From the NCBI GenBank assembly GCA_017484285.1, contig JAFUTH010000011.1:3127-67126 (forward strand): DNA of 64,000 nucleotides, given 5' to 3'. Under the pieces are notes generated by a model, which made no database searches, was not told the origin of the DNA, and saw nothing but the letters and a program-made list of their open reading frames with translations. How positions within the stretch are numbered: the stretch's first letter is position 1; every line of letters begins with the position of its first letter. The DNA comes from Treponema sp. (GTDB lineage: Bacteria; Spirochaetota; Spirochaetia; Treponematales; Treponemataceae). Shown here piece after piece: positions 1 to 64,000 of this stretch. The position numbers were made by a program, and so were the translations under genes.

Positions 1-737
1 GGTGAAGCGACGATGTTGAGCGTGTGGTCGCCGGCAGCACCCGGGATGAAGTAGTAGGTGCGGAGTGCGTTGTTCACGAAGGTTTTTGCGCCGTTAAGTG
101 TAGCGTCAGCATCTTGGATAACGTTTCCGAAGTAGTCGGTTACGGTGTAGTTCAAGTATGCTTTTCCAGGGAACTGAACGACGACATATTTGCCGTTTGC
201 AGTAACCGTAACGGTGTCTGCGCTCAAGGTGTTCTCTGGTTTGCTCAAGTCCGGATAAGATGTTGGTTCTGCTGTTCCGTTCCAGCCGTTCTCGTATTTT
301 GCCAAGTCAAGCGCGGCGGTGAGAACCGGTGCGGTGATTGCAGTCAACGTGACTGAGGTTGAGCTTTCGTTTGTTTTGACAGCTCGGCTTGTAAGCCCGT
401 TGCTTGCATTGTAAGCAAACACGGTGTAGGTGTACGACGCCTTGTTAATCAAGACCTCTGAATCTACGTAGTACAAGCTTGTAGTTGTAGCAAGTTTTAC
501 TTCAAGACCAGCCGAGTCTTTTCGGTAGATGGTGAATTTGTCCGCATTCTTTACGGCGTTCCATACCAAGATGTTCGCACCCGGGTATGCCTTTGCTGTT
601 ACAGACGGAGCTGAAAGGCTGACGATTGTGTCTGAGCTATACGATTCGTCAACATTGCTCAATCCATCACAGGCTGTAAAAAACGATGCCGTAAGCAACA
701 GTGCTGCTCCCGTCACCAAAGCCAAAATTTTCTTCAT
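1..737 (-). CDS. Surface lipoprotein with fibronectin-III-like domain (partial; runs off the window start; absent from ORF track)
   Basis: Manual translation from ATG 737: MKKILALVTGAALLLTASFFTAC|DGLSN... (lipobox FFTAC), SD GGAGG upstream, open to position 1. Segment LSAPSVTAKAYPGANILVWNAVKNADKFTIYRK...YVD...YTYTVFAYN is FN3-like. Confidence 0.8.
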   Translation of the reverse strand, partial: MKKILALVTGAALLLTASFFTACDGLSNVDESYSSDTIVSLSAPSVTAKAYPGANILVWNAVKNADKFTIYRKDSAGLEVKLATTTSLYYVDSEVLINKASYTYTVFAYNASNGLTSRAVKTNESSTSVTLTAITAPVLTAALDLAKYENGWNGTAEPTSYPDLSKPENTLSADTVTVTANGKYVVVQFPGKAYLNYTVTDYFGNVIQDADATLNGAKTFVNNALRTYYFIPGAAGDHTLNIVAS

Positions 738-895
738 AAAATCCTCCTAAGATTTTTGAATGTAATCTCTCACAGAGATTTGCGAAAAGTTTAAGGAGCA
801 TTTCAGAATCAGTCTTGAGTGTTACGCACGGTTTTTAAGAAAAAATTTATCTTTTTCTTAGATTTTTCTAAAAGACCCATGCTAAAATGGAGATT

Positions 896-1555
896 ATGGA
901 GAAATTGATTTTCATTTTTGAGCATCAAGAAGTCACCATCAACGGCATTGAACGGTGGTTTTCGTCCATCACAAAGTATCGTATCGCGGCAAAGGCTCGC
1001 ACGGTCGACAACGCGCTCAAGGTCATAGAGCAGGCGCACCTCAGCGAACATCAGTGCGCCGTCGCTATCATGGGGCTGTCGTTCCGTGGCACGGGCGAAG
1101 AGCCGAATGAGGACGGGCTTGCGATTCTTGAGGCAATAAAACGCTCCAAAAAGAACATTCGCGCGCTCATGTTCACGTCGCGCGATGCAGGCTGCCATGT
1201 GCGCAAGGTGATGTCGGAGCAGTACGGAGCGAAGGGCTTCGTCTCAAAGAACGCGGGGCGCGACACGTTGTTTGAGGCTCTTGAGGCGGTGTTCGAGGGA
1301 AAAACATATATCCAGCACGAGCTGAACGCAACGCTCAATGAGGTCAACAGTCTCTACGCCACCTTCACGCCAAAAGAGCGCACGATTCTACATGAGCTGC
1401 AACGCGGGCTGTCAAACCAGCAGGTCGCCGAGGAACTGGGGCTTTCGCTCCGCACGGTAGAAAATCATATCTCGCACATCTACACCAAAACGGGAGTAAA
1501 CGACAAGCATCTCCTCTTCATTAAAATAGGCATGGGGGGGGGTATAAATGTATAG
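896..1555 (+). CDS. NarL/LuxR-family regulator with atypical receiver domain
   Basis: C-terminal LuxR HTH (FTPKERTILHELQRGLSNQQVAEELGLSLRTVENHISHIYTKTGV). REC fold lacks the acidic pair (FEH) and the phospho-Asp (VAIMG). Start 896 preferred because ATG 887 overlaps the -10 box. Confidence 0.85.
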   Translation: MEKLIFIFEHQEVTINGIERWFSSITKYRIAAKARTVDNALKVIEQAHLSEHQCAVAIMGLSFRGTGEEPNEDGLAILEAIKRSKKNIRALMFTSRDAGCHVRKVMSEQYGAKGFVSKNAGRDTLFEALEAVFEGKTYIQHELNATLNEVNSLYATFTPKERTILHELQRGLSNQQVAEELGLSLRTVENHISHIYTKTGVNDKHLLFIKIGMGGGINV

Positions 1556-1607
1556 GTAATTTTTTTCTGTCCTTTTTAGAAAGCCTGTGTTACAATTATA
1601 AGCATCT

Positions 1608-2822
1608 ATGGACAATCAATCCCTTCAAGCCGCGACCGCGCTTTTTTACGTGTGCTTTGATTTATTCTGCGCCCTCATCATGGGCATTTTGCTCTATACG
1701 ACGCTCAGCGATGTCGAGCGCTCAAACAAGCGTGTTCATCTCACGAGAGTTCTCATCACGGTCATTCTGTACTGCGTTGTGGATTCCATTTGGATGCTCG
1801 CATACAGCGACTACAAGATTCCCCGCACGGTCGTAAGCCGCTACCTCACCAATATCATCATGTACACGGTCATGGCAATCTGCGCGTACACAATCAGCCG
1901 TTTTTTGTTCTCCATTTGGGAATCGGTCAGCCCCAAAAAAACGCTCATCAGAAATCTGATTTTCACGCCGTTCGCGCTCGCGCTGCTCGCCATCTTCACC
2001 ACGTGCTGGACTCACCTCGTTTTTTCAATCGACGAGGGCGGCAATCTCGTGAAGGGCGCGCTCTATCTTCCGCTCATGATTCTGCTGTTTGGCTACGTGA
2101 TTGTGTTCGGCGCAACATCGCTCGGCTTTTTCTTTAGCACGCAGAACGACTTTGCAAAAGAGCAGTATTTTTTGGTCGCCATTTATACGGTGCCTGTCAT
2201 TGTGGGGGCGCTCGTGCACTACTTCTACTGGAGCATTCCGTCGTTCGCGATTGGCTTTACGGTGGCAACGCTCATCATCTATATCTTCCAGATGCGCGAC
2301 TTGATTTCACTCGACGCGCTCACGGGCATCAGCAACCGCCGTCAGGGTGAGCGGTTCTTCCTTGAGCAAATCAAGCAGATAAACGAGTCACCGTACACGA
2401 GAATGGAATGTCTCTATCTCTTTATGATGGATTTAAACAAATTCAAGGCAATCAACGACACGTACGGCCACACGGAAGGCGACCGCGCGCTCGTTGCCAC
2501 GGCGGAAGTGCTCAAAGAAGCGTGCGCCCATATCCGCAGGCGATGCATTATGAGCCGCTTCGGTGGCGATGAATTTGTGATTGGCGTCATGTTCACGCCC
2601 GACGAAGCGCAAATACTGAGCGACAAAATCTACGACCTCATCGAAAAAAAGAACGCAGAGCTCAACGCCCCGTACAAAATCTCAATCAGCGTGGGCTACA
2701 CCTATTACAAAAAGAGTTTCGCCGATTTCAGAACGTTCCTCTCGAATGCAGACAAGCTCATGTATGAAATGAAAGCCATCGTGCACCGAGAAGATAAGCT
2801 CAACGGCGACGATGAACGATAA
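1608..2822 (+). CDS. Membrane-bound diguanylate cyclase (multi-TM sensor + GGDEF)
   Basis: About 7 hydrophobic helices, then DALTGISNRR, MMDLNKFKAINDTYGHTEGD and intact RFGGDEF. No RxxD I-site upstream of the motif. Confidence 0.92.
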   Translation: MDNQSLQAATALFYVCFDLFCALIMGILLYTTLSDVERSNKRVHLTRVLITVILYCVVDSIWMLAYSDYKIPRTVVSRYLTNIIMYTVMAICAYTISRFLFSIWESVSPKKTLIRNLIFTPFALALLAIFTTCWTHLVFSIDEGGNLVKGALYLPLMILLFGYVIVFGATSLGFFFSTQNDFAKEQYFLVAIYTVPVIVGALVHYFYWSIPSFAIGFTVATLIIYIFQMRDLISLDALTGISNRRQGERFFLEQIKQINESPYTRMECLYLFMMDLNKFKAINDTYGHTEGDRALVATAEVLKEACAHIRRRCIMSRFGGDEFVIGVMFTPDEAQILSDKIYDLIEKKNAELNAPYKISISVGYTYYKKSFADFRTFLSNADKLMYEMKAIVHREDKLNGDDER

Positions 2823-2866
2823 CCGCCGCCGCACTCGAGTAAGCTATTCGCCGTCGCTTGAATGAA

Positions 2867-3151
2867 CTAATCCGCAGCTTTTACGAGGAAGAGCTTTATG
2901 CCCTCGCCCGAGAATTTTTCTTTCACTGCTTTTATAATCGCTTTGAGCGTTTTGACTTTTTCGTCAGCAATGTAGCTTACGAGCACAAAATTCGTCTCGG
3001 GCCAGGTGGCGCTTCCCATCTTGTAGGAATTTTTTCCGCGTCCGACCGCCATCGGAATAATCGTGTACAGCACGTCGGGAATATGCTCTTCCATAAGCCC
3101 GACGATTTCGTCCTGCACGGACTGATTGGCGATAATCTCACATCTCGTCAT
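2867..3151 (-). CDS. PII-like transporter-associated protein (PG0541-like)
   Basis: 94 aa, GlnB-like pattern (YTIIPMAVGRGKNSYKMGSATWPETNFVLVSY), 1 nt downstream of the RND gene. Confidence 0.65.
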   Translation of the reverse strand: MTRCEIIANQSVQDEIVGLMEEHIPDVLYTIIPMAVGRGKNSYKMGSATWPETNFVLVSYIADEKVKTLKAIIKAVKEKFSGEGIKLFLVKAAD

Positions 3152-3152
3152 G

Positions 3153-6100
3153 TTATTCCTCCGTCAAAAGCACTTGAATCTTTGACTTATGCACGCGTTT
3201 TTCTTTCATCATGAGTGAGTAGAGAACGGGGATAAAGAAGAGCGTGATAAAGGTAGAACTCGTTAAGCCGCCGACGACCGCAACGCCGATTGGCTGCACC
3301 ATGCCCGCGCTTCCCGTCGTAGCAAAGCACATCGGAATCATGCCGAGAATCGTGGTGAGCGTGGTCATCAAAACGGGGCGCAATCGGCTCGTGCCCGCTT
3401 CGAGACAGGCTTCCTTCATTTTGTAGCCACGGTCAATGAGCAAATTCGTATAGTCAACGAGGATGATTCCGTTGTTGACGACGATGCCAACGAGCATAAT
3501 CAAGCCAACTGCGCTCATCATGCTGAACGCCTGCCCGCTTATCTTGTAGACGAACACCACGCCCACAATGAGGAACGGAATCGTCATCAGGTTGATGAAC
3601 GGGGCTTTAAAGCTCTCGTATGTGCCCGCCATTACGCCAAAGACGAGCAAAATCGCCATGATGATAATCAAGCCGTACACCTGCCCTTGCTCCTGCGTGT
3701 CCTTCCAGTTGCCTTCGTATGAAATCGTCACGCCGTCAGGCACGATAAAGGTCTCCGCGATGCCCGCCTTGATGTCGTCCTCAACTTCGTAGTCGTTTCG
3801 CTTTCCGTTGTTGTCCGCGCTTACGGTAACGACGCGCGTTTGGTTCGCACGGCGGATTGAAACGGGCCCCAAGCCTTTGACGACACGCGCAAAATTCGCG
3901 ACACTCACTTTTCCGCCCGAGCCGTTCACATAAATCTGCTCCAAGTCGGAAACGCTCTGCCGGTCGCCCTTTTGGTAGAGCAACACCATGTCGTATTCTT
4001 TGCCGTCCTGCCGGTACGTGGTCGCCGTGACGCCGTTAATCGCGTAATTGATTTCTTTTGCAACCGTGGTAACGTCAACGCCGAACGAGTATGCGCGCTG
4101 TCGGTCAATCTCAATCTCAACTTCGGGCAAGCCCTCTTCGGTGTCAATCGAAACTTCGCCGATGTCGGAAATGCTTTCCATGACGGAGCGCACTTGAGAC
4201 GCTACTTTGAGCGCCGCGTCCAAGTCATCGGAGCGGATTTTGAGTTTGAATGACGAGCCGGTCATCTGCCGCATCATGCCCTGAGAGAAGTTAAAGCGCG
4301 CGTCGGTAAAATCGCCGAAGTGAGCGCGGAGTTTTTGCTGAATCGTCTCCGCAGTGTCAATCTGCTCTTCGCTTGACGGAAGATTGATTTGAATCGAGCC
4401 TTTGTATGAGTTTCCGCCTGCGCCCGAGCCTGTTCCAATCGACGTGATGAGCGTCGTGTAGCCCTTGATTTCTTCTTCGCAGATTTTCTCAAACGTCTTG
4501 ATGACCGCCGTGGTTTCGCTCAGCGTCGTTCCAATCGGCATCGTCACATTCATCGTTACGCTGTCATCGCTTCCGCCCGTCATCATCTGCACGCGCAAGG
4601 TGGGAATAAAGACGAACGCCATCAAAAGCACGGAAAAACAGACAATGCACGTGGTGATTCGGTGGTTCAACGCTGCGCTCAGTGCCTTTCGGTACGCCGC
4701 GGTGAGTTTTACGAGCGGAATTTCAAGAATCTCGTAGAATTTTCGCAAGGGTTTGAACTGCACGGGCTTTTCGAGCCGGTTTGTGAGCGGAAAGAATTTA
4801 CCCGCAAGCACGGGAACAAGGAAAATCGCGACGAAGAGCGAAGAAACGAGCGCGATGACGACCGTAAAAATCATGCCCTTGAACATCTGCCCCATCATGC
4901 CCAAGTCTTTCATAAAGAACAGGAACGGAATAAAGACGCAGATAGTCGTGAGGTTTCCCGAAATGACTGACATGACCATTTCCTGAGAGCCGAGCACCGC
5001 CGCCACTTTTGGCTGCGCGCCGCGCGTTCGGTACACGTAGATGTTCTCAATCATAACGATGGACGCGTCGACTATCATGCCGACACCCAAAATCAAGCCC
5101 GTAAGCGTCATCATGTTGAGCGTAAGCCCCGCAAAATTCATGCACAAGAGCGTAATGACCATCGAGAGCGGGATTGAAATCGCGATAATCATCGTGGATT
5201 TGCCCGACTTTAGGAACAGGAACAAAATGATGACCGCGAGCAAGAGACCCGTGTACGCCGATTCAATGAGCGTGTTAATCGTGTCGTTAATCGATGTGGA
5301 AGAATCGCGGATAACTTCAAGCCGAATGTCGCTCGGAAGGCTTTCCTGGATTTCAGCGAGTTTTTCGCGCGTTGCCGCCGCCACCGTGACGGTATTTTTG
5401 CCTGACTGCTTCGTAATGCTCACGTACACGCCCGGCTGTCCGTTGATGTAGACTTCGCTCGATTTATCCTTGTAGCCCAGGTACGCCGTGCCGATGTCGC
5501 TCAGTTTTACGCCATAGCCGTTGAGCGTGGTGATAATCGTGTCGTTCACTTCGTCGATGCTCGAGAATTCGCCCGTCGTGCGGATGGTGTAGTCGTGCGT
5601 GCCCTCGGTGATTTTTCCGCCGCCAAGCTCGAGGTTTTGCTTGGCGAGCGCAGAATACACTCCCGCCATCGTAAGCCCGTAGGCGGCAAGGCGGTTCTGC
5701 GAAATGTCCACGCGCACGATTTTGTCGCGCCCGCCCGACACGCTCGCCTCAGCAACGCCGTCAACTTGCTCAAAAAGGTCGACGATTTGGTCTTCGGCGA
5801 TTTGCTTTAGGTCGTCGTTCGAGCGGTTTCCGCGCACCGCAATGCGCATAATCGGCATGGAGTCGCTGTCCATCTTAAAAATCGTCGGAGTGCCCGCGTC
5901 GTCAGGCAAATTGCGCGTAACGCGGCTGATTTTGTCTCGAATGTCGTTCGTGGCAGAATCCAAGTCCGTGCCGTAATTGAATTCAAGCGAGATTGAAGAA
6001 GAGCCTGAAGAAGATGTGGAAGTGAGATTTTTGAGTCCGCTCACCGAAACGAGCTGCCCTTCAAGCACCTTCGTGACGGATTTTTCGACCGACTCAGGCC

Positions 6101-6263
6101 CTGCGTTCGTGTATGTGGTTCGCACCGTGATGTACGGAGAGTCGACATCCGGCATCAAACTGATTGCGACATTTTTGAGCGTAAACACGCCCATAATCAA
6201 CAGCAGCACAAAGACAATCAGCGTAAGGACAGGGTGGTCGAGTGTTTTTTTAGAAATGCTCAT
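3153..6263 (-). CDS. RND efflux permease (AcrB/AcrD/AcrF family)
   Basis: 1036 aa with two large periplasmic loops. TM4 GMIVDASIVMIEN, TM10 GIVVNNGIILVD, TM11 RLRPVLMTTLTT. Confidence 0.95.
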   Translation of the reverse strand: MSISKKTLDHPVLTLIVFVLLLIMGVFTLKNVAISLMPDVDSPYITVRTTYTNAGPESVEKSVTKVLEGQLVSVSGLKNLTSTSSSGSSSISLEFNYGTDLDSATNDIRDKISRVTRNLPDDAGTPTIFKMDSDSMPIMRIAVRGNRSNDDLKQIAEDQIVDLFEQVDGVAEASVSGGRDKIVRVDISQNRLAAYGLTMAGVYSALAKQNLELGGGKITEGTHDYTIRTTGEFSSIDEVNDTIITTLNGYGVKLSDIGTAYLGYKDKSSEVYINGQPGVYVSITKQSGKNTVTVAAATREKLAEIQESLPSDIRLEVIRDSSTSINDTINTLIESAYTGLLLAVIILFLFLKSGKSTMIIAISIPLSMVITLLCMNFAGLTLNMMTLTGLILGVGMIVDASIVMIENIYVYRTRGAQPKVAAVLGSQEMVMSVISGNLTTICVFIPFLFFMKDLGMMGQMFKGMIFTVVIALVSSLFVAIFLVPVLAGKFFPLTNRLEKPVQFKPLRKFYEILEIPLVKLTAAYRKALSAALNHRITTCIVCFSVLLMAFVFIPTLRVQMMTGGSDDSVTMNVTMPIGTTLSETTAVIKTFEKICEEEIKGYTTLITSIGTGSGAGGNSYKGSIQINLPSSEEQIDTAETIQQKLRAHFGDFTDARFNFSQGMMRQMTGSSFKLKIRSDDLDAALKVASQVRSVMESISDIGEVSIDTEEGLPEVEIEIDRQRAYSFGVDVTTVAKEINYAINGVTATTYRQDGKEYDMVLLYQKGDRQSVSDLEQIYVNGSGGKVSVANFARVVKGLGPVSIRRANQTRVVTVSADNNGKRNDYEVEDDIKAGIAETFIVPDGVTISYEGNWKDTQEQGQVYGLIIIMAILLVFGVMAGTYESFKAPFINLMTIPFLIVGVVFVYKISGQAFSMMSAVGLIMLVGIVVNNGIILVDYTNLLIDRGYKMKEACLEAGTSRLRPVLMTTLTTILGMIPMCFATTGSAGMVQPIGVAVVGGLTSSTFITLFFIPVLYSLMMKEKRVHKSKIQVLLTEE

Positions 6264-7216
6264 TTTTTCTGCACTCCGTTCGTGATGTCTTGAATCTTCG
6301 AGCCATCACCGAGTGAGGTCTGACCTTGCACAACGACTCGTTCACCGGCACTCACGCCGTCAAGAATCTGCACCACTCCGTCGACGCTCTTTCCGCGCGT
6401 GACTTTGCGCTTTGAGACCGTTGCGTCGTCGTTCACCACGTAGGCAAAATAATCGTCGCCGTTCTGAACGAGCGAGTCGCTTGGCATGACAACAGCGCCC
6501 GTGTAGTCTTCGGTAAACAGCTTGACCTTGCCGAACATGCCCGCGTTGATTCGCTCATCTTTTTCGTCAAAATGGAGAATCACTTCCTTTGTGCGGCTCG
6601 TCGTGTCGACCACCGGGCTTACGCGCGTGACCGTCGCTTTAAAAACAACGTCGGGGTATGCCTCAACCGTGATGTCAGCTTTTAGCCCCTTTTTGAGCAC
6701 TGAGACATAGCGCTCAGGAATATCCGCGCTCACCTGCAAATTTGAAATATCACCGATAATCGCAATCGCCGTGCTCGTTGAGACCGTCGTGCCGTTTTTG
6801 AGCGGCGTTGAAATGACACTTCCCGAAATCGGCGCATAGACCGGGCTTTTTTTGTAATACTGACCGGGCGCGCTCGGGTCTACATAGGCGATAATGTCGC
6901 CGCGACGCACAGGAGAGCCGAGCATGACGTTCGTCTCCATGACTTTGCCCGACGCATCGGGGAACACGTTGACAGAGTTTTCGCTTTCAATCTCGCCGTT
7001 CGTTGAGATGTAGCCGTGAAGCGTCGTCTCTTCAAGCACCTGCGTTTTGACCGACACGACCGTGTTTCCGCCGCCCCGACCGCCTTTCTTAAAGCCGCCC
7101 GCCTGATTTCCACCAGACTGCTTTTTTGCAACAACAACGCAGAGAACGAGCAGCAGAAGAACCGCACCAGCCACGATTTTTGGCTTCATCGATTTAGATT
7201 TTTCTTTTTCGTCCAT
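6260..7216 (-). CDS. RND periplasmic adaptor (membrane fusion protein)
   Basis: N-terminal TM anchor, lipoyl halves (VFPDASGKV...VRRGDIIA; VYAPISGSV), VSPVVDTTSRT. Start chosen at ATG 7216 with GGAG SD; the track starts at TTG 7246. Confidence 0.9.
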   Translation of the reverse strand: MDEKEKSKSMKPKIVAGAVLLLLVLCVVVAKKQSGGNQAGGFKKGGRGGGNTVVSVKTQVLEETTLHGYISTNGEIESENSVNVFPDASGKVMETNVMLGSPVRRGDIIAYVDPSAPGQYYKKSPVYAPISGSVISTPLKNGTTVSTSTAIAIIGDISNLQVSADIPERYVSVLKKGLKADITVEAYPDVVFKATVTRVSPVVDTTSRTKEVILHFDEKDERINAGMFGKVKLFTEDYTGAVVMPSDSLVQNGDDYFAYVVNDDATVSKRKVTRGKSVDGVVQILDGVSAGERVVVQGQTSLGDGSKIQDITNGVQKK

Positions 7217-7238
7217 ATCAACAAACTCCATTATGTTA

Positions 7239-7272
7239 GTTTTCAATTTTCCGTTTTCAAATTTCCGTTTCC
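7239..7272 (-). repeat. Heptamer array at tolC-MFP junction
   Basis: GGAAAC GGAAATT TGAAAAC GGAAAAT TGAAAAC; encodes the TolC tail GNGNLKTEN and its stop codon. Confidence 0.7.
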
Positions 7273-8598
7273 CAGCGTGCCAAACGGAACGCCGATTGTA
7301 TTCTCCAAATTCAAAATCGCCCTGATGAGCGTGAGCGTTTCGCTTTTGAGCGAGACTTGTGCATTCAAGAGCGACGTATTCGCGTCTTGCAACGTGAGCA
7401 AATCTTTGGTACCACGGTTGTACGCCTCCTGCGTCATGTCGTATGTTTTTTGCGCCAACGCGACGTTTGCCTGTTTGTATTGGATTGATTCTTGGCTCTG
7501 CCGGATTGAGCGAAGGCTTGAGTCGACCGTGCGCTTTAAGTTCTTCATTTCGTTGTCAAGCTGAAGCTCCAAGTCTTTTACCGTGTCTTCGGCACTGTCA
7601 ATCGCATCGTTGCGGCTCGACCAGGGGAGCACGCCGTCGAGCGGAATCGTCGCCGAGAGCGTAAGGGCGGTCGTCTTTGTGGCGTCTGGAGCCGTGCCGT
7701 CGTAGCCGAGATACCAGCTTTGGTCGCGCCAGGTGAGCGATGCGCTCAAACTCGGTGCGAATGCGGAAAATCGCTTGTCCAAGACACTGTTTTTCGCAGT
7801 CGCGAGCTTGTATTCAAGCAATTTGATAGATGATGACTGCACGTCCTTCATGTCGACGTCGATTTTATTCAGCGTGAGCACGTCGTCGAGCGAGCCGGAA
7901 AGCTCAATGCGCTCGTCAATCGGAAGCCCGAGCATCTGCTTGAACTCAGCCAAATCGTTCAAAAACGTCGTGCGCGCGCTTCCGACCGTGGGAATCTTGC
8001 TCTTGTAGTTGACTTCCGCAGAAAGCACGTCGATTTCGCTCAAGCGTCCCTGATTGTACTTTGCGAGGTTGTTGTTATACTGCGTCTTTGCGATTTCAAG
8101 GTTCTGCTCTTGCAGCGTGATGTTTTCTTTTTCGTACAAAAGCCCGTAGAATGCCTCGCGCACGCTCAGCTCCACGGATTTTACCGCATCGTCAAAATTG
8201 AGCTTTCCCGACTCATAGGCAATCTTTGCGCTCTGCATCGATGTGTACAGATTTGCCGAAAGCGAGAGAGAAAGCGTCGCCGAAACACCGAACGAAGCCG
8301 CGTAGCCCGCATCGTTGTCGCTCAAGGCATCAATCGGAACAGAAGATGACGCACTCACGCTCGCCGTGGGGCTTACGCTGTTCCATGAATGGTCTTTTGT
8401 TCGCTTTGCCGCATCAAGCGTAATCTGCTCGCGAGCAAGGGAAACGTTATTCTTTTTGGCGAGTGCGACCGCATCATCGATTGAAAGCGTGGTCGCAGTC
8501 TCTCGTGCTGTGGACGAACGCTGTTCGCCTTCCTGTGCACCGAGCAGTGCCACAGACGTAAAGAAAATCGCCGACAGTATAGATAAGTGCTTTCTCAT
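7243..8598 (-). CDS. tolC: TolC-family outer membrane efflux protein
   Basis: Signal peptide and two OEP-like repeats (LSIDDAVALAKKNN; YNQGRLSEIDVL; YNRGTKDLLTLQDA). First gene of a TolC-MFP-RND operon. Confidence 0.88.
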   Translation of the reverse strand: MRKHLSILSAIFFTSVALLGAQEGEQRSSTARETATTLSIDDAVALAKKNNVSLAREQITLDAAKRTKDHSWNSVSPTASVSASSSVPIDALSDNDAGYAASFGVSATLSLSLSANLYTSMQSAKIAYESGKLNFDDAVKSVELSVREAFYGLLYEKENITLQEQNLEIAKTQYNNNLAKYNQGRLSEIDVLSAEVNYKSKIPTVGSARTTFLNDLAEFKQMLGLPIDERIELSGSLDDVLTLNKIDVDMKDVQSSSIKLLEYKLATAKNSVLDKRFSAFAPSLSASLTWRDQSWYLGYDGTAPDATKTTALTLSATIPLDGVLPWSSRNDAIDSAEDTVKDLELQLDNEMKNLKRTVDSSLRSIRQSQESIQYKQANVALAQKTYDMTQEAYNRGTKDLLTLQDANTSLLNAQVSLKSETLTLIRAILNLENTIGVPFGTLGNGNLKTEN

Positions 8599-8606
8599 AC
8601 ACTCTT

Positions 8607-8635
8607 ATAATATCGGCGACTATCAAAAGTTTCAA
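8607..8635 (-). promoter_or_regulatory. Sigma70-type promoter of tolC operon (near-leaderless)
   Basis: TTGAAA-17 nt-TATTAT, 8 nt before ATG 8598. Confidence 0.6.
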
Positions 8636-8660
8636 AAAAATCTTGTTATATAAAGGGAAA

Positions 8661-11516
8661 TTATTTTGATTTCATTGTGTACACGCCATCCCACGGAGAC
8701 GGAACGCCATTTTTGATGAAATCGACACAGCGCGCCATAAAGACCTTTGCGCTCTCATCGTCCGGGTACAGTTCGTCCGCCTGCTTGTACAATTCGTAGG
8801 CTTTCTTGAGTTCCTCGGGATTCTTCGGTTCTTGCGGCGTGTCGATGCCTTTGAGATACCAGCGCATTCCCTCATTGAAGAGCTCCGTTGCCTTGATTCG
8901 CTTTTCGCTCAGCTCAGCGCGCAGACCGATGATTGAATAAATCCCGACCGGCTTTTTGACGTTGATGACACGCACGTAGTCGAGTTTTCGCGCGACGATT
9001 TTCCCACGGTTCTCGCCGAGATTCGCATTGTGCCACGTGGACTCAGAGCACATAATCCATGAGCCATACGCTTTGTTTGTTCCTTCGAGACGGCTCGCAA
9101 GGTTTACGTTGTTGCCCATAATCGTGTAGTTCAATTTTTTCTCCGTTCCCATGTTTCCGACGACCATGTTTCCCGAATTCAAGCCGACGCGCGAGTGCAA
9201 GAAGAACGGCTCGCCCGTCTGCGGGATAATCGGCAGCTCGTGCTTGTGCTCTTCGTTGAAGCGTTTTTCTGCCTGCAACATGCGGATTCCGGCGACGCAC
9301 GCGTCGAACGCATTGTTCTCGTCGTGCACTGGCGCACCGAAGAACGAGACGATTTCGTCACCGACGTATTTGTCGATGGTGCCCTTGTTGTCCATGATGG
9401 CGTCGCTCAGCACGCCGAGATAGTCGTTCAAAATGGCGACGAGCCGTTGTGCGCCCTTGTCCTCACCCTCTTCGTTGTTGATAACTTCGGTGAACGCCGA
9501 GAACGATTTGACATCGGAGAACAGCGCGGTGAGATTGTCGCTTTTGCCGCCCAATCGCGCGATTTCTGGATTTTTGACAATCTGCTCAACAACCGCAGGC
9601 GCGACATAGGCACCGAACGTTGTCTGCAAGAATTTTTTGTCTTTTTCGCTCGTAGCGAATCGGTAAATCGTCATGGCGAGATACGAACTGAACGCAATCA
9701 AAAACGGCGTGAGTGCGGGGACGTATCGGCTGAACAGCGTCATCGCAAGCGCGGGGAACACGAGCGATATGAGAACGAGCGTCACACCGGTCGTGTTCTG
9801 AACGAACGCCTTTTTTTCGGCGGGAAGCACGATGAGCACGAGCGCAAGCACACCAATAATGAGCACACCCCACCCCCAGCGCACCGGATAGATAAAATCC
9901 TCGTTCATAATCGTGTTGTACACGTTCGCGTGCGTTCCCACATTCATGTACGCGCGCTCAAACGGCGTCGTACCCAGATCGGTTGTGGAGCTCGCCGTGT
10001 GCCCAAGAATGCAGAATGAATTCGCGTACACCGCTTTTTTTTCGGCGAACATCGAATTGTAGAGCGCGACTTCGTTCTCAAGCGTGTCAAACAGTTCCGA
10101 AAGGTCGTTCTGAATCGACTGGTATTCCTCGGGAGAGATGTGTTCCGAAATGGCAAACATGCGCTCGGCGATTTCGTCCATCGTCTTGTCCGCACAAAAT
10201 TCAGTCACGCCTTCAAAGAATGCCTTTCGGAACGAAAAATACTGCACGTAGTCCGAATATTCAACGCCACCACCGATTGCGTTTCCGTCGATGTCATACC
10301 CCTCGCACTTTGAGAGCAGAAAGTCCTTAAAATCCGCAATGTCATTGTAATCCGCGACCAGCGTGCGTATCGCGGCGGCGCTTTCCATCGGCGAGAGACC
10401 GGGAAGCTGCACCGCGTCGAGCGAAGCCAAGAATCGGGAGAGCGAATTAAGCTCAATCACGATATTTTTCTCAAGCTCATCAAGCTGCGCAAGGAAGTAT
10501 ACGCTCTCATGACGGAATGAATCGATGAACAGCGTATGCAGCCAGTTGATAATCATCTTTCCGTCGCTGTCCAGCGGAATCGAAATGCTCTTACCTCCGG
10601 CTCCCTGGCAGTTAGAAAGCTCCAAACGGCGCGCTTCCCGTGTAATGCGCTCCGGATTCAAGATGCGCACAATCGGCGCAAAGGCAAGCTGACCGGCAAA
10701 CACGCCGTCCTTGTCGTTCAAAAGCTCGATTCGGCGGCGCGTTCCGTCCATATCGATGATGACGTTCGTAAATCCCGCTCCGGCGGCATGGCTTAAAAAC
10801 TGATGCCGTGCGGGCGAGAATCCAATCAGGTATTTTTTGAGAAAGGCGGGATTCTCCCAATCAGGCTTTTCGGTGGTGAAGTTGTCGAGAAAAGATGTTT
10901 TTACGCTGTCGAGACGGCTCTTTCTGAAATTCTTGAGCGTCAGGCTGTCCTTGTCGTCGACATCATATAGAAAGCGTTTTTTTGCATATTCGATTTCGTC
11001 GTCAGAGTAGTCGATGTCAATGTCGAGCGTGTTAATCGTAAGCCATGTGTTTCCGAAGAACTGAATCGCGCGCGCAAAATAATCGTCGTTGTCGCGCACG
11101 AATTTTTCGAAATCAGGGCGCGTACCGTCAAAATTGGAAGCCGCTTCAATAATGGCATCCTCATCGACTGCGAGATTTGAGGGCGAAAGGTACTCAATAT
11201 CGAATACCGCCGTCGATGCGCCGAATTCTTTCATGCGGAGCAAGGCGTTCGCAAAAATGTCGCGCGTCCACGGCCAGGGTCCCATCGCCTGCAAAGAGGC
11301 ATTGTCCGCCTCGACGAGGAGCACTTCTTTTCGGACAGCAGGATTATTCGTAAAGCTCAGCACCAAATCGTACAGGCGGTAGTCAAATTTCTGCAACGCG
11401 CCAATCGCGCACAGGAGCGACCAGAAGACGAGAGAGCTCACCACGATGATAAGACCTGCGGTTTTCCGTGACAGATTTTTTTTACCCTCTTTGGGTTGTT
11501 TTGCATCTTTTCTCAT
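8661..11516 (-). CDS. CHASE2-domain class III adenylate cyclase with C-terminal TPR-like helices
   Basis: CHASE2 motifs (DYRLYD, VEADNASLQAMGPWPWTR, FDIEY, DMDGTRRR) and 3 TM helices. Cyclase motifs FSDVKSFS, IDKYVGDEI (Lys) and YTIMGNNVNLASRLE (Thr, Asn, Arg) fit an ATP-specific, catalytically intact enzyme. Confidence 0.92.
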   Translation of the reverse strand: MRKDAKQPKEGKKNLSRKTAGLIIVVSSLVFWSLLCAIGALQKFDYRLYDLVLSFTNNPAVRKEVLLVEADNASLQAMGPWPWTRDIFANALLRMKEFGASTAVFDIEYLSPSNLAVDEDAIIEAASNFDGTRPDFEKFVRDNDDYFARAIQFFGNTWLTINTLDIDIDYSDDEIEYAKKRFLYDVDDKDSLTLKNFRKSRLDSVKTSFLDNFTTEKPDWENPAFLKKYLIGFSPARHQFLSHAAGAGFTNVIIDMDGTRRRIELLNDKDGVFAGQLAFAPIVRILNPERITREARRLELSNCQGAGGKSISIPLDSDGKMIINWLHTLFIDSFRHESVYFLAQLDELEKNIVIELNSLSRFLASLDAVQLPGLSPMESAAAIRTLVADYNDIADFKDFLLSKCEGYDIDGNAIGGGVEYSDYVQYFSFRKAFFEGVTEFCADKTMDEIAERMFAISEHISPEEYQSIQNDLSELFDTLENEVALYNSMFAEKKAVYANSFCILGHTASSTTDLGTTPFERAYMNVGTHANVYNTIMNEDFIYPVRWGWGVLIIGVLALVLIVLPAEKKAFVQNTTGVTLVLISLVFPALAMTLFSRYVPALTPFLIAFSSYLAMTIYRFATSEKDKKFLQTTFGAYVAPAVVEQIVKNPEIARLGGKSDNLTALFSDVKSFSAFTEVINNEEGEDKGAQRLVAILNDYLGVLSDAIMDNKGTIDKYVGDEIVSFFGAPVHDENNAFDACVAGIRMLQAEKRFNEEHKHELPIIPQTGEPFFLHSRVGLNSGNMVVGNMGTEKKLNYTIMGNNVNLASRLEGTNKAYGSWIMCSESTWHNANLGENRGKIVARKLDYVRVINVKKPVGIYSIIGLRAELSEKRIKATELFNEGMRWYLKGIDTPQEPKNPEELKKAYELYKQADELYPDDESAKVFMARCVDFIKNGVPSPWDGVYTMKSK

Positions 11517-11611
11517 GACAAATAGTATAACACAGGATATAATAGAACTGTAGATTTTCTTGAGTAATTCTTAAAATTCCAAGAAATGAGTTCAAAAACA
11601 GGAGTTCACCC

Positions 11612-12061
11612 ATGAAAAAAATCCTTGTTTGTATTCTCGCCGGACTCTTTTCATCGGTTACGGCATTTTCTCAAAGTTCCGAGCAATTCGCTTCAATTCT
11701 CAAATCAGAGAACGTCACGTACGCACAGCTGGCATATCTGCCTGCCGTGCAAGCACAGCTCATCTCCGAAGATGACTCTCCCGAAAAGGCATTTGAAGCG
11801 CTCTCTCAAAACGGTTATTTTTCTTCAACTGCTTCTGCAAATGATGAAGCCAGGCTCGACGAAGCGTGTCTTCTCTATGCAAAACTCTTGAATCTCAAGG
11901 GCGGCTTGTTCTACTCGCTGTTCCACTCAAAACGCTACGCCTTCAAAGAACTAAAAGCAAAAAACATTCTTCCCCGCGAGAGCGATCCCGCAATGAAGAT
12001 TTCAGGAAGAGATTCAATCGACCTCTTCTCATCATGCCTTACGCTCTCAGGAGATGAATAA
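11612..12061 (+). CDS. Exported hypothetical protein (possibly SLH-like)
   Basis: Signal peptide (...VTAFS|Q), SD AGGAG, conserved-looking KGGLFYSLFHSKRYAFKEL...DP...ISG tail. SLH-like call is tentative. Confidence 0.6.
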   Translation: MKKILVCILAGLFSSVTAFSQSSEQFASILKSENVTYAQLAYLPAVQAQLISEDDSPEKAFEALSQNGYFSSTASANDEARLDEACLLYAKLLNLKGGLFYSLFHSKRYAFKELKAKNILPRESDPAMKISGRDSIDLFSSCLTLSGDE

Positions 12062-13232
12062 CATGAAAATCACCGCAAAAACACTTTTTTCAGGCTTTGC
12101 CGCACTGCTTTTTTCCGCCTCAGCATTTGCGCTCGAAACAGGCGGAGTGCTCTCAAACGACGCCAAATTCTCTGGCAACAAAACGAGTGACTTGGATTTC
12201 GATAACGTCGTCAATGCATCGGCATGGCTCAGAACGGCTCTCAGCGACGACGGCTCAAGCTATTTCATCATGGAAGGCTCGTTCAAAAACGAATACGATG
12301 ACAGCGTTGCGGATTCAGACGAAAAAATGTCGAATACGCTCGACGTCACCTTGTTCAAGCTCGCGCTTCATCGGGAACTTGCTTCCGGAGACGTCACGTT
12401 CGTCACGGGGCGATTCTTCAACAGCGACGCGAGCGGGCTTGTCTTCTCTCAGAACGCCGACGGTCTCAAAATCGACTACGATGCATATTCATTCAAAATC
12501 GCGCTTTTCGGCGCATACACGGGCTTGCTCAACGCAAAGAACACCACGATTCTTGACTACGACCAGCCGGAGCTCGACAACGACAAACTGTACGTCGTGG
12601 CAAACAAATACGCGGTCGCGGGGCTCACGTTCGTGCTGCCACACATCGTCGCGAATCAAACAGTCGCGCTCGAAGGCTTCGGCACATTCAGCCTCGAAGA
12701 CACAAAATACAACCGCTTATACGGCACGCTCTCACTCTCAGGTCCGCTTGTCTCACCGCTCTTCTACGATTTGTCGTCAACGCTCGGCTTCTCAAGCTAT
12801 GACGGCGCGGATTTCAAGGTAGCAAATCTCACCAAAGGCTCGCTTTCTCTCTACCCTGACTTCAAATCGATGTCGGTTTCACTTAACGCGGTGTATGCCT
12901 CTGGCTCACAAGGTCCATTCGAGAAGTTTCAGGGCTTTACGAGCATGACGGCAGTCAACTCACTCGATGAGCCAGAATACTCGGGTATCGTCACCACGGG
13001 GCTTTCGGCAACCATCAAGCCACTCGAGCAACTGCTGCTCCGTGCGTCAGGTGACATCGTGTTTGACGCCACCGAAGAAATCGAACAGGCTGGTTTCCAA
13101 TATGCCGTGGGCTTTGACTGGCAGATTGTCAGCGATGTCGCGCTCGGCGCAAGTTTTGGTCAGTACATCGGGAAAGACAATTCAGATGCTGACAAAACGG
13201 TCTTAAAATGTAACATTCGAATCGCATTCTAA
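12054..13232 (+). CDS. Predicted outer-membrane beta-barrel protein
   Basis: Signal peptide (SASAFA|L), many amphipathic beta-strands with alternating aromatic/hydrophobic residues, C-terminal Phe (VLKCNIRIAF). Confidence 0.72.
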   Translation: MNNMKITAKTLFSGFAALLFSASAFALETGGVLSNDAKFSGNKTSDLDFDNVVNASAWLRTALSDDGSSYFIMEGSFKNEYDDSVADSDEKMSNTLDVTLFKLALHRELASGDVTFVTGRFFNSDASGLVFSQNADGLKIDYDAYSFKIALFGAYTGLLNAKNTTILDYDQPELDNDKLYVVANKYAVAGLTFVLPHIVANQTVALEGFGTFSLEDTKYNRLYGTLSLSGPLVSPLFYDLSSTLGFSSYDGADFKVANLTKGSLSLYPDFKSMSVSLNAVYASGSQGPFEKFQGFTSMTAVNSLDEPEYSGIVTTGLSATIKPLEQLLLRASGDIVFDATEEIEQAGFQYAVGFDWQIVSDVALGASFGQYIGKDNSDADKTVLKCNIRIAF

Positions 13233-13247
13233 AAAAGGAGGCACTCT

Positions 13248-14075
13248 ATGAAAAAATTACTTCTTTCGGTTCTTTTCGCGGCAACCGCATTCACCGCATT
13301 CTCTATGGATGCCGTCGTTGTCTCAGCAAAAGGAAAAGCCGAGGTTCAGAACGGAGAGTCGTGGGTCGCGCTCAAAAACGGCGACACCTTAAATCAGGGT
13401 TCGGTCATTCAGACGGGCTTCAAATCAGAAGTCGTCCTCAAAATCAAAGAATCAACGGTCACCGTTGCGCCGCTCTCTCGCCTCACCTTACAGCAGCTTG
13501 CCGAGCGTGAAGGAGTCGCAGGCGCACCAGGCAAAGATGACACCACTATCTTCCTCGACACTGGCTCTCTCAAGTCAAATGTCCAAAAATCACAAGACCG
13601 CCGCGTCGGGTTCACCGTTCGGTCTCCCGTAGCAACCGCTTCTGTCCGCGGTACTGAATATCAGGTCACCACAAAGTTCCGTTCCGTCGCCGTCCAAACG
13701 ATGCAGGGAAAAGTCGCCACATGGAAGAACACGGCAAAGAGCGAACAGGCATTTGCCGTTCTGAACGACGGTCCAGTCGAAGAAGCGAGCGAGGGCAACG
13801 AGGCGCAGGACATCTCAGAATACGCGCCTCCGGGCTCATTCACTGTCTCACGGGGCGAGCAGGCGTCATTCACGTCGGCTGGTCAGACTTCGACACCGGC
13901 GCAGAACGCACGCGCAACGGCTGAGTCATTGGGCGAAGGCACGAACACGGCATCCGCAGGCGAAGCAGCCGCAACATCTTCGCTTCCCACGCCAGTGGCA
14001 CCACCCCCCGCAACAGCAACCGCGGCATCAAAGCCAAAGGCAAATCTCATTATTCAAGTTGAATTTGCTGACTAG
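13248..14075 (+). CDS. Soluble periplasmic FecR-domain protein
   Basis: Cleavable signal peptide, FecR pattern (GDTLNQGSVIQTG...LDTGSL...FTVRSPVATASVRGTEY), Ala/Pro/Thr-rich tail. SD AGGAGG. Confidence 0.85.
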   Translation: MKKLLLSVLFAATAFTAFSMDAVVVSAKGKAEVQNGESWVALKNGDTLNQGSVIQTGFKSEVVLKIKESTVTVAPLSRLTLQQLAEREGVAGAPGKDDTTIFLDTGSLKSNVQKSQDRRVGFTVRSPVATASVRGTEYQVTTKFRSVAVQTMQGKVATWKNTAKSEQAFAVLNDGPVEEASEGNEAQDISEYAPPGSFTVSRGEQASFTSAGQTSTPAQNARATAESLGEGTNTASAGEAAATSSLPTPVAPPPATATAASKPKANLIIQVEFAD

Positions 14076-14086
14076 GACACCATCGT

Positions 14087-14869
14087 ATGTACACAACACT
14101 GAAATACTCATGTGTTCTTGCAGCAGCACTGTGCGCGCTTGCGTTCGGCGGTTGCAAGAACGATAAAAAAGTAGTGGCTTCTAATTCACTTTCTTCCACT
14201 TCGACGAACGAACAAGTGCCCGCGAAACTCAAAAAAATCACGCCGGAAACCCGCGCGTACCTCGAGGGCAAGCAGATTGTCATCGTGCTCGGCTACGGCT
14301 ACAACGACGACGCACATATTGCGAGCATTACGCAGTCGCTCAACGACAATTTCGGTGTCGAAACCGAAGACAACGCGGGCTTGATTTCAGTGTTCGTCTA
14401 CCCCGCTGACTTTATGGTCGCCGGAAAAGAACGCATTTCCTCGCTCGCCGACCGCCTCGAAGACAAAACGCTCGCGGGCATGATTATTCTCGGCGCGCCC
14501 GAGGGATTGCACATTGCGCTCTCAAAGATGCAGGACAAAACGGAGTCCGGCGCGCTCGACTTCCCCGTGTTCACGCTCTTCTCGCAGGACGACGTGCTCG
14601 GCTCTGAGTCAACGTCCGACTTTGTGCTCGACTACGCACACAAAACGAACACGATTGACGGCGAAGTCACTGACTTTATCCCCGATTTTGACGCCGTTGA
14701 AATGCTCACAAACGCTGTCTCAGAAATGATTGAGCTTCGCGAGCCGCTCAAGGCAGACAGCTCGCTCATCACGTTCGTGGAGCAGCTTTTTACCAAAAAG
14801 CGCACGGTCGTTCATTACGTTGACGGCGAAACGGGCTTGCAGTCCATAAATCACTTCATTTTCGAGTAA
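14087..14869 (+). CDS. Hypothetical lipoprotein
   Basis: Lipobox LAFGGC, Ser/Thr linker, alpha/beta domain of unknown function. Confidence 0.7.
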   Translation: MYTTLKYSCVLAAALCALAFGGCKNDKKVVASNSLSSTSTNEQVPAKLKKITPETRAYLEGKQIVIVLGYGYNDDAHIASITQSLNDNFGVETEDNAGLISVFVYPADFMVAGKERISSLADRLEDKTLAGMIILGAPEGLHIALSKMQDKTESGALDFPVFTLFSQDDVLGSESTSDFVLDYAHKTNTIDGEVTDFIPDFDAVEMLTNAVSEMIELREPLKADSSLITFVEQLFTKKRTVVHYVDGETGLQSINHFIFE

Positions 14870-14886
14870 CGCCGAGCTGATAGCTA

Positions 14887-15603
14887 ATGATAGAAATCGT
14901 TCAACAGAAAAATCTTGCAATCGGCTCTCAAGAAGCAATCGACGCGCTCGCAGAAATTGAATTCGCGAAAGTTCTTTTGCTCTCTGACTCTCACGGAAAC
15001 GCGCGCATCATGCAGAAAATAATCGAAGCGTTCGGTCATGAGTGCAATGCCATGTGCTTTTGCGGAGACGGATTGCTCGATTTAGTTGAAACGCTCGAAA
15101 TGGGCTTTTTCGACAGGAGTTTCGGTGAAAAGATTCCGTCCGTTGTCTATTTTGTGCGCGGAAACGGCGACAACTCCACCACAACGATTTTTACCGACAA
15201 GCGCGTTCCGATTTTTGTTCCCGAATTCCAAGAAGTCACCATCGCGGGCAAAAAAATCTTTCTTACGCACGGACACCGCTACAACGTGTACTACGGCAAC
15301 AAAGATTTGCGAAACGAAGCCATCCGCCGAGGCATGGACATTGCCTGGTACGGGCACACGCACGTGCCCAATTCGCTCAGAAGCCACGTAACGCGCGACG
15401 GGCGCAATGATTTTTTGGGAATCTCAAATCCGGGAAGCTGCTCGCAAGCACGCGGCGGAATGCCGAACACGTTTTCAATCATGGACGTGCACCGCAATGA
15501 AGATAAAAACGTCTGCCACTATTACCGAATCACGCACGACCGCTACGAAGAGCCGGTTTTTACCGAAATGCCAACTCCGCGCGGCGAAATAAAGCTGTTT
15601 TAA
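14887..15603 (+). CDS. Metallophosphoesterase (YfcE/MJ0936-like)
   Basis: All five calcineurin-like motifs present: SDSHG, GDG, RGNGD, THGH, GHTH. Confidence 0.9.
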   Translation: MIEIVQQKNLAIGSQEAIDALAEIEFAKVLLLSDSHGNARIMQKIIEAFGHECNAMCFCGDGLLDLVETLEMGFFDRSFGEKIPSVVYFVRGNGDNSTTTIFTDKRVPIFVPEFQEVTIAGKKIFLTHGHRYNVYYGNKDLRNEAIRRGMDIAWYGHTHVPNSLRSHVTRDGRNDFLGISNPGSCSQARGGMPNTFSIMDVHRNEDKNVCHYYRITHDRYEEPVFTEMPTPRGEIKLF

Positions 15604-15651
15604 GTTTCTGCACACACACCAAAGCGAAAAACGCACTGTATACGGCGGTTT

Positions 15652-16344
15652 TTAGAAATTCTCACCCAAGATAAAACTGCCGCCGTCGTGACCTGAATAC
15701 ACGCGCGTGTCTTCTTCGCAATACTCGTTGATTTTTAAAAGACTCTGGTGGATTTTGCGCTCGTTTCCGCCGACTAAATCCGTTCTGCCCCACGACCGAT
15801 AAAACATGGTGTCGCCCGAAATGAGCGTGCGTTCTGCATCATTGTACAAACAACACGAGCCTTCGGTGTGCCCCGGCGTGTGCAAGATTTCCCACTGAGA
15901 GAGCGAGGCGCGCACCTCTTCTGAAAAACTGACAGAAGCAAACACATCGGCGAGCGTTTTTTTGTCTTCGAGGAATGCCGTTGCCTGCGGAAGATTTGTG
16001 ACAAAGGGCAGAAATTCATCAAAGCCCATCTGAGCGAGCGCTTTTCCTTGCATGACTGCGGAATCGGCTCCGACATACGCGGCATCGTCTGGGTGAATCG
16101 CAATCGGAAGCGCGGGGAATGATTTTTTTAAGAAAGGAAGCCCTGAAACGTGATCAAAGTGCCCGTGCGTCAGAACGACCGCCACGGGAACGAGATTTTT
16201 TGAAGCAAGGTATGAGACGACAGAACCTTCATCGTGTGAGAACGTGCAATCCGCAGGGTCGATGACAATCACGTCCGTTTTTGAGACAGGAACGAGATAT
16301 GTGTTTACGCCAAGCGGACCAGTCCTCAGAAGATGAAGGTTCAT
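15652..16344 (-). CDS. MBL-fold metallo-hydrolase (glyoxalase II-like)
   Basis: THGHFDH, HTPGHTEGS, SGDTMF, YSGHD. Start set at MNLHLL (16344). Confidence 0.9.
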   Translation of the reverse strand: MNLHLLRTGPLGVNTYLVPVSKTDVIVIDPADCTFSHDEGSVVSYLASKNLVPVAVVLTHGHFDHVSGLPFLKKSFPALPIAIHPDDAAYVGADSAVMQGKALAQMGFDEFLPFVTNLPQATAFLEDKKTLADVFASVSFSEEVRASLSQWEILHTPGHTEGSCCLYNDAERTLISGDTMFYRSWGRTDLVGGNERKIHQSLLKINEYCEEDTRVYSGHDGGSFILGENF

Positions 16345-16354
16345 GGCTTTTGCC

Positions 16355-17203
16355 TTACTGAATGTCTTCTGATGAAGAAGAGCGCGGTGCGCGGGCTGCC
16401 AAAATTTCCTCATCGGTCATTTCTGCCTGTGCCTTTGCGAACGCCGCCTGCTGTGCCATTGTGTCGTTGTTGTTTGACGTGAAGCTGTCAACGATAGGAG
16501 CAGACTCGTTTGATACGTTCGGAACCGGCTCGTTGTTTTCGTACGTGTCGACAGATTCCTCTGGCTCACTCTCGTCAGCCTCACCCTCCGGGCGCTGCTT
16601 TGAATAGCTTACGCTCAATGCGCGACCGCGGTACACGTGACCGTTCAATGCGCTGATTGCTTTTTCGGCGTCTTCTTTGAAAAGCTGGACGAATGAGTAG
16701 TTTGCGAGCACGCGGATGTCACCGATGCGCTCTTTTTCGATGCCTGCGACGCTGATGAAAAGACCAACGAGGTCGCGCGGGAATACGCGGCGGTTTCGTC
16801 CGATGCTTACGAACACGACTTCAGCGTTCTCTGGATCAATCTGAACGCGTGTGAATCGCTCGCGTGGCTCACGTGCTTCTGTTGAAGCGCCTTCCTCGCT
16901 CTGATTTTCAGTTCGCTCGAAGCGGTTGAATCGCTCTTCGCGGTTTGCATGGAAATCATCGCGCTCGCCTCCAAATTTGTTGAATCGGAAAATTGCCCCG
17001 CCAGCGTTCTTCAAAAGATATGCGGCAACGTAAGAACGAAGAGTGAATGGAACATTTTTCTTGAAAACTTTTTTGAGAGCCTCAAGCTCATCAGGATTTG
17101 CCTTTACCTTTGCAACAACATCTTGAAGATATGCAGCTGCCTGATTAAGATCAATCTCTCTGTTCTGTCTGAAAGGTCGTCTGAAATTGCGTCTAAATGC
17201 CAT
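16355..17203 (-). CDS. Stand-alone DbpA RNA-binding-domain protein
   Basis: VFVSIGRNRRVFPRDLVG...IGDIRVLANYSFVQL matches the DbpA RBD. No helicase motifs; acidic disordered tail. Confidence 0.82.
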   Translation of the reverse strand: MAFRRNFRRPFRQNREIDLNQAAAYLQDVVAKVKANPDELEALKKVFKKNVPFTLRSYVAAYLLKNAGGAIFRFNKFGGERDDFHANREERFNRFERTENQSEEGASTEAREPRERFTRVQIDPENAEVVFVSIGRNRRVFPRDLVGLFISVAGIEKERIGDIRVLANYSFVQLFKEDAEKAISALNGHVYRGRALSVSYSKQRPEGEADESEPEESVDTYENNEPVPNVSNESAPIVDSFTSNNNDTMAQQAAFAKAQAEMTDEEILAARAPRSSSSEDIQ

Positions 17204-17215
17204 AAAAAAACTCCT

Positions 17216-18124
17216 TTACGCTAAAACTGCTGTGTAAACTGAACCTTTTTTTTCAAAACCACAACGGGTCAATAACGGTTCGATATAATCGGGTATCACA
17301 GCGTCAGCAATGATAAAGTCATGAATTCCGAGATTTTTTAAAGTGGAAATGCTCTGTGCAAACAATTCTCTGCAAATTCCTAAGCCTCGGTAATTCTGAT
17401 TCACAAAACAAGCGATGAAAGCCGCCGTTTTTTGTGAAAAGGACGGAAAGCGAGCATACAAAAGAACTCCGGCGACATCATCTGACAAAGTGCGTGAAAT
17501 AATTCCTCCGACTTGTGCAGAAGCTTCAAAATCGAACTTGCGACGCCATACATGGGCAATCGCTTCACCTGTTTCGCCCGGAAAGTTGCTTTTTATTTCG
17601 CTTGCGATGTTCTCCGCCTCATGAAGAATACAATCACTGTCCTTTTCGTGATTGTACGGTTGGAATTCAAAATCTTCCTGAACCAGATCGTCATAATCCT
17701 CAAAATCCTGACTCAGTGTTTCCAGACCCCAAGAATCGCGGAGCGCATTGTACCACTCGTACACAACCGAGCGCATTTTTTGCTTTTTGAACGCCAAAAA
17801 TCGCTTTTCGATGTGCGGGTACTGCTTTAACACAGTTTTGTAATTCTTGAACACCCCCCTGCCATTGGCAAGAACTTCGCGAAGCTCGCCCTGCACGCTC
17901 GGCACACGGACGCACGACGCAAATTCTTCACGTAAACTAAAGCCATCCGTAGATGACCACGGTGGCAATGGATAGACATTTTCTTCGTCGCCCAGTTCGG
18001 ATTCCGACAAATCATCGATATGAACGACAATCTTCCGCGCAGAATCAAACACAAACTCGGCGTTTTGGTCTTCCATGGCGAATATGATTTCAGCAATAAG
18101 AGATTCCGTTAATTCAAAAACCAT
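17216..18124 (-). CDS. UPF0158-family protein fused to GNAT acetyltransferase domain
   Basis: N-terminal UPF0158-like segment (LPPWSSTDGFSLREEF...GRGVFKNYK) and C-terminal acetyl-CoA motif (FVNQNYRGLGICREL...GF). Confidence 0.7.
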   Translation of the reverse strand: MVFELTESLIAEIIFAMEDQNAEFVFDSARKIVVHIDDLSESELGDEENVYPLPPWSSTDGFSLREEFASCVRVPSVQGELREVLANGRGVFKNYKTVLKQYPHIEKRFLAFKKQKMRSVVYEWYNALRDSWGLETLSQDFEDYDDLVQEDFEFQPYNHEKDSDCILHEAENIASEIKSNFPGETGEAIAHVWRRKFDFEASAQVGGIISRTLSDDVAGVLLYARFPSFSQKTAAFIACFVNQNYRGLGICRELFAQSISTLKNLGIHDFIIADAVIPDYIEPLLTRCGFEKKGSVYTAVLA

Positions 18125-18140
18125 ATTCCTACCAAAAAGA

Positions 18141-18737
18141 CTACTGCAAATCCGCTCGCTTTGAGACGATTTTGCTCACCAAGCCGTACTCAAGAGCCTC
18201 TTCTGCCGTGAGCCAGTGGTCACGGTCGCAGTCTTTTTCGACTTGTTCTTCGCTTTTGCCTGTTTCGGCAGCGATGAGTTTAATCAACTTCTTTTTTGAC
18301 TTTGCGATTTCTTCGGCTTGGATTTCCAAATCAGTCGCAACTCCGCGCGCCACACCGCCAATCAACGGCTGGTGAATGAGATAGTGGCTGTTCGGGAGCG
18401 CAAAACGACGCTCTTTTGGCACGGAAAGCAAGATGATTGAACCCATACTCGCGATAAGCCCCGTACCAATGGTGTACACAGGCGCGTTGATAAAGCGAAT
18501 CATGTCGTAAATGCCAAACCCTGAGTCGATAGAGCCTCCGGGTGAGTCGATGTAGATATAAATCGGCTTGTCGCTGTCTGCCTCGAGCAAAAGAAGCTGC
18601 TTGATGACCTTTGCCGTGTTTTCTTCGTTGATTTCGCCGCTCAAAATAATCTGGCGGGTCTTTAAAAATTTCTCGGAAAGCGAGTCGTCCTTTTGTTCAG
18701 ACTTTTTTTCTTCGTCGTTGTCGTTAAAAATTCTCAT
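18141..18737 (-). CDS. clpP: ATP-dependent Clp protease proteolytic subunit
   Basis: YIDSPGGS, catalytic ASMGS, IHQP, DRDHWLTAEEALEYGL. Confidence 0.97.
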   Translation of the reverse strand: MRIFNDNDEEKKSEQKDDSLSEKFLKTRQIILSGEINEENTAKVIKQLLLLEADSDKPIYIYIDSPGGSIDSGFGIYDMIRFINAPVYTIGTGLIASMGSIILLSVPKERRFALPNSHYLIHQPLIGGVARGVATDLEIQAEEIAKSKKKLIKLIAAETGKSEEQVEKDCDRDHWLTAEEALEYGLVSKIVSKRADLQ

Positions 18738-18743
18738 GCTCTA

Positions 18744-18772
18744 AATATACCGAAAAGAACGCAAAAGTACAA
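18744..18772 (-). promoter_or_regulatory. Sigma70 promoter of clpP (leaderless)
   Basis: TTGTAC-17 nt-TATATT, 6 nt before ATG 18737, no SD. Confidence 0.65.
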
Positions 18773-18791
18773 TCAAAAAAGATTCCGCGCG

Positions 18792-19676
18792 TTATTTTAC
18801 GCCTTTCGCTTCGTTCCAAAAGCTCATCATGTCGCGATGATGGCTTGCATCCATCGGCATGTTTTTTTCTTTCATGCCTGCTTCCACGTGATGAAAACGG
18901 TACTCGAATTTTTTGATTGCCCGCTGGAGCGCAACATTCGCGTCAATGCCAAGCCAGCGCCCGTAATTGATGAGCGAGAAGAGCGCATCACCGAATTCTT
19001 CTTCAAGATGAAGCTGCGCCTTGTCAAGCTCGGGATTGGAGCTTGAAACCGTGAGCGGCTTTTCGCCCGTGTATTTTCGGTTTTGCTCAACGTCGATGAA
19101 CGCGTCGTGCATTTCGGCAAGTTCCTCGCAGAATTTCATGCGCACTTCGGAGAGCGTCTTCCAGTCGAAGCCGGCTTTTGATACTTTTTTGAGCATTTTG
19201 TACGCCTTAAGCACCGGCGGAAACTGCTCGGGAATTGAGTCGAGAATCGAGTCGGTTTTGCGCCCCTCGACGTTTGCTTTGATTCGCTCCCACTGATTGA
19301 GCACTTTTTCGGGATTGCCCGCGACGCTCTCAGTGACTTCGGATTTGCCCGCGCTCTCGGCGAATACATGCGGGTGGCGGCGCACGAGTTTTTCGGCAAT
19401 GCCGTCTATCACCTCTTCCACGGTGAACAAGCCTTTTTCTTCAAACAAATAGGCGATGAGCACGACATTCAAAAGCACGTCGCCGAGTTCTTCTTTGACA
19501 TGCGCGGGGTCTTCCTGCGTGAGCGCGTCGATTGCCTCGCACGTTTCCTCAAAGAACGTTGAACGCAAAGAAAGCGGCGTCTGGTCTTTGTCCCAGGGGC
19601 AGCCGTTCCGCACCGCCTTTACGATGTCAAAAAAATGAGAAAATGCAGATGCAAGCGTTTTATTTTCAGTTTTCAT
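18792..19676 (-). CDS. mazG: Nucleoside triphosphate pyrophosphohydrolase MazG
   Basis: GCPWDKDQT, EELGDVLLN, KLVRRHPHVF, second domain EEEFGDALF. Confidence 0.95.
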   Translation of the reverse strand: MKTENKTLASAFSHFFDIVKAVRNGCPWDKDQTPLSLRSTFFEETCEAIDALTQEDPAHVKEELGDVLLNVVLIAYLFEEKGLFTVEEVIDGIAEKLVRRHPHVFAESAGKSEVTESVAGNPEKVLNQWERIKANVEGRKTDSILDSIPEQFPPVLKAYKMLKKVSKAGFDWKTLSEVRMKFCEELAEMHDAFIDVEQNRKYTGEKPLTVSSSNPELDKAQLHLEEEFGDALFSLINYGRWLGIDANVALQRAIKKFEYRFHHVEAGMKEKNMPMDASHHRDMMSFWNEAKGVK

Positions 19677-19710
19677 TTCAATTTTCCGTTTTCAGTTTTC
19701 AATTATTTTC
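19662..19710 (-). repeat. Heptamer tandem array (T/G)GAAAA(C/T) at the pth-mazG junction
   Basis: Minus strand TGAAAAC TGAAAAC GGAAAAT TGAAA TGAAAAC TGAAAAT; contains the pth stop and the mazG ATG. Confidence 0.75.
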
Positions 19711-20348
19711 TTTTTGCTCCAGCTCTGCAAAATCCGATTCGGGTCGGAAGAAAGCAAGAGTTTGCAGAACATCTCGTTTGTGGGCGCAAATTCCTGCGCG
19801 AGGATAATCCGCTCGTCCGCCGTGAAATTTGAGAGCACGTAATCGGCGATGTTTACGTTCGCGGGCTTTGAAATGCCAAAGCGAAGCCGCCAAAAATCAG
19901 CTGTGCCGAGCACCGCTTTTGCTGAGCGAAGCCCGTTGTGACCGCCCAAGCCGCCGCTCCATTTTAAACTCACCGTGCCAATCGGAAGCTCCAGTTCGTC
20001 ATGCACGACCAAAATTTCGTCGTTGTTGATTTTGAAAAATCGCGCAAGCTCGCCGATTGACTCGCCGCTTAAATTCATGTAGGTGAGCGGCTTTAGAAAG
20101 TAGATTTTTTCGGGTGCGTTCTCAGGCACACGGGGAGTGCCGCCGTCTTTTGTGGTGTACACGCCCGTTTCGCCCATCCATTCGGCAAGCGTGCGCGTTT
20201 CGACGACGGCATAATCACCCTTGAATTTGTTTTGAAACGAAAATTTAGCATAAAACGGAAGCTGGCTTGCGAACTGCCACGCGACATTGTGCCGCGAGAG
20301 TTTGTATTCCTCACCGTAATTTCCTAAAAAAGCGACCAATCGAATCAT
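19692..20348 (-). CDS. pth: Peptidyl-tRNA hydrolase
   Basis: LGNYGEEYKLSRHNV, KPLTYMNLSG, VVHDEL, GGHNGLRS, RLRFGI. Start set at MIRLVAF (20348). Confidence 0.96.
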   Translation of the reverse strand: MIRLVAFLGNYGEEYKLSRHNVAWQFASQLPFYAKFSFQNKFKGDYAVVETRTLAEWMGETGVYTTKDGGTPRVPENAPEKIYFLKPLTYMNLSGESIGELARFFKINNDEILVVHDELELPIGTVSLKWSGGLGGHNGLRSAKAVLGTADFWRLRFGISKPANVNIADYVLSNFTADERIILAQEFAPTNEMFCKLLLSSDPNRILQSWSKKKIIEN

Positions 20349-20448
20349 GCACTCATTATAGTGCAAAAGCACGCGCAAGAGAAGTGTATCAAAATGACAC
20401 AGGGATTTCGCAATTTTGGAACACTGTGTTTTTTTGACTCACGCGCTA

Positions 20449-20578
20449 GGGGGTGTAGCCCCGAAGTTGTGAAGCGAAGCGGAACAATGAGCGCGAGCGA
20501 AGGGCGAAACACCCGACCCGCGAAGCGGGGAGCGCCCCAATTTTCATTTTTCAACTTTCCATTTTCAATTTTCATTTC
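20449..20578. repeat. Intergenic hairpin cluster plus heptamer array (REP/MITE-like)
   Basis: GGGT-GTA-GCCC, GCGAAGC, CCGC-GAA-GCGG and GGGG-AGCG-CCCC hairpins, followed by TTTTCA(A/T)-type heptamers at 20539-20578. Confidence 0.6.
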
Positions 20579-20638
20579 TTGGCACGGAACTTGCTTATTT
20601 TTACGCATAAAACAGTCGCAATGCACAGGAGACACACT

Positions 20639-21475
20639 ATGAAATACGATGACGAAACAATCAGCGCATACATGAAAGATTTGAGCCGAATTCCGCTTTT
20701 GACTGCGGAAGAAGAAAAAGAACTGGCGCAAAAAGCGGCAAACGGCAGCCGTGCGGCAAAAAACAAGCTCGTAAATGCAAATCTCCGTTTTGTCATTGCG
20801 ATTGCGAAAACATATCAGAACCGAGGCTTTGAGCTTGCGGACTTAATCAGCGAGGGAAATATTGGTCTCATGATGGCAGTCGACCACTTCGATGTGTCAA
20901 AAGGATACAAATTTATTTCGTATGCGGTGTGGTGGATTCGCCAGAGCATTCAAAAAGCACTGAGCGACCGAAGCCGCGCAATCCGCTTGCCCTCAAACAA
21001 AGTGAATGAATTGTACCAAATCGAAAAAGCGCGCACGATGGTCGAAGCAGACAAGGCTGAGGAAGAGCAGACTCGAGAAATCGCGAAGATTTTGGGAATG
21101 AAAACGAGCTATGTGCGTGATTTGCTCAACTTTAACCGCGATATGGTAAGCCTTGACGCACCGATTGACGCAGAAAAGAGCGAAGCGGCGTTCGGAGATA
21201 CGTTCAAAGACGAAATCAATCCTTCGCCGGAGCAAGTGGCGCTCACAAACGCGCTCAAAACTGATGTCGATGATGCGCTCAAAACGCTCAAGCCAAAAGC
21301 AGCGCGCGTTATCCGAATGCGCTACGGCTTAAACGGACTCAAGCCGATGTCACTCAAAGAAATCGGCGACTCATGCGGGCTTACCAAAGAGCGAATCCGC
21401 CAGATTGAAAAAACAGCGGTCAAAACCTTGCAGAGTCCGTCACGCCGCCGCCGCTTGGAAGCATACGTTGCTTAA
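20639..21475 (+). CDS. Sigma-70 family sigma factor (RpoD/RpoS-like, no region 1.1)
   Basis: Regions 1.2 (AYMKDLSRIPLLTAEEE), 2 (NLRFV...DLISEGNIGL...FISYAVWWIRQ), 3 and 4 (SLKEIG...TKERIRQIE). SD AGGAG before ATG 20639. Confidence 0.93.
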   Translation: MKYDDETISAYMKDLSRIPLLTAEEEKELAQKAANGSRAAKNKLVNANLRFVIAIAKTYQNRGFELADLISEGNIGLMMAVDHFDVSKGYKFISYAVWWIRQSIQKALSDRSRAIRLPSNKVNELYQIEKARTMVEADKAEEEQTREIAKILGMKTSYVRDLLNFNRDMVSLDAPIDAEKSEAAFGDTFKDEINPSPEQVALTNALKTDVDDALKTLKPKAARVIRMRYGLNGLKPMSLKEIGDSCGLTKERIRQIEKTAVKTLQSPSRRRRLEAYVA

Positions 21476-23664
21476 ATTGTAAGGCTGTCGAAAGCCTCTT
21501 TTCTCGCCTCTTGCATGAGTTTCATGTCGCGGGCGAGATTTGCTATTTTAAAGGCGAGTTCGCCGCTCTGAGCCGTGCCCGTTATTTCGCCGGGACCGCG
21601 CAAGCGCAAATCTTCTTCGGCGATTTTAAATCCGTCGGTCGTTTCGTGCAGGGCTTTCATGCGCTCGATTCCGTTTTCGGTGATGTTCGCACGGTAAATC
21701 AAAAAACAGTACGATTGTGCGCTTCCTCGCCCCACGCGCCCGCGAAGCTGGTGAAGTGCGGCAAGCCCGAACCTGTCCGCCTGCTCGATGACCATGCACG
21801 TTGCGTTCGGAACATCTACGCCCACTTCCACAACGGTTGTTGCCACGAGCACTTGGATTTTGTTCGCGCGGAAATCTTCGAGAATGCGGTTTTGCTCTTC
21901 TTCTTCGATTTTTGAGTGAATGAGCGCACACTTGAAATTCGGGTAGACCTGCGTTTGCAAGAAAGTAAAGCTTTCTTCGGCTGATTTGAGCGGCGATTTT
22001 TTTCCGAAAGAATCCGTGCCAAATTCGCCTTCGTTTGCATCAAGATTTTGCTCAATCGCGGGGTAAACGAAATACGCCTGATGACCGGCATTCAGTTCTT
22101 TTCGGACGGCTTCGTAGGCATTGCGCTCGTTTCCCGCTTTGGTGAGATAGGTTGTGACGGGCTTTCGCCCCTGCGGCATGGTGTGAATCGTGCGCACATC
22201 GAGGTCGCCGAACACAGTAAGCGCGAGCGTCTGCGGAATCGGAGTTGCACTCATCATGAGAAGATTCGGCTCTCGGAAGGGCGGCTGCGCGAATTTGTCG
22301 GTCGCGACAACGGAAGTGCGCCCCTTGTCCAAAATTGCCGAGCGTTGCATAACGCCGAATCGGTGCTGCTCGTCGATGATGGCAAGAGCTAAGTCGTGAT
22401 ACTGCACATTTTTTGAAAAGAGCGCGTGCGTGCCAATCACGAGATTGATGTCGCCCTTTTTGAGCGCGGAAAGCAAATTGTCGCGCCCCTTTGTTTTGAT
22501 ATTCCCCGTAAGATAGGCAACGCTTACACCCACGGCTTCAAGCAGCCTCGCGGCATTTTCTGCGTGCTGGCGGGCGAGCAATTCCGTGGGAGCCATGAGC
22601 GCGACCTGTCCGCCATAGTCAATCACACGGAGCGCGGCAAAGAATGAGACGAGCGTTTTTCCAGAGCCGACATCACCCTGCAAGAGCGTGCGCATGGAAA
22701 AGCGGTTCTGCTGTTCGATTGTCTGCGTTTTTTCGCCAAACCCGTAATTCCCATCAATATCCTCGTTCATGAGCGTGATGACACTCATTTGGTCACTCGT
22801 GAGTTTGTAGGGAAGGCGCGAAAGCAAATCTTTTTGCTTGGTGGAAAGAGAGGCGGCAAATTCTTCTTCTGAGACTTGCCGTTGCGTGCTTTCGGCGGAA
22901 TCGACTTCAATTTTGGGGAGTTTTCCGCGATGGGCAAGTGCGCGTTCAGCGAGCGTTTTTTGGAACAAGAACAATTCCTCAAAAACGAGCGTGTTCCGCG
23001 CCCCAAGTGCTTCTGACAGCGTTTTTGGAAAGTGAATCGAGCGGAGCGCGTCTTTTTTGGAAAGCAAGTGGCGTTTTTCGATGATGTCGGCGGGCAAATC
23101 GTTTTCGAGACCGAGCGAAAATTGGTTGAACGCGGCTTGAATCGTTTTGCTCACGATTTTGCTCGTTAACCCCTCGGTGAGCGGGTAAATCGGAAACACG
23201 CGGCTGTTCGGAACGGCGATTCCCTCAAAGGCGGTGAGATTTCCTCCGTCAGCGATTTTGGCAAGCTCAAAGGAAGTGGACTGGTATTTTCCGAATTTGA
23301 CTTCGCATTTTGCCGAGAGCGCGACAATCTGCCCCACAGGATGCGTTTTTTCCAAGAACGCCCGCCCGAACGCGGCAAGTTCCACCGTGCCCGTGCCGTC
23401 AGTCGCAATCAGTTTGAGCGTTTTCATTCTGCCGTAGCCGAACCAGTCATGGGCGACAATCTGCGCAATCGTGTGGATTTTCCCCGTGTTGTTTTGAAGC
23501 GACTGGGCAATCGTGATTTTTTGCGTGCGGTCTTCGTAGTCGCGCGGATAAAACTGAAGCAAATCCGAAATCGTAAAAACATTGAGCCGCGCAAAGAGAG
23601 CCTGTTTTGCCGCGCCGATTCCCGGCAGAGACGAAATCGAATTGTTCAGTTCAGAAAGCTTCAT
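21472..23664 (-). CDS. recG: ATP-dependent DNA helicase RecG
   Basis: LLQGDVGSGKT, DEQHRFG, MSATPIP, QLRGRVGRG, DLRLRGPGE. Confidence 0.96.
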   Translation of the reverse strand: MKLSELNNSISSLPGIGAAKQALFARLNVFTISDLLQFYPRDYEDRTQKITIAQSLQNNTGKIHTIAQIVAHDWFGYGRMKTLKLIATDGTGTVELAAFGRAFLEKTHPVGQIVALSAKCEVKFGKYQSTSFELAKIADGGNLTAFEGIAVPNSRVFPIYPLTEGLTSKIVSKTIQAAFNQFSLGLENDLPADIIEKRHLLSKKDALRSIHFPKTLSEALGARNTLVFEELFLFQKTLAERALAHRGKLPKIEVDSAESTQRQVSEEEFAASLSTKQKDLLSRLPYKLTSDQMSVITLMNEDIDGNYGFGEKTQTIEQQNRFSMRTLLQGDVGSGKTLVSFFAALRVIDYGGQVALMAPTELLARQHAENAARLLEAVGVSVAYLTGNIKTKGRDNLLSALKKGDINLVIGTHALFSKNVQYHDLALAIIDEQHRFGVMQRSAILDKGRTSVVATDKFAQPPFREPNLLMMSATPIPQTLALTVFGDLDVRTIHTMPQGRKPVTTYLTKAGNERNAYEAVRKELNAGHQAYFVYPAIEQNLDANEGEFGTDSFGKKSPLKSAEESFTFLQTQVYPNFKCALIHSKIEEEEQNRILEDFRANKIQVLVATTVVEVGVDVPNATCMVIEQADRFGLAALHQLRGRVGRGSAQSYCFLIYRANITENGIERMKALHETTDGFKIAEEDLRLRGPGEITGTAQSGELAFKIANLARDMKLMQEARKEAFDSLTI

Positions 23665-23667
23665 AGG

Positions 23668-24267
23668 CTAAAACGGAATCATACTGATTAACGTGCCGAG
23701 TATGCGAATCACGTAGGAAACGGCGACGGACGTAACAATCAGCGTGATGATTGACGTGACGAGCGCTTTTACGAACGAGATAGACTGCCCGCGGAAGAAC
23801 GCGCCTGCGATTCGGAACATGAGCGGCGAGAGCGAGCGGTCAACGACCGTCCAAATCGAATAAGACACATTTCCATCACCGATGATAAGATACACAATCA
23901 GCCGCACAACGAGAATCACGACCAAAAATCCGAGAATTGAGGTGATGATATTTCCCACGAGCATGACGAGCATTGCGAGGATTGTTGAAAGGCGGAAGCC
24001 TGTTCCCATGGCAAGGCTCGTAAAGAACGCCTGAGCCGCCATGAGCACACAAAGCGCAATTGCTGGCGTAAAATCAAATGAAGAAAAGCGCAAAAAGCGC
24101 AAGCGGCGGAAGAGATTCAGATACGGGTCGCACATTTGGGCGAGCACTTGCCCGAATTTTGAATACTCCGCGCCCGGAAACCAGGAGAGCATCACCCGGA
24201 CAAAACAGAGCAGTATGTAAATCGAGGCGACAGACGCCAATACAGAAAAAAGTGCGTTTATATTCAT
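23668..24267 (-). CDS. yggT: YggT family membrane protein
   Basis: RVMLSWFP...QMCDPYLNLFRR...FDFTP; tandem YggT-like halves. Confidence 0.85.
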   Translation of the reverse strand: MNINALFSVLASVASIYILLCFVRVMLSWFPGAEYSKFGQVLAQMCDPYLNLFRRLRFLRFSSFDFTPAIALCVLMAAQAFFTSLAMGTGFRLSTILAMLVMLVGNIITSILGFLVVILVVRLIVYLIIGDGNVSYSIWTVVDRSLSPLMFRIAGAFFRGQSISFVKALVTSIITLIVTSVAVSYVIRILGTLISMIPF

Positions 24268-24273
24268 ACAAAA

Positions 24274-24302
24274 AATATACTGGTTTCTTGCAAAAAAGAC
24301 AA
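24274..24302 (-). promoter_or_regulatory. Sigma70 promoter of yggT-recG (leaderless)
   Basis: TTGTCT-17 nt-TATATT, 6 nt before ATG 24267. Confidence 0.65.
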
Positions 24303-24354
24303 AGAAAAAATCTTTTCATTTGAACAATTGTGAAAGCATGATACAATCATCGGT

Positions 24355-24888
24355 ATGGAACATACACAGAACAAAAATCCAATGAAAAAAATCGGCATTC
24401 TGATGAACATTTTGATGGGCGTGTCGCTCAGTTGCGCGCTTTCGCTCACGGGTTTTGGCTTGTCAGGGCATTTTGAACTCGTGCCGTGGCTTATCAGTTT
24501 TGCGCTCAGTACGGTACTCAGTCTTATCATCGGTTTTTGCCTTCCCGTACGAAAAGCCGAGGCTGCATGCTGTAAAAAGTGCGGGCTTCAAGAACGCTCG
24601 CTCGGCGCGCTTGCACTCAGTTCACTCATTTCAGACCTGTTTTATACGCCTGTCATCACGCTGCTTATGGTCGCGCTCGCCTATTCTGGTGCAAAAAAGG
24701 GAATTGAAGCCGCACTTGCGAACGGTGCACCCGCTGAATCGCTTCCACAGCTTCAGTTTTTGCCGATGTTCTTGCATTCGCTTGTTATCTCGCTGATAGT
24801 TGGCTACGTGCTCATTTTTATCTTGCAGCCGCTCTATCTTAAGATACTCACGCGAAACCTGCCCGCTACACCATCCACACGTCCTTAA
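24355..24888 (+). CDS. Hypothetical 4-TM membrane protein
   Basis: 177 aa with four hydrophobic segments. TGaTACAAT extended -10 lies 7 nt upstream. Confidence 0.7.
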   Translation: MEHTQNKNPMKKIGILMNILMGVSLSCALSLTGFGLSGHFELVPWLISFALSTVLSLIIGFCLPVRKAEAACCKKCGLQERSLGALALSSLISDLFYTPVITLLMVALAYSGAKKGIEAALANGAPAESLPQLQFLPMFLHSLVISLIVGYVLIFILQPLYLKILTRNLPATPSTRP

Positions 24889-27800
24889 CGAACGGAATCG
24901 ATTTTAGCTCTTCGGCAAATTCCTTTGTGGAAGGAGCGGTAAGCTGTGCTGATGCCTTGACGATGTACGTGTCTTGGTCAGTGTCGATGTGGAAATAGAC
25001 CGCACATGTTCCCGAGTTTCCGAAGAGATATTCTTTGAGATTGAAAATCTGCTTTTCGTCGTTAAAGCCGCTCTCAAGCTGAATGTGCACTTCCTCAATT
25101 GCCTTTTCTTGCAAGAGTTTCGGGTCTTCGATTGCATCCACGAGCATGCTCGGCTGTTCGCGGCTTGAATCAATCTTTCCTTTGAAGGCGTAGACCGTAT
25201 CGTTTTGAATTTTGTCTTTCATCGCTTCCCACGTTTTCGGGAAGAACGTGAGGTCGAACGAGCCGTTGTAGTCCTGCAACTTCGCGAACGCCATCTGCGC
25301 GCCTTTTTTGGTCATAATCGTGCGCAAGTCCGTGACCATGCCGACCGCCGAGTGCACGCGCCCCGCATTCCGCATTTGCCACGGATTTTTTCCGCTTGAA
25401 GCAAGCGCGTCTTTTTCGGCTTTGTCATCTTTTGCGGCTCGGGCAATCGTGAGCGAGTTGACCGTCGCTTTTTCGTAGGCTTTTTTGTAGTCGTCGAGCG
25501 GATGCCCCGAGACGTAGCAGCCAATCAGTTCTTTTTCCATGTTGAGTTTTTCGAGACGAGAGCAATCTTCGACCTCTTCAAACACATAGTCGGTGTATTC
25601 TTTTTCGTCCGTGTCGCCAAAGAGAGAGAGCTGACCGTCATCGCTTCCGAGCGCGATTTTTTCGGCATACGCATAGGCGCGCTCAAGATTTGAAATGAGC
25701 GTGGGGCGGTTCTGACCGAGATTGTCGAATCCACCGCACTTGATGAGCACTTCGACCGCCTTTTTGTTAATCGGAGATGCACGACCGACCTTGCCCTCAG
25801 CCTTTTCTTCCTCAGTTGGCTCGTTTTTAGAACCGATGACGCGAATCAAAAAGTCCATAAAATCTTTGTACGGACCGTTTGCCTCGCGCTCTTTGACGAT
25901 AGCACGCGCCGCGCCATCGCCCATGCCCTTGATTCCCTTGAAACCGAACACAATGTGCCCGTCAATAACATCAAAAATAGCGTCGGAGCGGTTTACATCT
26001 GGCGGATCGACGGGAACGCCAATGCGCCGCGCTTCGGCAATGTAGGCGGGAAGTCCGTCCGTGGAAGTGATTTCGTTCGTAAGGTTCGCCGCCATGAATT
26101 CAGCGGGCTTGTTCGCTTTAAGCCAGCCCGTGCGGTATGCGAGCACCGAATATGCCGCCGCGTGAGATTTGTTAAAACCGTAGCCCGCGAACGGAATCAT
26201 GATTTCAAAAATTTCGTCGGCGTGCTCTTTGGTAAAGCCCTGTTTGACCGCGCCTTCTTCAAATTCGACCTTTTTGCCCATCAACACTTCGGGCTTTTTC
26301 TTTCCCATTGCACGACGGAGCATGTCCGCGCCACCGAGCGAGAATCCCGCGATTTTTTGCGAGACTTGCATGACCTGTTCCTGATAGACCATAACGCCGT
26401 AGGTTTCTTTAAGAATCGGCTCGAGGCAGGGGTCGGGGTAATGCACGGTTTCGGGCTTCCATTTTCCGTCGATGTAGTTTGGAATGTAATCCATCGGACC
26501 CGGGCGGTACAGCGCATTCAAGGCGACCAAATCCTCGAGTTTTTCGGGCTGGAACTGACGCAAAATCTTTTGCATACCGGGAGACTCAAACTGGAACACG
26601 GCAACCGAATCGCCGCGCTTAAAAAGCTCGAATGTTTTGGGGTCAGTTTCGCTCACTTTCGCGCACACAAAATCAGGCTCGCCCGGCTTTTTGTGCTTGT
26701 TGATGATATTTTCAGCGTAGCGGATGAGCGAAAGCGTTTTAAGACCGAGGTAGTCGAATTTAACAAGACCGCACGGCTCAATGATGTCCATTGTGTATTG
26801 GACTCCGACTTCATGCGTTTTGGGGTCCATAAAAACGGGCGCCCAGTCGGGAAGCGCCGTAAGCCCGATAACCATGCCCGACGCGTGAAGACCCGTGTTT
26901 CGCTTGCAGCCTTCAAGTTTTAGCGCAAGGTCGAAAAGTTTTTCGTAGCGCGGGTCGTGCCTGAATTCCGCAAGCTGACCGCCGTCGGGGAATTTTTCGT
27001 TTGCAGGCTCAAAGCAGTTTTTAAGTTTTGCCTTTAAATTCTCCGAGACTTTAGACTTGAGCATATTGACTTCGGCAAGCGGAATTCCAAGCGTGCGCCC
27101 GACATCGGCGATGACATTTTTGGGCTTTAGCGTACCGAATGTGACGATGTGCCCGACCTGCGGGTCTCCGTACAAATCGCGCGTGTGCTGAATGATGTCC
27201 TGGCGATAATCGAAGTCCATATCAACGTCAAAATCAGGCATTGAGACGCGCTCAGGATTCAAAAACCGTTCAAAAATGAGCTTAAAGCGGAACGGGTCGA
27301 TGTCCGTAATCGTCATGCAGTAGGCAACAAGACTTCCCGCGCCCGAACCGCGCCCCGGACCAATCGGAATGTAGGGCTTCGGGCGTTTGTTCACATTGTC
27401 GTAGGTCGACTTTGACCAGTTGATAAATTCCCACACGATAAGGAAGTAGCCCGAAAATCCCATCTTGAAGATGATGCCAAGTTCGTACTCGGCGCGCTGG
27501 CGGATTTGCGGCGTGATTGTGCCATAGCGGTCGCGCAAGCCCTTTTCGACGAGGTAGCGCACGTAATCGTCTTGGTTTGCCGCATAGTCATCGCCGTGCG
27601 TTTGGAATTCTTTCGGAAGCTCAAATCGCGGGAGACAGGCTTTGAGTTCCTGCGTTTTGTACTGGTGAATCGTGAGATTGCACATGTTCGCGATTTTGAT
27701 TGTGTTGTCGTAGGCTTCGGGGCAATCGGGAAAAAGCAGGCGCATTTCTTCCTCAGTTTTGAAATACCACTCGCTTCTGCCCTCACCCATCGTCTGATGC

Positions 27801-28573
27801 GGCTCGTTCATGTTCTTTTTAAAACCAATGCAACGCAAGCAATCCTGAGCCTCAGCGTCTTCCTTTTCGATGTAGTGAATATCGTTCGTAACGACGAGCG
27901 GAATGTCGAGTTCGTGGGCGAGCGCAATGAGTTTTTTGTTGACGAGCTTTTGGTCTTCAAGCCCGTGGTCTTGCAACTCGATGTAGTAATGGTCTTTTCC
28001 GAAAAGATTTTTGTATTTGAGCGCGAGTTCTTTTGCTTCTTCGTCTTTGTTGGCAAGCAAAAGCTGGGGAAGCTCGCCCGCAATACACGCAGAACAGCAG
28101 ATTAAGCCCTCGTGATACTTTTCGAGCAGCTCAAAATCAATGCGCGGCTTGTACCACGTGCCCTCGGTGTAGGCGATTGAAGAAAGCCAGCTCATGTTTT
28201 TGTAGCCCGTCTCGTTTTCGCAGAGCAGAATGAGGTGGAAGTAGCGGGCTTGCCTGTCGCCGTCCTCGCCCTTTCGCGAATAGGGAACGGAATTCTTTTC
28301 TAAATGAGAGCCGTACGCGACATAAAATTCTTCGCCGACAATCGGGTTGATTCCGTTTACATGGCAGAGTTTTTCAAAATTGAGCGCGCCGAACATGTTT
28401 CCGTGGTCAGTAAGCGCGAGCGCGGGCATGTTGAGCCGTTTTGCCTTTGCCACCAAATCGTCAAGGCGTGCGCACGAGTCGAGCAACGAATAATCCGAAT
28501 GAACATGAAGATGAACAAAATTACTGACCGGCGTTCCCTCGGGAGCCGCATCAAAAACGTGATAATCTGCCAT
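24866..28573 (-). CDS. dnaE: DNA polymerase III alpha subunit
   Basis: PHP domain HLHVHSDYSLLD, GRGSGAGS, PDFDVD, KFDYLGL, YGFNKSHA, OB fold. Start set at MADYHV (28573). Confidence 0.97.
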   Translation of the reverse strand: MADYHVFDAAPEGTPVSNFVHLHVHSDYSLLDSCARLDDLVAKAKRLNMPALALTDHGNMFGALNFEKLCHVNGINPIVGEEFYVAYGSHLEKNSVPYSRKGEDGDRQARYFHLILLCENETGYKNMSWLSSIAYTEGTWYKPRIDFELLEKYHEGLICCSACIAGELPQLLLANKDEEAKELALKYKNLFGKDHYYIELQDHGLEDQKLVNKKLIALAHELDIPLVVTNDIHYIEKEDAEAQDCLRCIGFKKNMNEPHQTMGEGRSEWYFKTEEEMRLLFPDCPEAYDNTIKIANMCNLTIHQYKTQELKACLPRFELPKEFQTHGDDYAANQDDYVRYLVEKGLRDRYGTITPQIRQRAEYELGIIFKMGFSGYFLIVWEFINWSKSTYDNVNKRPKPYIPIGPGRGSGAGSLVAYCMTITDIDPFRFKLIFERFLNPERVSMPDFDVDMDFDYRQDIIQHTRDLYGDPQVGHIVTFGTLKPKNVIADVGRTLGIPLAEVNMLKSKVSENLKAKLKNCFEPANEKFPDGGQLAEFRHDPRYEKLFDLALKLEGCKRNTGLHASGMVIGLTALPDWAPVFMDPKTHEVGVQYTMDIIEPCGLVKFDYLGLKTLSLIRYAENIINKHKKPGEPDFVCAKVSETDPKTFELFKRGDSVAVFQFESPGMQKILRQFQPEKLEDLVALNALYRPGPMDYIPNYIDGKWKPETVHYPDPCLEPILKETYGVMVYQEQVMQVSQKIAGFSLGGADMLRRAMGKKKPEVLMGKKVEFEEGAVKQGFTKEHADEIFEIMIPFAGYGFNKSHAAAYSVLAYRTGWLKANKPAEFMAANLTNEITSTDGLPAYIAEARRIGVPVDPPDVNRSDAIFDVIDGHIVFGFKGIKGMGDGAARAIVKEREANGPYKDFMDFLIRVIGSKNEPTEEEKAEGKVGRASPINKKAVEVLIKCGGFDNLGQNRPTLISNLERAYAYAEKIALGSDDGQLSLFGDTDEKEYTDYVFEEVEDCSRLEKLNMEKELIGCYVSGHPLDDYKKAYEKATVNSLTIARAAKDDKAEKDALASSGKNPWQMRNAGRVHSAVGMVTDLRTIMTKKGAQMAFAKLQDYNGSFDLTFFPKTWEAMKDKIQNDTVYAFKGKIDSSREQPSMLVDAIEDPKLLQEKAIEEVHIQLESGFNDEKQIFNLKEYLFGNSGTCAVYFHIDTDQDTYIVKASAQLTAPSTKEFAEELKSIPFVKDVWMV

Positions 28574-28600
28574 ACGGTAAAGTATAGCACAGCGCGAGAT

Positions 28601-28653
28601 AAAAAAAAATGCCCCGCAGCAAGCACTTTCGTTTTTGTGCTTGCTGCGGGGCA
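28601..28653 (-). terminator. Intrinsic terminator after groES
   Basis: Perfect 17-bp stem TGCCCCGCAGCAAGCAC/GTGCTTGCTGCGGGGCA followed by a T9 tract on the minus strand. Confidence 0.85.
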
Positions 28654-28671
28654 ATGCGCGTAGTGTTTGAA

Positions 28672-28944
28672 CTACTCTACGATTGCGATGATGTCTGAAT
28701 TCTTTACGATGAGATACTCATCGCCGTCCATTTTGACCTGAACGCCGGCGTATTTGTCGTACATAACGCGGTCACCGACTTTGACGGTAATCGGGTCTTT
28801 TTCTGTTCCCGGACCGACAGCCTCAACGGTTGCGGTCTGTGTTTTTTCCTGAGCGGTCTCTGGAATGATGATTCCAGACGCTGTTTTTGTTTCCGCTTTT
28901 TCCTGTTTGAGAAGGACGCGGTCTGCCAATGGCTTAAGTTTCAT
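28672..28944 (-). CDS. groES: Co-chaperonin GroES (no adjacent groEL)
   Basis: [10 protein letters not shown]...TASGIIIP...VGPG...[12 protein letters not shown]; SD GGAGG. Confidence 0.97.
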
Positions 28945-29072
28945 ATATGTTCCTCCAAATTAGTACATGATGATATAAATAAAATATAGAATTTTTCGAC
29001 AATCGGCAACTAAAATATTTTCAGTGAAAAATTCTCAGAGTTGTAGTATATTTAACGTGAGGTAAATGAACT

Positions 29073-29834
29073 ATGGAACGAAGAATATTGTTTGTCAGCG
29101 AGACGCAGAACTTTTTGGTCACTGCAATGATAAAAGCCTTAAAAGACGCTCGCTTTGATGTTACTACCGCAGAGCCGGACATGGTTGAAATCTCCCTCAT
29201 CGAAAATATTCCCGACATCTATGTTGTCTATCTTGAGGGCGATTTAAACAAATTCAACGGAACGCTCAAATACATCAAAAAACTGATTACCACCGAGGGC
29301 AAAGACCGCGTGCTCTACCTTATCGGCAATCCGATGGAAATCGACGCGGCGTACGAGGTTGTTCCGAAGGCTCTCGTCTCAGCCGCTTTCAGCCGCCCGG
29401 TCAACATGAAGGACGTTATCAACAAACTCAACATTCTTATCACAAGCGAGGAAGGTATGACTCCAGGAATGAAGCGAATTTTGGTCGTCGATGATGACAG
29501 CGTTATGCTCCGCACCATGAAAACATGGCTCTCAAAGCGCTATGACGTGTACATGGCGAATTCGGGCATGAACGCAATCCAGTTCCTTACGCAGAATCAC
29601 GTCGACTTAATCTTGCTCGACTACGAAATGCCTGTCGCGTCCGGCTTGCAGGTGTTCGAAATGCTCAAAAACGACGAAAAAACGGCGAACATTCCGGTGA
29701 TTTTCCTCACCTCAAAAGATGACAAAGAGACGGTCATGAAGGTGCTCGCCGCTAAGCCCGAAAAATACCTGCTCAAGTCGATGGAGCCGGAAGCGCTCTT
29801 AAAGACGGTCGACGATTTCTTCAAGGGCAAGTAA
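29073..29834 (+). CDS. Response regulator: degenerate REC + canonical REC, no output domain
   Basis: C-terminal VVDDD...LLDYEMP...FLT...YLLK is canonical. The N-terminal REC-like fold lacks the acidic residues. Confidence 0.85.
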   Translation: MERRILFVSETQNFLVTAMIKALKDARFDVTTAEPDMVEISLIENIPDIYVVYLEGDLNKFNGTLKYIKKLITTEGKDRVLYLIGNPMEIDAAYEVVPKALVSAAFSRPVNMKDVINKLNILITSEEGMTPGMKRILVVDDDSVMLRTMKTWLSKRYDVYMANSGMNAIQFLTQNHVDLILLDYEMPVASGLQVFEMLKNDEKTANIPVIFLTSKDDKETVMKVLAAKPEKYLLKSMEPEALLKTVDDFFKGK

Positions 29835-29840
29835 CGGTGA

Positions 29841-29867
29841 GCCGTGCGCGCGCGGCGTTTTTATTTT
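29841..29867 (+). terminator. Possible terminator/attenuator between regulator and kinase
   Basis: GCCGTG-CGCG-CGCGGC stem followed by GTTTTTATTTT. Confidence 0.4.
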
Positions 29868-29884
29868 GATTTCGGGGGCGTCTC

Positions 29885-32770
29885 ATGCCAAAAAAAGACT
29901 ACAAATCTTATTTTTTCGTTGACAACAACGCTTTTAAAATTACGATTCCGCTCACATCGATACTCTGCTTTGTTCTGCTCATGCTGATTGAGCACACATT
30001 TCAGAGCGACCTGTACATCAACCGCTGGTTTTTCCATAAGGTGCAGTGCTATCTCATGATTGTGCCGGTCATGATTCTCACGTCGCTCTCGGGCTATGCG
30101 ATGGGCAGCATGGTCGTGCTTGTCTTTTTTGCGTTTGAGTGCATGATTTCGCACGCGCTCGCGTATCACGCGTTTGTGCTCTTGCTCGCTTCTATCATTG
30201 CGAATTTCCCCGTGTTCCGCCAATGGTACAAGAGCGCATGGAAGACTTTTTTTGTCTGGATTGGCTTTTCGCTGATTCTCGGTAACGGCTGGAATCTCTT
30301 GCTCGCCATTCTTGAGGGAAACCGCGTCACGTTCGGCGCAGAACGCTTTCATTTTGGCATTGCGCTGCTTCCGACGGCGATAGTGTGCCTCTTCTGCTAC
30401 TGGTACTTCAATTATCTTCCCGAAAAATACAAAAATCTCTTTTTTGCGAGCACGTACGATTCCGACGAAATCCGCAAGATAAACGCAGAGCTTGCACGGC
30501 GCAAAGGGCAGGGCATCAGCTCTCGGCTTTCCAGACTGATTCTTATCGAGGCGCTTTCGCTCATTTTCGCGGGATTCGGCTTTGCGAACGCGCTTTTGGA
30601 CGAATTCAACATGCTCAATGACTGGCAGTCAATTGTTTTTGCCACGCGGCTCACGATTCTCATGACGATTATTGGCACGCCGATTATCATGCTTACGATT
30701 GCGCGCGCGAATACGGGCATCATTCACCCGATTAGCCTCTTGGCAAAGGCGGCAGAAGACTCATACATCTGCAAGGTCGACAGCACAATCACGCGAAACA
30801 CCGAAGCACCGCTCATCGACCTCAAGTCGCTCAAAATCAGCTCAAAAGACGAAATGGGCGTGCTTTACGACGCGCTTGTGCGTGCATTCGACAATACGAA
30901 CGCGTATATCGACAATCTCGAGCGAGAAAAGCGGCTCGAAACAGAACTCTCAACGGCACAGGCGGCAAGCAAGGCAAAGTCAGACTTTCTCTCCAACATG
31001 AGTCACGAAATCCGCACGCCGATTAACGCAGTGCTCGGCTTAAACGAAATGATTATCCGCGAAAGTGACGACCCGACGATTAAAAAATACGCAGTCGACA
31101 TCGAAAACGCGGGCAAGAGCCTTTTGAGCATTGTGAACGATATTCTCGACTTCTCAAAAATCGAAGCGGGCAAAATGGAAATCGTTCCGGCGAACTATCA
31201 CCTCAACTCGATGGTGAACGACCTCGTGAACATGATTGCAAAGCGCGCGAAAGACAAAAATCTCGCGCTGAACATCGACATCGACAAGAATATTCCCAAT
31301 CTGCTTTTCGGCGATGATGTGCGCATCAAGCAGTGTATCCTCAATATCCTCACGAATGCGGTCAAATACACAAAAGAAGGCTCGGTCACCATGCGCCTCA
31401 GTTTCAAACAGACGGGCGAAAACCATATCGATTTGACGGTGCACGTCATCGACACGGGAATCGGCATCAAGACTGAGGATTTGCCCAAACTCTTTACGGC
31501 GTTCCAGCGCATCGAAGAAAACAAAAACCGCACGATTGAGGGCACGGGCTTGGGCATGAACATCGTCAAAAACTTGCTCTCGCTCATGGGCACAAAACTC
31601 GAAGTCGCGAGCGAGTACGGCAAAGGCTCTGACTTTTTCTTTACGGTGCGACAGCGCGTCGTTGAATGGGAGCCGGTAGGTGACTTTAACGACAGCTACG
31701 AAAAATCGCTCGCGGAGATTGCCGAGTACAAAGAATGTCTCCATGCGCCAGAGGCAAAAATCCTCGTCGTCGATGACACGGAGCTTAATCTTACGGTCGT
31801 CAAAGGCTTGCTCAAGCAGACGGGCATTCAGATTGAGACGGCAACGAGCGGGCAGGCAACGCTTGAACTCGTTACAAAGCACAAATACGACATGATTTTC
31901 CTTGACCACCGCATGCCGGGCATGGACGGAATCGAGACGTTCAACGCAATGAAAGAACTTGCCACCAATCAGAACAAGGACGTTCCGTGCATTGCGCTCA
32001 CGGCAAATGCGGTTTCCGGGGCAAAAGAAATGTACCTTGAGGCGGGCTTTACCGACTATCTGTCAAAGCCGATTGAGAGCAAAAAGCTCGAGGCAATGCT
32101 CATAAAATATCTGCCGGCGCAGCTTGTCGAGCGCTGTACCGAAGAAGTGAAGGAGATTCCTGCGCAAGCAGAGCTGTCGCCTGAGTGCCAGGCGGTCAAA
32201 GAGCGCTTTGCGGGCGTAACGGGCATCGACATGAAGGACGCGCTCAAATACACGGGTGATGCCGACATTCTCGAGCAGACTTTGCATGAGTTTTACGGCG
32301 CAATCGACACAAAAGCCAACGAAATCGAACGCTATGTTGCCGAAAAAGACTGGCGCAATTACACGGTGCTGGTGCATGCGCTCAAAAGTTCGGCGCGCTT
32401 AATCGGCGCAAAAGAATTGTCCGAAAAGGCGCGCTATCTCGAGCAGTGCGGCGACAAAGACAACGAAGAGGAAATCACGGCAAAAACGCCCGAATTGCTC
32501 GCCATTTTCCGCTCATACAAAGCGCATTTGGCGGCGCTGTGCGAGCAAAACGACGACGATTCGCAAAAGGAAGCCCTCCCCGATGAACAATTTGAAGAAG
32601 CGCTCAAAAATATAAAGGAATGTGTGGAAGCCTTTGATTTCGACACCGCCGACCAAATTGTCGCAATGCTCGGAGACTATCAGCTTCCCGCCGAAAAGAA
32701 AGAATTTTTCGCACAGGTAAAGAAAGCCGTTTCCGACGTTGACCGAGAGAAAATTCTTTCGCTTTTTTAA
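29885..32770 (+). CDS. Hybrid sensor histidine kinase (multi-TM, HAMP, HisKA, HATPase, REC, HPt)
   Basis: MSHEIRTPIN, NILTNAVKYT, DTGIGI, GTGLG, IFLDHRMP, HPt VHALKSSARLIG. Confidence 0.95.
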   Translation: MPKKDYKSYFFVDNNAFKITIPLTSILCFVLLMLIEHTFQSDLYINRWFFHKVQCYLMIVPVMILTSLSGYAMGSMVVLVFFAFECMISHALAYHAFVLLLASIIANFPVFRQWYKSAWKTFFVWIGFSLILGNGWNLLLAILEGNRVTFGAERFHFGIALLPTAIVCLFCYWYFNYLPEKYKNLFFASTYDSDEIRKINAELARRKGQGISSRLSRLILIEALSLIFAGFGFANALLDEFNMLNDWQSIVFATRLTILMTIIGTPIIMLTIARANTGIIHPISLLAKAAEDSYICKVDSTITRNTEAPLIDLKSLKISSKDEMGVLYDALVRAFDNTNAYIDNLEREKRLETELSTAQAASKAKSDFLSNMSHEIRTPINAVLGLNEMIIRESDDPTIKKYAVDIENAGKSLLSIVNDILDFSKIEAGKMEIVPANYHLNSMVNDLVNMIAKRAKDKNLALNIDIDKNIPNLLFGDDVRIKQCILNILTNAVKYTKEGSVTMRLSFKQTGENHIDLTVHVIDTGIGIKTEDLPKLFTAFQRIEENKNRTIEGTGLGMNIVKNLLSLMGTKLEVASEYGKGSDFFFTVRQRVVEWEPVGDFNDSYEKSLAEIAEYKECLHAPEAKILVVDDTELNLTVVKGLLKQTGIQIETATSGQATLELVTKHKYDMIFLDHRMPGMDGIETFNAMKELATNQNKDVPCIALTANAVSGAKEMYLEAGFTDYLSKPIESKKLEAMLIKYLPAQLVERCTEEVKEIPAQAELSPECQAVKERFAGVTGIDMKDALKYTGDADILEQTLHEFYGAIDTKANEIERYVAEKDWRNYTVLVHALKSSARLIGAKELSEKARYLEQCGDKDNEEEITAKTPELLAIFRSYKAHLAALCEQNDDDSQKEALPDEQFEEALKNIKECVEAFDFDTADQIVAMLGDYQLPAEKKEFFAQVKKAVSDVDREKILSLF

Positions 32771-32771
32771 G

Positions 32772-34706
32772 TTATTTTGAGAGGTCGATTTGTCGCTTTA
32801 AAAGGCGTGCATCGGCATTTGTTTTGTCGAGCGACAAACTGTACGTGAGCGACGTTTTTGCGCTGTTCACATCGCCCATATCAGCTTGAATAACGGCGAG
32901 CCGATAGAGCAGACGTGATTTTATCTGCAAGGACTTTGTTTTTCCGGCGGCAAGCGAATAGAGCGCGAGTGCTTTTTGCCGTTCGCCCGTGCTTGAATAA
33001 ATCATCGCAAGATTTGCCGCACTCGATGAAGCAGAAAGTGGCGAAACAGACATGATTTCTCCGCTCGCATTGGCACGCTTTACGCCCCCCGTCTCGAACA
33101 CAACGTACTCATACAATCGTTTTGCCGCAGAAATGTTTCGCTCGAGCAACGAGAAATATGCCGCAAACTCAACTTCCCAAATTTCCATGCGGTCTGATTT
33201 GTCAGCAGCACGGTCGCCAAACGCAAGCCGCGCAACACTTTCGGGAATAACAGGAACGGCTTCTGTCTTTTCACCACCAAAAATGTCCGTCTTTACGTCC
33301 TCGGTCGTACCAGCATCAGTCGCCTGTTTTCGGTAGTTCAAGTCGAATTTCGCATCGATGTAATTCATAAACAAAGCACGCGCTTCATCAATCAAACCGT
33401 ATGAAAGCAATTTTTGCACAGAGAATTGCACCAAATGAGACGGATACAAGTTCGTTCCAAGCTCATTTTGCTCAAGCTCGCTCCAAATCGCAGCCGTTTT
33501 TTGCGTAAGCGTCAAATCGGGATTGTCTTTGAGATACAGGGAAAGCCGCTCGACAATCAAATCTTCATCATGGCGCAAACCTGCCCGTGACTCACGTTCA
33601 AGCGCCTCCTGCATGCGATAGAGCGCATCAGCAATCGTGAATTTTGGTCGCTCATCGTATTCGCGCATTGAGGTTGTGCGAAGCGAGGTTTTACGGAGTG
33701 CTTTTTCAAGTTCCGACATTTGAACTGGACGCGAATCCTGCCACGATAATTTTCCGTACGTAATGAGCGCCGGGATAAAATCAGGTTCATTCATGAGCGC
33801 ATCCAAAAGATACTCGTACGATTTTCGATACTGCTCATGTCGGAATGCGTACAAAGACGAATTGACGAAAATTGAGGGCTGAACCGCTGAGGAATTTGCG
33901 ACCGACGCAATGTATTCAGTTCGTGCCGCTTCCGCGCTTTCTTCATCGGAAAGCATCATATAGGCATCTGACTCAAGCAATGCCGCACTGCTTCGCAACA
34001 GGGGCGAGGTAACAGAGCGCAGATTCCGAGCCGCAATGTCGAAGTTGCCCGCATCATACTGCACATATGCCCAAAAAAGCGCGTCCTCAGAATCTCTCAG
34101 CGTGTCCTGCAACGACGCCGCCAATGTATAATCGCCCCGCAAGAGCGAAAGCAAGGCACAATTTCGAAGCCAACGCGCATCGTCTGTGCCAACATACATA
34201 TCATAATAGGCAGAAGAAAATTCGCGCGAGAGAAACGGCGTCGAGATACCAGAAAGTCCGTCGCCTTGCAAAATCTGCTTCATCATCGCTTCGGCGCGAA
34301 TTGAGCCGTATTTTGTGCCCTCAAGAACTTTGGTAATTGCGATTGACTCAGCGAGCCGATTCCGCCGCAAGAGGAAATGCCCGTACACCGCCGAAAGTTC
34401 TGGGTTTTCGGGAAGTTTTTTGAGACCTCGTTCCAAGACCGCTTCTGCGCGCTTTTCTTCACCCATCTGCATGTACCGTCGGAAAATACCGATTCGTGCA
34501 AATGAACTGTACGCTTTTTTTTCTGACTTTTTTAGAAGCCGCATCGCCTCGGACGCATCGCCATTTTTGATAAAGATATCGATACTTTCCATCGCGGACA
34601 TAAAGGAAGCGTCATCAGAGTGTGCGCAAGATGCAAAAAAAATCCCCGCGAGAAGAAACAAAAGCGAAACAAAAGCAATTTTTCTTACGGCAAGGGATTT
34701 TTTCAT
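32772..34706 (-). CDS. TPR-repeat lipoprotein
   Basis: Lipobox FFASC; repeated helical TPR-like units (e.g. ALMNEPDFIPALITYG, SLSLDKTNADARLL). Confidence 0.75.
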   Translation of the reverse strand: MKKSLAVRKIAFVSLLFLLAGIFFASCAHSDDASFMSAMESIDIFIKNGDASEAMRLLKKSEKKAYSSFARIGIFRRYMQMGEEKRAEAVLERGLKKLPENPELSAVYGHFLLRRNRLAESIAITKVLEGTKYGSIRAEAMMKQILQGDGLSGISTPFLSREFSSAYYDMYVGTDDARWLRNCALLSLLRGDYTLAASLQDTLRDSEDALFWAYVQYDAGNFDIAARNLRSVTSPLLRSSAALLESDAYMMLSDEESAEAARTEYIASVANSSAVQPSIFVNSSLYAFRHEQYRKSYEYLLDALMNEPDFIPALITYGKLSWQDSRPVQMSELEKALRKTSLRTTSMREYDERPKFTIADALYRMQEALERESRAGLRHDEDLIVERLSLYLKDNPDLTLTQKTAAIWSELEQNELGTNLYPSHLVQFSVQKLLSYGLIDEARALFMNYIDAKFDLNYRKQATDAGTTEDVKTDIFGGEKTEAVPVIPESVARLAFGDRAADKSDRMEIWEVEFAAYFSLLERNISAAKRLYEYVVFETGGVKRANASGEIMSVSPLSASSSAANLAMIYSSTGERQKALALYSLAAGKTKSLQIKSRLLYRLAVIQADMGDVNSAKTSLTYSLSLDKTNADARLLKRQIDLSK

Positions 34707-34709
34707 AGG

Positions 34710-35153
34710 CTAATTCAAAGATTTTCTTATATTGTCAAGAATTGCGTTCACGAATTTATATGACTCATCGGGCCCAAAATTTTTGGCAATATCAATCGCC
34801 TCGTCGATAACGATTGAAGGCTCAACATCTTTGGTATAAAGCAATGAATACACGCTCATACGCAAAATGGCGATAGTGACCTTGTTTACGCGGTCAAATT
34901 CCCAGTTTGTGAGATTCTTTTTAATCAAATCGTCGATTTGCGCTTTGTTTTCGATAGTGCCAGCAATGAGCATGCGCGAAAAGGCTGCTGATTCATCATC
35001 AAGCGGAGCTTTTTCGTCAGCCTCTTCCTCTTCACCGTCGCGCGGATTGGCGCTTGCCCATGAAAGCTCGAGAACATCTTTTTCGCTCATTCCACCGACG
35101 TCCCAAGAATACAATCCCTGAAACGCAATAATTCTAGATTTTCGTCGTGACAT
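34710..35153 (-). CDS. nusB: Transcription antitermination factor NusB
   Basis: RRKSRIIAFQGLY, NWEFDRVNKVTIAILR, IDEAIDIAK, FVNAILD. Confidence 0.96.
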   Translation of the reverse strand: MSRRKSRIIAFQGLYSWDVGGMSEKDVLELSWASANPRDGEEEEADEKAPLDDESAAFSRMLIAGTIENKAQIDDLIKKNLTNWEFDRVNKVTIAILRMSVYSLLYTKDVEPSIVIDEAIDIAKNFGPDESYKFVNAILDNIRKSLN

Positions 35154-36232
35154 TATTTTTCCCAGTTAAGAAGTTTTTCGAGATCCTTTTCTTTCTTTTT
35201 TCGCTCAACATTGCTCGGTGTATTGAGGGATTTTGTAATATCCTGCACTGCCGAAATGAGCGCCTGACTCTGCATTTGATTCGTGAGATTCTGCTTGATG
35301 TAATCGTAGACCGTAATCGTCGTTTCTGGCTGCACGAGGTCGGAAATAGCGAGCATTTTTGCCGCATATTTCTGTCGGACAACGTAGAATTGGAAGTCAG
35401 TATCGGTTTCGTTGAGACTTGACATGTAATTTACATCGCGCGTAAAAAGTTCAAGCAGGTCGTTGTAGGAAATACCGAGTTGCTGTGCATGCTGAGCCGT
35501 TTTTCCGATGAACAGATCGCCACCCTGATAGTCTTTGCCGCTGTCAGATTTGATTTTGTCGAATGAAAGCGTTTTTGTCGTAATGCCGTTGAGCAAAGCT
35601 TCTGCCTTGATTTTTGCGCCCGCCGCATTGTCGCCTTTGGGAACAACAACGAGGAACAATTTGACCATATCGTTCTGCACGAATGATGCCTTGTTCAAGT
35701 CGTAGAATTTGCGGATGTCTTCGTCAGTCGGCGCGACATTTTTGATTTCATCTTGTTTTTGCTGCAACACATACTGCTGAGCGAGCAACTGAGTCTTGAG
35801 ATATGCCTTGTAATCAGCGACATTCATGCCGACCTGCTGCTTCATAAAGTCATCGAGAGAAAGCCCCGTCTGTTTTTTGACGATTTCAGAGAATTCGGCT
35901 TCGGTGACAGAACGACCAACTTGCTGGCTGATATTCTGCAAGAAATACTGATTGACCTGCGTGTCGGTGATGCTCATGCCCGCCTTTTGCGCCGCCTGAA
36001 CGACCAGCTTTTCGTCAATCATTGCATCGAGGATTTCTTTTTTTTGCTCGATAGTGAATGTAGAGATATTGTTCTGCTTTTGATACGTTTCGACACGATT
36101 CTTAAGCTGTCTGAGCGTAATCGTCTCTGATTTGTTGAGTTTGACGACAACCAACGGCTGTAAATCAGACTGAGCAACCGCTCCGAACGCAACTGAAAAT
36201 GCCAATGCAGCAGCAAGTAAAATTTTTTTCAT
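35153..36232 (-). CDS. SurA-like periplasmic chaperone (degenerate parvulin domain)
   Basis: Signal peptide, SurA-N pattern (ILDAMIDEKLVVQAAQKAGMSITDTQV), parvulin-like region ending GGDL. Confidence 0.7.
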   Translation of the reverse strand: MKKILLAAALAFSVAFGAVAQSDLQPLVVVKLNKSETITLRQLKNRVETYQKQNNISTFTIEQKKEILDAMIDEKLVVQAAQKAGMSITDTQVNQYFLQNISQQVGRSVTEAEFSEIVKKQTGLSLDDFMKQQVGMNVADYKAYLKTQLLAQQYVLQQKQDEIKNVAPTDEDIRKFYDLNKASFVQNDMVKLFLVVVPKGDNAAGAKIKAEALLNGITTKTLSFDKIKSDSGKDYQGGDLFIGKTAQHAQQLGISYNDLLELFTRDVNYMSSLNETDTDFQFYVVRQKYAAKMLAISDLVQPETTITVYDYIKQNLTNQMQSQALISAVQDITKSLNTPSNVERKKKEKDLEKLLNWEK

Positions 36233-36292
36233 TATATTTTTCCTCTAAAGAATAAGAACACACTTATCCCCTGTTAGTTACAATTTTTAATT

Positions 36293-36437
36293 GTCACACG
36301 GATTCGAGATTCCTACGGAATCTCATTAAATATATATTTCTAATGATTTTGCGTTAGCAAAATCGAATGAGGCTACGCCTCGTTTTGAAAAGAAACTATT
36401 TAACCCGTTGCTTTCGCAACTTGCAAATCCGTGTGGC
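36293..36437 (-). ncRNA. Multibranch structured intergenic element (candidate ncRNA, cis-element or REP-like repeat)
   Basis: 10-bp closing stem CACACGGATT/AATCCGTGTG encloses hairpins at 36306-24, 36325-44, 36345-64, 36369-81 and 36407-20. Minus-strand loops include GTA, TAAC, GTA and GAAA. Confidence 0.55.
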
Positions 36438-36445
36438 TTTATTTT

Positions 36446-38269
36446 TTATGTCTCCAATGGCAAGCCACCTGAAATCACCGCACGGATTCGGCGAACGCCA
36501 GCCGAGCTTGACTGTTCTTTTTGAATTTTGAAGTCGCCGATTTGCGCTGTGTGCTGAACATGCGGGCCTCCGCAGACTTCTTTGCTGAACCAGTCGTTTT
36601 TCGGGTCTTTTCCGATGGTGTAGACTTTGACATCTTCGCCGTACTTGTTCGTAAAGAGTGCGCGTGCTCCGCTTGCCTTTGCCGCTTCAAGCGACATGAT
36701 TTCCATTGTGACAGGCAAATCTTCTTTAATTTTTGCGTTTACAATATCCTCGACCTGCTGAATTTCTTCTTTGGTCATTGGTCGCTCAAAAGTGAAGTCG
36801 AAGCGCATTCGCTCGTTGTTGATGTTGCTTCCTTTTTGCGCAACTTGGTCGCCCAACACATTCACGAGTGCCTGCTGAAGAAGGTGCGTTGCCGTGTGAT
36901 ATTTTGTGGTGGTGTCGCTCTGCTCTGCCAAACCGCCCTTTGCCTTTCCCGCGTCTAAGGATTTTGACGCTTCTTGATGCTTTCGCTCCGCCTCTTTAAA
37001 GCCCTCGACATCGACCGTAAAGCCGTTTTCCGCGCCAAGTTCCTGCGTGAGTTCAAGCGGGAAGCCGAATGTGTCATACAATCGGAACGCGACTTTGCCA
37101 GAGATTTCCTTTTTGGGATTCTTCATGAGGTTTGGAAGAAGCTTTTGGAATTCTGCCTCGCCGTTTTTGAGCGTAACGCGGAATTTTTCTTCTTCGGCGG
37201 TGAGTTCTTTTTTGACTTTTGCCGCATTCTGCTCAAGTTCGGGGTACGCGCATTTAAAATTCTCAATGACGACATCGGCGATTTCTGCCAAGAATGCCTT
37301 TTCGATGCCGAGTTTCATTCCGTGGCGAACAGCACGGCGAATCAATCGGCGGAGAACATAGCCCGCACCAACTCGGTCAGGGGTTACGCCACGCACATCC
37401 CCGATGATGAACACAGAAGCGCGCGCATGGTCAGCGATGATTCGGACTGACTTGTCTTTTTCTTCATCAGACCCGTAAGTGTAATCAGAAAGAGCCTCGA
37501 TTTTTGCGATAATCGGCTGGAACACTTCGGTAAGATAGACAGATTTTTTTCCCTGCAAGATACAGTTCGTGCGCTCCAAGCCCATGCCCGTGTCAACATT
37601 CTTTTTTTCGAGCGGAACGAGCGTTTTTTCGTCGATGCGGTTGTACTGCATGAAGACATTGTTCCAGATTTCCATCCAGTTTGCGCTGTCTGTGCCTTTG
37701 TTTGAGCCGACGGGAGGCAAGCCTTCGCCCACCCAGTAGAAAATTTCGGTGTCAGGACCGCACGGACCCGTTGGACCTGCCGCCCACCAGTTGTCGCTTG
37801 CGGGAAGATAGGCGATTTTGTCTTCGGGCATTCCGTTTTCTTTCCAGTAGCCCGCAGCTTCTTCGTCACGAGGAGCGTTTTCGTCGCCTGCAAACACAGT
37901 GACGGAAAGTTTTTTGGGGTCGAGCGCAAGCCAATCTTTGCTCGTTAAAAATTCGTAAGAAAATGCGATAGATTCTTTTTTAAAGTAGTCGCCGAGAGAC
38001 CAGTTTCCGAGCATTTCAAAACAAGTGAGGTGGCTTGGGTCGCCCACTTCTTCAATGTCGCCCGTGCGGATACACTTTTGGTAGTCGGTAAGGCGCGTGC
38101 CAGCCGGGTGCTTTTCGCCGAGCAAGTACGGAACGAGCGGGTGCATTCCCGCCATGGTGAACAAAACAGATGGGTCATTTTCAGGAATCAAACTCTGTCC
38201 TGAAATTTCAGCATGATTCTTTGATTTAAAAAACTCGATGTATTTCGAGCGCAATTCATTAGCAGTCAT
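36446..38269 (-). CDS. alaS: Alanine--tRNA ligase (short form)
   Basis: LFTMAGM, HLTCFEMLGNWS, DTGMGLER; editing motifs HTATH and CGGPH. Lacks the C-Ala domain. Confidence 0.96.
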   Translation of the reverse strand: MTANELRSKYIEFFKSKNHAEISGQSLIPENDPSVLFTMAGMHPLVPYLLGEKHPAGTRLTDYQKCIRTGDIEEVGDPSHLTCFEMLGNWSLGDYFKKESIAFSYEFLTSKDWLALDPKKLSVTVFAGDENAPRDEEAAGYWKENGMPEDKIAYLPASDNWWAAGPTGPCGPDTEIFYWVGEGLPPVGSNKGTDSANWMEIWNNVFMQYNRIDEKTLVPLEKKNVDTGMGLERTNCILQGKKSVYLTEVFQPIIAKIEALSDYTYGSDEEKDKSVRIIADHARASVFIIGDVRGVTPDRVGAGYVLRRLIRRAVRHGMKLGIEKAFLAEIADVVIENFKCAYPELEQNAAKVKKELTAEEEKFRVTLKNGEAEFQKLLPNLMKNPKKEISGKVAFRLYDTFGFPLELTQELGAENGFTVDVEGFKEAERKHQEASKSLDAGKAKGGLAEQSDTTTKYHTATHLLQQALVNVLGDQVAQKGSNINNERMRFDFTFERPMTKEEIQQVEDIVNAKIKEDLPVTMEIMSLEAAKASGARALFTNKYGEDVKVYTIGKDPKNDWFSKEVCGGPHVQHTAQIGDFKIQKEQSSSAGVRRIRAVISGGLPLET

Positions 38270-38283
38270 AGTGCATTACCTTA

Positions 38284-40650
38284 CTACTTTTTCAAAATAA
38301 ATTCTACTCGCCTGTTTTTCCAGCGGTCTTCAATTGCCGTTGAAAGCGTGGCGGGATTTTTGCTTCCATTGCCCGTGGCTTTGAGGTTCGATGAGGGAAC
38401 GCCGTCCTTTATGAGCCAGTCACGCACAAACTGCGCGCGCTGCTCCGAGAGCAATTTGACTTCATCTTCTTCTTGCTGAGAGCCTGAAAGATTGTTTGCG
38501 TTTCCTTCGATAGTGACGTTATAGTCGCGGAATTTTTTAAGAATCTCGGAGATTCGCCCCAAGACTTTGACGTTGTTCTCAAGCGTGCGCTGATCGAGAC
38601 CGAGCGTCTTTCCGTCATAATCGGCTCGGGCTGCCAGTTCCTCGGTCGTCTTAAAATCTGCCGCGTCACTTCGGAAGATGATAGACGGAACTTGCATTTT
38701 AATGCGCTCTCCCTCGCGGATAACGAGCACGTCGACTTTGACAAACCCCTTAATTGTGCTTGAGAGATTGTTTGAATCCGTGACGGTGAATTCGTAGGGA
38801 TAATCCGTTGCAGACTGAACGACTTCGCCACGCGCGCTCTTTCCGTTCCACACGATTTTTTCCTGTAAGTCAGTTGTGCCTTTGATGCTCCAGAACGGCT
38901 TTAATGTTGCCGGGTCTTCGACCGTGAACGACCATGATTTCATCGGAGCATCGCACTCAGCCTTGACCATAATCGTAAGGTCGTCATATTCGCCATCGCC
39001 ATCAGGTGAGAAATACTGCGGAGAAATGCCGACCGAGAGTTTTGGTTCTTTTGAGTCCTGCGGAACTTCCGACTGCACGAATGACTGGATTTCCTCGGCA
39101 GGCTCTTCATCTTCTTTTGGCGGAACGTATTTTTTGAGGATGAGCGGTGCCGTCGATTCTTGATAAAAGCCCTCGGGCGACAACACAACATCGTGCAAGA
39201 TAATGGTATCAGTGTCGACAAGCTCTTTTTCGGTTATTCTGCCACGGGCATCGCGCTCAGTCGTTTGCGTAACCGAAAAAGATGGTACATACACGCGCTT
39301 AAAGAAGGGCACTTCGTGCGCCGAGCGGAACTGCAAGAGCGTGCTTCCCTGCACGTCGTTTGTGGTAAAGCGCCCTGAGTCATATGAAGTAAGCCCGCTT
39401 GCGACATAGCTATTTTCGGTGAATTTGAGGACAGTCTTGTCGCTCGCTTCCCAGGTGCCTTGTTCGATAAGACGCGAAACGCACGCGCTTTCTTTGGTGG
39501 GCGTTACTTTCTGCCCTTCTTTTGACGTGAATTTTTTGTAATTGCCGTCCCAGAGCGTGCTTTCGTTAATCAGCATGCGCACGTCGTCTTGCAATTTGAT
39601 TTTGATTTCGTCCGTGCTTACGAGCGAGATGTCAAAACGACGCTGCAAATTTTCGATGGATTTGTTGACCGCCGAAAAATAAATACCGTTACGGCGAAGC
39701 GTGCTGTTGAGCCATGAATACACTTCCTCTGAGTCTTCATATTCGAAGATGATTTCAGAATTCGGATAGTCAAACGAAATATACCGGATACTTACGCCAC
39801 TGTTTTCGATTTTGTACCACAGCCCGTCAAGAAAATTTCCAAACGTAGCGACCGTGCCGTCTTGAATGCGCGCCAGCTCCTTTTGAGCAAGCGTGTTTCC
39901 TGCGACGCGGAGCGTTTTGACTGCGACATACATGCCCTCTGACTCATCCCACTCATACATTGTTTGGATTTGATCGAGTTTTGCCGCATCTGCGCCACTG
40001 GTCTTTTGCTCGGAAGTGTACACCCACACGGGGAACGGCTTGTCTTTTGCGTGATTCAGTTCGTACGCTTCACTGCGCGGGCTTTGCTGAATAAAAATCG
40101 TGCCGTCAGCCTCGAAATCGCCGATTGGCTTGAGAATGAATTCTCCGGCGTTGTTGCGATTTCCGAGGAAGATTTTGAGCACGACCGAGCCTGAGTCAGT
40201 CACGCCCTGATAGATGAGCGCATTTTTGTGATTTCCAAGCACATCGAGACTCGTGCATGCAAATGTTTTGACCTGCGTAATTGTGGTCGCGAGATAATTA
40301 GTTCGTTCGTAGTTGCCGTTTTTGGGATTGTACAGACCGACAATCAGCACGATGTACGGACTCGCCCCCGTTTTTACCATGTTGACTTGATCGTCGTAGC
40401 CGTCACCGTCGATGTCCATCTCAAGCGTGCCGACGAGCGTTTCGCCGTTTGAAAGCTGAATGAATGGGGTTTGCTTTAAGCCGTCAGAATACTCGTTGCT
40501 TTTTGCGCCATCTTCCTGCTCACCGACGAGCGGAATAACGACGCGTGCACGAGAAATGACGTTATTTTTTACAAAGAGATTTCGGCTGAAAAACAAGAGA
40601 GCCAGCCCAGCCGCCGTCAATATAAAGACGACGGGAATCATTCGCTTCAT
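38284..40650 (-). CDS. Membrane-anchored envelope protein: pallilysin-related-adhesin-like N-terminus + FlgD/Ig-like + OmpA-like domain
   Basis: N-terminal TM and MDIDGDGYDDQV; PQYFSPDGDG...IVWNGK...YPYEFTVTD (FlgD Ig-like); IIF...IEGNAN...LSEQRA...NRRVEF (OmpA_C). The adhesin-like call is tentative. Confidence 0.65.
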   Translation of the reverse strand: MKRMIPVVFILTAAGLALLFFSRNLFVKNNVISRARVVIPLVGEQEDGAKSNEYSDGLKQTPFIQLSNGETLVGTLEMDIDGDGYDDQVNMVKTGASPYIVLIVGLYNPKNGNYERTNYLATTITQVKTFACTSLDVLGNHKNALIYQGVTDSGSVVLKIFLGNRNNAGEFILKPIGDFEADGTIFIQQSPRSEAYELNHAKDKPFPVWVYTSEQKTSGADAAKLDQIQTMYEWDESEGMYVAVKTLRVAGNTLAQKELARIQDGTVATFGNFLDGLWYKIENSGVSIRYISFDYPNSEIIFEYEDSEEVYSWLNSTLRRNGIYFSAVNKSIENLQRRFDISLVSTDEIKIKLQDDVRMLINESTLWDGNYKKFTSKEGQKVTPTKESACVSRLIEQGTWEASDKTVLKFTENSYVASGLTSYDSGRFTTNDVQGSTLLQFRSAHEVPFFKRVYVPSFSVTQTTERDARGRITEKELVDTDTIILHDVVLSPEGFYQESTAPLILKKYVPPKEDEEPAEEIQSFVQSEVPQDSKEPKLSVGISPQYFSPDGDGEYDDLTIMVKAECDAPMKSWSFTVEDPATLKPFWSIKGTTDLQEKIVWNGKSARGEVVQSATDYPYEFTVTDSNNLSSTIKGFVKVDVLVIREGERIKMQVPSIIFRSDAADFKTTEELAARADYDGKTLGLDQRTLENNVKVLGRISEILKKFRDYNVTIEGNANNLSGSQQEEDEVKLLSEQRAQFVRDWLIKDGVPSSNLKATGNGSKNPATLSTAIEDRWKNRRVEFILKK

Positions 40651-40673
40651 AGAACGCTATTCTAGCAAAAAAT

Positions 40674-42065
40674 TTAATGAGTGTCATTCGCACTCGCTGC
40701 CTCTTGCTCCATCTTCTTAAAGCCCTTGTTCATGTACAGGAACATGCAGAGCGCCATAAAAATGGAGACGTAATCGGCAATCGGCTGGGCGAGCACAATG
40801 CCCTCAAGCCCGAGGAACATGTTCAAGAGGATAATCGCGGGCAAGAAGACAAATCCCTGACGGCTCACGGCAAGCGCGAGTGACGGAAGCGCCTTTCCCA
40901 TCGCCTGGAACGAGAAGTTGAACATAAAGAGAATGCCGACCACCGGGCTTGACACCATGAGCGCACGGAGCATTCGCACGCCCGCGTCGATAACCGTCGG
41001 ATCGTTGATGAAGATGTTCACAATCTGGCGCGTAAAGATAAAATAGAGCGCGGTGAGCGAAATGCCAGCGGTAATATTGCAGAGCATGGCGAATTTCATT
41101 GCGGCTTTCATTCGCTTGAAATTTTTTGCGCCAAACGTGTAGCCAATGAGCGGCTGCGTTCCTGCGGCAACACCGAGTTGCACGAAGATGACGAGCATGT
41201 TCGCTTTCATGGCGATGCCCATGCCCGCCACGTTCACATCGCCGTAGCTCACGAGGAATTTATTCGTGAGGATATTGCTCAAGCTCATGAGAATGTTCGT
41301 AAGCGAGGCGGGCAAGCCGATTAACAGCACGCCCTTTAAGATGCCGTTTCGCATCGCAAAATACTTCGGGCTGAGCGTCAGCACGGAATTTTTTGAAATG
41401 ACATGAAAAAAGCACACCACAATCGACACGAGGTTTCCGATGACCGTTGCAATCGCCGCGCCCGCAACGCCAAGACCCAAGCACGGAATGAACAAAAAGC
41501 GGTCGAGAATAAAAATCGGGTCGAGCACAATGTTCGCAATCGTGCCCGCCATCATCGCCTTCATCGCGCTCTGAGACGCGCCCTCGCCGCGCACCAAATT
41601 GGTGAACGCCGTAGAGACGACAATCGCCACGCCGCCGTACGCAATCCATGAGAGATATTCTTTTGCGTAGCCAAACGTGTTCTCGCTCGTACCGACGGCT
41701 TGCAAAATCTCCGTCATAAAAGAGAACATGAGAATCGTACCGATAATGCCGACGGCAATGCCCGCATACAAACAGAATGAACTGATGTTTTTTGCCTTGT
41801 CGTATCGCTTTTCACCAAGTGCACGGCTCAAGAACGAAGAGCCGCCCATGCCGAAAATGTTTCCGGCTGCCATAAAGAACAAAAAAACGGGAGTCGCAAC
41901 GCTGACCGCTGCCATCTGATTTGCATCGCCTGTCTGTCCGACGAAGAACGTATCAACCATGTTGTAAAAAACTGAGACTATCATGCTCAGAACAGTCGGA
42001 AGCGCCAACTTAAAGACCGCGCGCGGAACGGGGTCGTTTTCAAAAACACTGATATTCTTTAACAT
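40674..42065 (-). CDS. MATE family efflux transporter
   Basis: KLALPTVLSMIVSVFYNMVDTFFVG, NLVRGEG, NIVLDPIF, about 12 TM helices. Confidence 0.95.
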   Translation of the reverse strand: MLKNISVFENDPVPRAVFKLALPTVLSMIVSVFYNMVDTFFVGQTGDANQMAAVSVATPVFLFFMAAGNIFGMGGSSFLSRALGEKRYDKAKNISSFCLYAGIAVGIIGTILMFSFMTEILQAVGTSENTFGYAKEYLSWIAYGGVAIVVSTAFTNLVRGEGASQSAMKAMMAGTIANIVLDPIFILDRFLFIPCLGLGVAGAAIATVIGNLVSIVVCFFHVISKNSVLTLSPKYFAMRNGILKGVLLIGLPASLTNILMSLSNILTNKFLVSYGDVNVAGMGIAMKANMLVIFVQLGVAAGTQPLIGYTFGAKNFKRMKAAMKFAMLCNITAGISLTALYFIFTRQIVNIFINDPTVIDAGVRMLRALMVSSPVVGILFMFNFSFQAMGKALPSLALAVSRQGFVFLPAIILLNMFLGLEGIVLAQPIADYVSIFMALCMFLYMNKGFKKMEQEAASANDTH

Positions 42066-42071
42066 GGGAAA

Positions 42072-42100
42072 AATTTACAAAAAACAGGGGTAAATGTCAA
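42072..42100 (-). promoter_or_regulatory. Sigma70 promoter of MATE gene (leaderless)
   Basis: TTGACA-17 nt-TAAATT, 6 nt before ATG 42065. Confidence 0.75.
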
Positions 42101-42128
42101 CAAATGACAAGAATTTCACTCACTAAAA

Positions 42129-42255
42129 CAAAAACAGGCTACCAGCGAGAACGCGCCACAGAAATCCGCGGTTGCGCGTACAAGGAATCTGTCTCGCTTC
42201 GCTCGCACGCGCAAAGTGGATTTCGTGTCGCAACCTCGCTTCCCGCCTGTTTTTG
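42129..42255. repeat. MITE/REP-like long imperfect hairpin with 11-bp terminal inverted repeats
   Basis: CAAAAACAGGC/GCCTGTTTTTG ends, nested stems AGCGAG, GAAATCC and TTGCGCGT, central TCGCTTCGCTCG; flanked by heptamers at 42264-42281. Confidence 0.6.
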
Positions 42256-42285
42256 CTTTCCGGTCAATTTTCAATTTTCCGTTCG

Positions 42286-44373
42286 CTACACTTTGAACTT
42301 ATCGACTTGTTCGCCGATTTTGTCGATTGAGCCGTTGATTTGAGCTGAGACGTCGCTTAAAGCGGAGCCGGTCTCGTTGATTTTGCGCGCACCAATTGAC
42401 ATTTCTTCCATGCTCTGGCTCATCGCCATTGCCGCGTTTTGGAGCTGCTGCACTTCCTTCAAAATCAACTGGTTGCCCTCTGCCATCTCAGAAGAAGCGT
42501 TGCGGACTTCAACCGTGCTGTCGTTCATGTTGTGGAGCGCTTCGGTAATCTGCTGAGAGCCTTCGTTCTGCTCTTCCATTGCGGCTCGAATCTGCATGAC
42601 AAGCGCATCAGTTTCTTCGAGTTTACGAGAAACCGCCTCAAACGCGACTGCCGACTCTCCAGACGCCGACACGACCTGCATGATTGAATCCTTGATGTTT
42701 GAAAGCTGGTCGCCGATTGTCTTTGACTGAGCCGTTGACGTTTCTGAAAGCTTACGGATTTCGTCTGCAACGACCGCAAAGCCTTTGCCTGCCTCACCCG
42801 CGTGAGCCGCCTCGATTGCCGCGTTCATAGCGAGCAAGTTCGTCTGGCTTGCAATTGCCGCAATCGCAACGTTTGCTTCTTGGAGCATTTCCGACTGGCT
42901 TTCGATTTCGTTGATTCGGTCGTTGACCGCCTTTTGCTTTGCAATGCCCGACTGCGAATTAGAACGCAAGTCAGTGAATGAGTGCGCCATTTTTTCCATT
43001 GAGCCGTTGACAGACGAGATGTTGCCAATCATCTGCTCGACCGCCGCACTTGCCTGCGTTACCGAAGATGACTGAGACTCAATCATGTGCTCAAGCGATT
43101 CGATGTTTGACGCAATCTCGTTGACCGCGCCCGCCGTTTGGTTGACCGACTGGTTCTGATGGTCAATCTGATTCTTCATTGAGTCGATGTTTGCGATAAT
43201 CTCAGTGATTGAACTTGACGTGTCCTGCGTTGCGCTTGCGAGATTTTCGCCAGCAACCATAAGCTCGTCTTTTGAGCCTTTAACATCACCGATAATCGTC
43301 TGCAATTTGCCAGAGAATGCATTGAAGCCGTTTACGACGTCACCGATTTCGTCTTTTGCCGTTGATTGGATTCGCTTTGTGAGGTCAGCGTCGCCCGAAG
43401 CGATGTCAGTGATTGCGCCTTTTACCGTGAGAAGCGGCTTGAGTGAGCGGGCAACCGTAAATCCACTGATAAAGAAAGATACGACGAGAATGACCACAAG
43501 AATTATCATCATGATGCGAATCATGTGCTTAAGCGTCGCATAAAAGTCATCGTAGGCAGTCACGCCCAAGACAGACCAGTCGGTGTCAGGAATCGGGCAG
43601 TATGCCGCGGTCATCTTTATGCCGCTCGCAGGATCGATGAATGCGCCGCCATTTGTTGCGCCCGTCCGCATTCCGTCCATAATCGGCTTGATTGAACCGT
43701 CAGCAGTATCAAACGCATTTTCTTCGTTGTGGACGCGCTGCACGTCTTTTGAAGCAACTGTTTTGCCCGTTGTTCGGCTGATGACATACACGTCAGACTG
43801 CTTTCCGAAGTGAATGTCTGCAAGTTTTTTAGAAAGCGACTCACCATAGAGGTTTACAACAGAAACGCCAATGATGTTATTGTCATAGTCGTACACAGGA
43901 ACCGAATACTGCTGCAAAAACTCTCCCGTCGCAGGACTTACCGCCGGCTCCATCATAACAGAGTTCCCCTTAACCGCTTCTTTGATGTAAAGCCGTTCAG
44001 GAAAATGAATCGGCGCGCCACCAGCGGTAAAGGAATTTCCGTCCGCATCGTAGAACGACACGTTTTCGTAATCATCGCTGATTTTGCTTATCGCGCGAAG
44101 CCGCTCGCACTTTTCAAGGACGGAGACGTTTGGGTCGCGCACAAAATCCATTGCCGCAACGGTTTCTGCCACGCGGAAGTGACGCTCAGTTTCGCCTTTG
44201 ATTTTGCTTACGGCACTCTCAGTAACAGAATTCATAAGCTGGTGGACGGTTTCTTGGACTGTTGAAGACGAAAGGTTGTCAGCGACGATTGCAAGCGTGA
44301 CATTGGAAACTACGGTAATGGCAATCACCATCGCCATAAGCCGGAACTGCAAACTGTGTAAATTGATTTTCAT
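42286..44373 (-). CDS. Methyl-accepting chemotaxis protein (dCache_1-like sensor)
   Basis: TM-Cache-TM-HAMP; hairpin tip [33 protein letters not shown]. Confidence 0.95.
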
Positions 44374-44451
44374 AAGAACACCTTAATGTAAAAATTTTAA
44401 GAAAAATAAGAGTAAATGCCCGCACGGAGGCGGGATAAAGACAGTTGAGCG

Positions 44452-44490
44452 CAAGAATTTTTAGGGTGCTGTGCAACCTAAAAATTCTTG
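44452..44490. terminator. 14-bp perfect inverted repeat between MCP genes
   Basis: CAAGAATTTTTAGG...CCTAAAAATTCTTG; no downstream U-tract on the sense strand. Confidence 0.5.
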
Positions 44491-44509
44491 TCACGACATG
44501 GATGTCGAC

Positions 44510-46630
44510 TTAGACTTTGAATTTATCGACCTGTTCGCCGATTTTGCCGATTGAGCCGTTGATTTGATTTGAAACGTCGCTCAAGGCAGCACCAGTCTCG
44601 TTGATTTTGCGCGCACCGATTGCCATTTCTTCCATGCTCTGGCTCATCGCCATTGCCGCGTTTTGGAGCTGCTGCACTTCTTTCAGAATCAACTGGTTTC
44701 CTTCGGACATTTCGGCAGACGCATTGCGGACTTCAACCGTACTGTCGTTCATATTGTGGAGCGCTTCGGTAATCTGTTTAGAACCTTCGTTCTGCTCTTC
44801 CATTGCGGCACGAATCTGCATAACGAGCGCGTCGGTCTCTTCGAGCTTTTTAGACACGCTCTCGAATGCAAGCGTCGACTCGCTTGAAGCCGTAACGACC
44901 TGGCTGATTGAATCTTTGATGTTTGAAAGCTGGTCGCCGATTGTCTTTGACTGCGCCGTTGACGTTTCTGAAAGCTTACGGATTTCGTCCGCGACGACCG
45001 CAAAGCCTTTGCCTGCCTCGCCCGCGTGAGCCGCCTCGATTGCCGCGTTCATAGCGAGCAAGTTCGTCTGGCTTGCGATAGAAGCGATTGCAACGTTTGC
45101 TTCCTGAAGCATTTGTGACTGCGTTTCAATTTCGGTGATTCGGTCGTTGACCGCCTTTTGCTTTGCGATACCCGTGTGAGAATTTGAGCGCAAATCATTG
45201 AATGAATGCGTCATCTTTTCCATTGAGGTGTTGACTGACGAGATGTTTCCAATCATCTGCTCGACCGCCGCGCTCGCCTGCGTAACGCCCGAAGACTGAG
45301 ACTCAATCATGTGCTCAAGCGACTCGATGTTTGACGCAATCTCGTTGACTGCGCCCGCCGTTTGGTTGACCGACTGGTTCTGATTGTCGATTTGATTTTT
45401 CATTGAGTCGATGTTTGCGATAATCTCAGTGATTGAGCTTGACGTGTCTTCGGTTGCGCTCGTGAGGTTTTCACCGGCAACCATGAGTTCGTCTTTTGAC
45501 GTTTTGACATCGCCGATAATCGTCTGCAATTTTGACGCGAATGCGTTGAATCCTTTGACGACGTAGCCGATTTCGTTGTTTGAGTCGATTTCGATTCGTT
45601 TTGTGAGGTCAGCGTCGCCCGAAGCAATGCCCGTGATTGCGCCCTCGACAATCTGAAGCGGTTTGAGCGAGCGGAGCAAGAGGAAGCCTGAGCTGACGCA
45701 CAAGAACACGATACTCGCAATAGAGAAGCCCATCATGAGACTGCGGATAGTGTTTACCAAGTCATAAATCTGATTGTCTGGAATTGAAAGACCAAGCGAC
45801 CACGGCGTGCCCTCGACCGGACCGTACACAATCAAGTCCTTGCCTTTGCGACCGTTCGCATTGATGAACGCCTCGCCCGTCTGACCTGCCGCCATTGCCT
45901 CAGCAACCGCAATCATGTCGCCATTTTTGCCGCCCTTTCCGCCGGTAATGCCCGTGATGAAGTTTTTCTGCATAACGAAATCACTCTGCGGGTGAGCGAT
46001 AACAAGCCCCTCGCTTGAGAGCAAATAGCCGTACCCCTTTTCGCCGATTTTAATGTCATCGACCAAATCGGTGAGCAAATTGACATTAACAACGCCCGCG
46101 AGCATTGCGAACGTGCGCCCGCTTCTATCTTTTACGGCACGCGTGATATGCACAACAGGCTTTCCCGTTGTTTTTGAGATAACCGGATTGTCGACATATC
46201 GCTCTTTGCCTTCTTGCATGATTGCTTTGAAGTAGTCTCGGTCATGAATATCGGTCGTGGTGCCAATATCGTTGTACGAAATGCCGTCAGGTCCCGCGAA
46301 CATAACATAATCGAACTCAGCGCGCATGTCTTCGTGCTCTGGGTCTTGAATCCATGCATAGACAGCTTCCAAATCACCGTCATCCATAACGTCAGCGTAA
46401 ATGTAGCCGTTTAATTCCTTAAAATAGCCGTCGACATCGTTGTACAGCGAGTCAGCGTAGCCGTCAATCATGTTCGCGTACATGCTCAGGTCTTCGGCAA
46501 CGATTGCCTTCTGCGCATTTGTGGTGACGAACAAAAGCTGCACGACGTTGAACAGGACGATGATTGCACCGACAACAAACAAAAGCCTGCGGATAAGGCT
46601 CGAGCGTTTATCTTTTGATTTTTTGGACAT
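44510..46630 (-). CDS. Methyl-accepting chemotaxis protein (dCache_1-like sensor)
   Basis: DRDYFK...PVISKTTG...GYGYLL...IAHP sensor, HAMP, same MCP signalling tip. Confidence 0.95.
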
Positions 46631-46747
46631 ATAGTGAATAGCTCCTTGAAGATAAAGATGTGATGTGTATTGATTATAAAAAGTATAAGGCGATTTTCAT
46701 GAGAATTCAACGAAATTTTAAGATTGACAAGAAAAAAAAACCGGGGC

Positions 46748-46771
46748 AAAAAAAGCCCCGCCGAAGCGGGG
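46748..46771 (-). terminator. Intrinsic terminator after third MCP
   Basis: CCCCGC-TTCG-GCGGGG followed by C and T7 on the minus strand. Confidence 0.85.
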
Positions 46772-46780
46772 AACGTTTTC

Positions 46781-48838
46781 CTAAACTTTGAATTGATCGA
46801 CCTGCTCGCCGATTTTGTCGATTGACTCGTTCATCAGACCAGAAACTTCGGTGAGCGCCGCGCCCGTCTCGTTGATTTTGCGCGCACCGACAGCCATTTC
46901 TTCCATGCTTTGGCTCATCGTCATCGCCGCGTTTTGAAGCTGCTGCACTTCCTTCAAAATCATCTTGTTACCCTCTGCCATTTCAGAAGAAGCATTGCGG
47001 ACTTCGACCGTGCTGTCGTTCATCGTGTGAAGCGCCTCGGTAATCTGCTGAGAGCCTTCGTTCTGCTCTTCCATTGCGGCACGAATCTGCATAACAAGCG
47101 CGTCGGTCTCTTCGAGCTTTTTGGACACGCTCTCGAACGCAAGCGTTGACTCGTTCGAAGCCGTAACGACTTGCGTGATTGAATCCTTGATGTTTGAAAG
47201 CTGGTCGCCGATTGTCTTTGACTGCGCAGACGACGTTTCTGAAAGCTTTCGGATTTCGTCTGCAACGACCGCAAAGCCTTTGCCTGCCTCGCCCGCGTGA
47301 GCCGCCTCGATTGCCGCGTTCATAGCGAGCAAATTCGTCTGGCTTGCGATATTTGCAATCGCGACGTTTGCCTCTTGCAACATCTGTGACTGCGTTTCGA
47401 TTTCGGTGATTCGGTCGTTCACCGCCTTTTGCTTTGAAATTCCCTCGTGAGAATTTGAGCGCAAGTCATTGAATGAATGCGTCATCTTTTCCATTGAGGT
47501 GTTGACTGACGAGATGTTTCCAATCATCTGCTCAACTGCCGCGCTCGCCTGCGTAACGCCCGAAGACTGGCTTTCAATCATGCGCTCAAGCGACTCGATG
47601 TTTGACGCAATCTCGTTGACCGCGCCCGCCGTCTGGTTGACCGACTGGTTCTGACTGTCAATCTGATGCTTCATACTCTCGATGTTTGCGATAATCTCGG
47701 TGATTGAGCTTGCCGTGTCCTGCGTTGCCGCCGAGAGATTTTCGCCCGCTTCGAGCAATTCGTCTTTTGAGCCTTTGACGTCACCGATGATATTCTGCAA
47801 TTTGCCCGCGAATTTGTTGAATCCGTTGACGACATCGCCGATTTCGTCCTGAGATTTAAGCTCAATGCGCTTTCGTAAGTCAGCGTCGCCCGAAGAAATG
47901 TCCTCGAGCGTGGTTTTAACGCCGAGCAACGGCTTAATCAAGTAGCGAAGAAGGAGCGCCGTAAGAACGACGAGCACCACCATGAGCACGATGATAAGTG
48001 GCACGATGAGTCTCGCAGATTTTGCGACCGCATTGTTGACGACTTCCATTGTTTTGGCAACAAAGAGCATGCCCGAAATCGAGCCGCTTTCGTCCTGAAC
48101 GGGCGCGTACACCGACATGTATTTTGTACCATTGATGACGTTAAAGCCCTCGTAGCGTTCGCCTCTGTTGAGCACTTCGTCAAGAATTGCTTTGTTTTCA
48201 AGTTTTGTGCCGACGAGACTTGAGCCGAGCGTCGTTGAAGCGCGAGTATCTCCCTCGAACATCGTGCACTCAACCTTGTAGGTGCGTTTGATTGCCTCGA
48301 CGAATTCAGGGTCGACCATGCTGTACGTACCGATGACCGTTCCGACAACGCCGCCGTCACCTCTGATGGGGTAGGCGTACACCAAACTGTATTTGTAAAT
48401 CTCGGTGGACTCATACGAGTATCCTTTGTCGCCGCGCAAAGCAGTTTTGACCGCGTGCGAATTTGAAAGGTCGATGCCGAATTTTGCATTTCCGCCCACG
48501 ACACGCCCGCTTTCGTCAGTAACGAGCAGGTAGTCGATGTCGAGCACTTTCTTTTGCTCAACGGCGAGCGAATTTGCCGTGTCAAAGTCATTCTGCGAAA
48601 GCGCGGCTGCAAGGCGCGTTTTGTCGGCAAGGACGAGCGTTGAATACTCAAGCTGACTGCGCCAGTTGTCGAGCGTTTCCATGACACCGACTTCCGTTGT
48701 CTCAAGATTCTCCATAGTAAGTGAAGTGATTTCAGAACTTGCAACATTAATAGAGATAACACCTACTGCAACCGATGAAACGATAATCGCAATAGCCGAA
48801 AGCAACGCGATTTTTGTAGAGAGTTTGAGGCTTTTCAT
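46781..48838 (-). CDS. Methyl-accepting chemotaxis protein (dCache_3/Cache_3-Cache_2-like sensor)
   Basis: [14 protein letters not shown]...GERYEG...YMSVYAP sensor and MCP tip. Start at MKSLKL (48838) with AAGGAG SD. Confidence 0.93.
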
Positions 48839-48894
48839 TAAGACTCCTTGTATTTTTATTTCCCACCGAAAGAACTTTAAATGAATCTTATACA

Positions 48895-48902
48895 TTATCG
48901 GC
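48895..48902 (-). promoter_or_regulatory. Possible sigma28 (FliA) -10 element
   Basis: Exact GCCGATAA upstream of an MCP gene. A TAAA -35 at canonical spacing was not found. Confidence 0.35.
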
Positions 48903-49001
48903 TATTTCTGAGAAAAAGCAAATTCTATTTTGTACAATTTAATTCACGCGCATATGCCGAATATTGATTGAGCGTTTTTCTTTTTAATGTTACAGTCACT
49001 C

Positions 49002-49742
49002 ATGCTTGATTCGTCAAATTTCAGGCGGGCGGTCAAACTCACCACGCCCGTTTTTTTCGGATACATCGCGATTGGCATTCCGTTCGGGCTCATGGTCGTA
49101 AACGCGGGCTTTCCGTGGTGGCTCGCCGTCGCAATGAGTCTCCTCATTTACTCAGGCACGGGGCAGTACGTGGGCATCGCGCTCTTTTCTTCAGGGCTTG
49201 TGAACGCCTCAAGCTTTTGGGCGAGCGTGATTGCCTTTGTCGGAATCGAGTTTGTGATTGGTCTGCGCCACGTGTTCTATTCGCTCTCGCTTTTGGAAAC
49301 TTACCGCGGAACCGGAACATGGAAATTCCCGCTCATCTTTACCATTACTGACGAAACATTTGCGCTCATCTCTTCGTGCACTGTGCCAAAAGATGCCGAC
49401 AAGGGCGCGTATCTTGCAATCATCTCGCTCTTTGACTACTCATACTGGGTACTTGGAACGCTCATCGGCGCAATCGTGGGCAATTTTATTCCCGCGGGCT
49501 ACCTGAACGGCGTTGATTTTGCGCTCACCGCCCTTTTTATCGTCCTCATGATAAATCAAATCTCCGCAAGCAAGCGTTGGCTTCCCTCGCTCGTCGGCAT
49601 TTTTGCCACCGCCGTCGCCATCGCGCTCTCATACATCAAAATCGGCGGGCAAGCGATTTTACCGAGCCAGCACATCATTCTCACCGGTCTGTGCCTCGGC
49701 ATCGTCGTGATGATTGCGCTCACCAGAGGAGGCAAAAGATGA
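49002..49742 (+). CDS. azlC: AzlC family branched-chain amino acid transporter subunit
   Basis: PVFFGYIAIGIPFG, YSGTGQY, RHVFYS, TDETFA, GVDFALTALF. Start set at 49002. Confidence 0.9.
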   Translation: MLDSSNFRRAVKLTTPVFFGYIAIGIPFGLMVVNAGFPWWLAVAMSLLIYSGTGQYVGIALFSSGLVNASSFWASVIAFVGIEFVIGLRHVFYSLSLLETYRGTGTWKFPLIFTITDETFALISSCTVPKDADKGAYLAIISLFDYSYWVLGTLIGAIVGNFIPAGYLNGVDFALTALFIVLMINQISASKRWLPSLVGIFATAVAIALSYIKIGGQAILPSQHIILTGLCLGIVVMIALTRGGKR

Positions 49743-50095
49743 AATTCACCGCGATTGAATCCCTCATTGCGACGCTCTGCATCGGCGTCATGATGCTTTT
49801 GCTCCGCTTGCTGCCGTTCATCATCTTCCGAAAACGCTCCGTGCCCGCCTTTTTTGGCTTCATCGAGAAATTCATTCCCGCGATTTCGATTGCCGTGCTT
49901 TTTTGCGCGACATTCCGCGAGCGCACGACCGATTTGCTCTTTTTGAGCGCGCACCCGCTTTCGGAACTTCCGTCCGTGTTGTGCGCCGTTGGTGCCGCCA
50001 TCGTCACCGTGCTGCTCCATCTCTGGAAACGAAACGCAATGCTAAGCATTTTTGGCGGAACGATTCTCTACATGATTCTCAATTATTTTTTCTGA
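49739..50095 (+). CDS. azlD: AzlD family subunit
   Basis: LRLLPFIIF...FIPAI...WKRNAMLSIFGGT; ATGA overlap with the azlC stop. Confidence 0.85.
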   Translation: MKFTAIESLIATLCIGVMMLLLRLLPFIIFRKRSVPAFFGFIEKFIPAISIAVLFCATFRERTTDLLFLSAHPLSELPSVLCAVGAAIVTVLLHLWKRNAMLSIFGGTILYMILNYFF

Positions 50096-50126
50096 TTGAT
50101 TTTATGAAATATCTCCCCTCACCTTA

Positions 50127-50155
50127 TTGCAAACTTTGCCCATAAAAACTATTTT
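50127..50155 (+). promoter_or_regulatory. Sigma70 promoter of potABCD (leaderless)
   Basis: TTGCAA-17 nt-TATTTT, 6 nt before ATG 50162. Confidence 0.55.
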
Positions 50156-50161
50156 ATCTAT

Positions 50162-51358
50162 ATGAAAGGCAGTCAGGTTACTATTCAAGGTGTGAACAAA
50201 CATTTCGGCGATTTTATCGCTCTGGACACCATTGATTTTACGATTAAGCAGGGCGAATTTTTCACGCTGTTAGGACCGTCTGGGTGCGGAAAGACAACGC
50301 TTTTGCGCATTCTCGCAGGCTTTGAGTTTCCTGACGACGGCGCGGTGCTCTTTGACGATGTAGATGTCACGGAGTTGCCACCGAACAAACGCGCGTCAAA
50401 TACCGTGTTCCAAAATTACGCGTTGTTCCCGCATTTGAGCGTGTATGAAAATGTCGCGTTCTCGTTGCGATTGCAAAAACTTCCCAAAGCCGAAATCGAC
50501 GAAAAAGTGCGAAAATATGTGCATTTGGTGGAACTTGACGAGCATATCCACAAAAAGCCGAACCAGCTTTCAGGCGGGCAGCGGCAGCGAGTTGCGATCG
50601 CTCGCGCGCTGATTAACGAGCCGAAAGTTCTGCTTTTGGACGAGCCACTTTCCGCGCTTGACGCAAAATTGCGCTCAAATCTTCTGGTAGAACTTGACCG
50701 TCTGCATGACAAAATCGGCATCACTTTCATTTTTGTCACGCATGACCAGAGCGAAGCGCTTGCCGTCTCAGACCGAATCGCCGTCATGAATCACGGGCAT
50801 GTGTTGCAGGTCGGAACTCCGTACGAAATCTACGAAAGCCCCGCCACTCAGTTTGTCGCGCAGTTCATCGGCGAAACGAACTTGTTTGAAGCCACTGTCG
50901 TAAACTGCGAAAGCTACAAAGTGCCGGGCAAAGCCGACATCGAGCACATGGTTACGCTCAATGTTCCAGCTCTCGGATTGCAGGCTCAGCTTACGGGCGA
51001 CACACAGGCAACCAAAGAAGAAGACAAAAACATTCTCGTCACTGACTACGAGCACACCGACGAGGGGCAAAAAGTCGCATTCACCGTGCGCCCCGAAAAA
51101 ATCCGAATCACTTTGGAAGAGCCGAATGTGAACGGTCGCAAAGACATCAATGTGTTCAAAGGAATCGTCGAAGAACCAGTCTACACGGGCTTCCAGTCAA
51201 AATTCTATGTAAAGCTCGAAAAAACAGGCACCATCGTCAAAGTCTTTAAGCAGCATCAGAATTATCTTGACGACGGCCCCGAAATCCAGTGGAAGGACAC
51301 CGTGTACATCTCATGGTCAGCCGAAGACGGTTACATTGTGGAAGATATTGAAAAGTGA
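50162..51358 (+). CDS. potA: Spermidine/putrescine ABC transporter ATPase
   Basis: GPSGCGKTT, VFQNYALFPH, LSGGQRQR, LLLDEP, VTHDQSEA. Confidence 0.92.
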   Translation: MKGSQVTIQGVNKHFGDFIALDTIDFTIKQGEFFTLLGPSGCGKTTLLRILAGFEFPDDGAVLFDDVDVTELPPNKRASNTVFQNYALFPHLSVYENVAFSLRLQKLPKAEIDEKVRKYVHLVELDEHIHKKPNQLSGGQRQRVAIARALINEPKVLLLDEPLSALDAKLRSNLLVELDRLHDKIGITFIFVTHDQSEALAVSDRIAVMNHGHVLQVGTPYEIYESPATQFVAQFIGETNLFEATVVNCESYKVPGKADIEHMVTLNVPALGLQAQLTGDTQATKEEDKNILVTDYEHTDEGQKVAFTVRPEKIRITLEEPNVNGRKDINVFKGIVEEPVYTGFQSKFYVKLEKTGTIVKVFKQHQNYLDDGPEIQWKDTVYISWSAEDGYIVEDIEK

Positions 51359-51471
51359 GAAGTTAGGAGTGAGCAGTGAGAAGTTGGGGGAAGTCTCCCC
51401 CTTCGCCCGCACTTCGTTGCGTGCTACCCTCTCTGCGGGCTCAAACGCCGCCCGCAACGCCCGCTTTTTTT
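51354..51471 (+). repeat. Heptamer array plus competing hairpins ending in T7 (repeat or attenuator inside pot operon)
   Basis: AGTGAGA AGTTAGG AGTGAGC AGTGAGA AGTTGGG; GGGGGA/TCCCCC stem; GCGGGC with three GCCCGC partners; T7. Confidence 0.6.
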
Positions 51472-51484
51472 GAGGAAATTGCTT

Positions 51485-52372
51485 ATGAAAAAGAAAAATC
51501 CTGGTCCGTTTTACAGCTACCCGATGGGGCTTTGGTTCTCGCTCTTTTTTGTCGTGCCGCTCGCGATTATCGTGGCGTATTCATTCATGAAGCGCGACAT
51601 GTTCGGCGGTGTGATTCACGAATTCTCGCTCGACGCGTACAAGCAGATGTTCACGCCCGCGTATGGCATGATTTTTTTGCGCACGCTGTGGATGACGCTC
51701 GTTGCCACGTTCATTTCGATTCTGATTGCGCTCCCCTGTGGCTATGCGATTGCCCGAAGCCGTCACCAGACCACGCTTTTGATTTTGGTAATCGTGCCCT
51801 TCCTCACGAACTCGCTTATCCGCATTTTCGCGTGGATGACGATTTTGGGCGAGAACGGTGCATTGAACGGCATCTGTGAGATTTTCTCCCGCTTCTGCTT
51901 TTTTGTGACGCAGAATGAAGACGGCGTGTTTGTGCCGCACAAATTCATGTTCACGAAGGGCGCGGTTATCCTCGTGAGCATTTACATGTACCTTCCCTAC
52001 GCGATTCTCCCGATTTTCACTTCGGTTGACCGCTTTGATTTTACACTTTTGGAAGCCGCCCGTGACTTAGGAGCCACAAAATCAGGCGCAATCTTCCGCG
52101 TAATGATTCCGGGAATCAAATCGGGAATAATCAGCGCGCTCATTTTCACCTTTATCCCGATTTTCGGAAACTACACCGTGCCGCAGATTATTGGCTCAAC
52201 CGAAAGCTACATGCTCGGAAACATCATCATGGACCAGATTCAAAAGGCGCGGAATTTGCCGCTCGCAAGCGCGTTCAGCGTGGTGCTCACAGTGGTCAGC
52301 ATGGCGGCGATTTTGTTCATGATTTCTTCGGACAAAAAAGAAGCCAGCCTCAAAAAAATGAAAAAAGAATAG
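51485..52372 (+). CDS. potB: Polyamine ABC transporter permease
   Basis: PCGYAIA, IVPFLTNSLIRIFAW, EAA loop LLEAARDLGA. Start 51485 with GAGG SD. Confidence 0.9.
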   Translation: MKKKNPGPFYSYPMGLWFSLFFVVPLAIIVAYSFMKRDMFGGVIHEFSLDAYKQMFTPAYGMIFLRTLWMTLVATFISILIALPCGYAIARSRHQTTLLILVIVPFLTNSLIRIFAWMTILGENGALNGICEIFSRFCFFVTQNEDGVFVPHKFMFTKGAVILVSIYMYLPYAILPIFTSVDRFDFTLLEAARDLGATKSGAIFRVMIPGIKSGIISALIFTFIPIFGNYTVPQIIGSTESYMLGNIIMDQIQKARNLPLASAFSVVLTVVSMAAILFMISSDKKEASLKKMKKE

Positions 52373-52381
52373 GAGCGAAAG

Positions 52382-53257
52382 ATGGATTTTCTTGTTTCTG
52401 TAATTCTCGCGCTTTTAAAACGAAATCCGGTCGCAAAAACCGAAAGCAACAAGCACGCAAAACGCGACTGGAAAAAACGCGCGCGTCCATTCAGTTTTTC
52501 GAACACAGTGCTTGTGATTGCGCTGCTCTTTCTCTTTTTGCCGCTCTTCGTGATTGTGTTCTATTCATTCAATGCGTCAAAAGGCTCGCGTTTTACGGGC
52601 GTGTCGTTCGTGTGGTACGAAGAATTGTTCTTGAATTCAGGCAGATTGTGGATGTCGCTTTTGTACAGCGCAATCGTCGCGCTCGTTTCGGCGGCAATTT
52701 CCACTGTTTTGGGAAGTTTGGCTGCAATCGGCAACAACTGGTACAAATTCAAAGGTCGCGCCTACATTCAGTCGGTTTCCTTTTTGCCGATGGTATTGCC
52801 AGAAGTCATCATGGGCGTGTCGCTCCTCATTTTTTTGAGCGGAATTCACATGAATCTTGGTTTGGGCACCATCATAATCGCGCACACAACGTTCTGTCTT
52901 CCGTTCGTGTACCTCATGGTTTCTGCCCGTGTTGACGAATTCGACTATTCGATTATCGAAGCGAGCCACGACCTCGGCGCGAACGAAACGCAAACGCTCT
53001 TCAAGGTGATTCTCCCCGCGATTATGCCGGGAATCATGAGCGGCTTTATGATGAGCGTTACCATGTCCATCGAAGACTTCGTAATCACTTCGCTCGTAAA
53101 CGGCAATGTTGAGACTTTGCCGATTTATGTATACAATATGATTCGTCACGGAGTCAGCCCGGTCATCAACGCGCTTTCTTTCGTGCTGATTCTGCTGATT
53201 GGCGGTCTTGCCGTTCTTTTACGAAAGAGCCTCAAAGGATTCGCTTCAGCACACTAA
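52382..53257 (+). CDS. potC: Polyamine ABC transporter permease
   Basis: FYSFNAS, LPMVLPEVIMG, IEASHDLGA, SIEDFVIT, GVSPVINALS. Confidence 0.9.
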   Translation: MDFLVSVILALLKRNPVAKTESNKHAKRDWKKRARPFSFSNTVLVIALLFLFLPLFVIVFYSFNASKGSRFTGVSFVWYEELFLNSGRLWMSLLYSAIVALVSAAISTVLGSLAAIGNNWYKFKGRAYIQSVSFLPMVLPEVIMGVSLLIFLSGIHMNLGLGTIIIAHTTFCLPFVYLMVSARVDEFDYSIIEASHDLGANETQTLFKVILPAIMPGIMSGFMMSVTMSIEDFVITSLVNGNVETLPIYVYNMIRHGVSPVINALSFVLILLIGGLAVLLRKSLKGFASAH

Positions 53258-53264
53258 AAAAACT

Positions 53265-53335
53265 ATCCACAGATTAACACAGATAAGCGCAGATTTTTAT
53301 ATTAAATCTGTGGAAATCTGTGCCTATCTGTGGAT
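53265..53335. repeat. Palindromic 3+3 array of 10-mers (CACAGAT.../...ATCTGTG)
   Basis: ATCCACAGAT TAACACAGAT AAGCGCAGAT, 11-nt AT spacer, ATCTGTGGAA ATCTGTGCCT ATCTGTGGAT. Confidence 0.8.
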
Positions 53336-53353
53336 GAATAAGGGAAAACATTT

Positions 53354-54406
53354 ATGAAACTTCTTTCTAAAATTGCAGTTGCGGCGTGTGGTCTTGTCGC
53401 GGGATTGGGTCTTCTTTCTTGCGAACAGAAAAAGACATTGAAACTCTTCACGTGGACATACTACACGCCCGAAGATGTCGTCAAAGCGTTTGAAAAAGAA
53501 TTTGACTGCAAGGTCATCGTCACCGAATATGACTCAAACGAAACGATGTTCAACAAGCTCGTAAACGGCGGCGCAAAGAGCTTCGACATCGTTGTTCCCT
53601 CGCAGGATTATGTTTCAATCATGATGAAGCGCAACATGTTCCAGCCGATTGTTCAGGAAAAATTCACCAACCGCGATAAAATCAATCCGAAAGTGCTCGA
53701 AAAGGTCACCTATGACCCCGACATGGTCTACGCTGTTCCGTACTATTTTGGCGCGGCGGGCATTGGCGTAAACAAAAAGAAAGTGCCGTCGGGCGACTAT
53801 GAGCGCACATGGAACATCTTCGCAGACGCTCGCTTCAACGGTCATGCCTCAATGATGGACGACTACCGCGAGGTTATCGGCGATGCGCTCAAATACAAGG
53901 GCTATGCGGTCAGCACCACGAATGAACGCGAAGTGCAAGAAGCGGTCGACATGATTAAAAACGACTGGCTTCCGAACATCGTCAAATTCGACGCGGAAGG
54001 ATTCGGAAAAGACTTTGCGCGCGGCGATTTGTGGCTCTGCCACGGCTATGCGGAAGTCATGTACGGCGAAGTGCCCGAGGACGAATGGGAGAGCACGATT
54101 GACTTCTTTATTCCAGAACAGGGTGGCGCGTCGTACCTCGACAGTCTCTGCATTCTCAGAGACTCAAAGAATGTCGAGCTTGCGACTGAATTCATCAACT
54201 TCATTCACCGCCCCGAAAACTACGCGAAATTCCTCGATGGATTCCACTTCCCGTGTTTCGTAAACACCGAGGCTGAGCAATACATGACGACAAAGCCGCT
54301 CTATGAGGCGAGCGAGCTTGACAACTGCGAACTTAAAGACGACCTCGGCGACAAACTCGACATGTACTACTCTAAGTGGGAAAAGCTGCGCTTGCAGACG
54401 AACTAG
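53354..54406 (+). CDS. potD: Polyamine ABC transporter substrate-binding lipoprotein
   Basis: Lipobox LLSC; FTWTYY, YDSNETM, DDYRE, YLDSL. Confidence 0.9.
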   Translation: MKLLSKIAVAACGLVAGLGLLSCEQKKTLKLFTWTYYTPEDVVKAFEKEFDCKVIVTEYDSNETMFNKLVNGGAKSFDIVVPSQDYVSIMMKRNMFQPIVQEKFTNRDKINPKVLEKVTYDPDMVYAVPYYFGAAGIGVNKKKVPSGDYERTWNIFADARFNGHASMMDDYREVIGDALKYKGYAVSTTNEREVQEAVDMIKNDWLPNIVKFDAEGFGKDFARGDLWLCHGYAEVMYGEVPEDEWESTIDFFIPEQGGASYLDSLCILRDSKNVELATEFINFIHRPENYAKFLDGFHFPCFVNTEAEQYMTTKPLYEASELDNCELKDDLGDKLDMYYSKWEKLRLQTN

Positions 54407-55454
54407 CCGTATCCATTTTTTCTACAAAGCCCGCGCCCCAATACTCGCAGAGCATGGCGCGGGCTTCTTTTTGCAATTCGGGAATGACGGTCTCCTGCAT
54501 CTGTTTTAAGTTGTTTGAAAGATAATATCGCGTCATGATACGGATTCTTTCGATTTCATCAGGGAGGATTGTCGGGGCAAGCCCGGCACTGACATTTTGG
54601 CTGTCATTCTCGCGCTTGACGCGGGAATCTTCTGCCTCAATCCATTGTGAAATCACGGTGAATACGCTCGCGGCAGAGCAAATCATTTTCCACTTGTGGA
54701 GCGTGTCAATTTTCCGCGCGGAGGACATGCCCGTGTTCACACGGTAGCGGTAGACTTTCGCCTCGATTCCTTTGTAGGATTTTGCATATTGTGCCAGAAA
54801 GAAAAAGAGCAGCACATCGTCCGCCATGTTGCATTCCGTGTAGGGAATATGCTCGTAGGCTTTCTGCCACAATTCCCGCTTAATCAGTTTGCCCCACGTG
54901 TTCGCGGTAAACTTATTCTCCATGAGCCACAAGCGAAACACTTCGCGCCCAAAAATCTCGCCGTAATGAATCGTGCCATAGCGGTTTACTTTTGTGGGAG
55001 TAAACATGCCGTCAGGCGCAAATATTCCCGCTGTGGAAGTGCCATGCACAATGTCAAAACCGCCGTTCGCTGCCGCCCCATACAACGCCGAAAGCGCGCC
55101 CGCTTCCATCTCATCGTCGCTGTCGAGCTGCGTCATGTATGCTCCGCGGGCTTCGTACATCAGCGTGCGCCGCACCTCAATCAGCCCGCGGTTTTCTTTA
55201 TGCTCAATAAATCGGAATGGAATTTTCGGAAGATTTCGCGCTTTTCGGCTCTTGTCGCACTCTTTTTGCATAAGATGGACGATTTTCTTCGCGTTTCTGC
55301 CTTTTTCGTCCGTGCCACGGCTCGCATCGCTTACGATAACCACCTCAAAATCAGAAAAATCCTGCTGAATGACAGAACGCAAGCACTGTGCCAAAAAAGG
55401 CTCGGTAGAGAACACGGGGATACAGACGGAAATTCTTGGGGAAAGAGTTTTCAT
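54372..55454 (-). CDS. Glycosyltransferase family 2
   Basis: ISVCIPVFSTEPFLAQCLRSV...VSDAS, NRGL..VR, LDSDD, WGKLIKREL, ADDV. Confidence 0.9.
   Translation of the reverse strand: MKTLSPRISVCIPVFSTEPFLAQCLRSVIQQDFSDFEVVIVSDASRGTDEKGRNAKKIVHLMQKECDKSRKARNLPKIPFRFIEHKENRGLIEVRRTLMYEARGAYMTQLDSDDEMEAGALSALYGAAANGGFDIVHGTSTAGIFAPDGMFTPTKVNRYGTIHYGEIFGREVFRLWLMENKFTANTWGKLIKRELWQKAYEHIPYTECNMADDVLLFFFLAQYAKSYKGIEAKVYRYRVNTGMSSARKIDTLHKWKMICSAASVFTVISQWIEAEDSRVKRENDSQNVSAGLAPTILPDEIERIRIMTRYYLSNNLKQMQETVIPELQKEARAMLCEYWGAGFVEKMDTASSSASAAFPT
54427..54472 (+). terminator. Intrinsic terminator of pot operon (inside 3' end of GT2 gene on the opposite strand)
   Basis: AAGCCCGCGCC/GGCGCGGGCTT 11-bp stem followed by CTTTTT. 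Confidence 0.6.
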
Positions 55455-55780
55455 TTGTTTTTTTGGATTCGTTTTGCTGCCTGTTCGTATACTTCATTAT
55501 CGCTTCGGACAGAAATAATCACGATTTTCATTATGCCATGCTCCCGAACCAAACGATATAGCACTCTAAGCCCAAGTCGCTTAAGTTTTATTTTAAAAAG
55601 CCCCGTCAAATCATTGCCGTTCTTGTTGCCAAGCGGTTTTCCATAGCCCCCTTCGCTTTGCGGAAGTGGATTTTGGCTCACTTTCTCGATTGCTTTAAAA
55701 ACGTAACCGCGTTGCGAACCATCAAGATTGTCAAAATCTTCTTTTGCCTCATCTTCGTAATCAATAATCCATTTTTTCAT
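55451..55780 (-). CDS. Type II toxin, RelE/ParE family
   Basis: IDYEDEAKEDF...GYGKPL...LFKIKLKRLGLRVLY; 4-nt overlap with the antitoxin. Confidence 0.88.
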   Translation of the reverse strand: MKKWIIDYEDEAKEDFDNLDGSQRGYVFKAIEKVSQNPLPQSEGGYGKPLGNKNGNDLTGLFKIKLKRLGLRVLYRLVREHGIMKIVIISVRSDNEVYEQAAKRIQKNK

Positions 55781-56115
55781 TCAAACTCAATCTCCGAATC
55801 ATCAATTGCCGCTAAATCCGTCTGTGTGATTCCATAGCGAGCCATCATATCTTCGTGGGAAATGTATTTTTTCTCAGTATTGCGGGCTTCGCGTTCAAGC
55901 GCAATTGTGGCAAGCTCCAAATCTTCAATTTCATCAAGAAGCCGCTTGTACGAGTCTAAACTAAGCATAACACATTCAGGATTATTGTTGCGCACTACGA
56001 ATTTAATTCCCTCGTTCTGAACTTCGCCGATAATTTTGCTCGTTTCCCCTTTATTAAAACGGCTGATGGGAACAAATGAATTCAATACGGTCTTTGCTTT
56101 GAGAACTGCTGGCAT
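55777..56115 (-). CDS. Type II antitoxin, Phd/YefM family
   Basis: VPISRFNKGETSKII..V......FVVRNNNPECVMLSLDSY; acidic C-terminus. Confidence 0.88.
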   Translation of the reverse strand: MPAVLKAKTVLNSFVPISRFNKGETSKIIGEVQNEGIKFVVRNNNPECVMLSLDSYKRLLDEIEDLELATIALEREARNTEKKYISHEDMMARYGITQTDLAAIDDSEIEFE

Positions 56116-56130
56116 AATACACCCCCAATG

Positions 56131-56153
56131 AATTTGCTAGTAAATTTAATATA
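56131..56153 (-). promoter_or_regulatory. TA promoter -10 and palindromic operator
   Basis: TATATT at 56148-53, directly followed (in transcript direction) by the near-perfect palindrome AATTTGCTAGTAAATT at 56131-46. Confidence 0.55.
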
Positions 56154-56177
56154 CTATTAAGCTATGATTTTAGCAAC

Positions 56178-56214
56178 AAAAAAAAGCACCCACCATATTC
56201 GGCAAGTGCTTTTT
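56178..56214. terminator. Terminator-like hairpin after lipoprotein gene
   Basis: AAAAAGCAC/GTGCTTTTT stem with A and T tracts on both sides. Confidence 0.55.
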
Positions 56215-56229
56215 GGGGAAGTTTTTCAA

Positions 56230-58302
56230 TTAATATCCAGAGCCGGTGTAATTACTACTAAAACCACAGTTAGAAACATACACATCAAATCCGACATTTA
56301 CATCCACCGTATCCATGGCAAAGGTTTCAAGATTCATTTTGACCACACGGTTTTTGTTTTTTTTCTCATTGTTTTCTTCATAGCCGCCGTCATCGGCAAT
56401 CACAAGTTCATCAGGCTTTTTTGCGATAAATCGCTTTGCCCCGTAGAAATAATTTGTGTCATTGCCCTCTGTAGGATGGTAGCCATCGTACGCCCAGCCG
56501 TAAATGAGGTTTGTCGATGAACCGTCAAGAGCAACGCAAGTAAGCGTGTGTGTGGTGACACTTCCTGCTGCAGAAGCAGTATTCGTGAATTTGATGATAC
56601 CGCCACGGCTTTCATGCTCATCTGACATAGAATTAAATACATTCTCATTCACCAGCACATACACCGCAGAACGCGCTGAATCTACGATAATGTCAGATAC
56701 GGAAAGGTCGCCAGCCCCATTCAATTGATATTGCCCGTCGGTCACGCCATAAACGCCCAAATCGGTGAGCGTTTTTTCACAACTCGCAACCTGCGTGAGC
56801 GTTGTGCCTGAAATTGAGAATTTTCTGAGATATACGGAATAAGTTCCAGATTCAGAGCCATCTCCACGATACGCCATATAAAGATAAGTTTCGTCCGCGG
56901 CAATTCTTGGATATGGTATTGAACTTAAACTAAATTCTGCACTGGTTTCGTCAACAACAGAAAGTTTTGTGAATGTTCCGTCTTGAGCTTTGAACAGAGC
57001 ATCAGAAGAATAAGAATACGCATACATTGTATCATTATACGAGCAAATGTAGCTCAAATTCCCTGACAGCGTACTGGCTGTATATCCCGACGCAACTGTC
57101 TTACCTTTTGCATAGCCCGCGTAAGTCGGATATTTTACGACTTTGCTTGTCTCACTGCCAGAAGTGTTTTCAAGCGTGTAAATCGCCTGTGTAACCGGGT
57201 CAATCGCAAAATCTGAAATCGTCTTTCCTTCAGCAAGCACAGAGCCGTCGCCGATTTTTACGCCTGTAAGCGTTGCGTCCGCCGAGAATACATTATAGCC
57301 CGCTGACCAAGTTTCATCTTCCTTTGCCCCCTTGTCCCACAGTACAAGCGGATATTCTGCTGAGCCAAGTGAGTCCACCTTCGCATACGAAGTAAGCAAA
57401 TCACTGGTGATGACAAATTGAGTAACAACTCCTCCGTCATCATCTTCAAGGCCATGCAGATACGGGCTTTCGCCATACCAAGTGTCCGTCGTAAAGCCAG
57501 AGAAAACAGGAATAAGTTCCGTGCAAGAATACAGCGTTTCGCCGGCAGAATTCTTAAATGCAAAAAGAACTTCGTATACTCCACTTTTCACCGAACTAAA
57601 AGTGAATGTCGCTTCCCCGTCAGTAAAATCGAGCGTTCCGTCTGTAAGACTTGCAGGGAAAGAATTGTCAGCAGAATCTTTAATCCAAGAATACGCAACA
57701 GAAGAAATTGATTCCGCCTCATTTTTGATTTGAAGCAAGATTGCGCCGCTCACATCCGCATTTGACTGCGGCGTTAAAGTCACTGTTCCACCACGAACGG
57801 TCTGATTCAAAAAATTTCTCTCACTCACCGTAACGGTTGTTGAGCCATTCAGAATAGCCACAGACGAATTTGCATCAGAATCAAGCGCACTCCACAAAGT
57901 GATTTCAATTTCCCATCTTTCTGTCTGATTCAAAGCCACCGAGTATAACAAAGCGGTTTTGTCCACAGAGCCGGTCAAAGGTTCTCCGCTCTCGCGCTCA
58001 TAAGTTGTGCTCCCGTCATCATTTGTAGTTTCCTTCAAGTGATACTCATACACACGATACTCGCTCTCCGTTGCAAAAGAAGAAGTCGCCGAGCGGGCAG
58101 CCGCATTTGCCGAAAGCGAAGACGCGATTTTTGAAGGAAGTGCGTTTCCCACAGAAAGACTACCGCTCACCGTGCAGGTTTGCGCCGCTTCGTTTTGAGA
58201 AGCCGTTTTTTCCGCCACATCAGAGCAGCCCGCAAACACAAGCAAGAATGCGCCCGCAGACAGAGCAAGAATTTGTTTCGCTATAGTTTTCATTGATTTC
58301 AT
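56230..58302 (-). CDS. Large surface lipoprotein with probable C-terminal beta-propeller
   Basis: Lipobox FAGC; ARSAT linker; beta-rich domains; tail FYGAKRFIAKKPDELVIADDG...NKNRVVKMNLE. Confidence 0.8.
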   Translation of the reverse strand: MKSMKTIAKQILALSAGAFLLVFAGCSDVAEKTASQNEAAQTCTVSGSLSVGNALPSKIASSLSANAAARSATSSFATESEYRVYEYHLKETTNDDGSTTYERESGEPLTGSVDKTALLYSVALNQTERWEIEITLWSALDSDANSSVAILNGSTTVTVSERNFLNQTVRGGTVTLTPQSNADVSGAILLQIKNEAESISSVAYSWIKDSADNSFPASLTDGTLDFTDGEATFTFSSVKSGVYEVLFAFKNSAGETLYSCTELIPVFSGFTTDTWYGESPYLHGLEDDDGGVVTQFVITSDLLTSYAKVDSLGSAEYPLVLWDKGAKEDETWSAGYNVFSADATLTGVKIGDGSVLAEGKTISDFAIDPVTQAIYTLENTSGSETSKVVKYPTYAGYAKGKTVASGYTASTLSGNLSYICSYNDTMYAYSYSSDALFKAQDGTFTKLSVVDETSAEFSLSSIPYPRIAADETYLYMAYRGDGSESGTYSVYLRKFSISGTTLTQVASCEKTLTDLGVYGVTDGQYQLNGAGDLSVSDIIVDSARSAVYVLVNENVFNSMSDEHESRGGIIKFTNTASAAGSVTTHTLTCVALDGSSTNLIYGWAYDGYHPTEGNDTNYFYGAKRFIAKKPDELVIADDGGYEENNEKKNKNRVVKMNLETFAMDTVDVNVGFDVYVSNCGFSSNYTGSGY

Positions 58303-58322
58303 AGTGTTCTCCTCCCCCTCGA

Positions 58323-61300
58323 TTAGTTGGTGACAAGGCGGTAATAGTAACCGCTTCCACTAGACGAATTATTATCGCAAGCAGCATTTTGAATTGTTGT
58401 GATTACCGCTTCTGTTGAGCCGCTAACTGGCAAACTTACAATAGTATCAGTTGTTGTAATTGAAGTTGGTGTTTCTGTAATATATCCTTGCCAAGTTGTT
58501 TTTGCATCACTGTCAGTTAATTTATACCAACCAGTCGGCTGGTCAGTGTCAGAGCCAGATTTTCCGCCAATCGTAAAGGTTGTAATTACATTTTCTGATG
58601 TATCCAGTCTTCTGAATGCACTGTATGCAATCGCAATTACGCTTTCAGGAAGTTCCACACTTGTAACCGCTGCTCGGTAGAATGCTTGCGTGTCAATTGA
58701 TTTGAGGGTTGTACCCCAAGTAATTGAAGAAAGGTTTGTCTTATTGTAGAACGCCTGCTGACCTACATGCTCCACACCTGTAAGATTGAGGGAAGTAACA
58801 GTGCTATTTCTGAACGCATAATAATCAACAGTTGTAATTCCTGTATCAGTAAAATCAACTGCTCCTTCTGATGAAAGCCCTATAATAACAGTAGCTCCAC
58901 TGTCAGAACAAACAAAAGTCCCCTTGCCGTCTTTTCCAGTCTTTAGAGAGAAGACACCGCCTTCTGCAACCGTATAAGTTTCGATTTCACAGCCTTCAAA
59001 TGAATCATATTTCAAACTTGTAAGCGATGCTGGAAGTTCAACAGTTTTTAAATAGCTACAGTTATTAAAGCCGTCACTTGCAATACTCGTGACACCCGTC
59101 AAATCAACTGTTGTGATGGAATAGTTGTAAAATTCGTTGGAATATCCGCCAATCGCATACATTTCGATTTCGGATGCATTACCATCATCAGGCGCACCAA
59201 AAGTGATGGATTCAAGTGTTGAAAAGCCAACCAACTGGTATGTTCCGACATGTGCGCCCTTATTAAAGGAAATAGAAGTGAGTGTAGAGTTAGAACTATA
59301 GAATAACGCTTCTGTATTGCTATAGGAAGAAGTTGGTCCGGTGCTGCTCGTTGAATCTTTGAGATACGCATACCCGTTGAACACAATCGTTTGCAAATTG
59401 CAAATTCCGTTTCTGCTTGAACTGCTTCCCGAAATGAATGACTCAAATGTGCTGTAATTATTGCTTGTGACATCAAAAGCGACGGTCAAGTTTGTAACAT
59501 TTGCATTATAAAAAGCTGTTGTGCCAATCGTCGTAGGTAGTGCTTCAAGCGTGAGCGAGGTAATTTCACAGTCTGAGAATGCAGAACCACCAATGCTTGT
59601 GATTGTGCTTCCAATTGTTACGCTCGTTAAGCCCTTTGTGTTTCGGAATGCAGCTTCTTCTATTTCGGTTACATTCGGATAATCGGCTTCAAAATCAAGC
59701 GATTGTCCGCTGAATGAGGCAGGAGCGGCGGCAACAATCTTTGTTTTTGATGTGTCACCTGTCGCAGAAGTTGTAAGCAATGCACCGTCAGAAAGTGTGG
59801 CAAAAACTGTGTTAGAAGAATCAAGCTCAAATTTTTCAAGAGCAGAACAATAATAGAACGCCCCACCCGCAATTGAAGAAACACTCGCAGGAATTGTAAC
59901 CGTAGTGAGTGCCGTACATCTGTCAAAAGCACTTGATTCGAGCGAAGTGATTGTTTGGGGAAGTGCAATGCTTTGTATGTAAGCGCAACTTTCAAAATCA
60001 TCTGTAACAATTTTTGTGACTTCAGTAAGCTCTGACAAATCCAAAGCAACCCCATACATTTTATTGTTATTGATTGTCTCTGAAATATTCTTGAGTGTGC
60101 CCGCTTCTCCGCCAGTTACCGTATCAATTCCCGCGCCTGTAACCTTCACGATTGCAGGAGCATCAAGTTGCTTCATTGCGTTTGCAAGCGTTTCTGCGTA
60201 ATTGGCATCGCTTACATCAATTTCGTAAAATTCTTTATCCTCAACTTGAATATTGAATGTATTAGAGCCTGTGACCGTCGTAGTGCCAGCATCCGCGCTT
60301 GCCGTCACAAGAAGCTGGTAAGTGCCGCCCGTGGCAAGTTTTTCGCCAGTGCCAAGCATTACAAAGCCGTCATCAAGCCACTGCCAGAACTCAGAATCAA
60401 GCACCGCACCGCCATAAAGAAGTTTTGCGGTAATATTAGATGTGTCAATCTGCTCGCCATTAGAATCTGTTGCCGAAATTGCGATAGTTCCAGAGTTCAA
60501 ATAGAGAGAACCGTCCGGCTCTGCCTTGATTGAAATCCGTGAATCATCAATCACGACACCGCCCGCCCCTTGTGGCAGCGAATTGATTTTGTCTAAGTCA
60601 AGCGTGATTGTATTTTCGGTCTTGAAACCATGTATTTTCACAAAATCAGCGATAGTATTCAGAACATTTGTGCCATAAGAATCATAAACCCGGTATTTCA
60701 GAAGATATGTTCCGTTAGGAAGTCCGCTCTTCGCATAATCCGCAGAATAAGCATCAGAATCAGACGTCAGCGTAAGTTCCTCATAATCATATGAGACTTT
60801 TCCGCTTGCGTCTGTCGCAGCAGTCTCGCCCTTACTCTCTAGCGTAAAAAGCCCCGCGTCAATGCGCCTGATTTTGCCAGCCTTGTCTGAATCTGCCGCC
60901 CATTTAAACGTGAGCGCAAGCGAGCCGTTGCCGGCATACGTTGTCGTAAATGAAATTGTCTCCGTTGAAGCGGAAACCTCAAAGGCTTCGAGTGCCGCAG
61001 TCTGTGAAAGATGCTCGGTTGAGTCGGTTGAGGAAGTCCATGTGTAGACTTCGAGCGCGAAATTGTATGTGCCAATCTCAAGTGTAAGCGTGCTTTCTTC
61101 CATGTTGTAAAGCGCGCCCTTTATGATTTTGCTGTTTCCATCCTCATCAGCATCGGTCAGTGCAGTCCATGTTTTTGCAGTCGTGCTTCCGTCAAGATTG
61201 TAGCTTTCATATTTGCCCGAAGTAATATTCAGTTTTTCCGCCGTGAGAATGACTTTTGAGGTGTCAGAGTAATCCATCGCCGTCGGCATGATTGTACGGG

Positions 61301-61419
61301 AAACGTCACTCACCGCAAGAGCGACTGTCACGTGATGAAGAGTCCGCAATGTTGTTGCAGGAAGCGAGGAGCATAAGCAAAATGGAAATTACAGAACAAA
61401 AGGTCAGTTTACTTTTCAT
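58323..61419 (-). pseudogene. BspA-type leucine-rich-repeat surface lipoprotein, frameshifted just after the signal peptide
   Basis: SD AAGGAG + ATG 61419 gives MKSKLTFCSVISILLMLLASC|NNIADSSSRD, ending at TGA 61306-08. The 1008-aa LRR ORF (TIPASVSSIAGGAFYYC-type repeats) is in another frame and has no signal peptide. Confidence 0.75.
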
Positions 61420-61447
61420 GATGTTCTCCTTTTTTATTCACAAAAGC

Positions 61448-61478
61448 GCCTTGCAGCACCAAAAAAGCACGGCAAGGC
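61448..61478 (-). terminator. Weak terminator-like hairpin
   Basis: GCCTTGC/GCAAGGC stem followed by GCTTTT on the minus strand. Confidence 0.35.
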
Positions 61479-61490
61479 AACCACTTTTTT

Positions 61491-64000
61491 TTATTTTGTG
61501 ATGGTAAATGTTGTTTGCGCACTGTAGTGCGCGCCAGAAATTGTGACATCAAGCATGATGTAGTGGATATCCGCGTCAAGCTCAGCAAGATGATACTCTG
61601 TCAGTTCATACGAACTCGTTGTCGCACCATTAAGAGCCTCACCGTCAAGATACCACTGATAGGCATATCCGGCACTGGCACCTGCTGCAGGAACCGCAGT
61701 AAATGTGATTGAGTTTTCTTCCTGCTCCACTGTAACAGTGACGTTCTTCCCCTCATCGGCGAATGAAGTTTCATCAAGCGTTACGCTGATTCCGCTTGTG
61801 GCAGGGTCGTTGCGCTCCGCAGCCGCATAGTAGAAGCCGACGTAGGGGAAGCCGGTGTAGCTTTTATTTGCGGAAACATATCGATCTACGCCACCTTTCG
61901 TACCGTCGTTTTCAACTAAGCTATAGCCTGCTTCTATGAGAGCCGAAATGCGTGATGTGGCACTTTTTTTTACGGTCGCAATCATCGTTTCATCGCCGAT
62001 GGTGTATGAATCAAGGGCAACGACGGTCGTGTATTCGTCATTTATCGTGTTATTGTTATCTTTGTTAAGGAAAATGACCTCGCACGGGATACTGCTTGTC
62101 GTAAGGTTCGTAAAGCTAACTTCGCCTTCCGTAGCGGAGATTTCAGATGGAGAAGTTCCATACGCAAAAGCGAAGGCTGAGATTGTCGTAGAAGAGTTTG
62201 CCGTGCTTCCGTATTCAACAAGCGCGACTGGATAGACCGATGTGCCGTCGCTTGTGAAAGAAGTTGAAGCTTCAATAGTGATTGCACCTGTCGAAGAATC
62301 TACGCTCAAACTGGAATTTCCAGCTCCATAATACTGACCGAGGTAAACAGCAGAACTGTCTTTTAATAGCTTCATGAAATCAACGACACCATACTTGCCT
62401 GACGCAAGAGCCGCGAGCTGGGTTGTCGTAAGAGAACTTGAAGGCACTCCGTAGAACGTGACTTCATACAGAGAAGCACTCGGCACAGTCGAGCCGCTTG
62501 CGTAGCTCAAAGAGATTGTTGTTGCCGGAGTACTGCTGACTATAACCTCACACGTTACTTCAAAAGACAGCTCTGAATCGGATTTTGAGGTTACGGTTAC
62601 CGTGATTATCGCCTCTCCTGAGCCGATACCGGTAATGGTAATTTCGCCGTCAGAGTTTGTGTTGACGATTGCAACGCTTTGCTCGCTTGAAGCGGCAGAG
62701 ATAGAATAATCGCTCGTAAGAGCAGAGCTCGTGCCGTCGGAATACACACCCAGTGCAGTAAGAACGGTTTGTTCGTCGACAGAAAGAGACGCCGAAATCT
62801 GAGAAAGCGTGACCTCGGTAAGGAAGGCTTTTTCTTCTTCCTCCGATCCGCCCTCTGATATGTACGTAAGGTTAAGCGTCAAATTGCCGTCTTCGCCAAA
62901 TTCATAATTGTAGCCATAGTATGTGTAGCCCTCGATTGTTTCCGTACTGAACTGCTCGGCAAAAGGAATAATGCTCAGGTCGGCGACTGTTGTTCCAGTC
63001 TTTTTGAGGTCTTCAACTTCTTCGTAGTCCGTAGCGTTTTCATCGCTCGCCGTGCGATAGTTGACCGTATATGAAATCGGCGTACTGAAATACATCGCGT
63101 ATTCATAAATGTCCTCCTCATCAAAGGCTCCAGAATTCTGGTACTCGTTGTAGAGCAGCCCGTTTTTGTATGTGCCCTTGTAGCCGTCGATGATTTCGAA
63201 GAATTCGGTCCAGCTTGAGAACGTGCCCGTTTCAGTGAGGCTTTCGTCGCATGTGTAGGTGTGTAGCCGTCTTCACGCGTAGAGTCAGCGTCTTGAAGCC
63301 AGAAATAGATTTTGTACGTGTGAGACGTTGTTTCGCCAGATACATTCCATGCCGTCAGCACAAGCGCGATGTTGTTTTCGGTTTCGGAAATTGTAACAAA
63401 ACACTCGCTCACACCGATTGTTTTTTCGCTTCCCGGATGCGCAAGTGCGACCGTGCCGTCTTCGAAATACGCAACGCCGATAAAGCAACGGCTTTCGCCT
63501 GCGCTGACCGCCGTGGTTGTGTCCGTGATGGTGATAGTGCCGTCGCTCGCAATAGAGACCTCATCAGAATCAGCAGAATATGACTGAATGCTGCTGCCAC
63601 TGAGCACGAGACGCTTAATGGCGGCCGCGTTTTCGTCAAAGTCATCCGCAGAGAGAGACAAAATGCTCGCAACCGTTTCCGTGTCGGAAATGCTGTAGAG
63701 CGAAAACGAAGAAAGCGTGCGTGATGCGTTGTCGCTTGAGTCGTAGGTCAGCGTGACAGTGTACGGAATCTCGGTGTCGCTCGGCTCGTCGGGGGCGTCC
63801 GGCTCATCCTCGATTGTTTTGAGACTGATGACCGCAATATTGTCTTCACTTCCGATGGTGACGGTATCTGACGTGCCGGTCATGACGTGCTCTGTCGTGC
63901 CACCTTCATCGAGTATTTTTTTGATTTCAGCGAGTTGTGTTTCATATTCAGTAAGGGATTCTTTAAAGTAGGCAACTTCCTGCTCGTACCACTCGCCCTC
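61491..64000 (-). pseudogene. Large acidic Ig-like (Big_2/PKD-like) surface protein, partial at window end, frameshifted at an (AC)3 run
   Basis: Open from 64000 (EGEWYEQ...) to EDGY. Removing one AC at 63259-64 joins it to YTCDESLTETG...AMYFSTP and the 61491..63095 ORF, which has a Big_2-like domain and a YQWYLDG tail. Confidence 0.75.

Follow-up and report, generated by a model that had tools for sequence, protein, structure and literature searches.

A sizeable class of genes in this uncultured Treponema sp. appears to be transcribed from promoters placed so close to the start codon that the mRNAs would carry no leader, or nearly none. A leaderless-promoter class with transcription starting at or near the ATG is very probably the best explanation of the geometry, statistics, gene context and conservation that we observe. 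By our estimates the class makes up roughly 9-11% of genes and about one fifth of those at the head of a transcription unit (18-21% where the upstream neighbour is divergent), figures that are approximate given that the gene set came from a purpose-made, crude ORF and codon-usage caller. The class coexists with Shine-Dalgarno (SD)-led initiation, and turnover between the two states is quick from one species to the next.

The promoters that we propose are of the sigma-70 type, in which a 17-nt spacer separates TTGnnn from TAnnnT, the latter optionally extended by a TG, and their -10 hexamer would end 6 nt or, less often, 7-9 nt before the ATG. Because the -10 box is so near the ATG, we infer that RNA polymerase should use the first base of the start codon, or a base 1-3 nt ahead of it, as its starting point. 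The resulting mRNAs would have little or no leader and no SD sequence, and a ribosome with initiator tRNA would then be expected to bind the 5'-terminal AUG directly, which is the established mechanism for leaderless mRNAs. No new mechanism is revealed here, and other spirochaetes have previously been shown to make leaderless mRNAs.

Genome-wide position and context of the -10 box

The earlier note had set genome-wide positional enrichment as a test of its reading, and the enrichment proved to be strong and single-base sharp at -12. Among the 1837 genes with ATG as their first start codon, 177 (9.6%) have TANNNT starting at -12 (gap 6, the gap being the number of nucleotides between box and ATG), compared with ~2.2% at neighbouring offsets (~40 genes per offset) and ~0.7% at internal ATGs. 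The motif TGNTANNNT is found at gap 6 in 57 genes, and extended -10 boxes number 57, 16, 8 and 12 at gaps 6, 7, 8 and 9; the background is ~4 genes at any one offset (2-4, depending on the window taken).

The 177 box genes share further promoter features that played no part in their selection. T, T and G at -35 to -33 have frequencies of 0.67, 0.61 and 0.45, fitting a 17-nt spacer; a TG is seen at -15/-14 (G at -14, 0.55); and 89% have a pyrimidine at -1. An SD-like motif, likewise not used in the selection, precedes 9% of them, compared with 63% of other genes.

A stricter count with a genome-trained promoter matrix gave 270 of 2543 genes at gaps 6-9 versus 40 at control offsets. By gap, these calls number 161, 56, 23 and 30 (gaps 6, 7, 8 and 9) versus ~8 in the control, and only 2.2% of the 270 have an SD-like motif. 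The earlier note had taken gaps of 5-8 as the leaderless geometry; gaps 6-8 are indeed enriched genome-wide, but gap 5 is without such support (6-8 genes vs 8-12 in the control). The note had also called leaderless initiation a major mode. Its size bears this out in part, at ~9-11% of genes and ~20% of divergent-led genes, but it is second to SD-like motifs, which precede ~58-63% of genes.

At gaps of 8-9 the mRNAs would not be strictly leaderless but would carry 1-3 nt ahead of the ATG. The predicted structure of the first 45 nt of leaderless-class mRNAs is no weaker than that of SD-led mRNAs (-4.6 vs -4.8 kcal/mol, p = 0.43). No 16S rRNA was found in the assembly.

The distribution of the box follows gene arrangement. 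Where the upstream neighbour is divergent, 19.7% of genes have it at gap 6, versus 2.5% of those that follow a co-directional gene at a distance below 30 nt, and the matrix calls divide in the same way (20.9% of divergent-neighbour genes vs 3.0% of tightly packed in-operon genes). This bears on the possibility that the proximal promoter is real but minor, with the main expression coming from upstream promoters as leadered, SD-less mRNAs that are translated via S1-dependent or A/U-rich standby binding or by coupling to the upstream gene. The presence of a box in ~3% of in-operon genes would be in keeping with such a scheme, as would orthologue families, for example that of the gene at 40650, that have neither an SD nor a precise box. 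However, the box is eightfold enriched in genes that need their own promoter, and its single-base position, together with the pyrimidine at -1 and the A at +1, would be unexpected of a proximal promoter that had no bearing on the 5' end of the message. We therefore consider dominant upstream promoters unlikely.

Leaderless-type sites in the window

The window, the whole 64-kb stretch of DNA analysed, was scanned for TANNNT 5-8 nt before an ATG opening an ORF of at least 80 codons. All 12 leaderless-type sites listed in the earlier note were recovered with matching boxes and gaps, and its gene names agree with Pfam (Table 1). The SDs that it had placed before groES and the chemoreceptor (MCP) genes are present as well, ahead of a GroES and two MCPs confirmed by Pfam.

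Table 1. Candidate leaderless-type promoters in the window, with promoter-matrix scores and the estimated fraction of such calls that are real.
Gene or product	Coordinates	ATG	Strand	Promoter elements	Gap (nt)	Matrix score	Estimated true fraction
LuxR-type response regulator	860..898	896	+	extended -10 TGcTAAAAT	7
TolC-like outer membrane efflux protein (tolC)	8596..8635	8598	-	TTGAAA-17-TATTAT	8	6.6	0.73
CHASE2 adenylate/guanylate cyclase	11514..11552	11516	-	TGtTATACT	7	8.8	0.85
clpP	18735..18772	18737	-	TTGTAC-17-TATATT	6	16.5	0.98-0.99
pth	20346..20383	20348	-	TATAAT	6	16.2	0.98-0.99
YggT-family gene (yggT)	24265..24302	24267	-	TTGTCT-17-TATATT	6	12.5	0.98-0.99
Hypothetical protein, 177 aa	24319..24357	24355	+	TGaTACAAT	7	8.3	0.85-0.93
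dnaE	28571..28609	28573	-	TGcTATACT	7	14.6	0.85-0.93
Pallilysin-domain + OmpA-domain protein	40648..40687	40650	-	TGcTAGAAT	8	13.8	0.88
MATE efflux transporter	42063..42100	42065	-	TTGACA-17-TAAATT	6	15.5	0.98-0.99
azlC	48968..49004	49002	+	TGtTACAGT	5
PotA-like ABC ATPase (potA)	50127..50164	50162	+	TTGCAA-17-TATTTT	6	2.6	0.91 (at gap 6)

By chance, plain TANNNT at the four offsets would be expected in ~4.1 of the 49 window genes, so that 12 or more has P = 6e-4, a value that is optimistic for four sites at which the earlier reader had shifted the start to a downstream ATG. On the strict matrix, eight of the 12 sites reach at least 8 bits, compared with a control-offset rate of 1.6% (P ~1e-6). 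The LuxR and azlC sites are weak on the matrix, the former because it has no -35 element, and both are rescued by comparison with a paralogue or orthologues. A paralogue of the LuxR gene on contig C7 (protein 44% identical) likewise reads TGCTAAAAT-GGAGATT-ATG, and a box at gap 7 is also seen in two distant homologues. The closest azlC orthologue uses the homologous ATG with TGaTATAGT at gap 7 before it, and a box at gap 6-8 is present in 12 of 20 orthologues.

For tolC, the closest relative has a box at gap 7 ahead of a signal-peptide start, and the single cyclase orthologue found carries TGaTATAAT at gap 8. Three close orthologues of the MATE gene have TTGACA nearby upstream and lack an SD; two of the three have a box, at gap 7 or 9. 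The gene at 24355 is divergent from yggT, with 87 nt from ATG to ATG, and the two are among 19 divergent pairs genome-wide whose members were both called leaderless; with 15 such pairs expected, there is no notable clustering.

Start codons

The proposed starts often differ from those of the longest open frames. In 97 of the 270 matrix calls, dnaE, pth and azlC being among them, the ATG used lies downstream of the frame's first start codon, and the view that several starts in the ORF track of the window were too long is upheld by the orthologues. The longest pth frame opens at TTG 20378, yet M-I-x-L-V-A-F-L-G-N is found from ATG 20348 in 29 of 29 assessable orthologues; similarly, the dnaE frame opens at TTG 28654, yet all assessable orthologues begin M-A-D/E-x-H/K as from ATG 28573. 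The near-invariance of both N-termini from residue 1 across ~30 congeners confirms that the shorter ATG starts are authentic. In azlC, the first ATG of the ORF (48987) overlaps the promoter, and homology starts at 49002 or within a few residues of it, not at 48987, so that the alignment, although looser, supports a start at 49002. The ATG upstream of the LuxR start (887) falls within the -10 box.

It could still be supposed that starts have been mis-assigned, with the true codon lying downstream behind an SD of its own and the promoter producing a short, ordinary leader. The starts were, after all, picked from sequence alone, both by the caller and by the earlier reader, and ClpP N-termini differ in length between orthologues. 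Nevertheless, the window proteins as proposed enter their Pfam domains at residues 4-21, which leaves mis-assignment improbable when taken together with the conservation of DnaE and Pth from their first residue and with the restriction of the box peak to ATG (GTG and TTG starts show no such peak genome-wide).

Turnover among relatives and control genomes

Orthologues of the same gene alternate between the leaderless and the SD-led state, with at least eight changes for dnaE and at least five for pth in comparisons of up to 30 congeners. Of the dnaE orthologues, 12 of 25 combine a box at gap 6-9 with the lack of an SD, as do 11 of 29 assessable pth orthologues. In these two genes, as in azlC and clpP, the geometry comes back in orthologues whose sequences have diverged. 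The clpP geometry is the same in at least five congeners, and others have an SD. An exact look-up of the ClpP protein led only to DNA metagenome contigs from bioreactor and other samples, and a comparison of 10 strain-level metagenome copies shows no variation in the -35, the -10 or the gap, against a variable spacer. The three closest potA orthologues are SD-led, two of them with a TTG start. Of the four yggT orthologues found, three are clearly SD-led; in the fourth, several starts compete and gaps 6-9 hold no box. The leaderless state of yggT thus looks specific to this lineage.

The peak is present in three congeners (G002, G007 and G016) and in a member of another family of the same order (G035). 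One distant spirochaete has no peak (0 vs 2.5). In E. coli, where leaderless mRNAs are rare, a 200-kb control from strain K-12 had no peak either (2 vs 1.9), in contrast to the sizeable class in Treponema, which includes the housekeeping genes dnaE, pth and clpP. Leaderless mRNAs of E. coli and its phages (e.g., lambda cI) are translated by 70S ribosomes from a 5'-terminal AUG; they are AUG-dependent and SD-independent, and the Treponema class is likewise found with ATG only.

That TAnnnT at -12 is no promoter at all, but reflects base composition or translation (chance in AT-rich spacers, an in-frame stop or an A/U-rich enhancer), is the least probable reading and very improbable: upstream regions are 63% A+T and -12 is in frame with the ATG, but -12 alone stands out among in-frame offsets, TTG lies at exactly 17 nt with TG at -15/-14, and neither in-operon genes nor E. 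coli show the signal. The in-frame stop codon was also considered as an artefact in its own right and rejected, given that 47% of boxes have T as their third base and that they open most often with TAT, a triplet that does not encode a stop.

Relation to other leaderless systems

The proportion of leaderless genes proposed here, 9-11%, is of the same order as those of two members of the same phylum that show the same phenomenon. In Leptospira interrogans, ~440 genes have a primary transcription start site (TSS) no more than 10 nt from the start codon, and the two coincide in 170-184 (PMC5243855); in Borrelia burgdorferi, 5' UTRs of under 10 nt make up 19% of the total, and leaderless status was assigned to 85 mRNAs (PMC5314773). 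Those studies are experimental dRNA-seq or 5'-end maps, whereas the case for this Treponema is made from sequence; no TSS map of any Treponema was found in the literature searched. A further difference is that the Leptospira study found no sigma-70 consensus upstream of TSSs (PMC5243855), whereas here we see a textbook -35, a 17-nt spacer and an extended -10 with one-base-sharp spacing.

There are also computational surveys. Relying on a like signal, a -10-like motif rich in TA that lies shortly before the start, Zheng et al. 2011 (BMC Genomics 12:361, PMC3160421) report that 6 of 18 Spirochaetes genomes contain leaderless genes, with shares of 1.8-6.9%; our ~9-11% is above that spirochaete range. 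The GeneMarkS-2 paper (PMC6028130) predicts 25-50% leaderless operons in its 'group C' (Actinobacteria, Deinococcus-Thermus), with a Pribnow box ~10 nt from the start, and spirochaetes go unmentioned in its text. Our ~18-21% of divergent-leading genes, obtained with a strict threshold, is at or just under the 'group C' range.

We tentatively suggest that the digester and gut Treponema clade could be a spirochaetal counterpart of 'group C', a proposal with perhaps slightly less in its favour than against it. At least about one fifth of the transcription units of the clade would be leaderless and driven by one-base-precise promoters, and individual housekeeping genes (dnaE, pth, clpP, azlC and potA) would flip repeatedly between SD-led and leaderless states among congeners, with start-codon changes such as TTG to ATG.

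Implications

Standard gene callers that rely on SD sequences will misplace starts in this genome and its relatives. The rapid switching of a single gene between SD-led and leaderless states across species provides comparative material on the evolution of initiation signals and, if the clade is indeed 'group C'-like, it would be a natural comparative system for studying selection for and against leaderless initiation. About a fifth of the transcription units in this organism probably bypass SD-dependent initiation, and this matters both for expression tools and for the way in which promoters are read in Treponema, for which genetic systems are scarce.

Results

A promoter-like box at a fixed distance from ATG

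A simple procedure based on open reading frames and codon usage called 2548 genes across the whole genome. Among the 1837 ATG-first genes, 177 (9.6%) carry TANNNT at -12, that is, with a gap of 6 nt between the end of the box and the start codon, compared with approximately 2.2% at nearby offsets and 0.7% at the same offset before in-frame ATGs inside genes. This is the genome-wide positional enrichment that an earlier note had set as a check on its claim of pervasive leaderless initiation, in which the putative 5' end of the mRNA lies at the start codon. The extended form TGNTANNNT stands at gap 6 before 57 genes, against about 4 per offset elsewhere (2-4 across the windows used). The signal is restricted to ATG: genome-wide, the peak is absent before GTG and TTG starts. 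An in-frame stop codon was considered as the source of the box and rejected, given that the third box base is most often T.

The 177 box genes have further features that are independent of how they were selected. T, T and G occur at -35, -34 and -33 with frequencies of 0.67, 0.61 and 0.45, as fits a 17-nt spacer; G occupies -14 in 0.55, a pyrimidine precedes the ATG in 89%, and only 9% have a Shine-Dalgarno (SD)-like motif, compared with 63% of other genes. The box also depends on operon position, being found at gap 6 in 19.7% of genes whose upstream neighbour is divergent and in 2.5% of those starting less than 30 nt behind a neighbour; co-directional genes at 30-100 nt and at more than 100 nt have it in 13% and 8% of cases.

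Number of genes and permitted gaps

Under stricter promoter definitions there is also enrichment at gaps 7, 8 and 9 (the extended -10 in 16, 8 and 12 genes versus about 3), and gap 5 is unenriched. A position-weight matrix trained on this class was used to scan in-frame ATGs within the first 60 codons. At a threshold of 8 bits it called 161, 56, 23 and 30 genes at gaps 6, 7, 8 and 9, versus 6 at gap 5 and about 8 at control offsets. Counting each gene once, gaps 6-9 account for 270 of 2543 genes (10.6%) and control offsets for 40, an excess of 230 genes (9.0%). The share is 20.9% for divergent-leading genes (control 3.2%) and 3.0% for tightly packed genes within operons. Only 2.2% of the calls have an SD-like motif, and in 97 of them the ATG called is preceded by another start codon in its open frame.

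Given that the base preceding ATG is usually a pyrimidine in the gap-7 and gap-8 examples, transcription of these genes probably still starts at the A. At gap 9, 9 of the 12 listed examples (read by eye) have a purine as the seventh base past the extended box, and this suggests 3-nt leaders; three of the putative leader triplets are the near-cognate start codons ATC, CTG and ATT.

Divergent pairs in which both partners are called leaderless number 19 genome-wide (15 expected by chance), with 28-257 nt from ATG to ATG; at the shortest distances (28-49 nt) the predicted promoters would have to overlap face to face. In the window, yggT and the 24355 gene form one such pair, at an ATG-to-ATG distance of 87 nt.

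Sites in the window

The window (G000:C24:3127-67126) belongs to an assembly of 3.17 Mb in 26 contigs with about 48% G+C. Signature sequences of 16S rRNA are absent from all 26 contigs and exact ClpP matches occur in bioreactor and other metagenome assemblies, which points to a metagenome-assembled genome. When TANNNT was searched for mechanically at 5-8 nt upstream of an ATG opening at least 80 codons, all 12 leaderless-type sites that had been claimed were recovered, with the same boxes and gaps, and Pfam bore out the gene names. The strict matrix is passed by 8 of the 12 (P ~1e-6 against the control rate), a share not significantly higher than the genome average.

Window features with positions, alternative starts and Pfam matches
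Feature	Position	Alternative start	Pfam match
LuxR-type regulator	860-920; ATG 896	887	Response regulator with GerE domain
Its paralogue (L239)	Contig C7, near 86059		
GGDEF gene	1580-1610; ATG 1608		
tolC site gene			Outer-membrane efflux protein
Cyclase gene			CHASE2 + cyclase
clpP			ClpP
pth	ATG 20348	TTG 20378	Pth
yggT / 24355 gene	24265-24357		YGGT family (yggT)
dnaE	ATG 28573	TTG 28654	DnaE
40650 gene	38284-40650		Pallilysin + OmpA
Third MCP gene	46781-48895; ATG 48895		
MATE gene			MatE
azlC	ATG 49002	48987	AzlC
potA-like gene	50127-50164		ABC ATPase with TOBE domain

The contrasting claim was that GroES and the chemotaxis (MCP) genes have clear SDs; SD-like sequences do stand before GroES and before two of the window's three MCP genes. 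The third lacks a recognisable SD as well as a promoter-proximal box, and its nearest noted motif is a TAGAAT some 30 nt upstream. The GGDEF gene, which the earlier note had not listed, has TGtTACAAT at gap 11 and no SD, and its spacing suggests a short-leader case, with a predicted leader of about 4-5 nt. The 40650 gene encodes a protein of 788 aa, with a beta-barrel domain of the Pallilysin family (that of Treponema pallidum Tp0751) and a C-terminal OmpA domain.

Start codons

Four window genes have an earlier start codon in the open frame than the ATG in question, and for dnaE, pth and azlC homology agrees with the suspicion that the longer starts are wrong. Orthologues were sought in 30 genomes of the same genus. 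In all assessable ones, the N-termini M-A-D/E-x-H/K (DnaE) and M-I-x-L-V-A-F-L-G-N (Pth) begin at the codon homologous to the downstream ATG. For AzlC, homology sets in at that ATG or a few residues off, and TGaTATAGT stands at gap 7 in the closest relative. The LuxR-type regulator and its paralogue are 44% identical as proteins and share the arrangement TGCTAAAAT-GGAGATT-ATG. Their first coding stretch is almost identical, and this likeness could be due to a regulatory constraint on both genes or to local gene conversion.

Conservation and turnover

The box geometry recurs in orthologues despite diverged promoter sequences. A box at gap 6-9 without an SD was found in 12 of 25 dnaE orthologues (10 SD-led, 3 neither) and 11 of 29 for pth (9 SD-led, 9 neither); azlC has it in 12 of 20, at gaps 6-8, and clpP has a box without an SD in at least 5, most others being SD-led. 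Mapped onto a tree of 31 congeners built from two proteins, the leaderless and non-leaderless states require a minimum of 8 changes for dnaE and 5 for pth; these are only rough minima, since the tree was built quickly and is unresolved in part. Both yggT and potA are SD-led in their closest relatives, and two potA orthologues start with TTG where the gene here has ATG, so that the putative loss of the leader and the switch of start codon go together. The 10 strain-level metagenome copies of the clpP region differ in the spacer but agree in the -35, the -10 and the 6-nt gap.

The same gene caller and statistic were applied to samples of 120-400 kb from other genomes; given the small samples and the relatedness of the genomes, the comparison is descriptive only.

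Genes with TANNNT at gap 6 in other genomes, against the mean count per offset (descriptive)
Genome	Relation	Gap 6	Background	Remark
G002	Same genus	16	7.8	
G007	Same genus	15	6.4	
G016	Same genus	8	1.9	
G035	Another family of the order	19	5.3	
G066	Another family of the class	10	2.0	
G056	Same family, other genus	8	11	Overall peak absent
G057	Distant spirochaete	0	2.5	Peak absent
G086	Distant spirochaete	2	1.1	
E. coli K-12 (200 kb)	Negative control	2	1.9	

Discussion

The simplest reading is that a sigma-70-type promoter is so placed that RNA polymerase would begin the message at the A of the start codon, and that the ribosome would then initiate on the 5'-terminal AUG without an SD. Three other explanations were weighed: that the main promoters lie further upstream, that the starts are mis-assigned, and that the box is not a promoter signal. 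The positional peak, the promoter features, the genomic context, the conserved N-termini and the E. coli control disfavour all three. Predicted 5' structure did not differ between the putative leaderless mRNAs and SD-led genes.

Leaderless mRNAs are experimentally documented in other spirochaetes, whereas here they are predicted from sequence. Leptospira interrogans has about 440 genes with a transcription start site within 10 nt, 170-184 of them at the start codon (PMC5243855), and in Borrelia burgdorferi there are 85 leaderless mRNAs, and UTRs of less than 10 nt make up 19% (PMC5314773). No map of transcription starts for Treponema was found in the literature searched. In a computational survey from 2011, 6 of 18 Spirochaetes genomes were reported to contain leaderless genes, at 1.8-6.9% (PMC3160421). 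In group C of GeneMarkS-2, mainly Actinobacteria and Deinococcus-Thermus, 25-50% of operons are predicted to be leaderless (PMC6028130); the estimate for the Treponema genome lies at or just below that range. The interpretation of the earlier note is supported, but its 'major mode' holds only as a strong second mode.

The pattern in this Treponema genome is of a kind already known from other spirochaetes, and its practical weight lies in start-codon annotation and in comparative work on the turnover of initiation signals.
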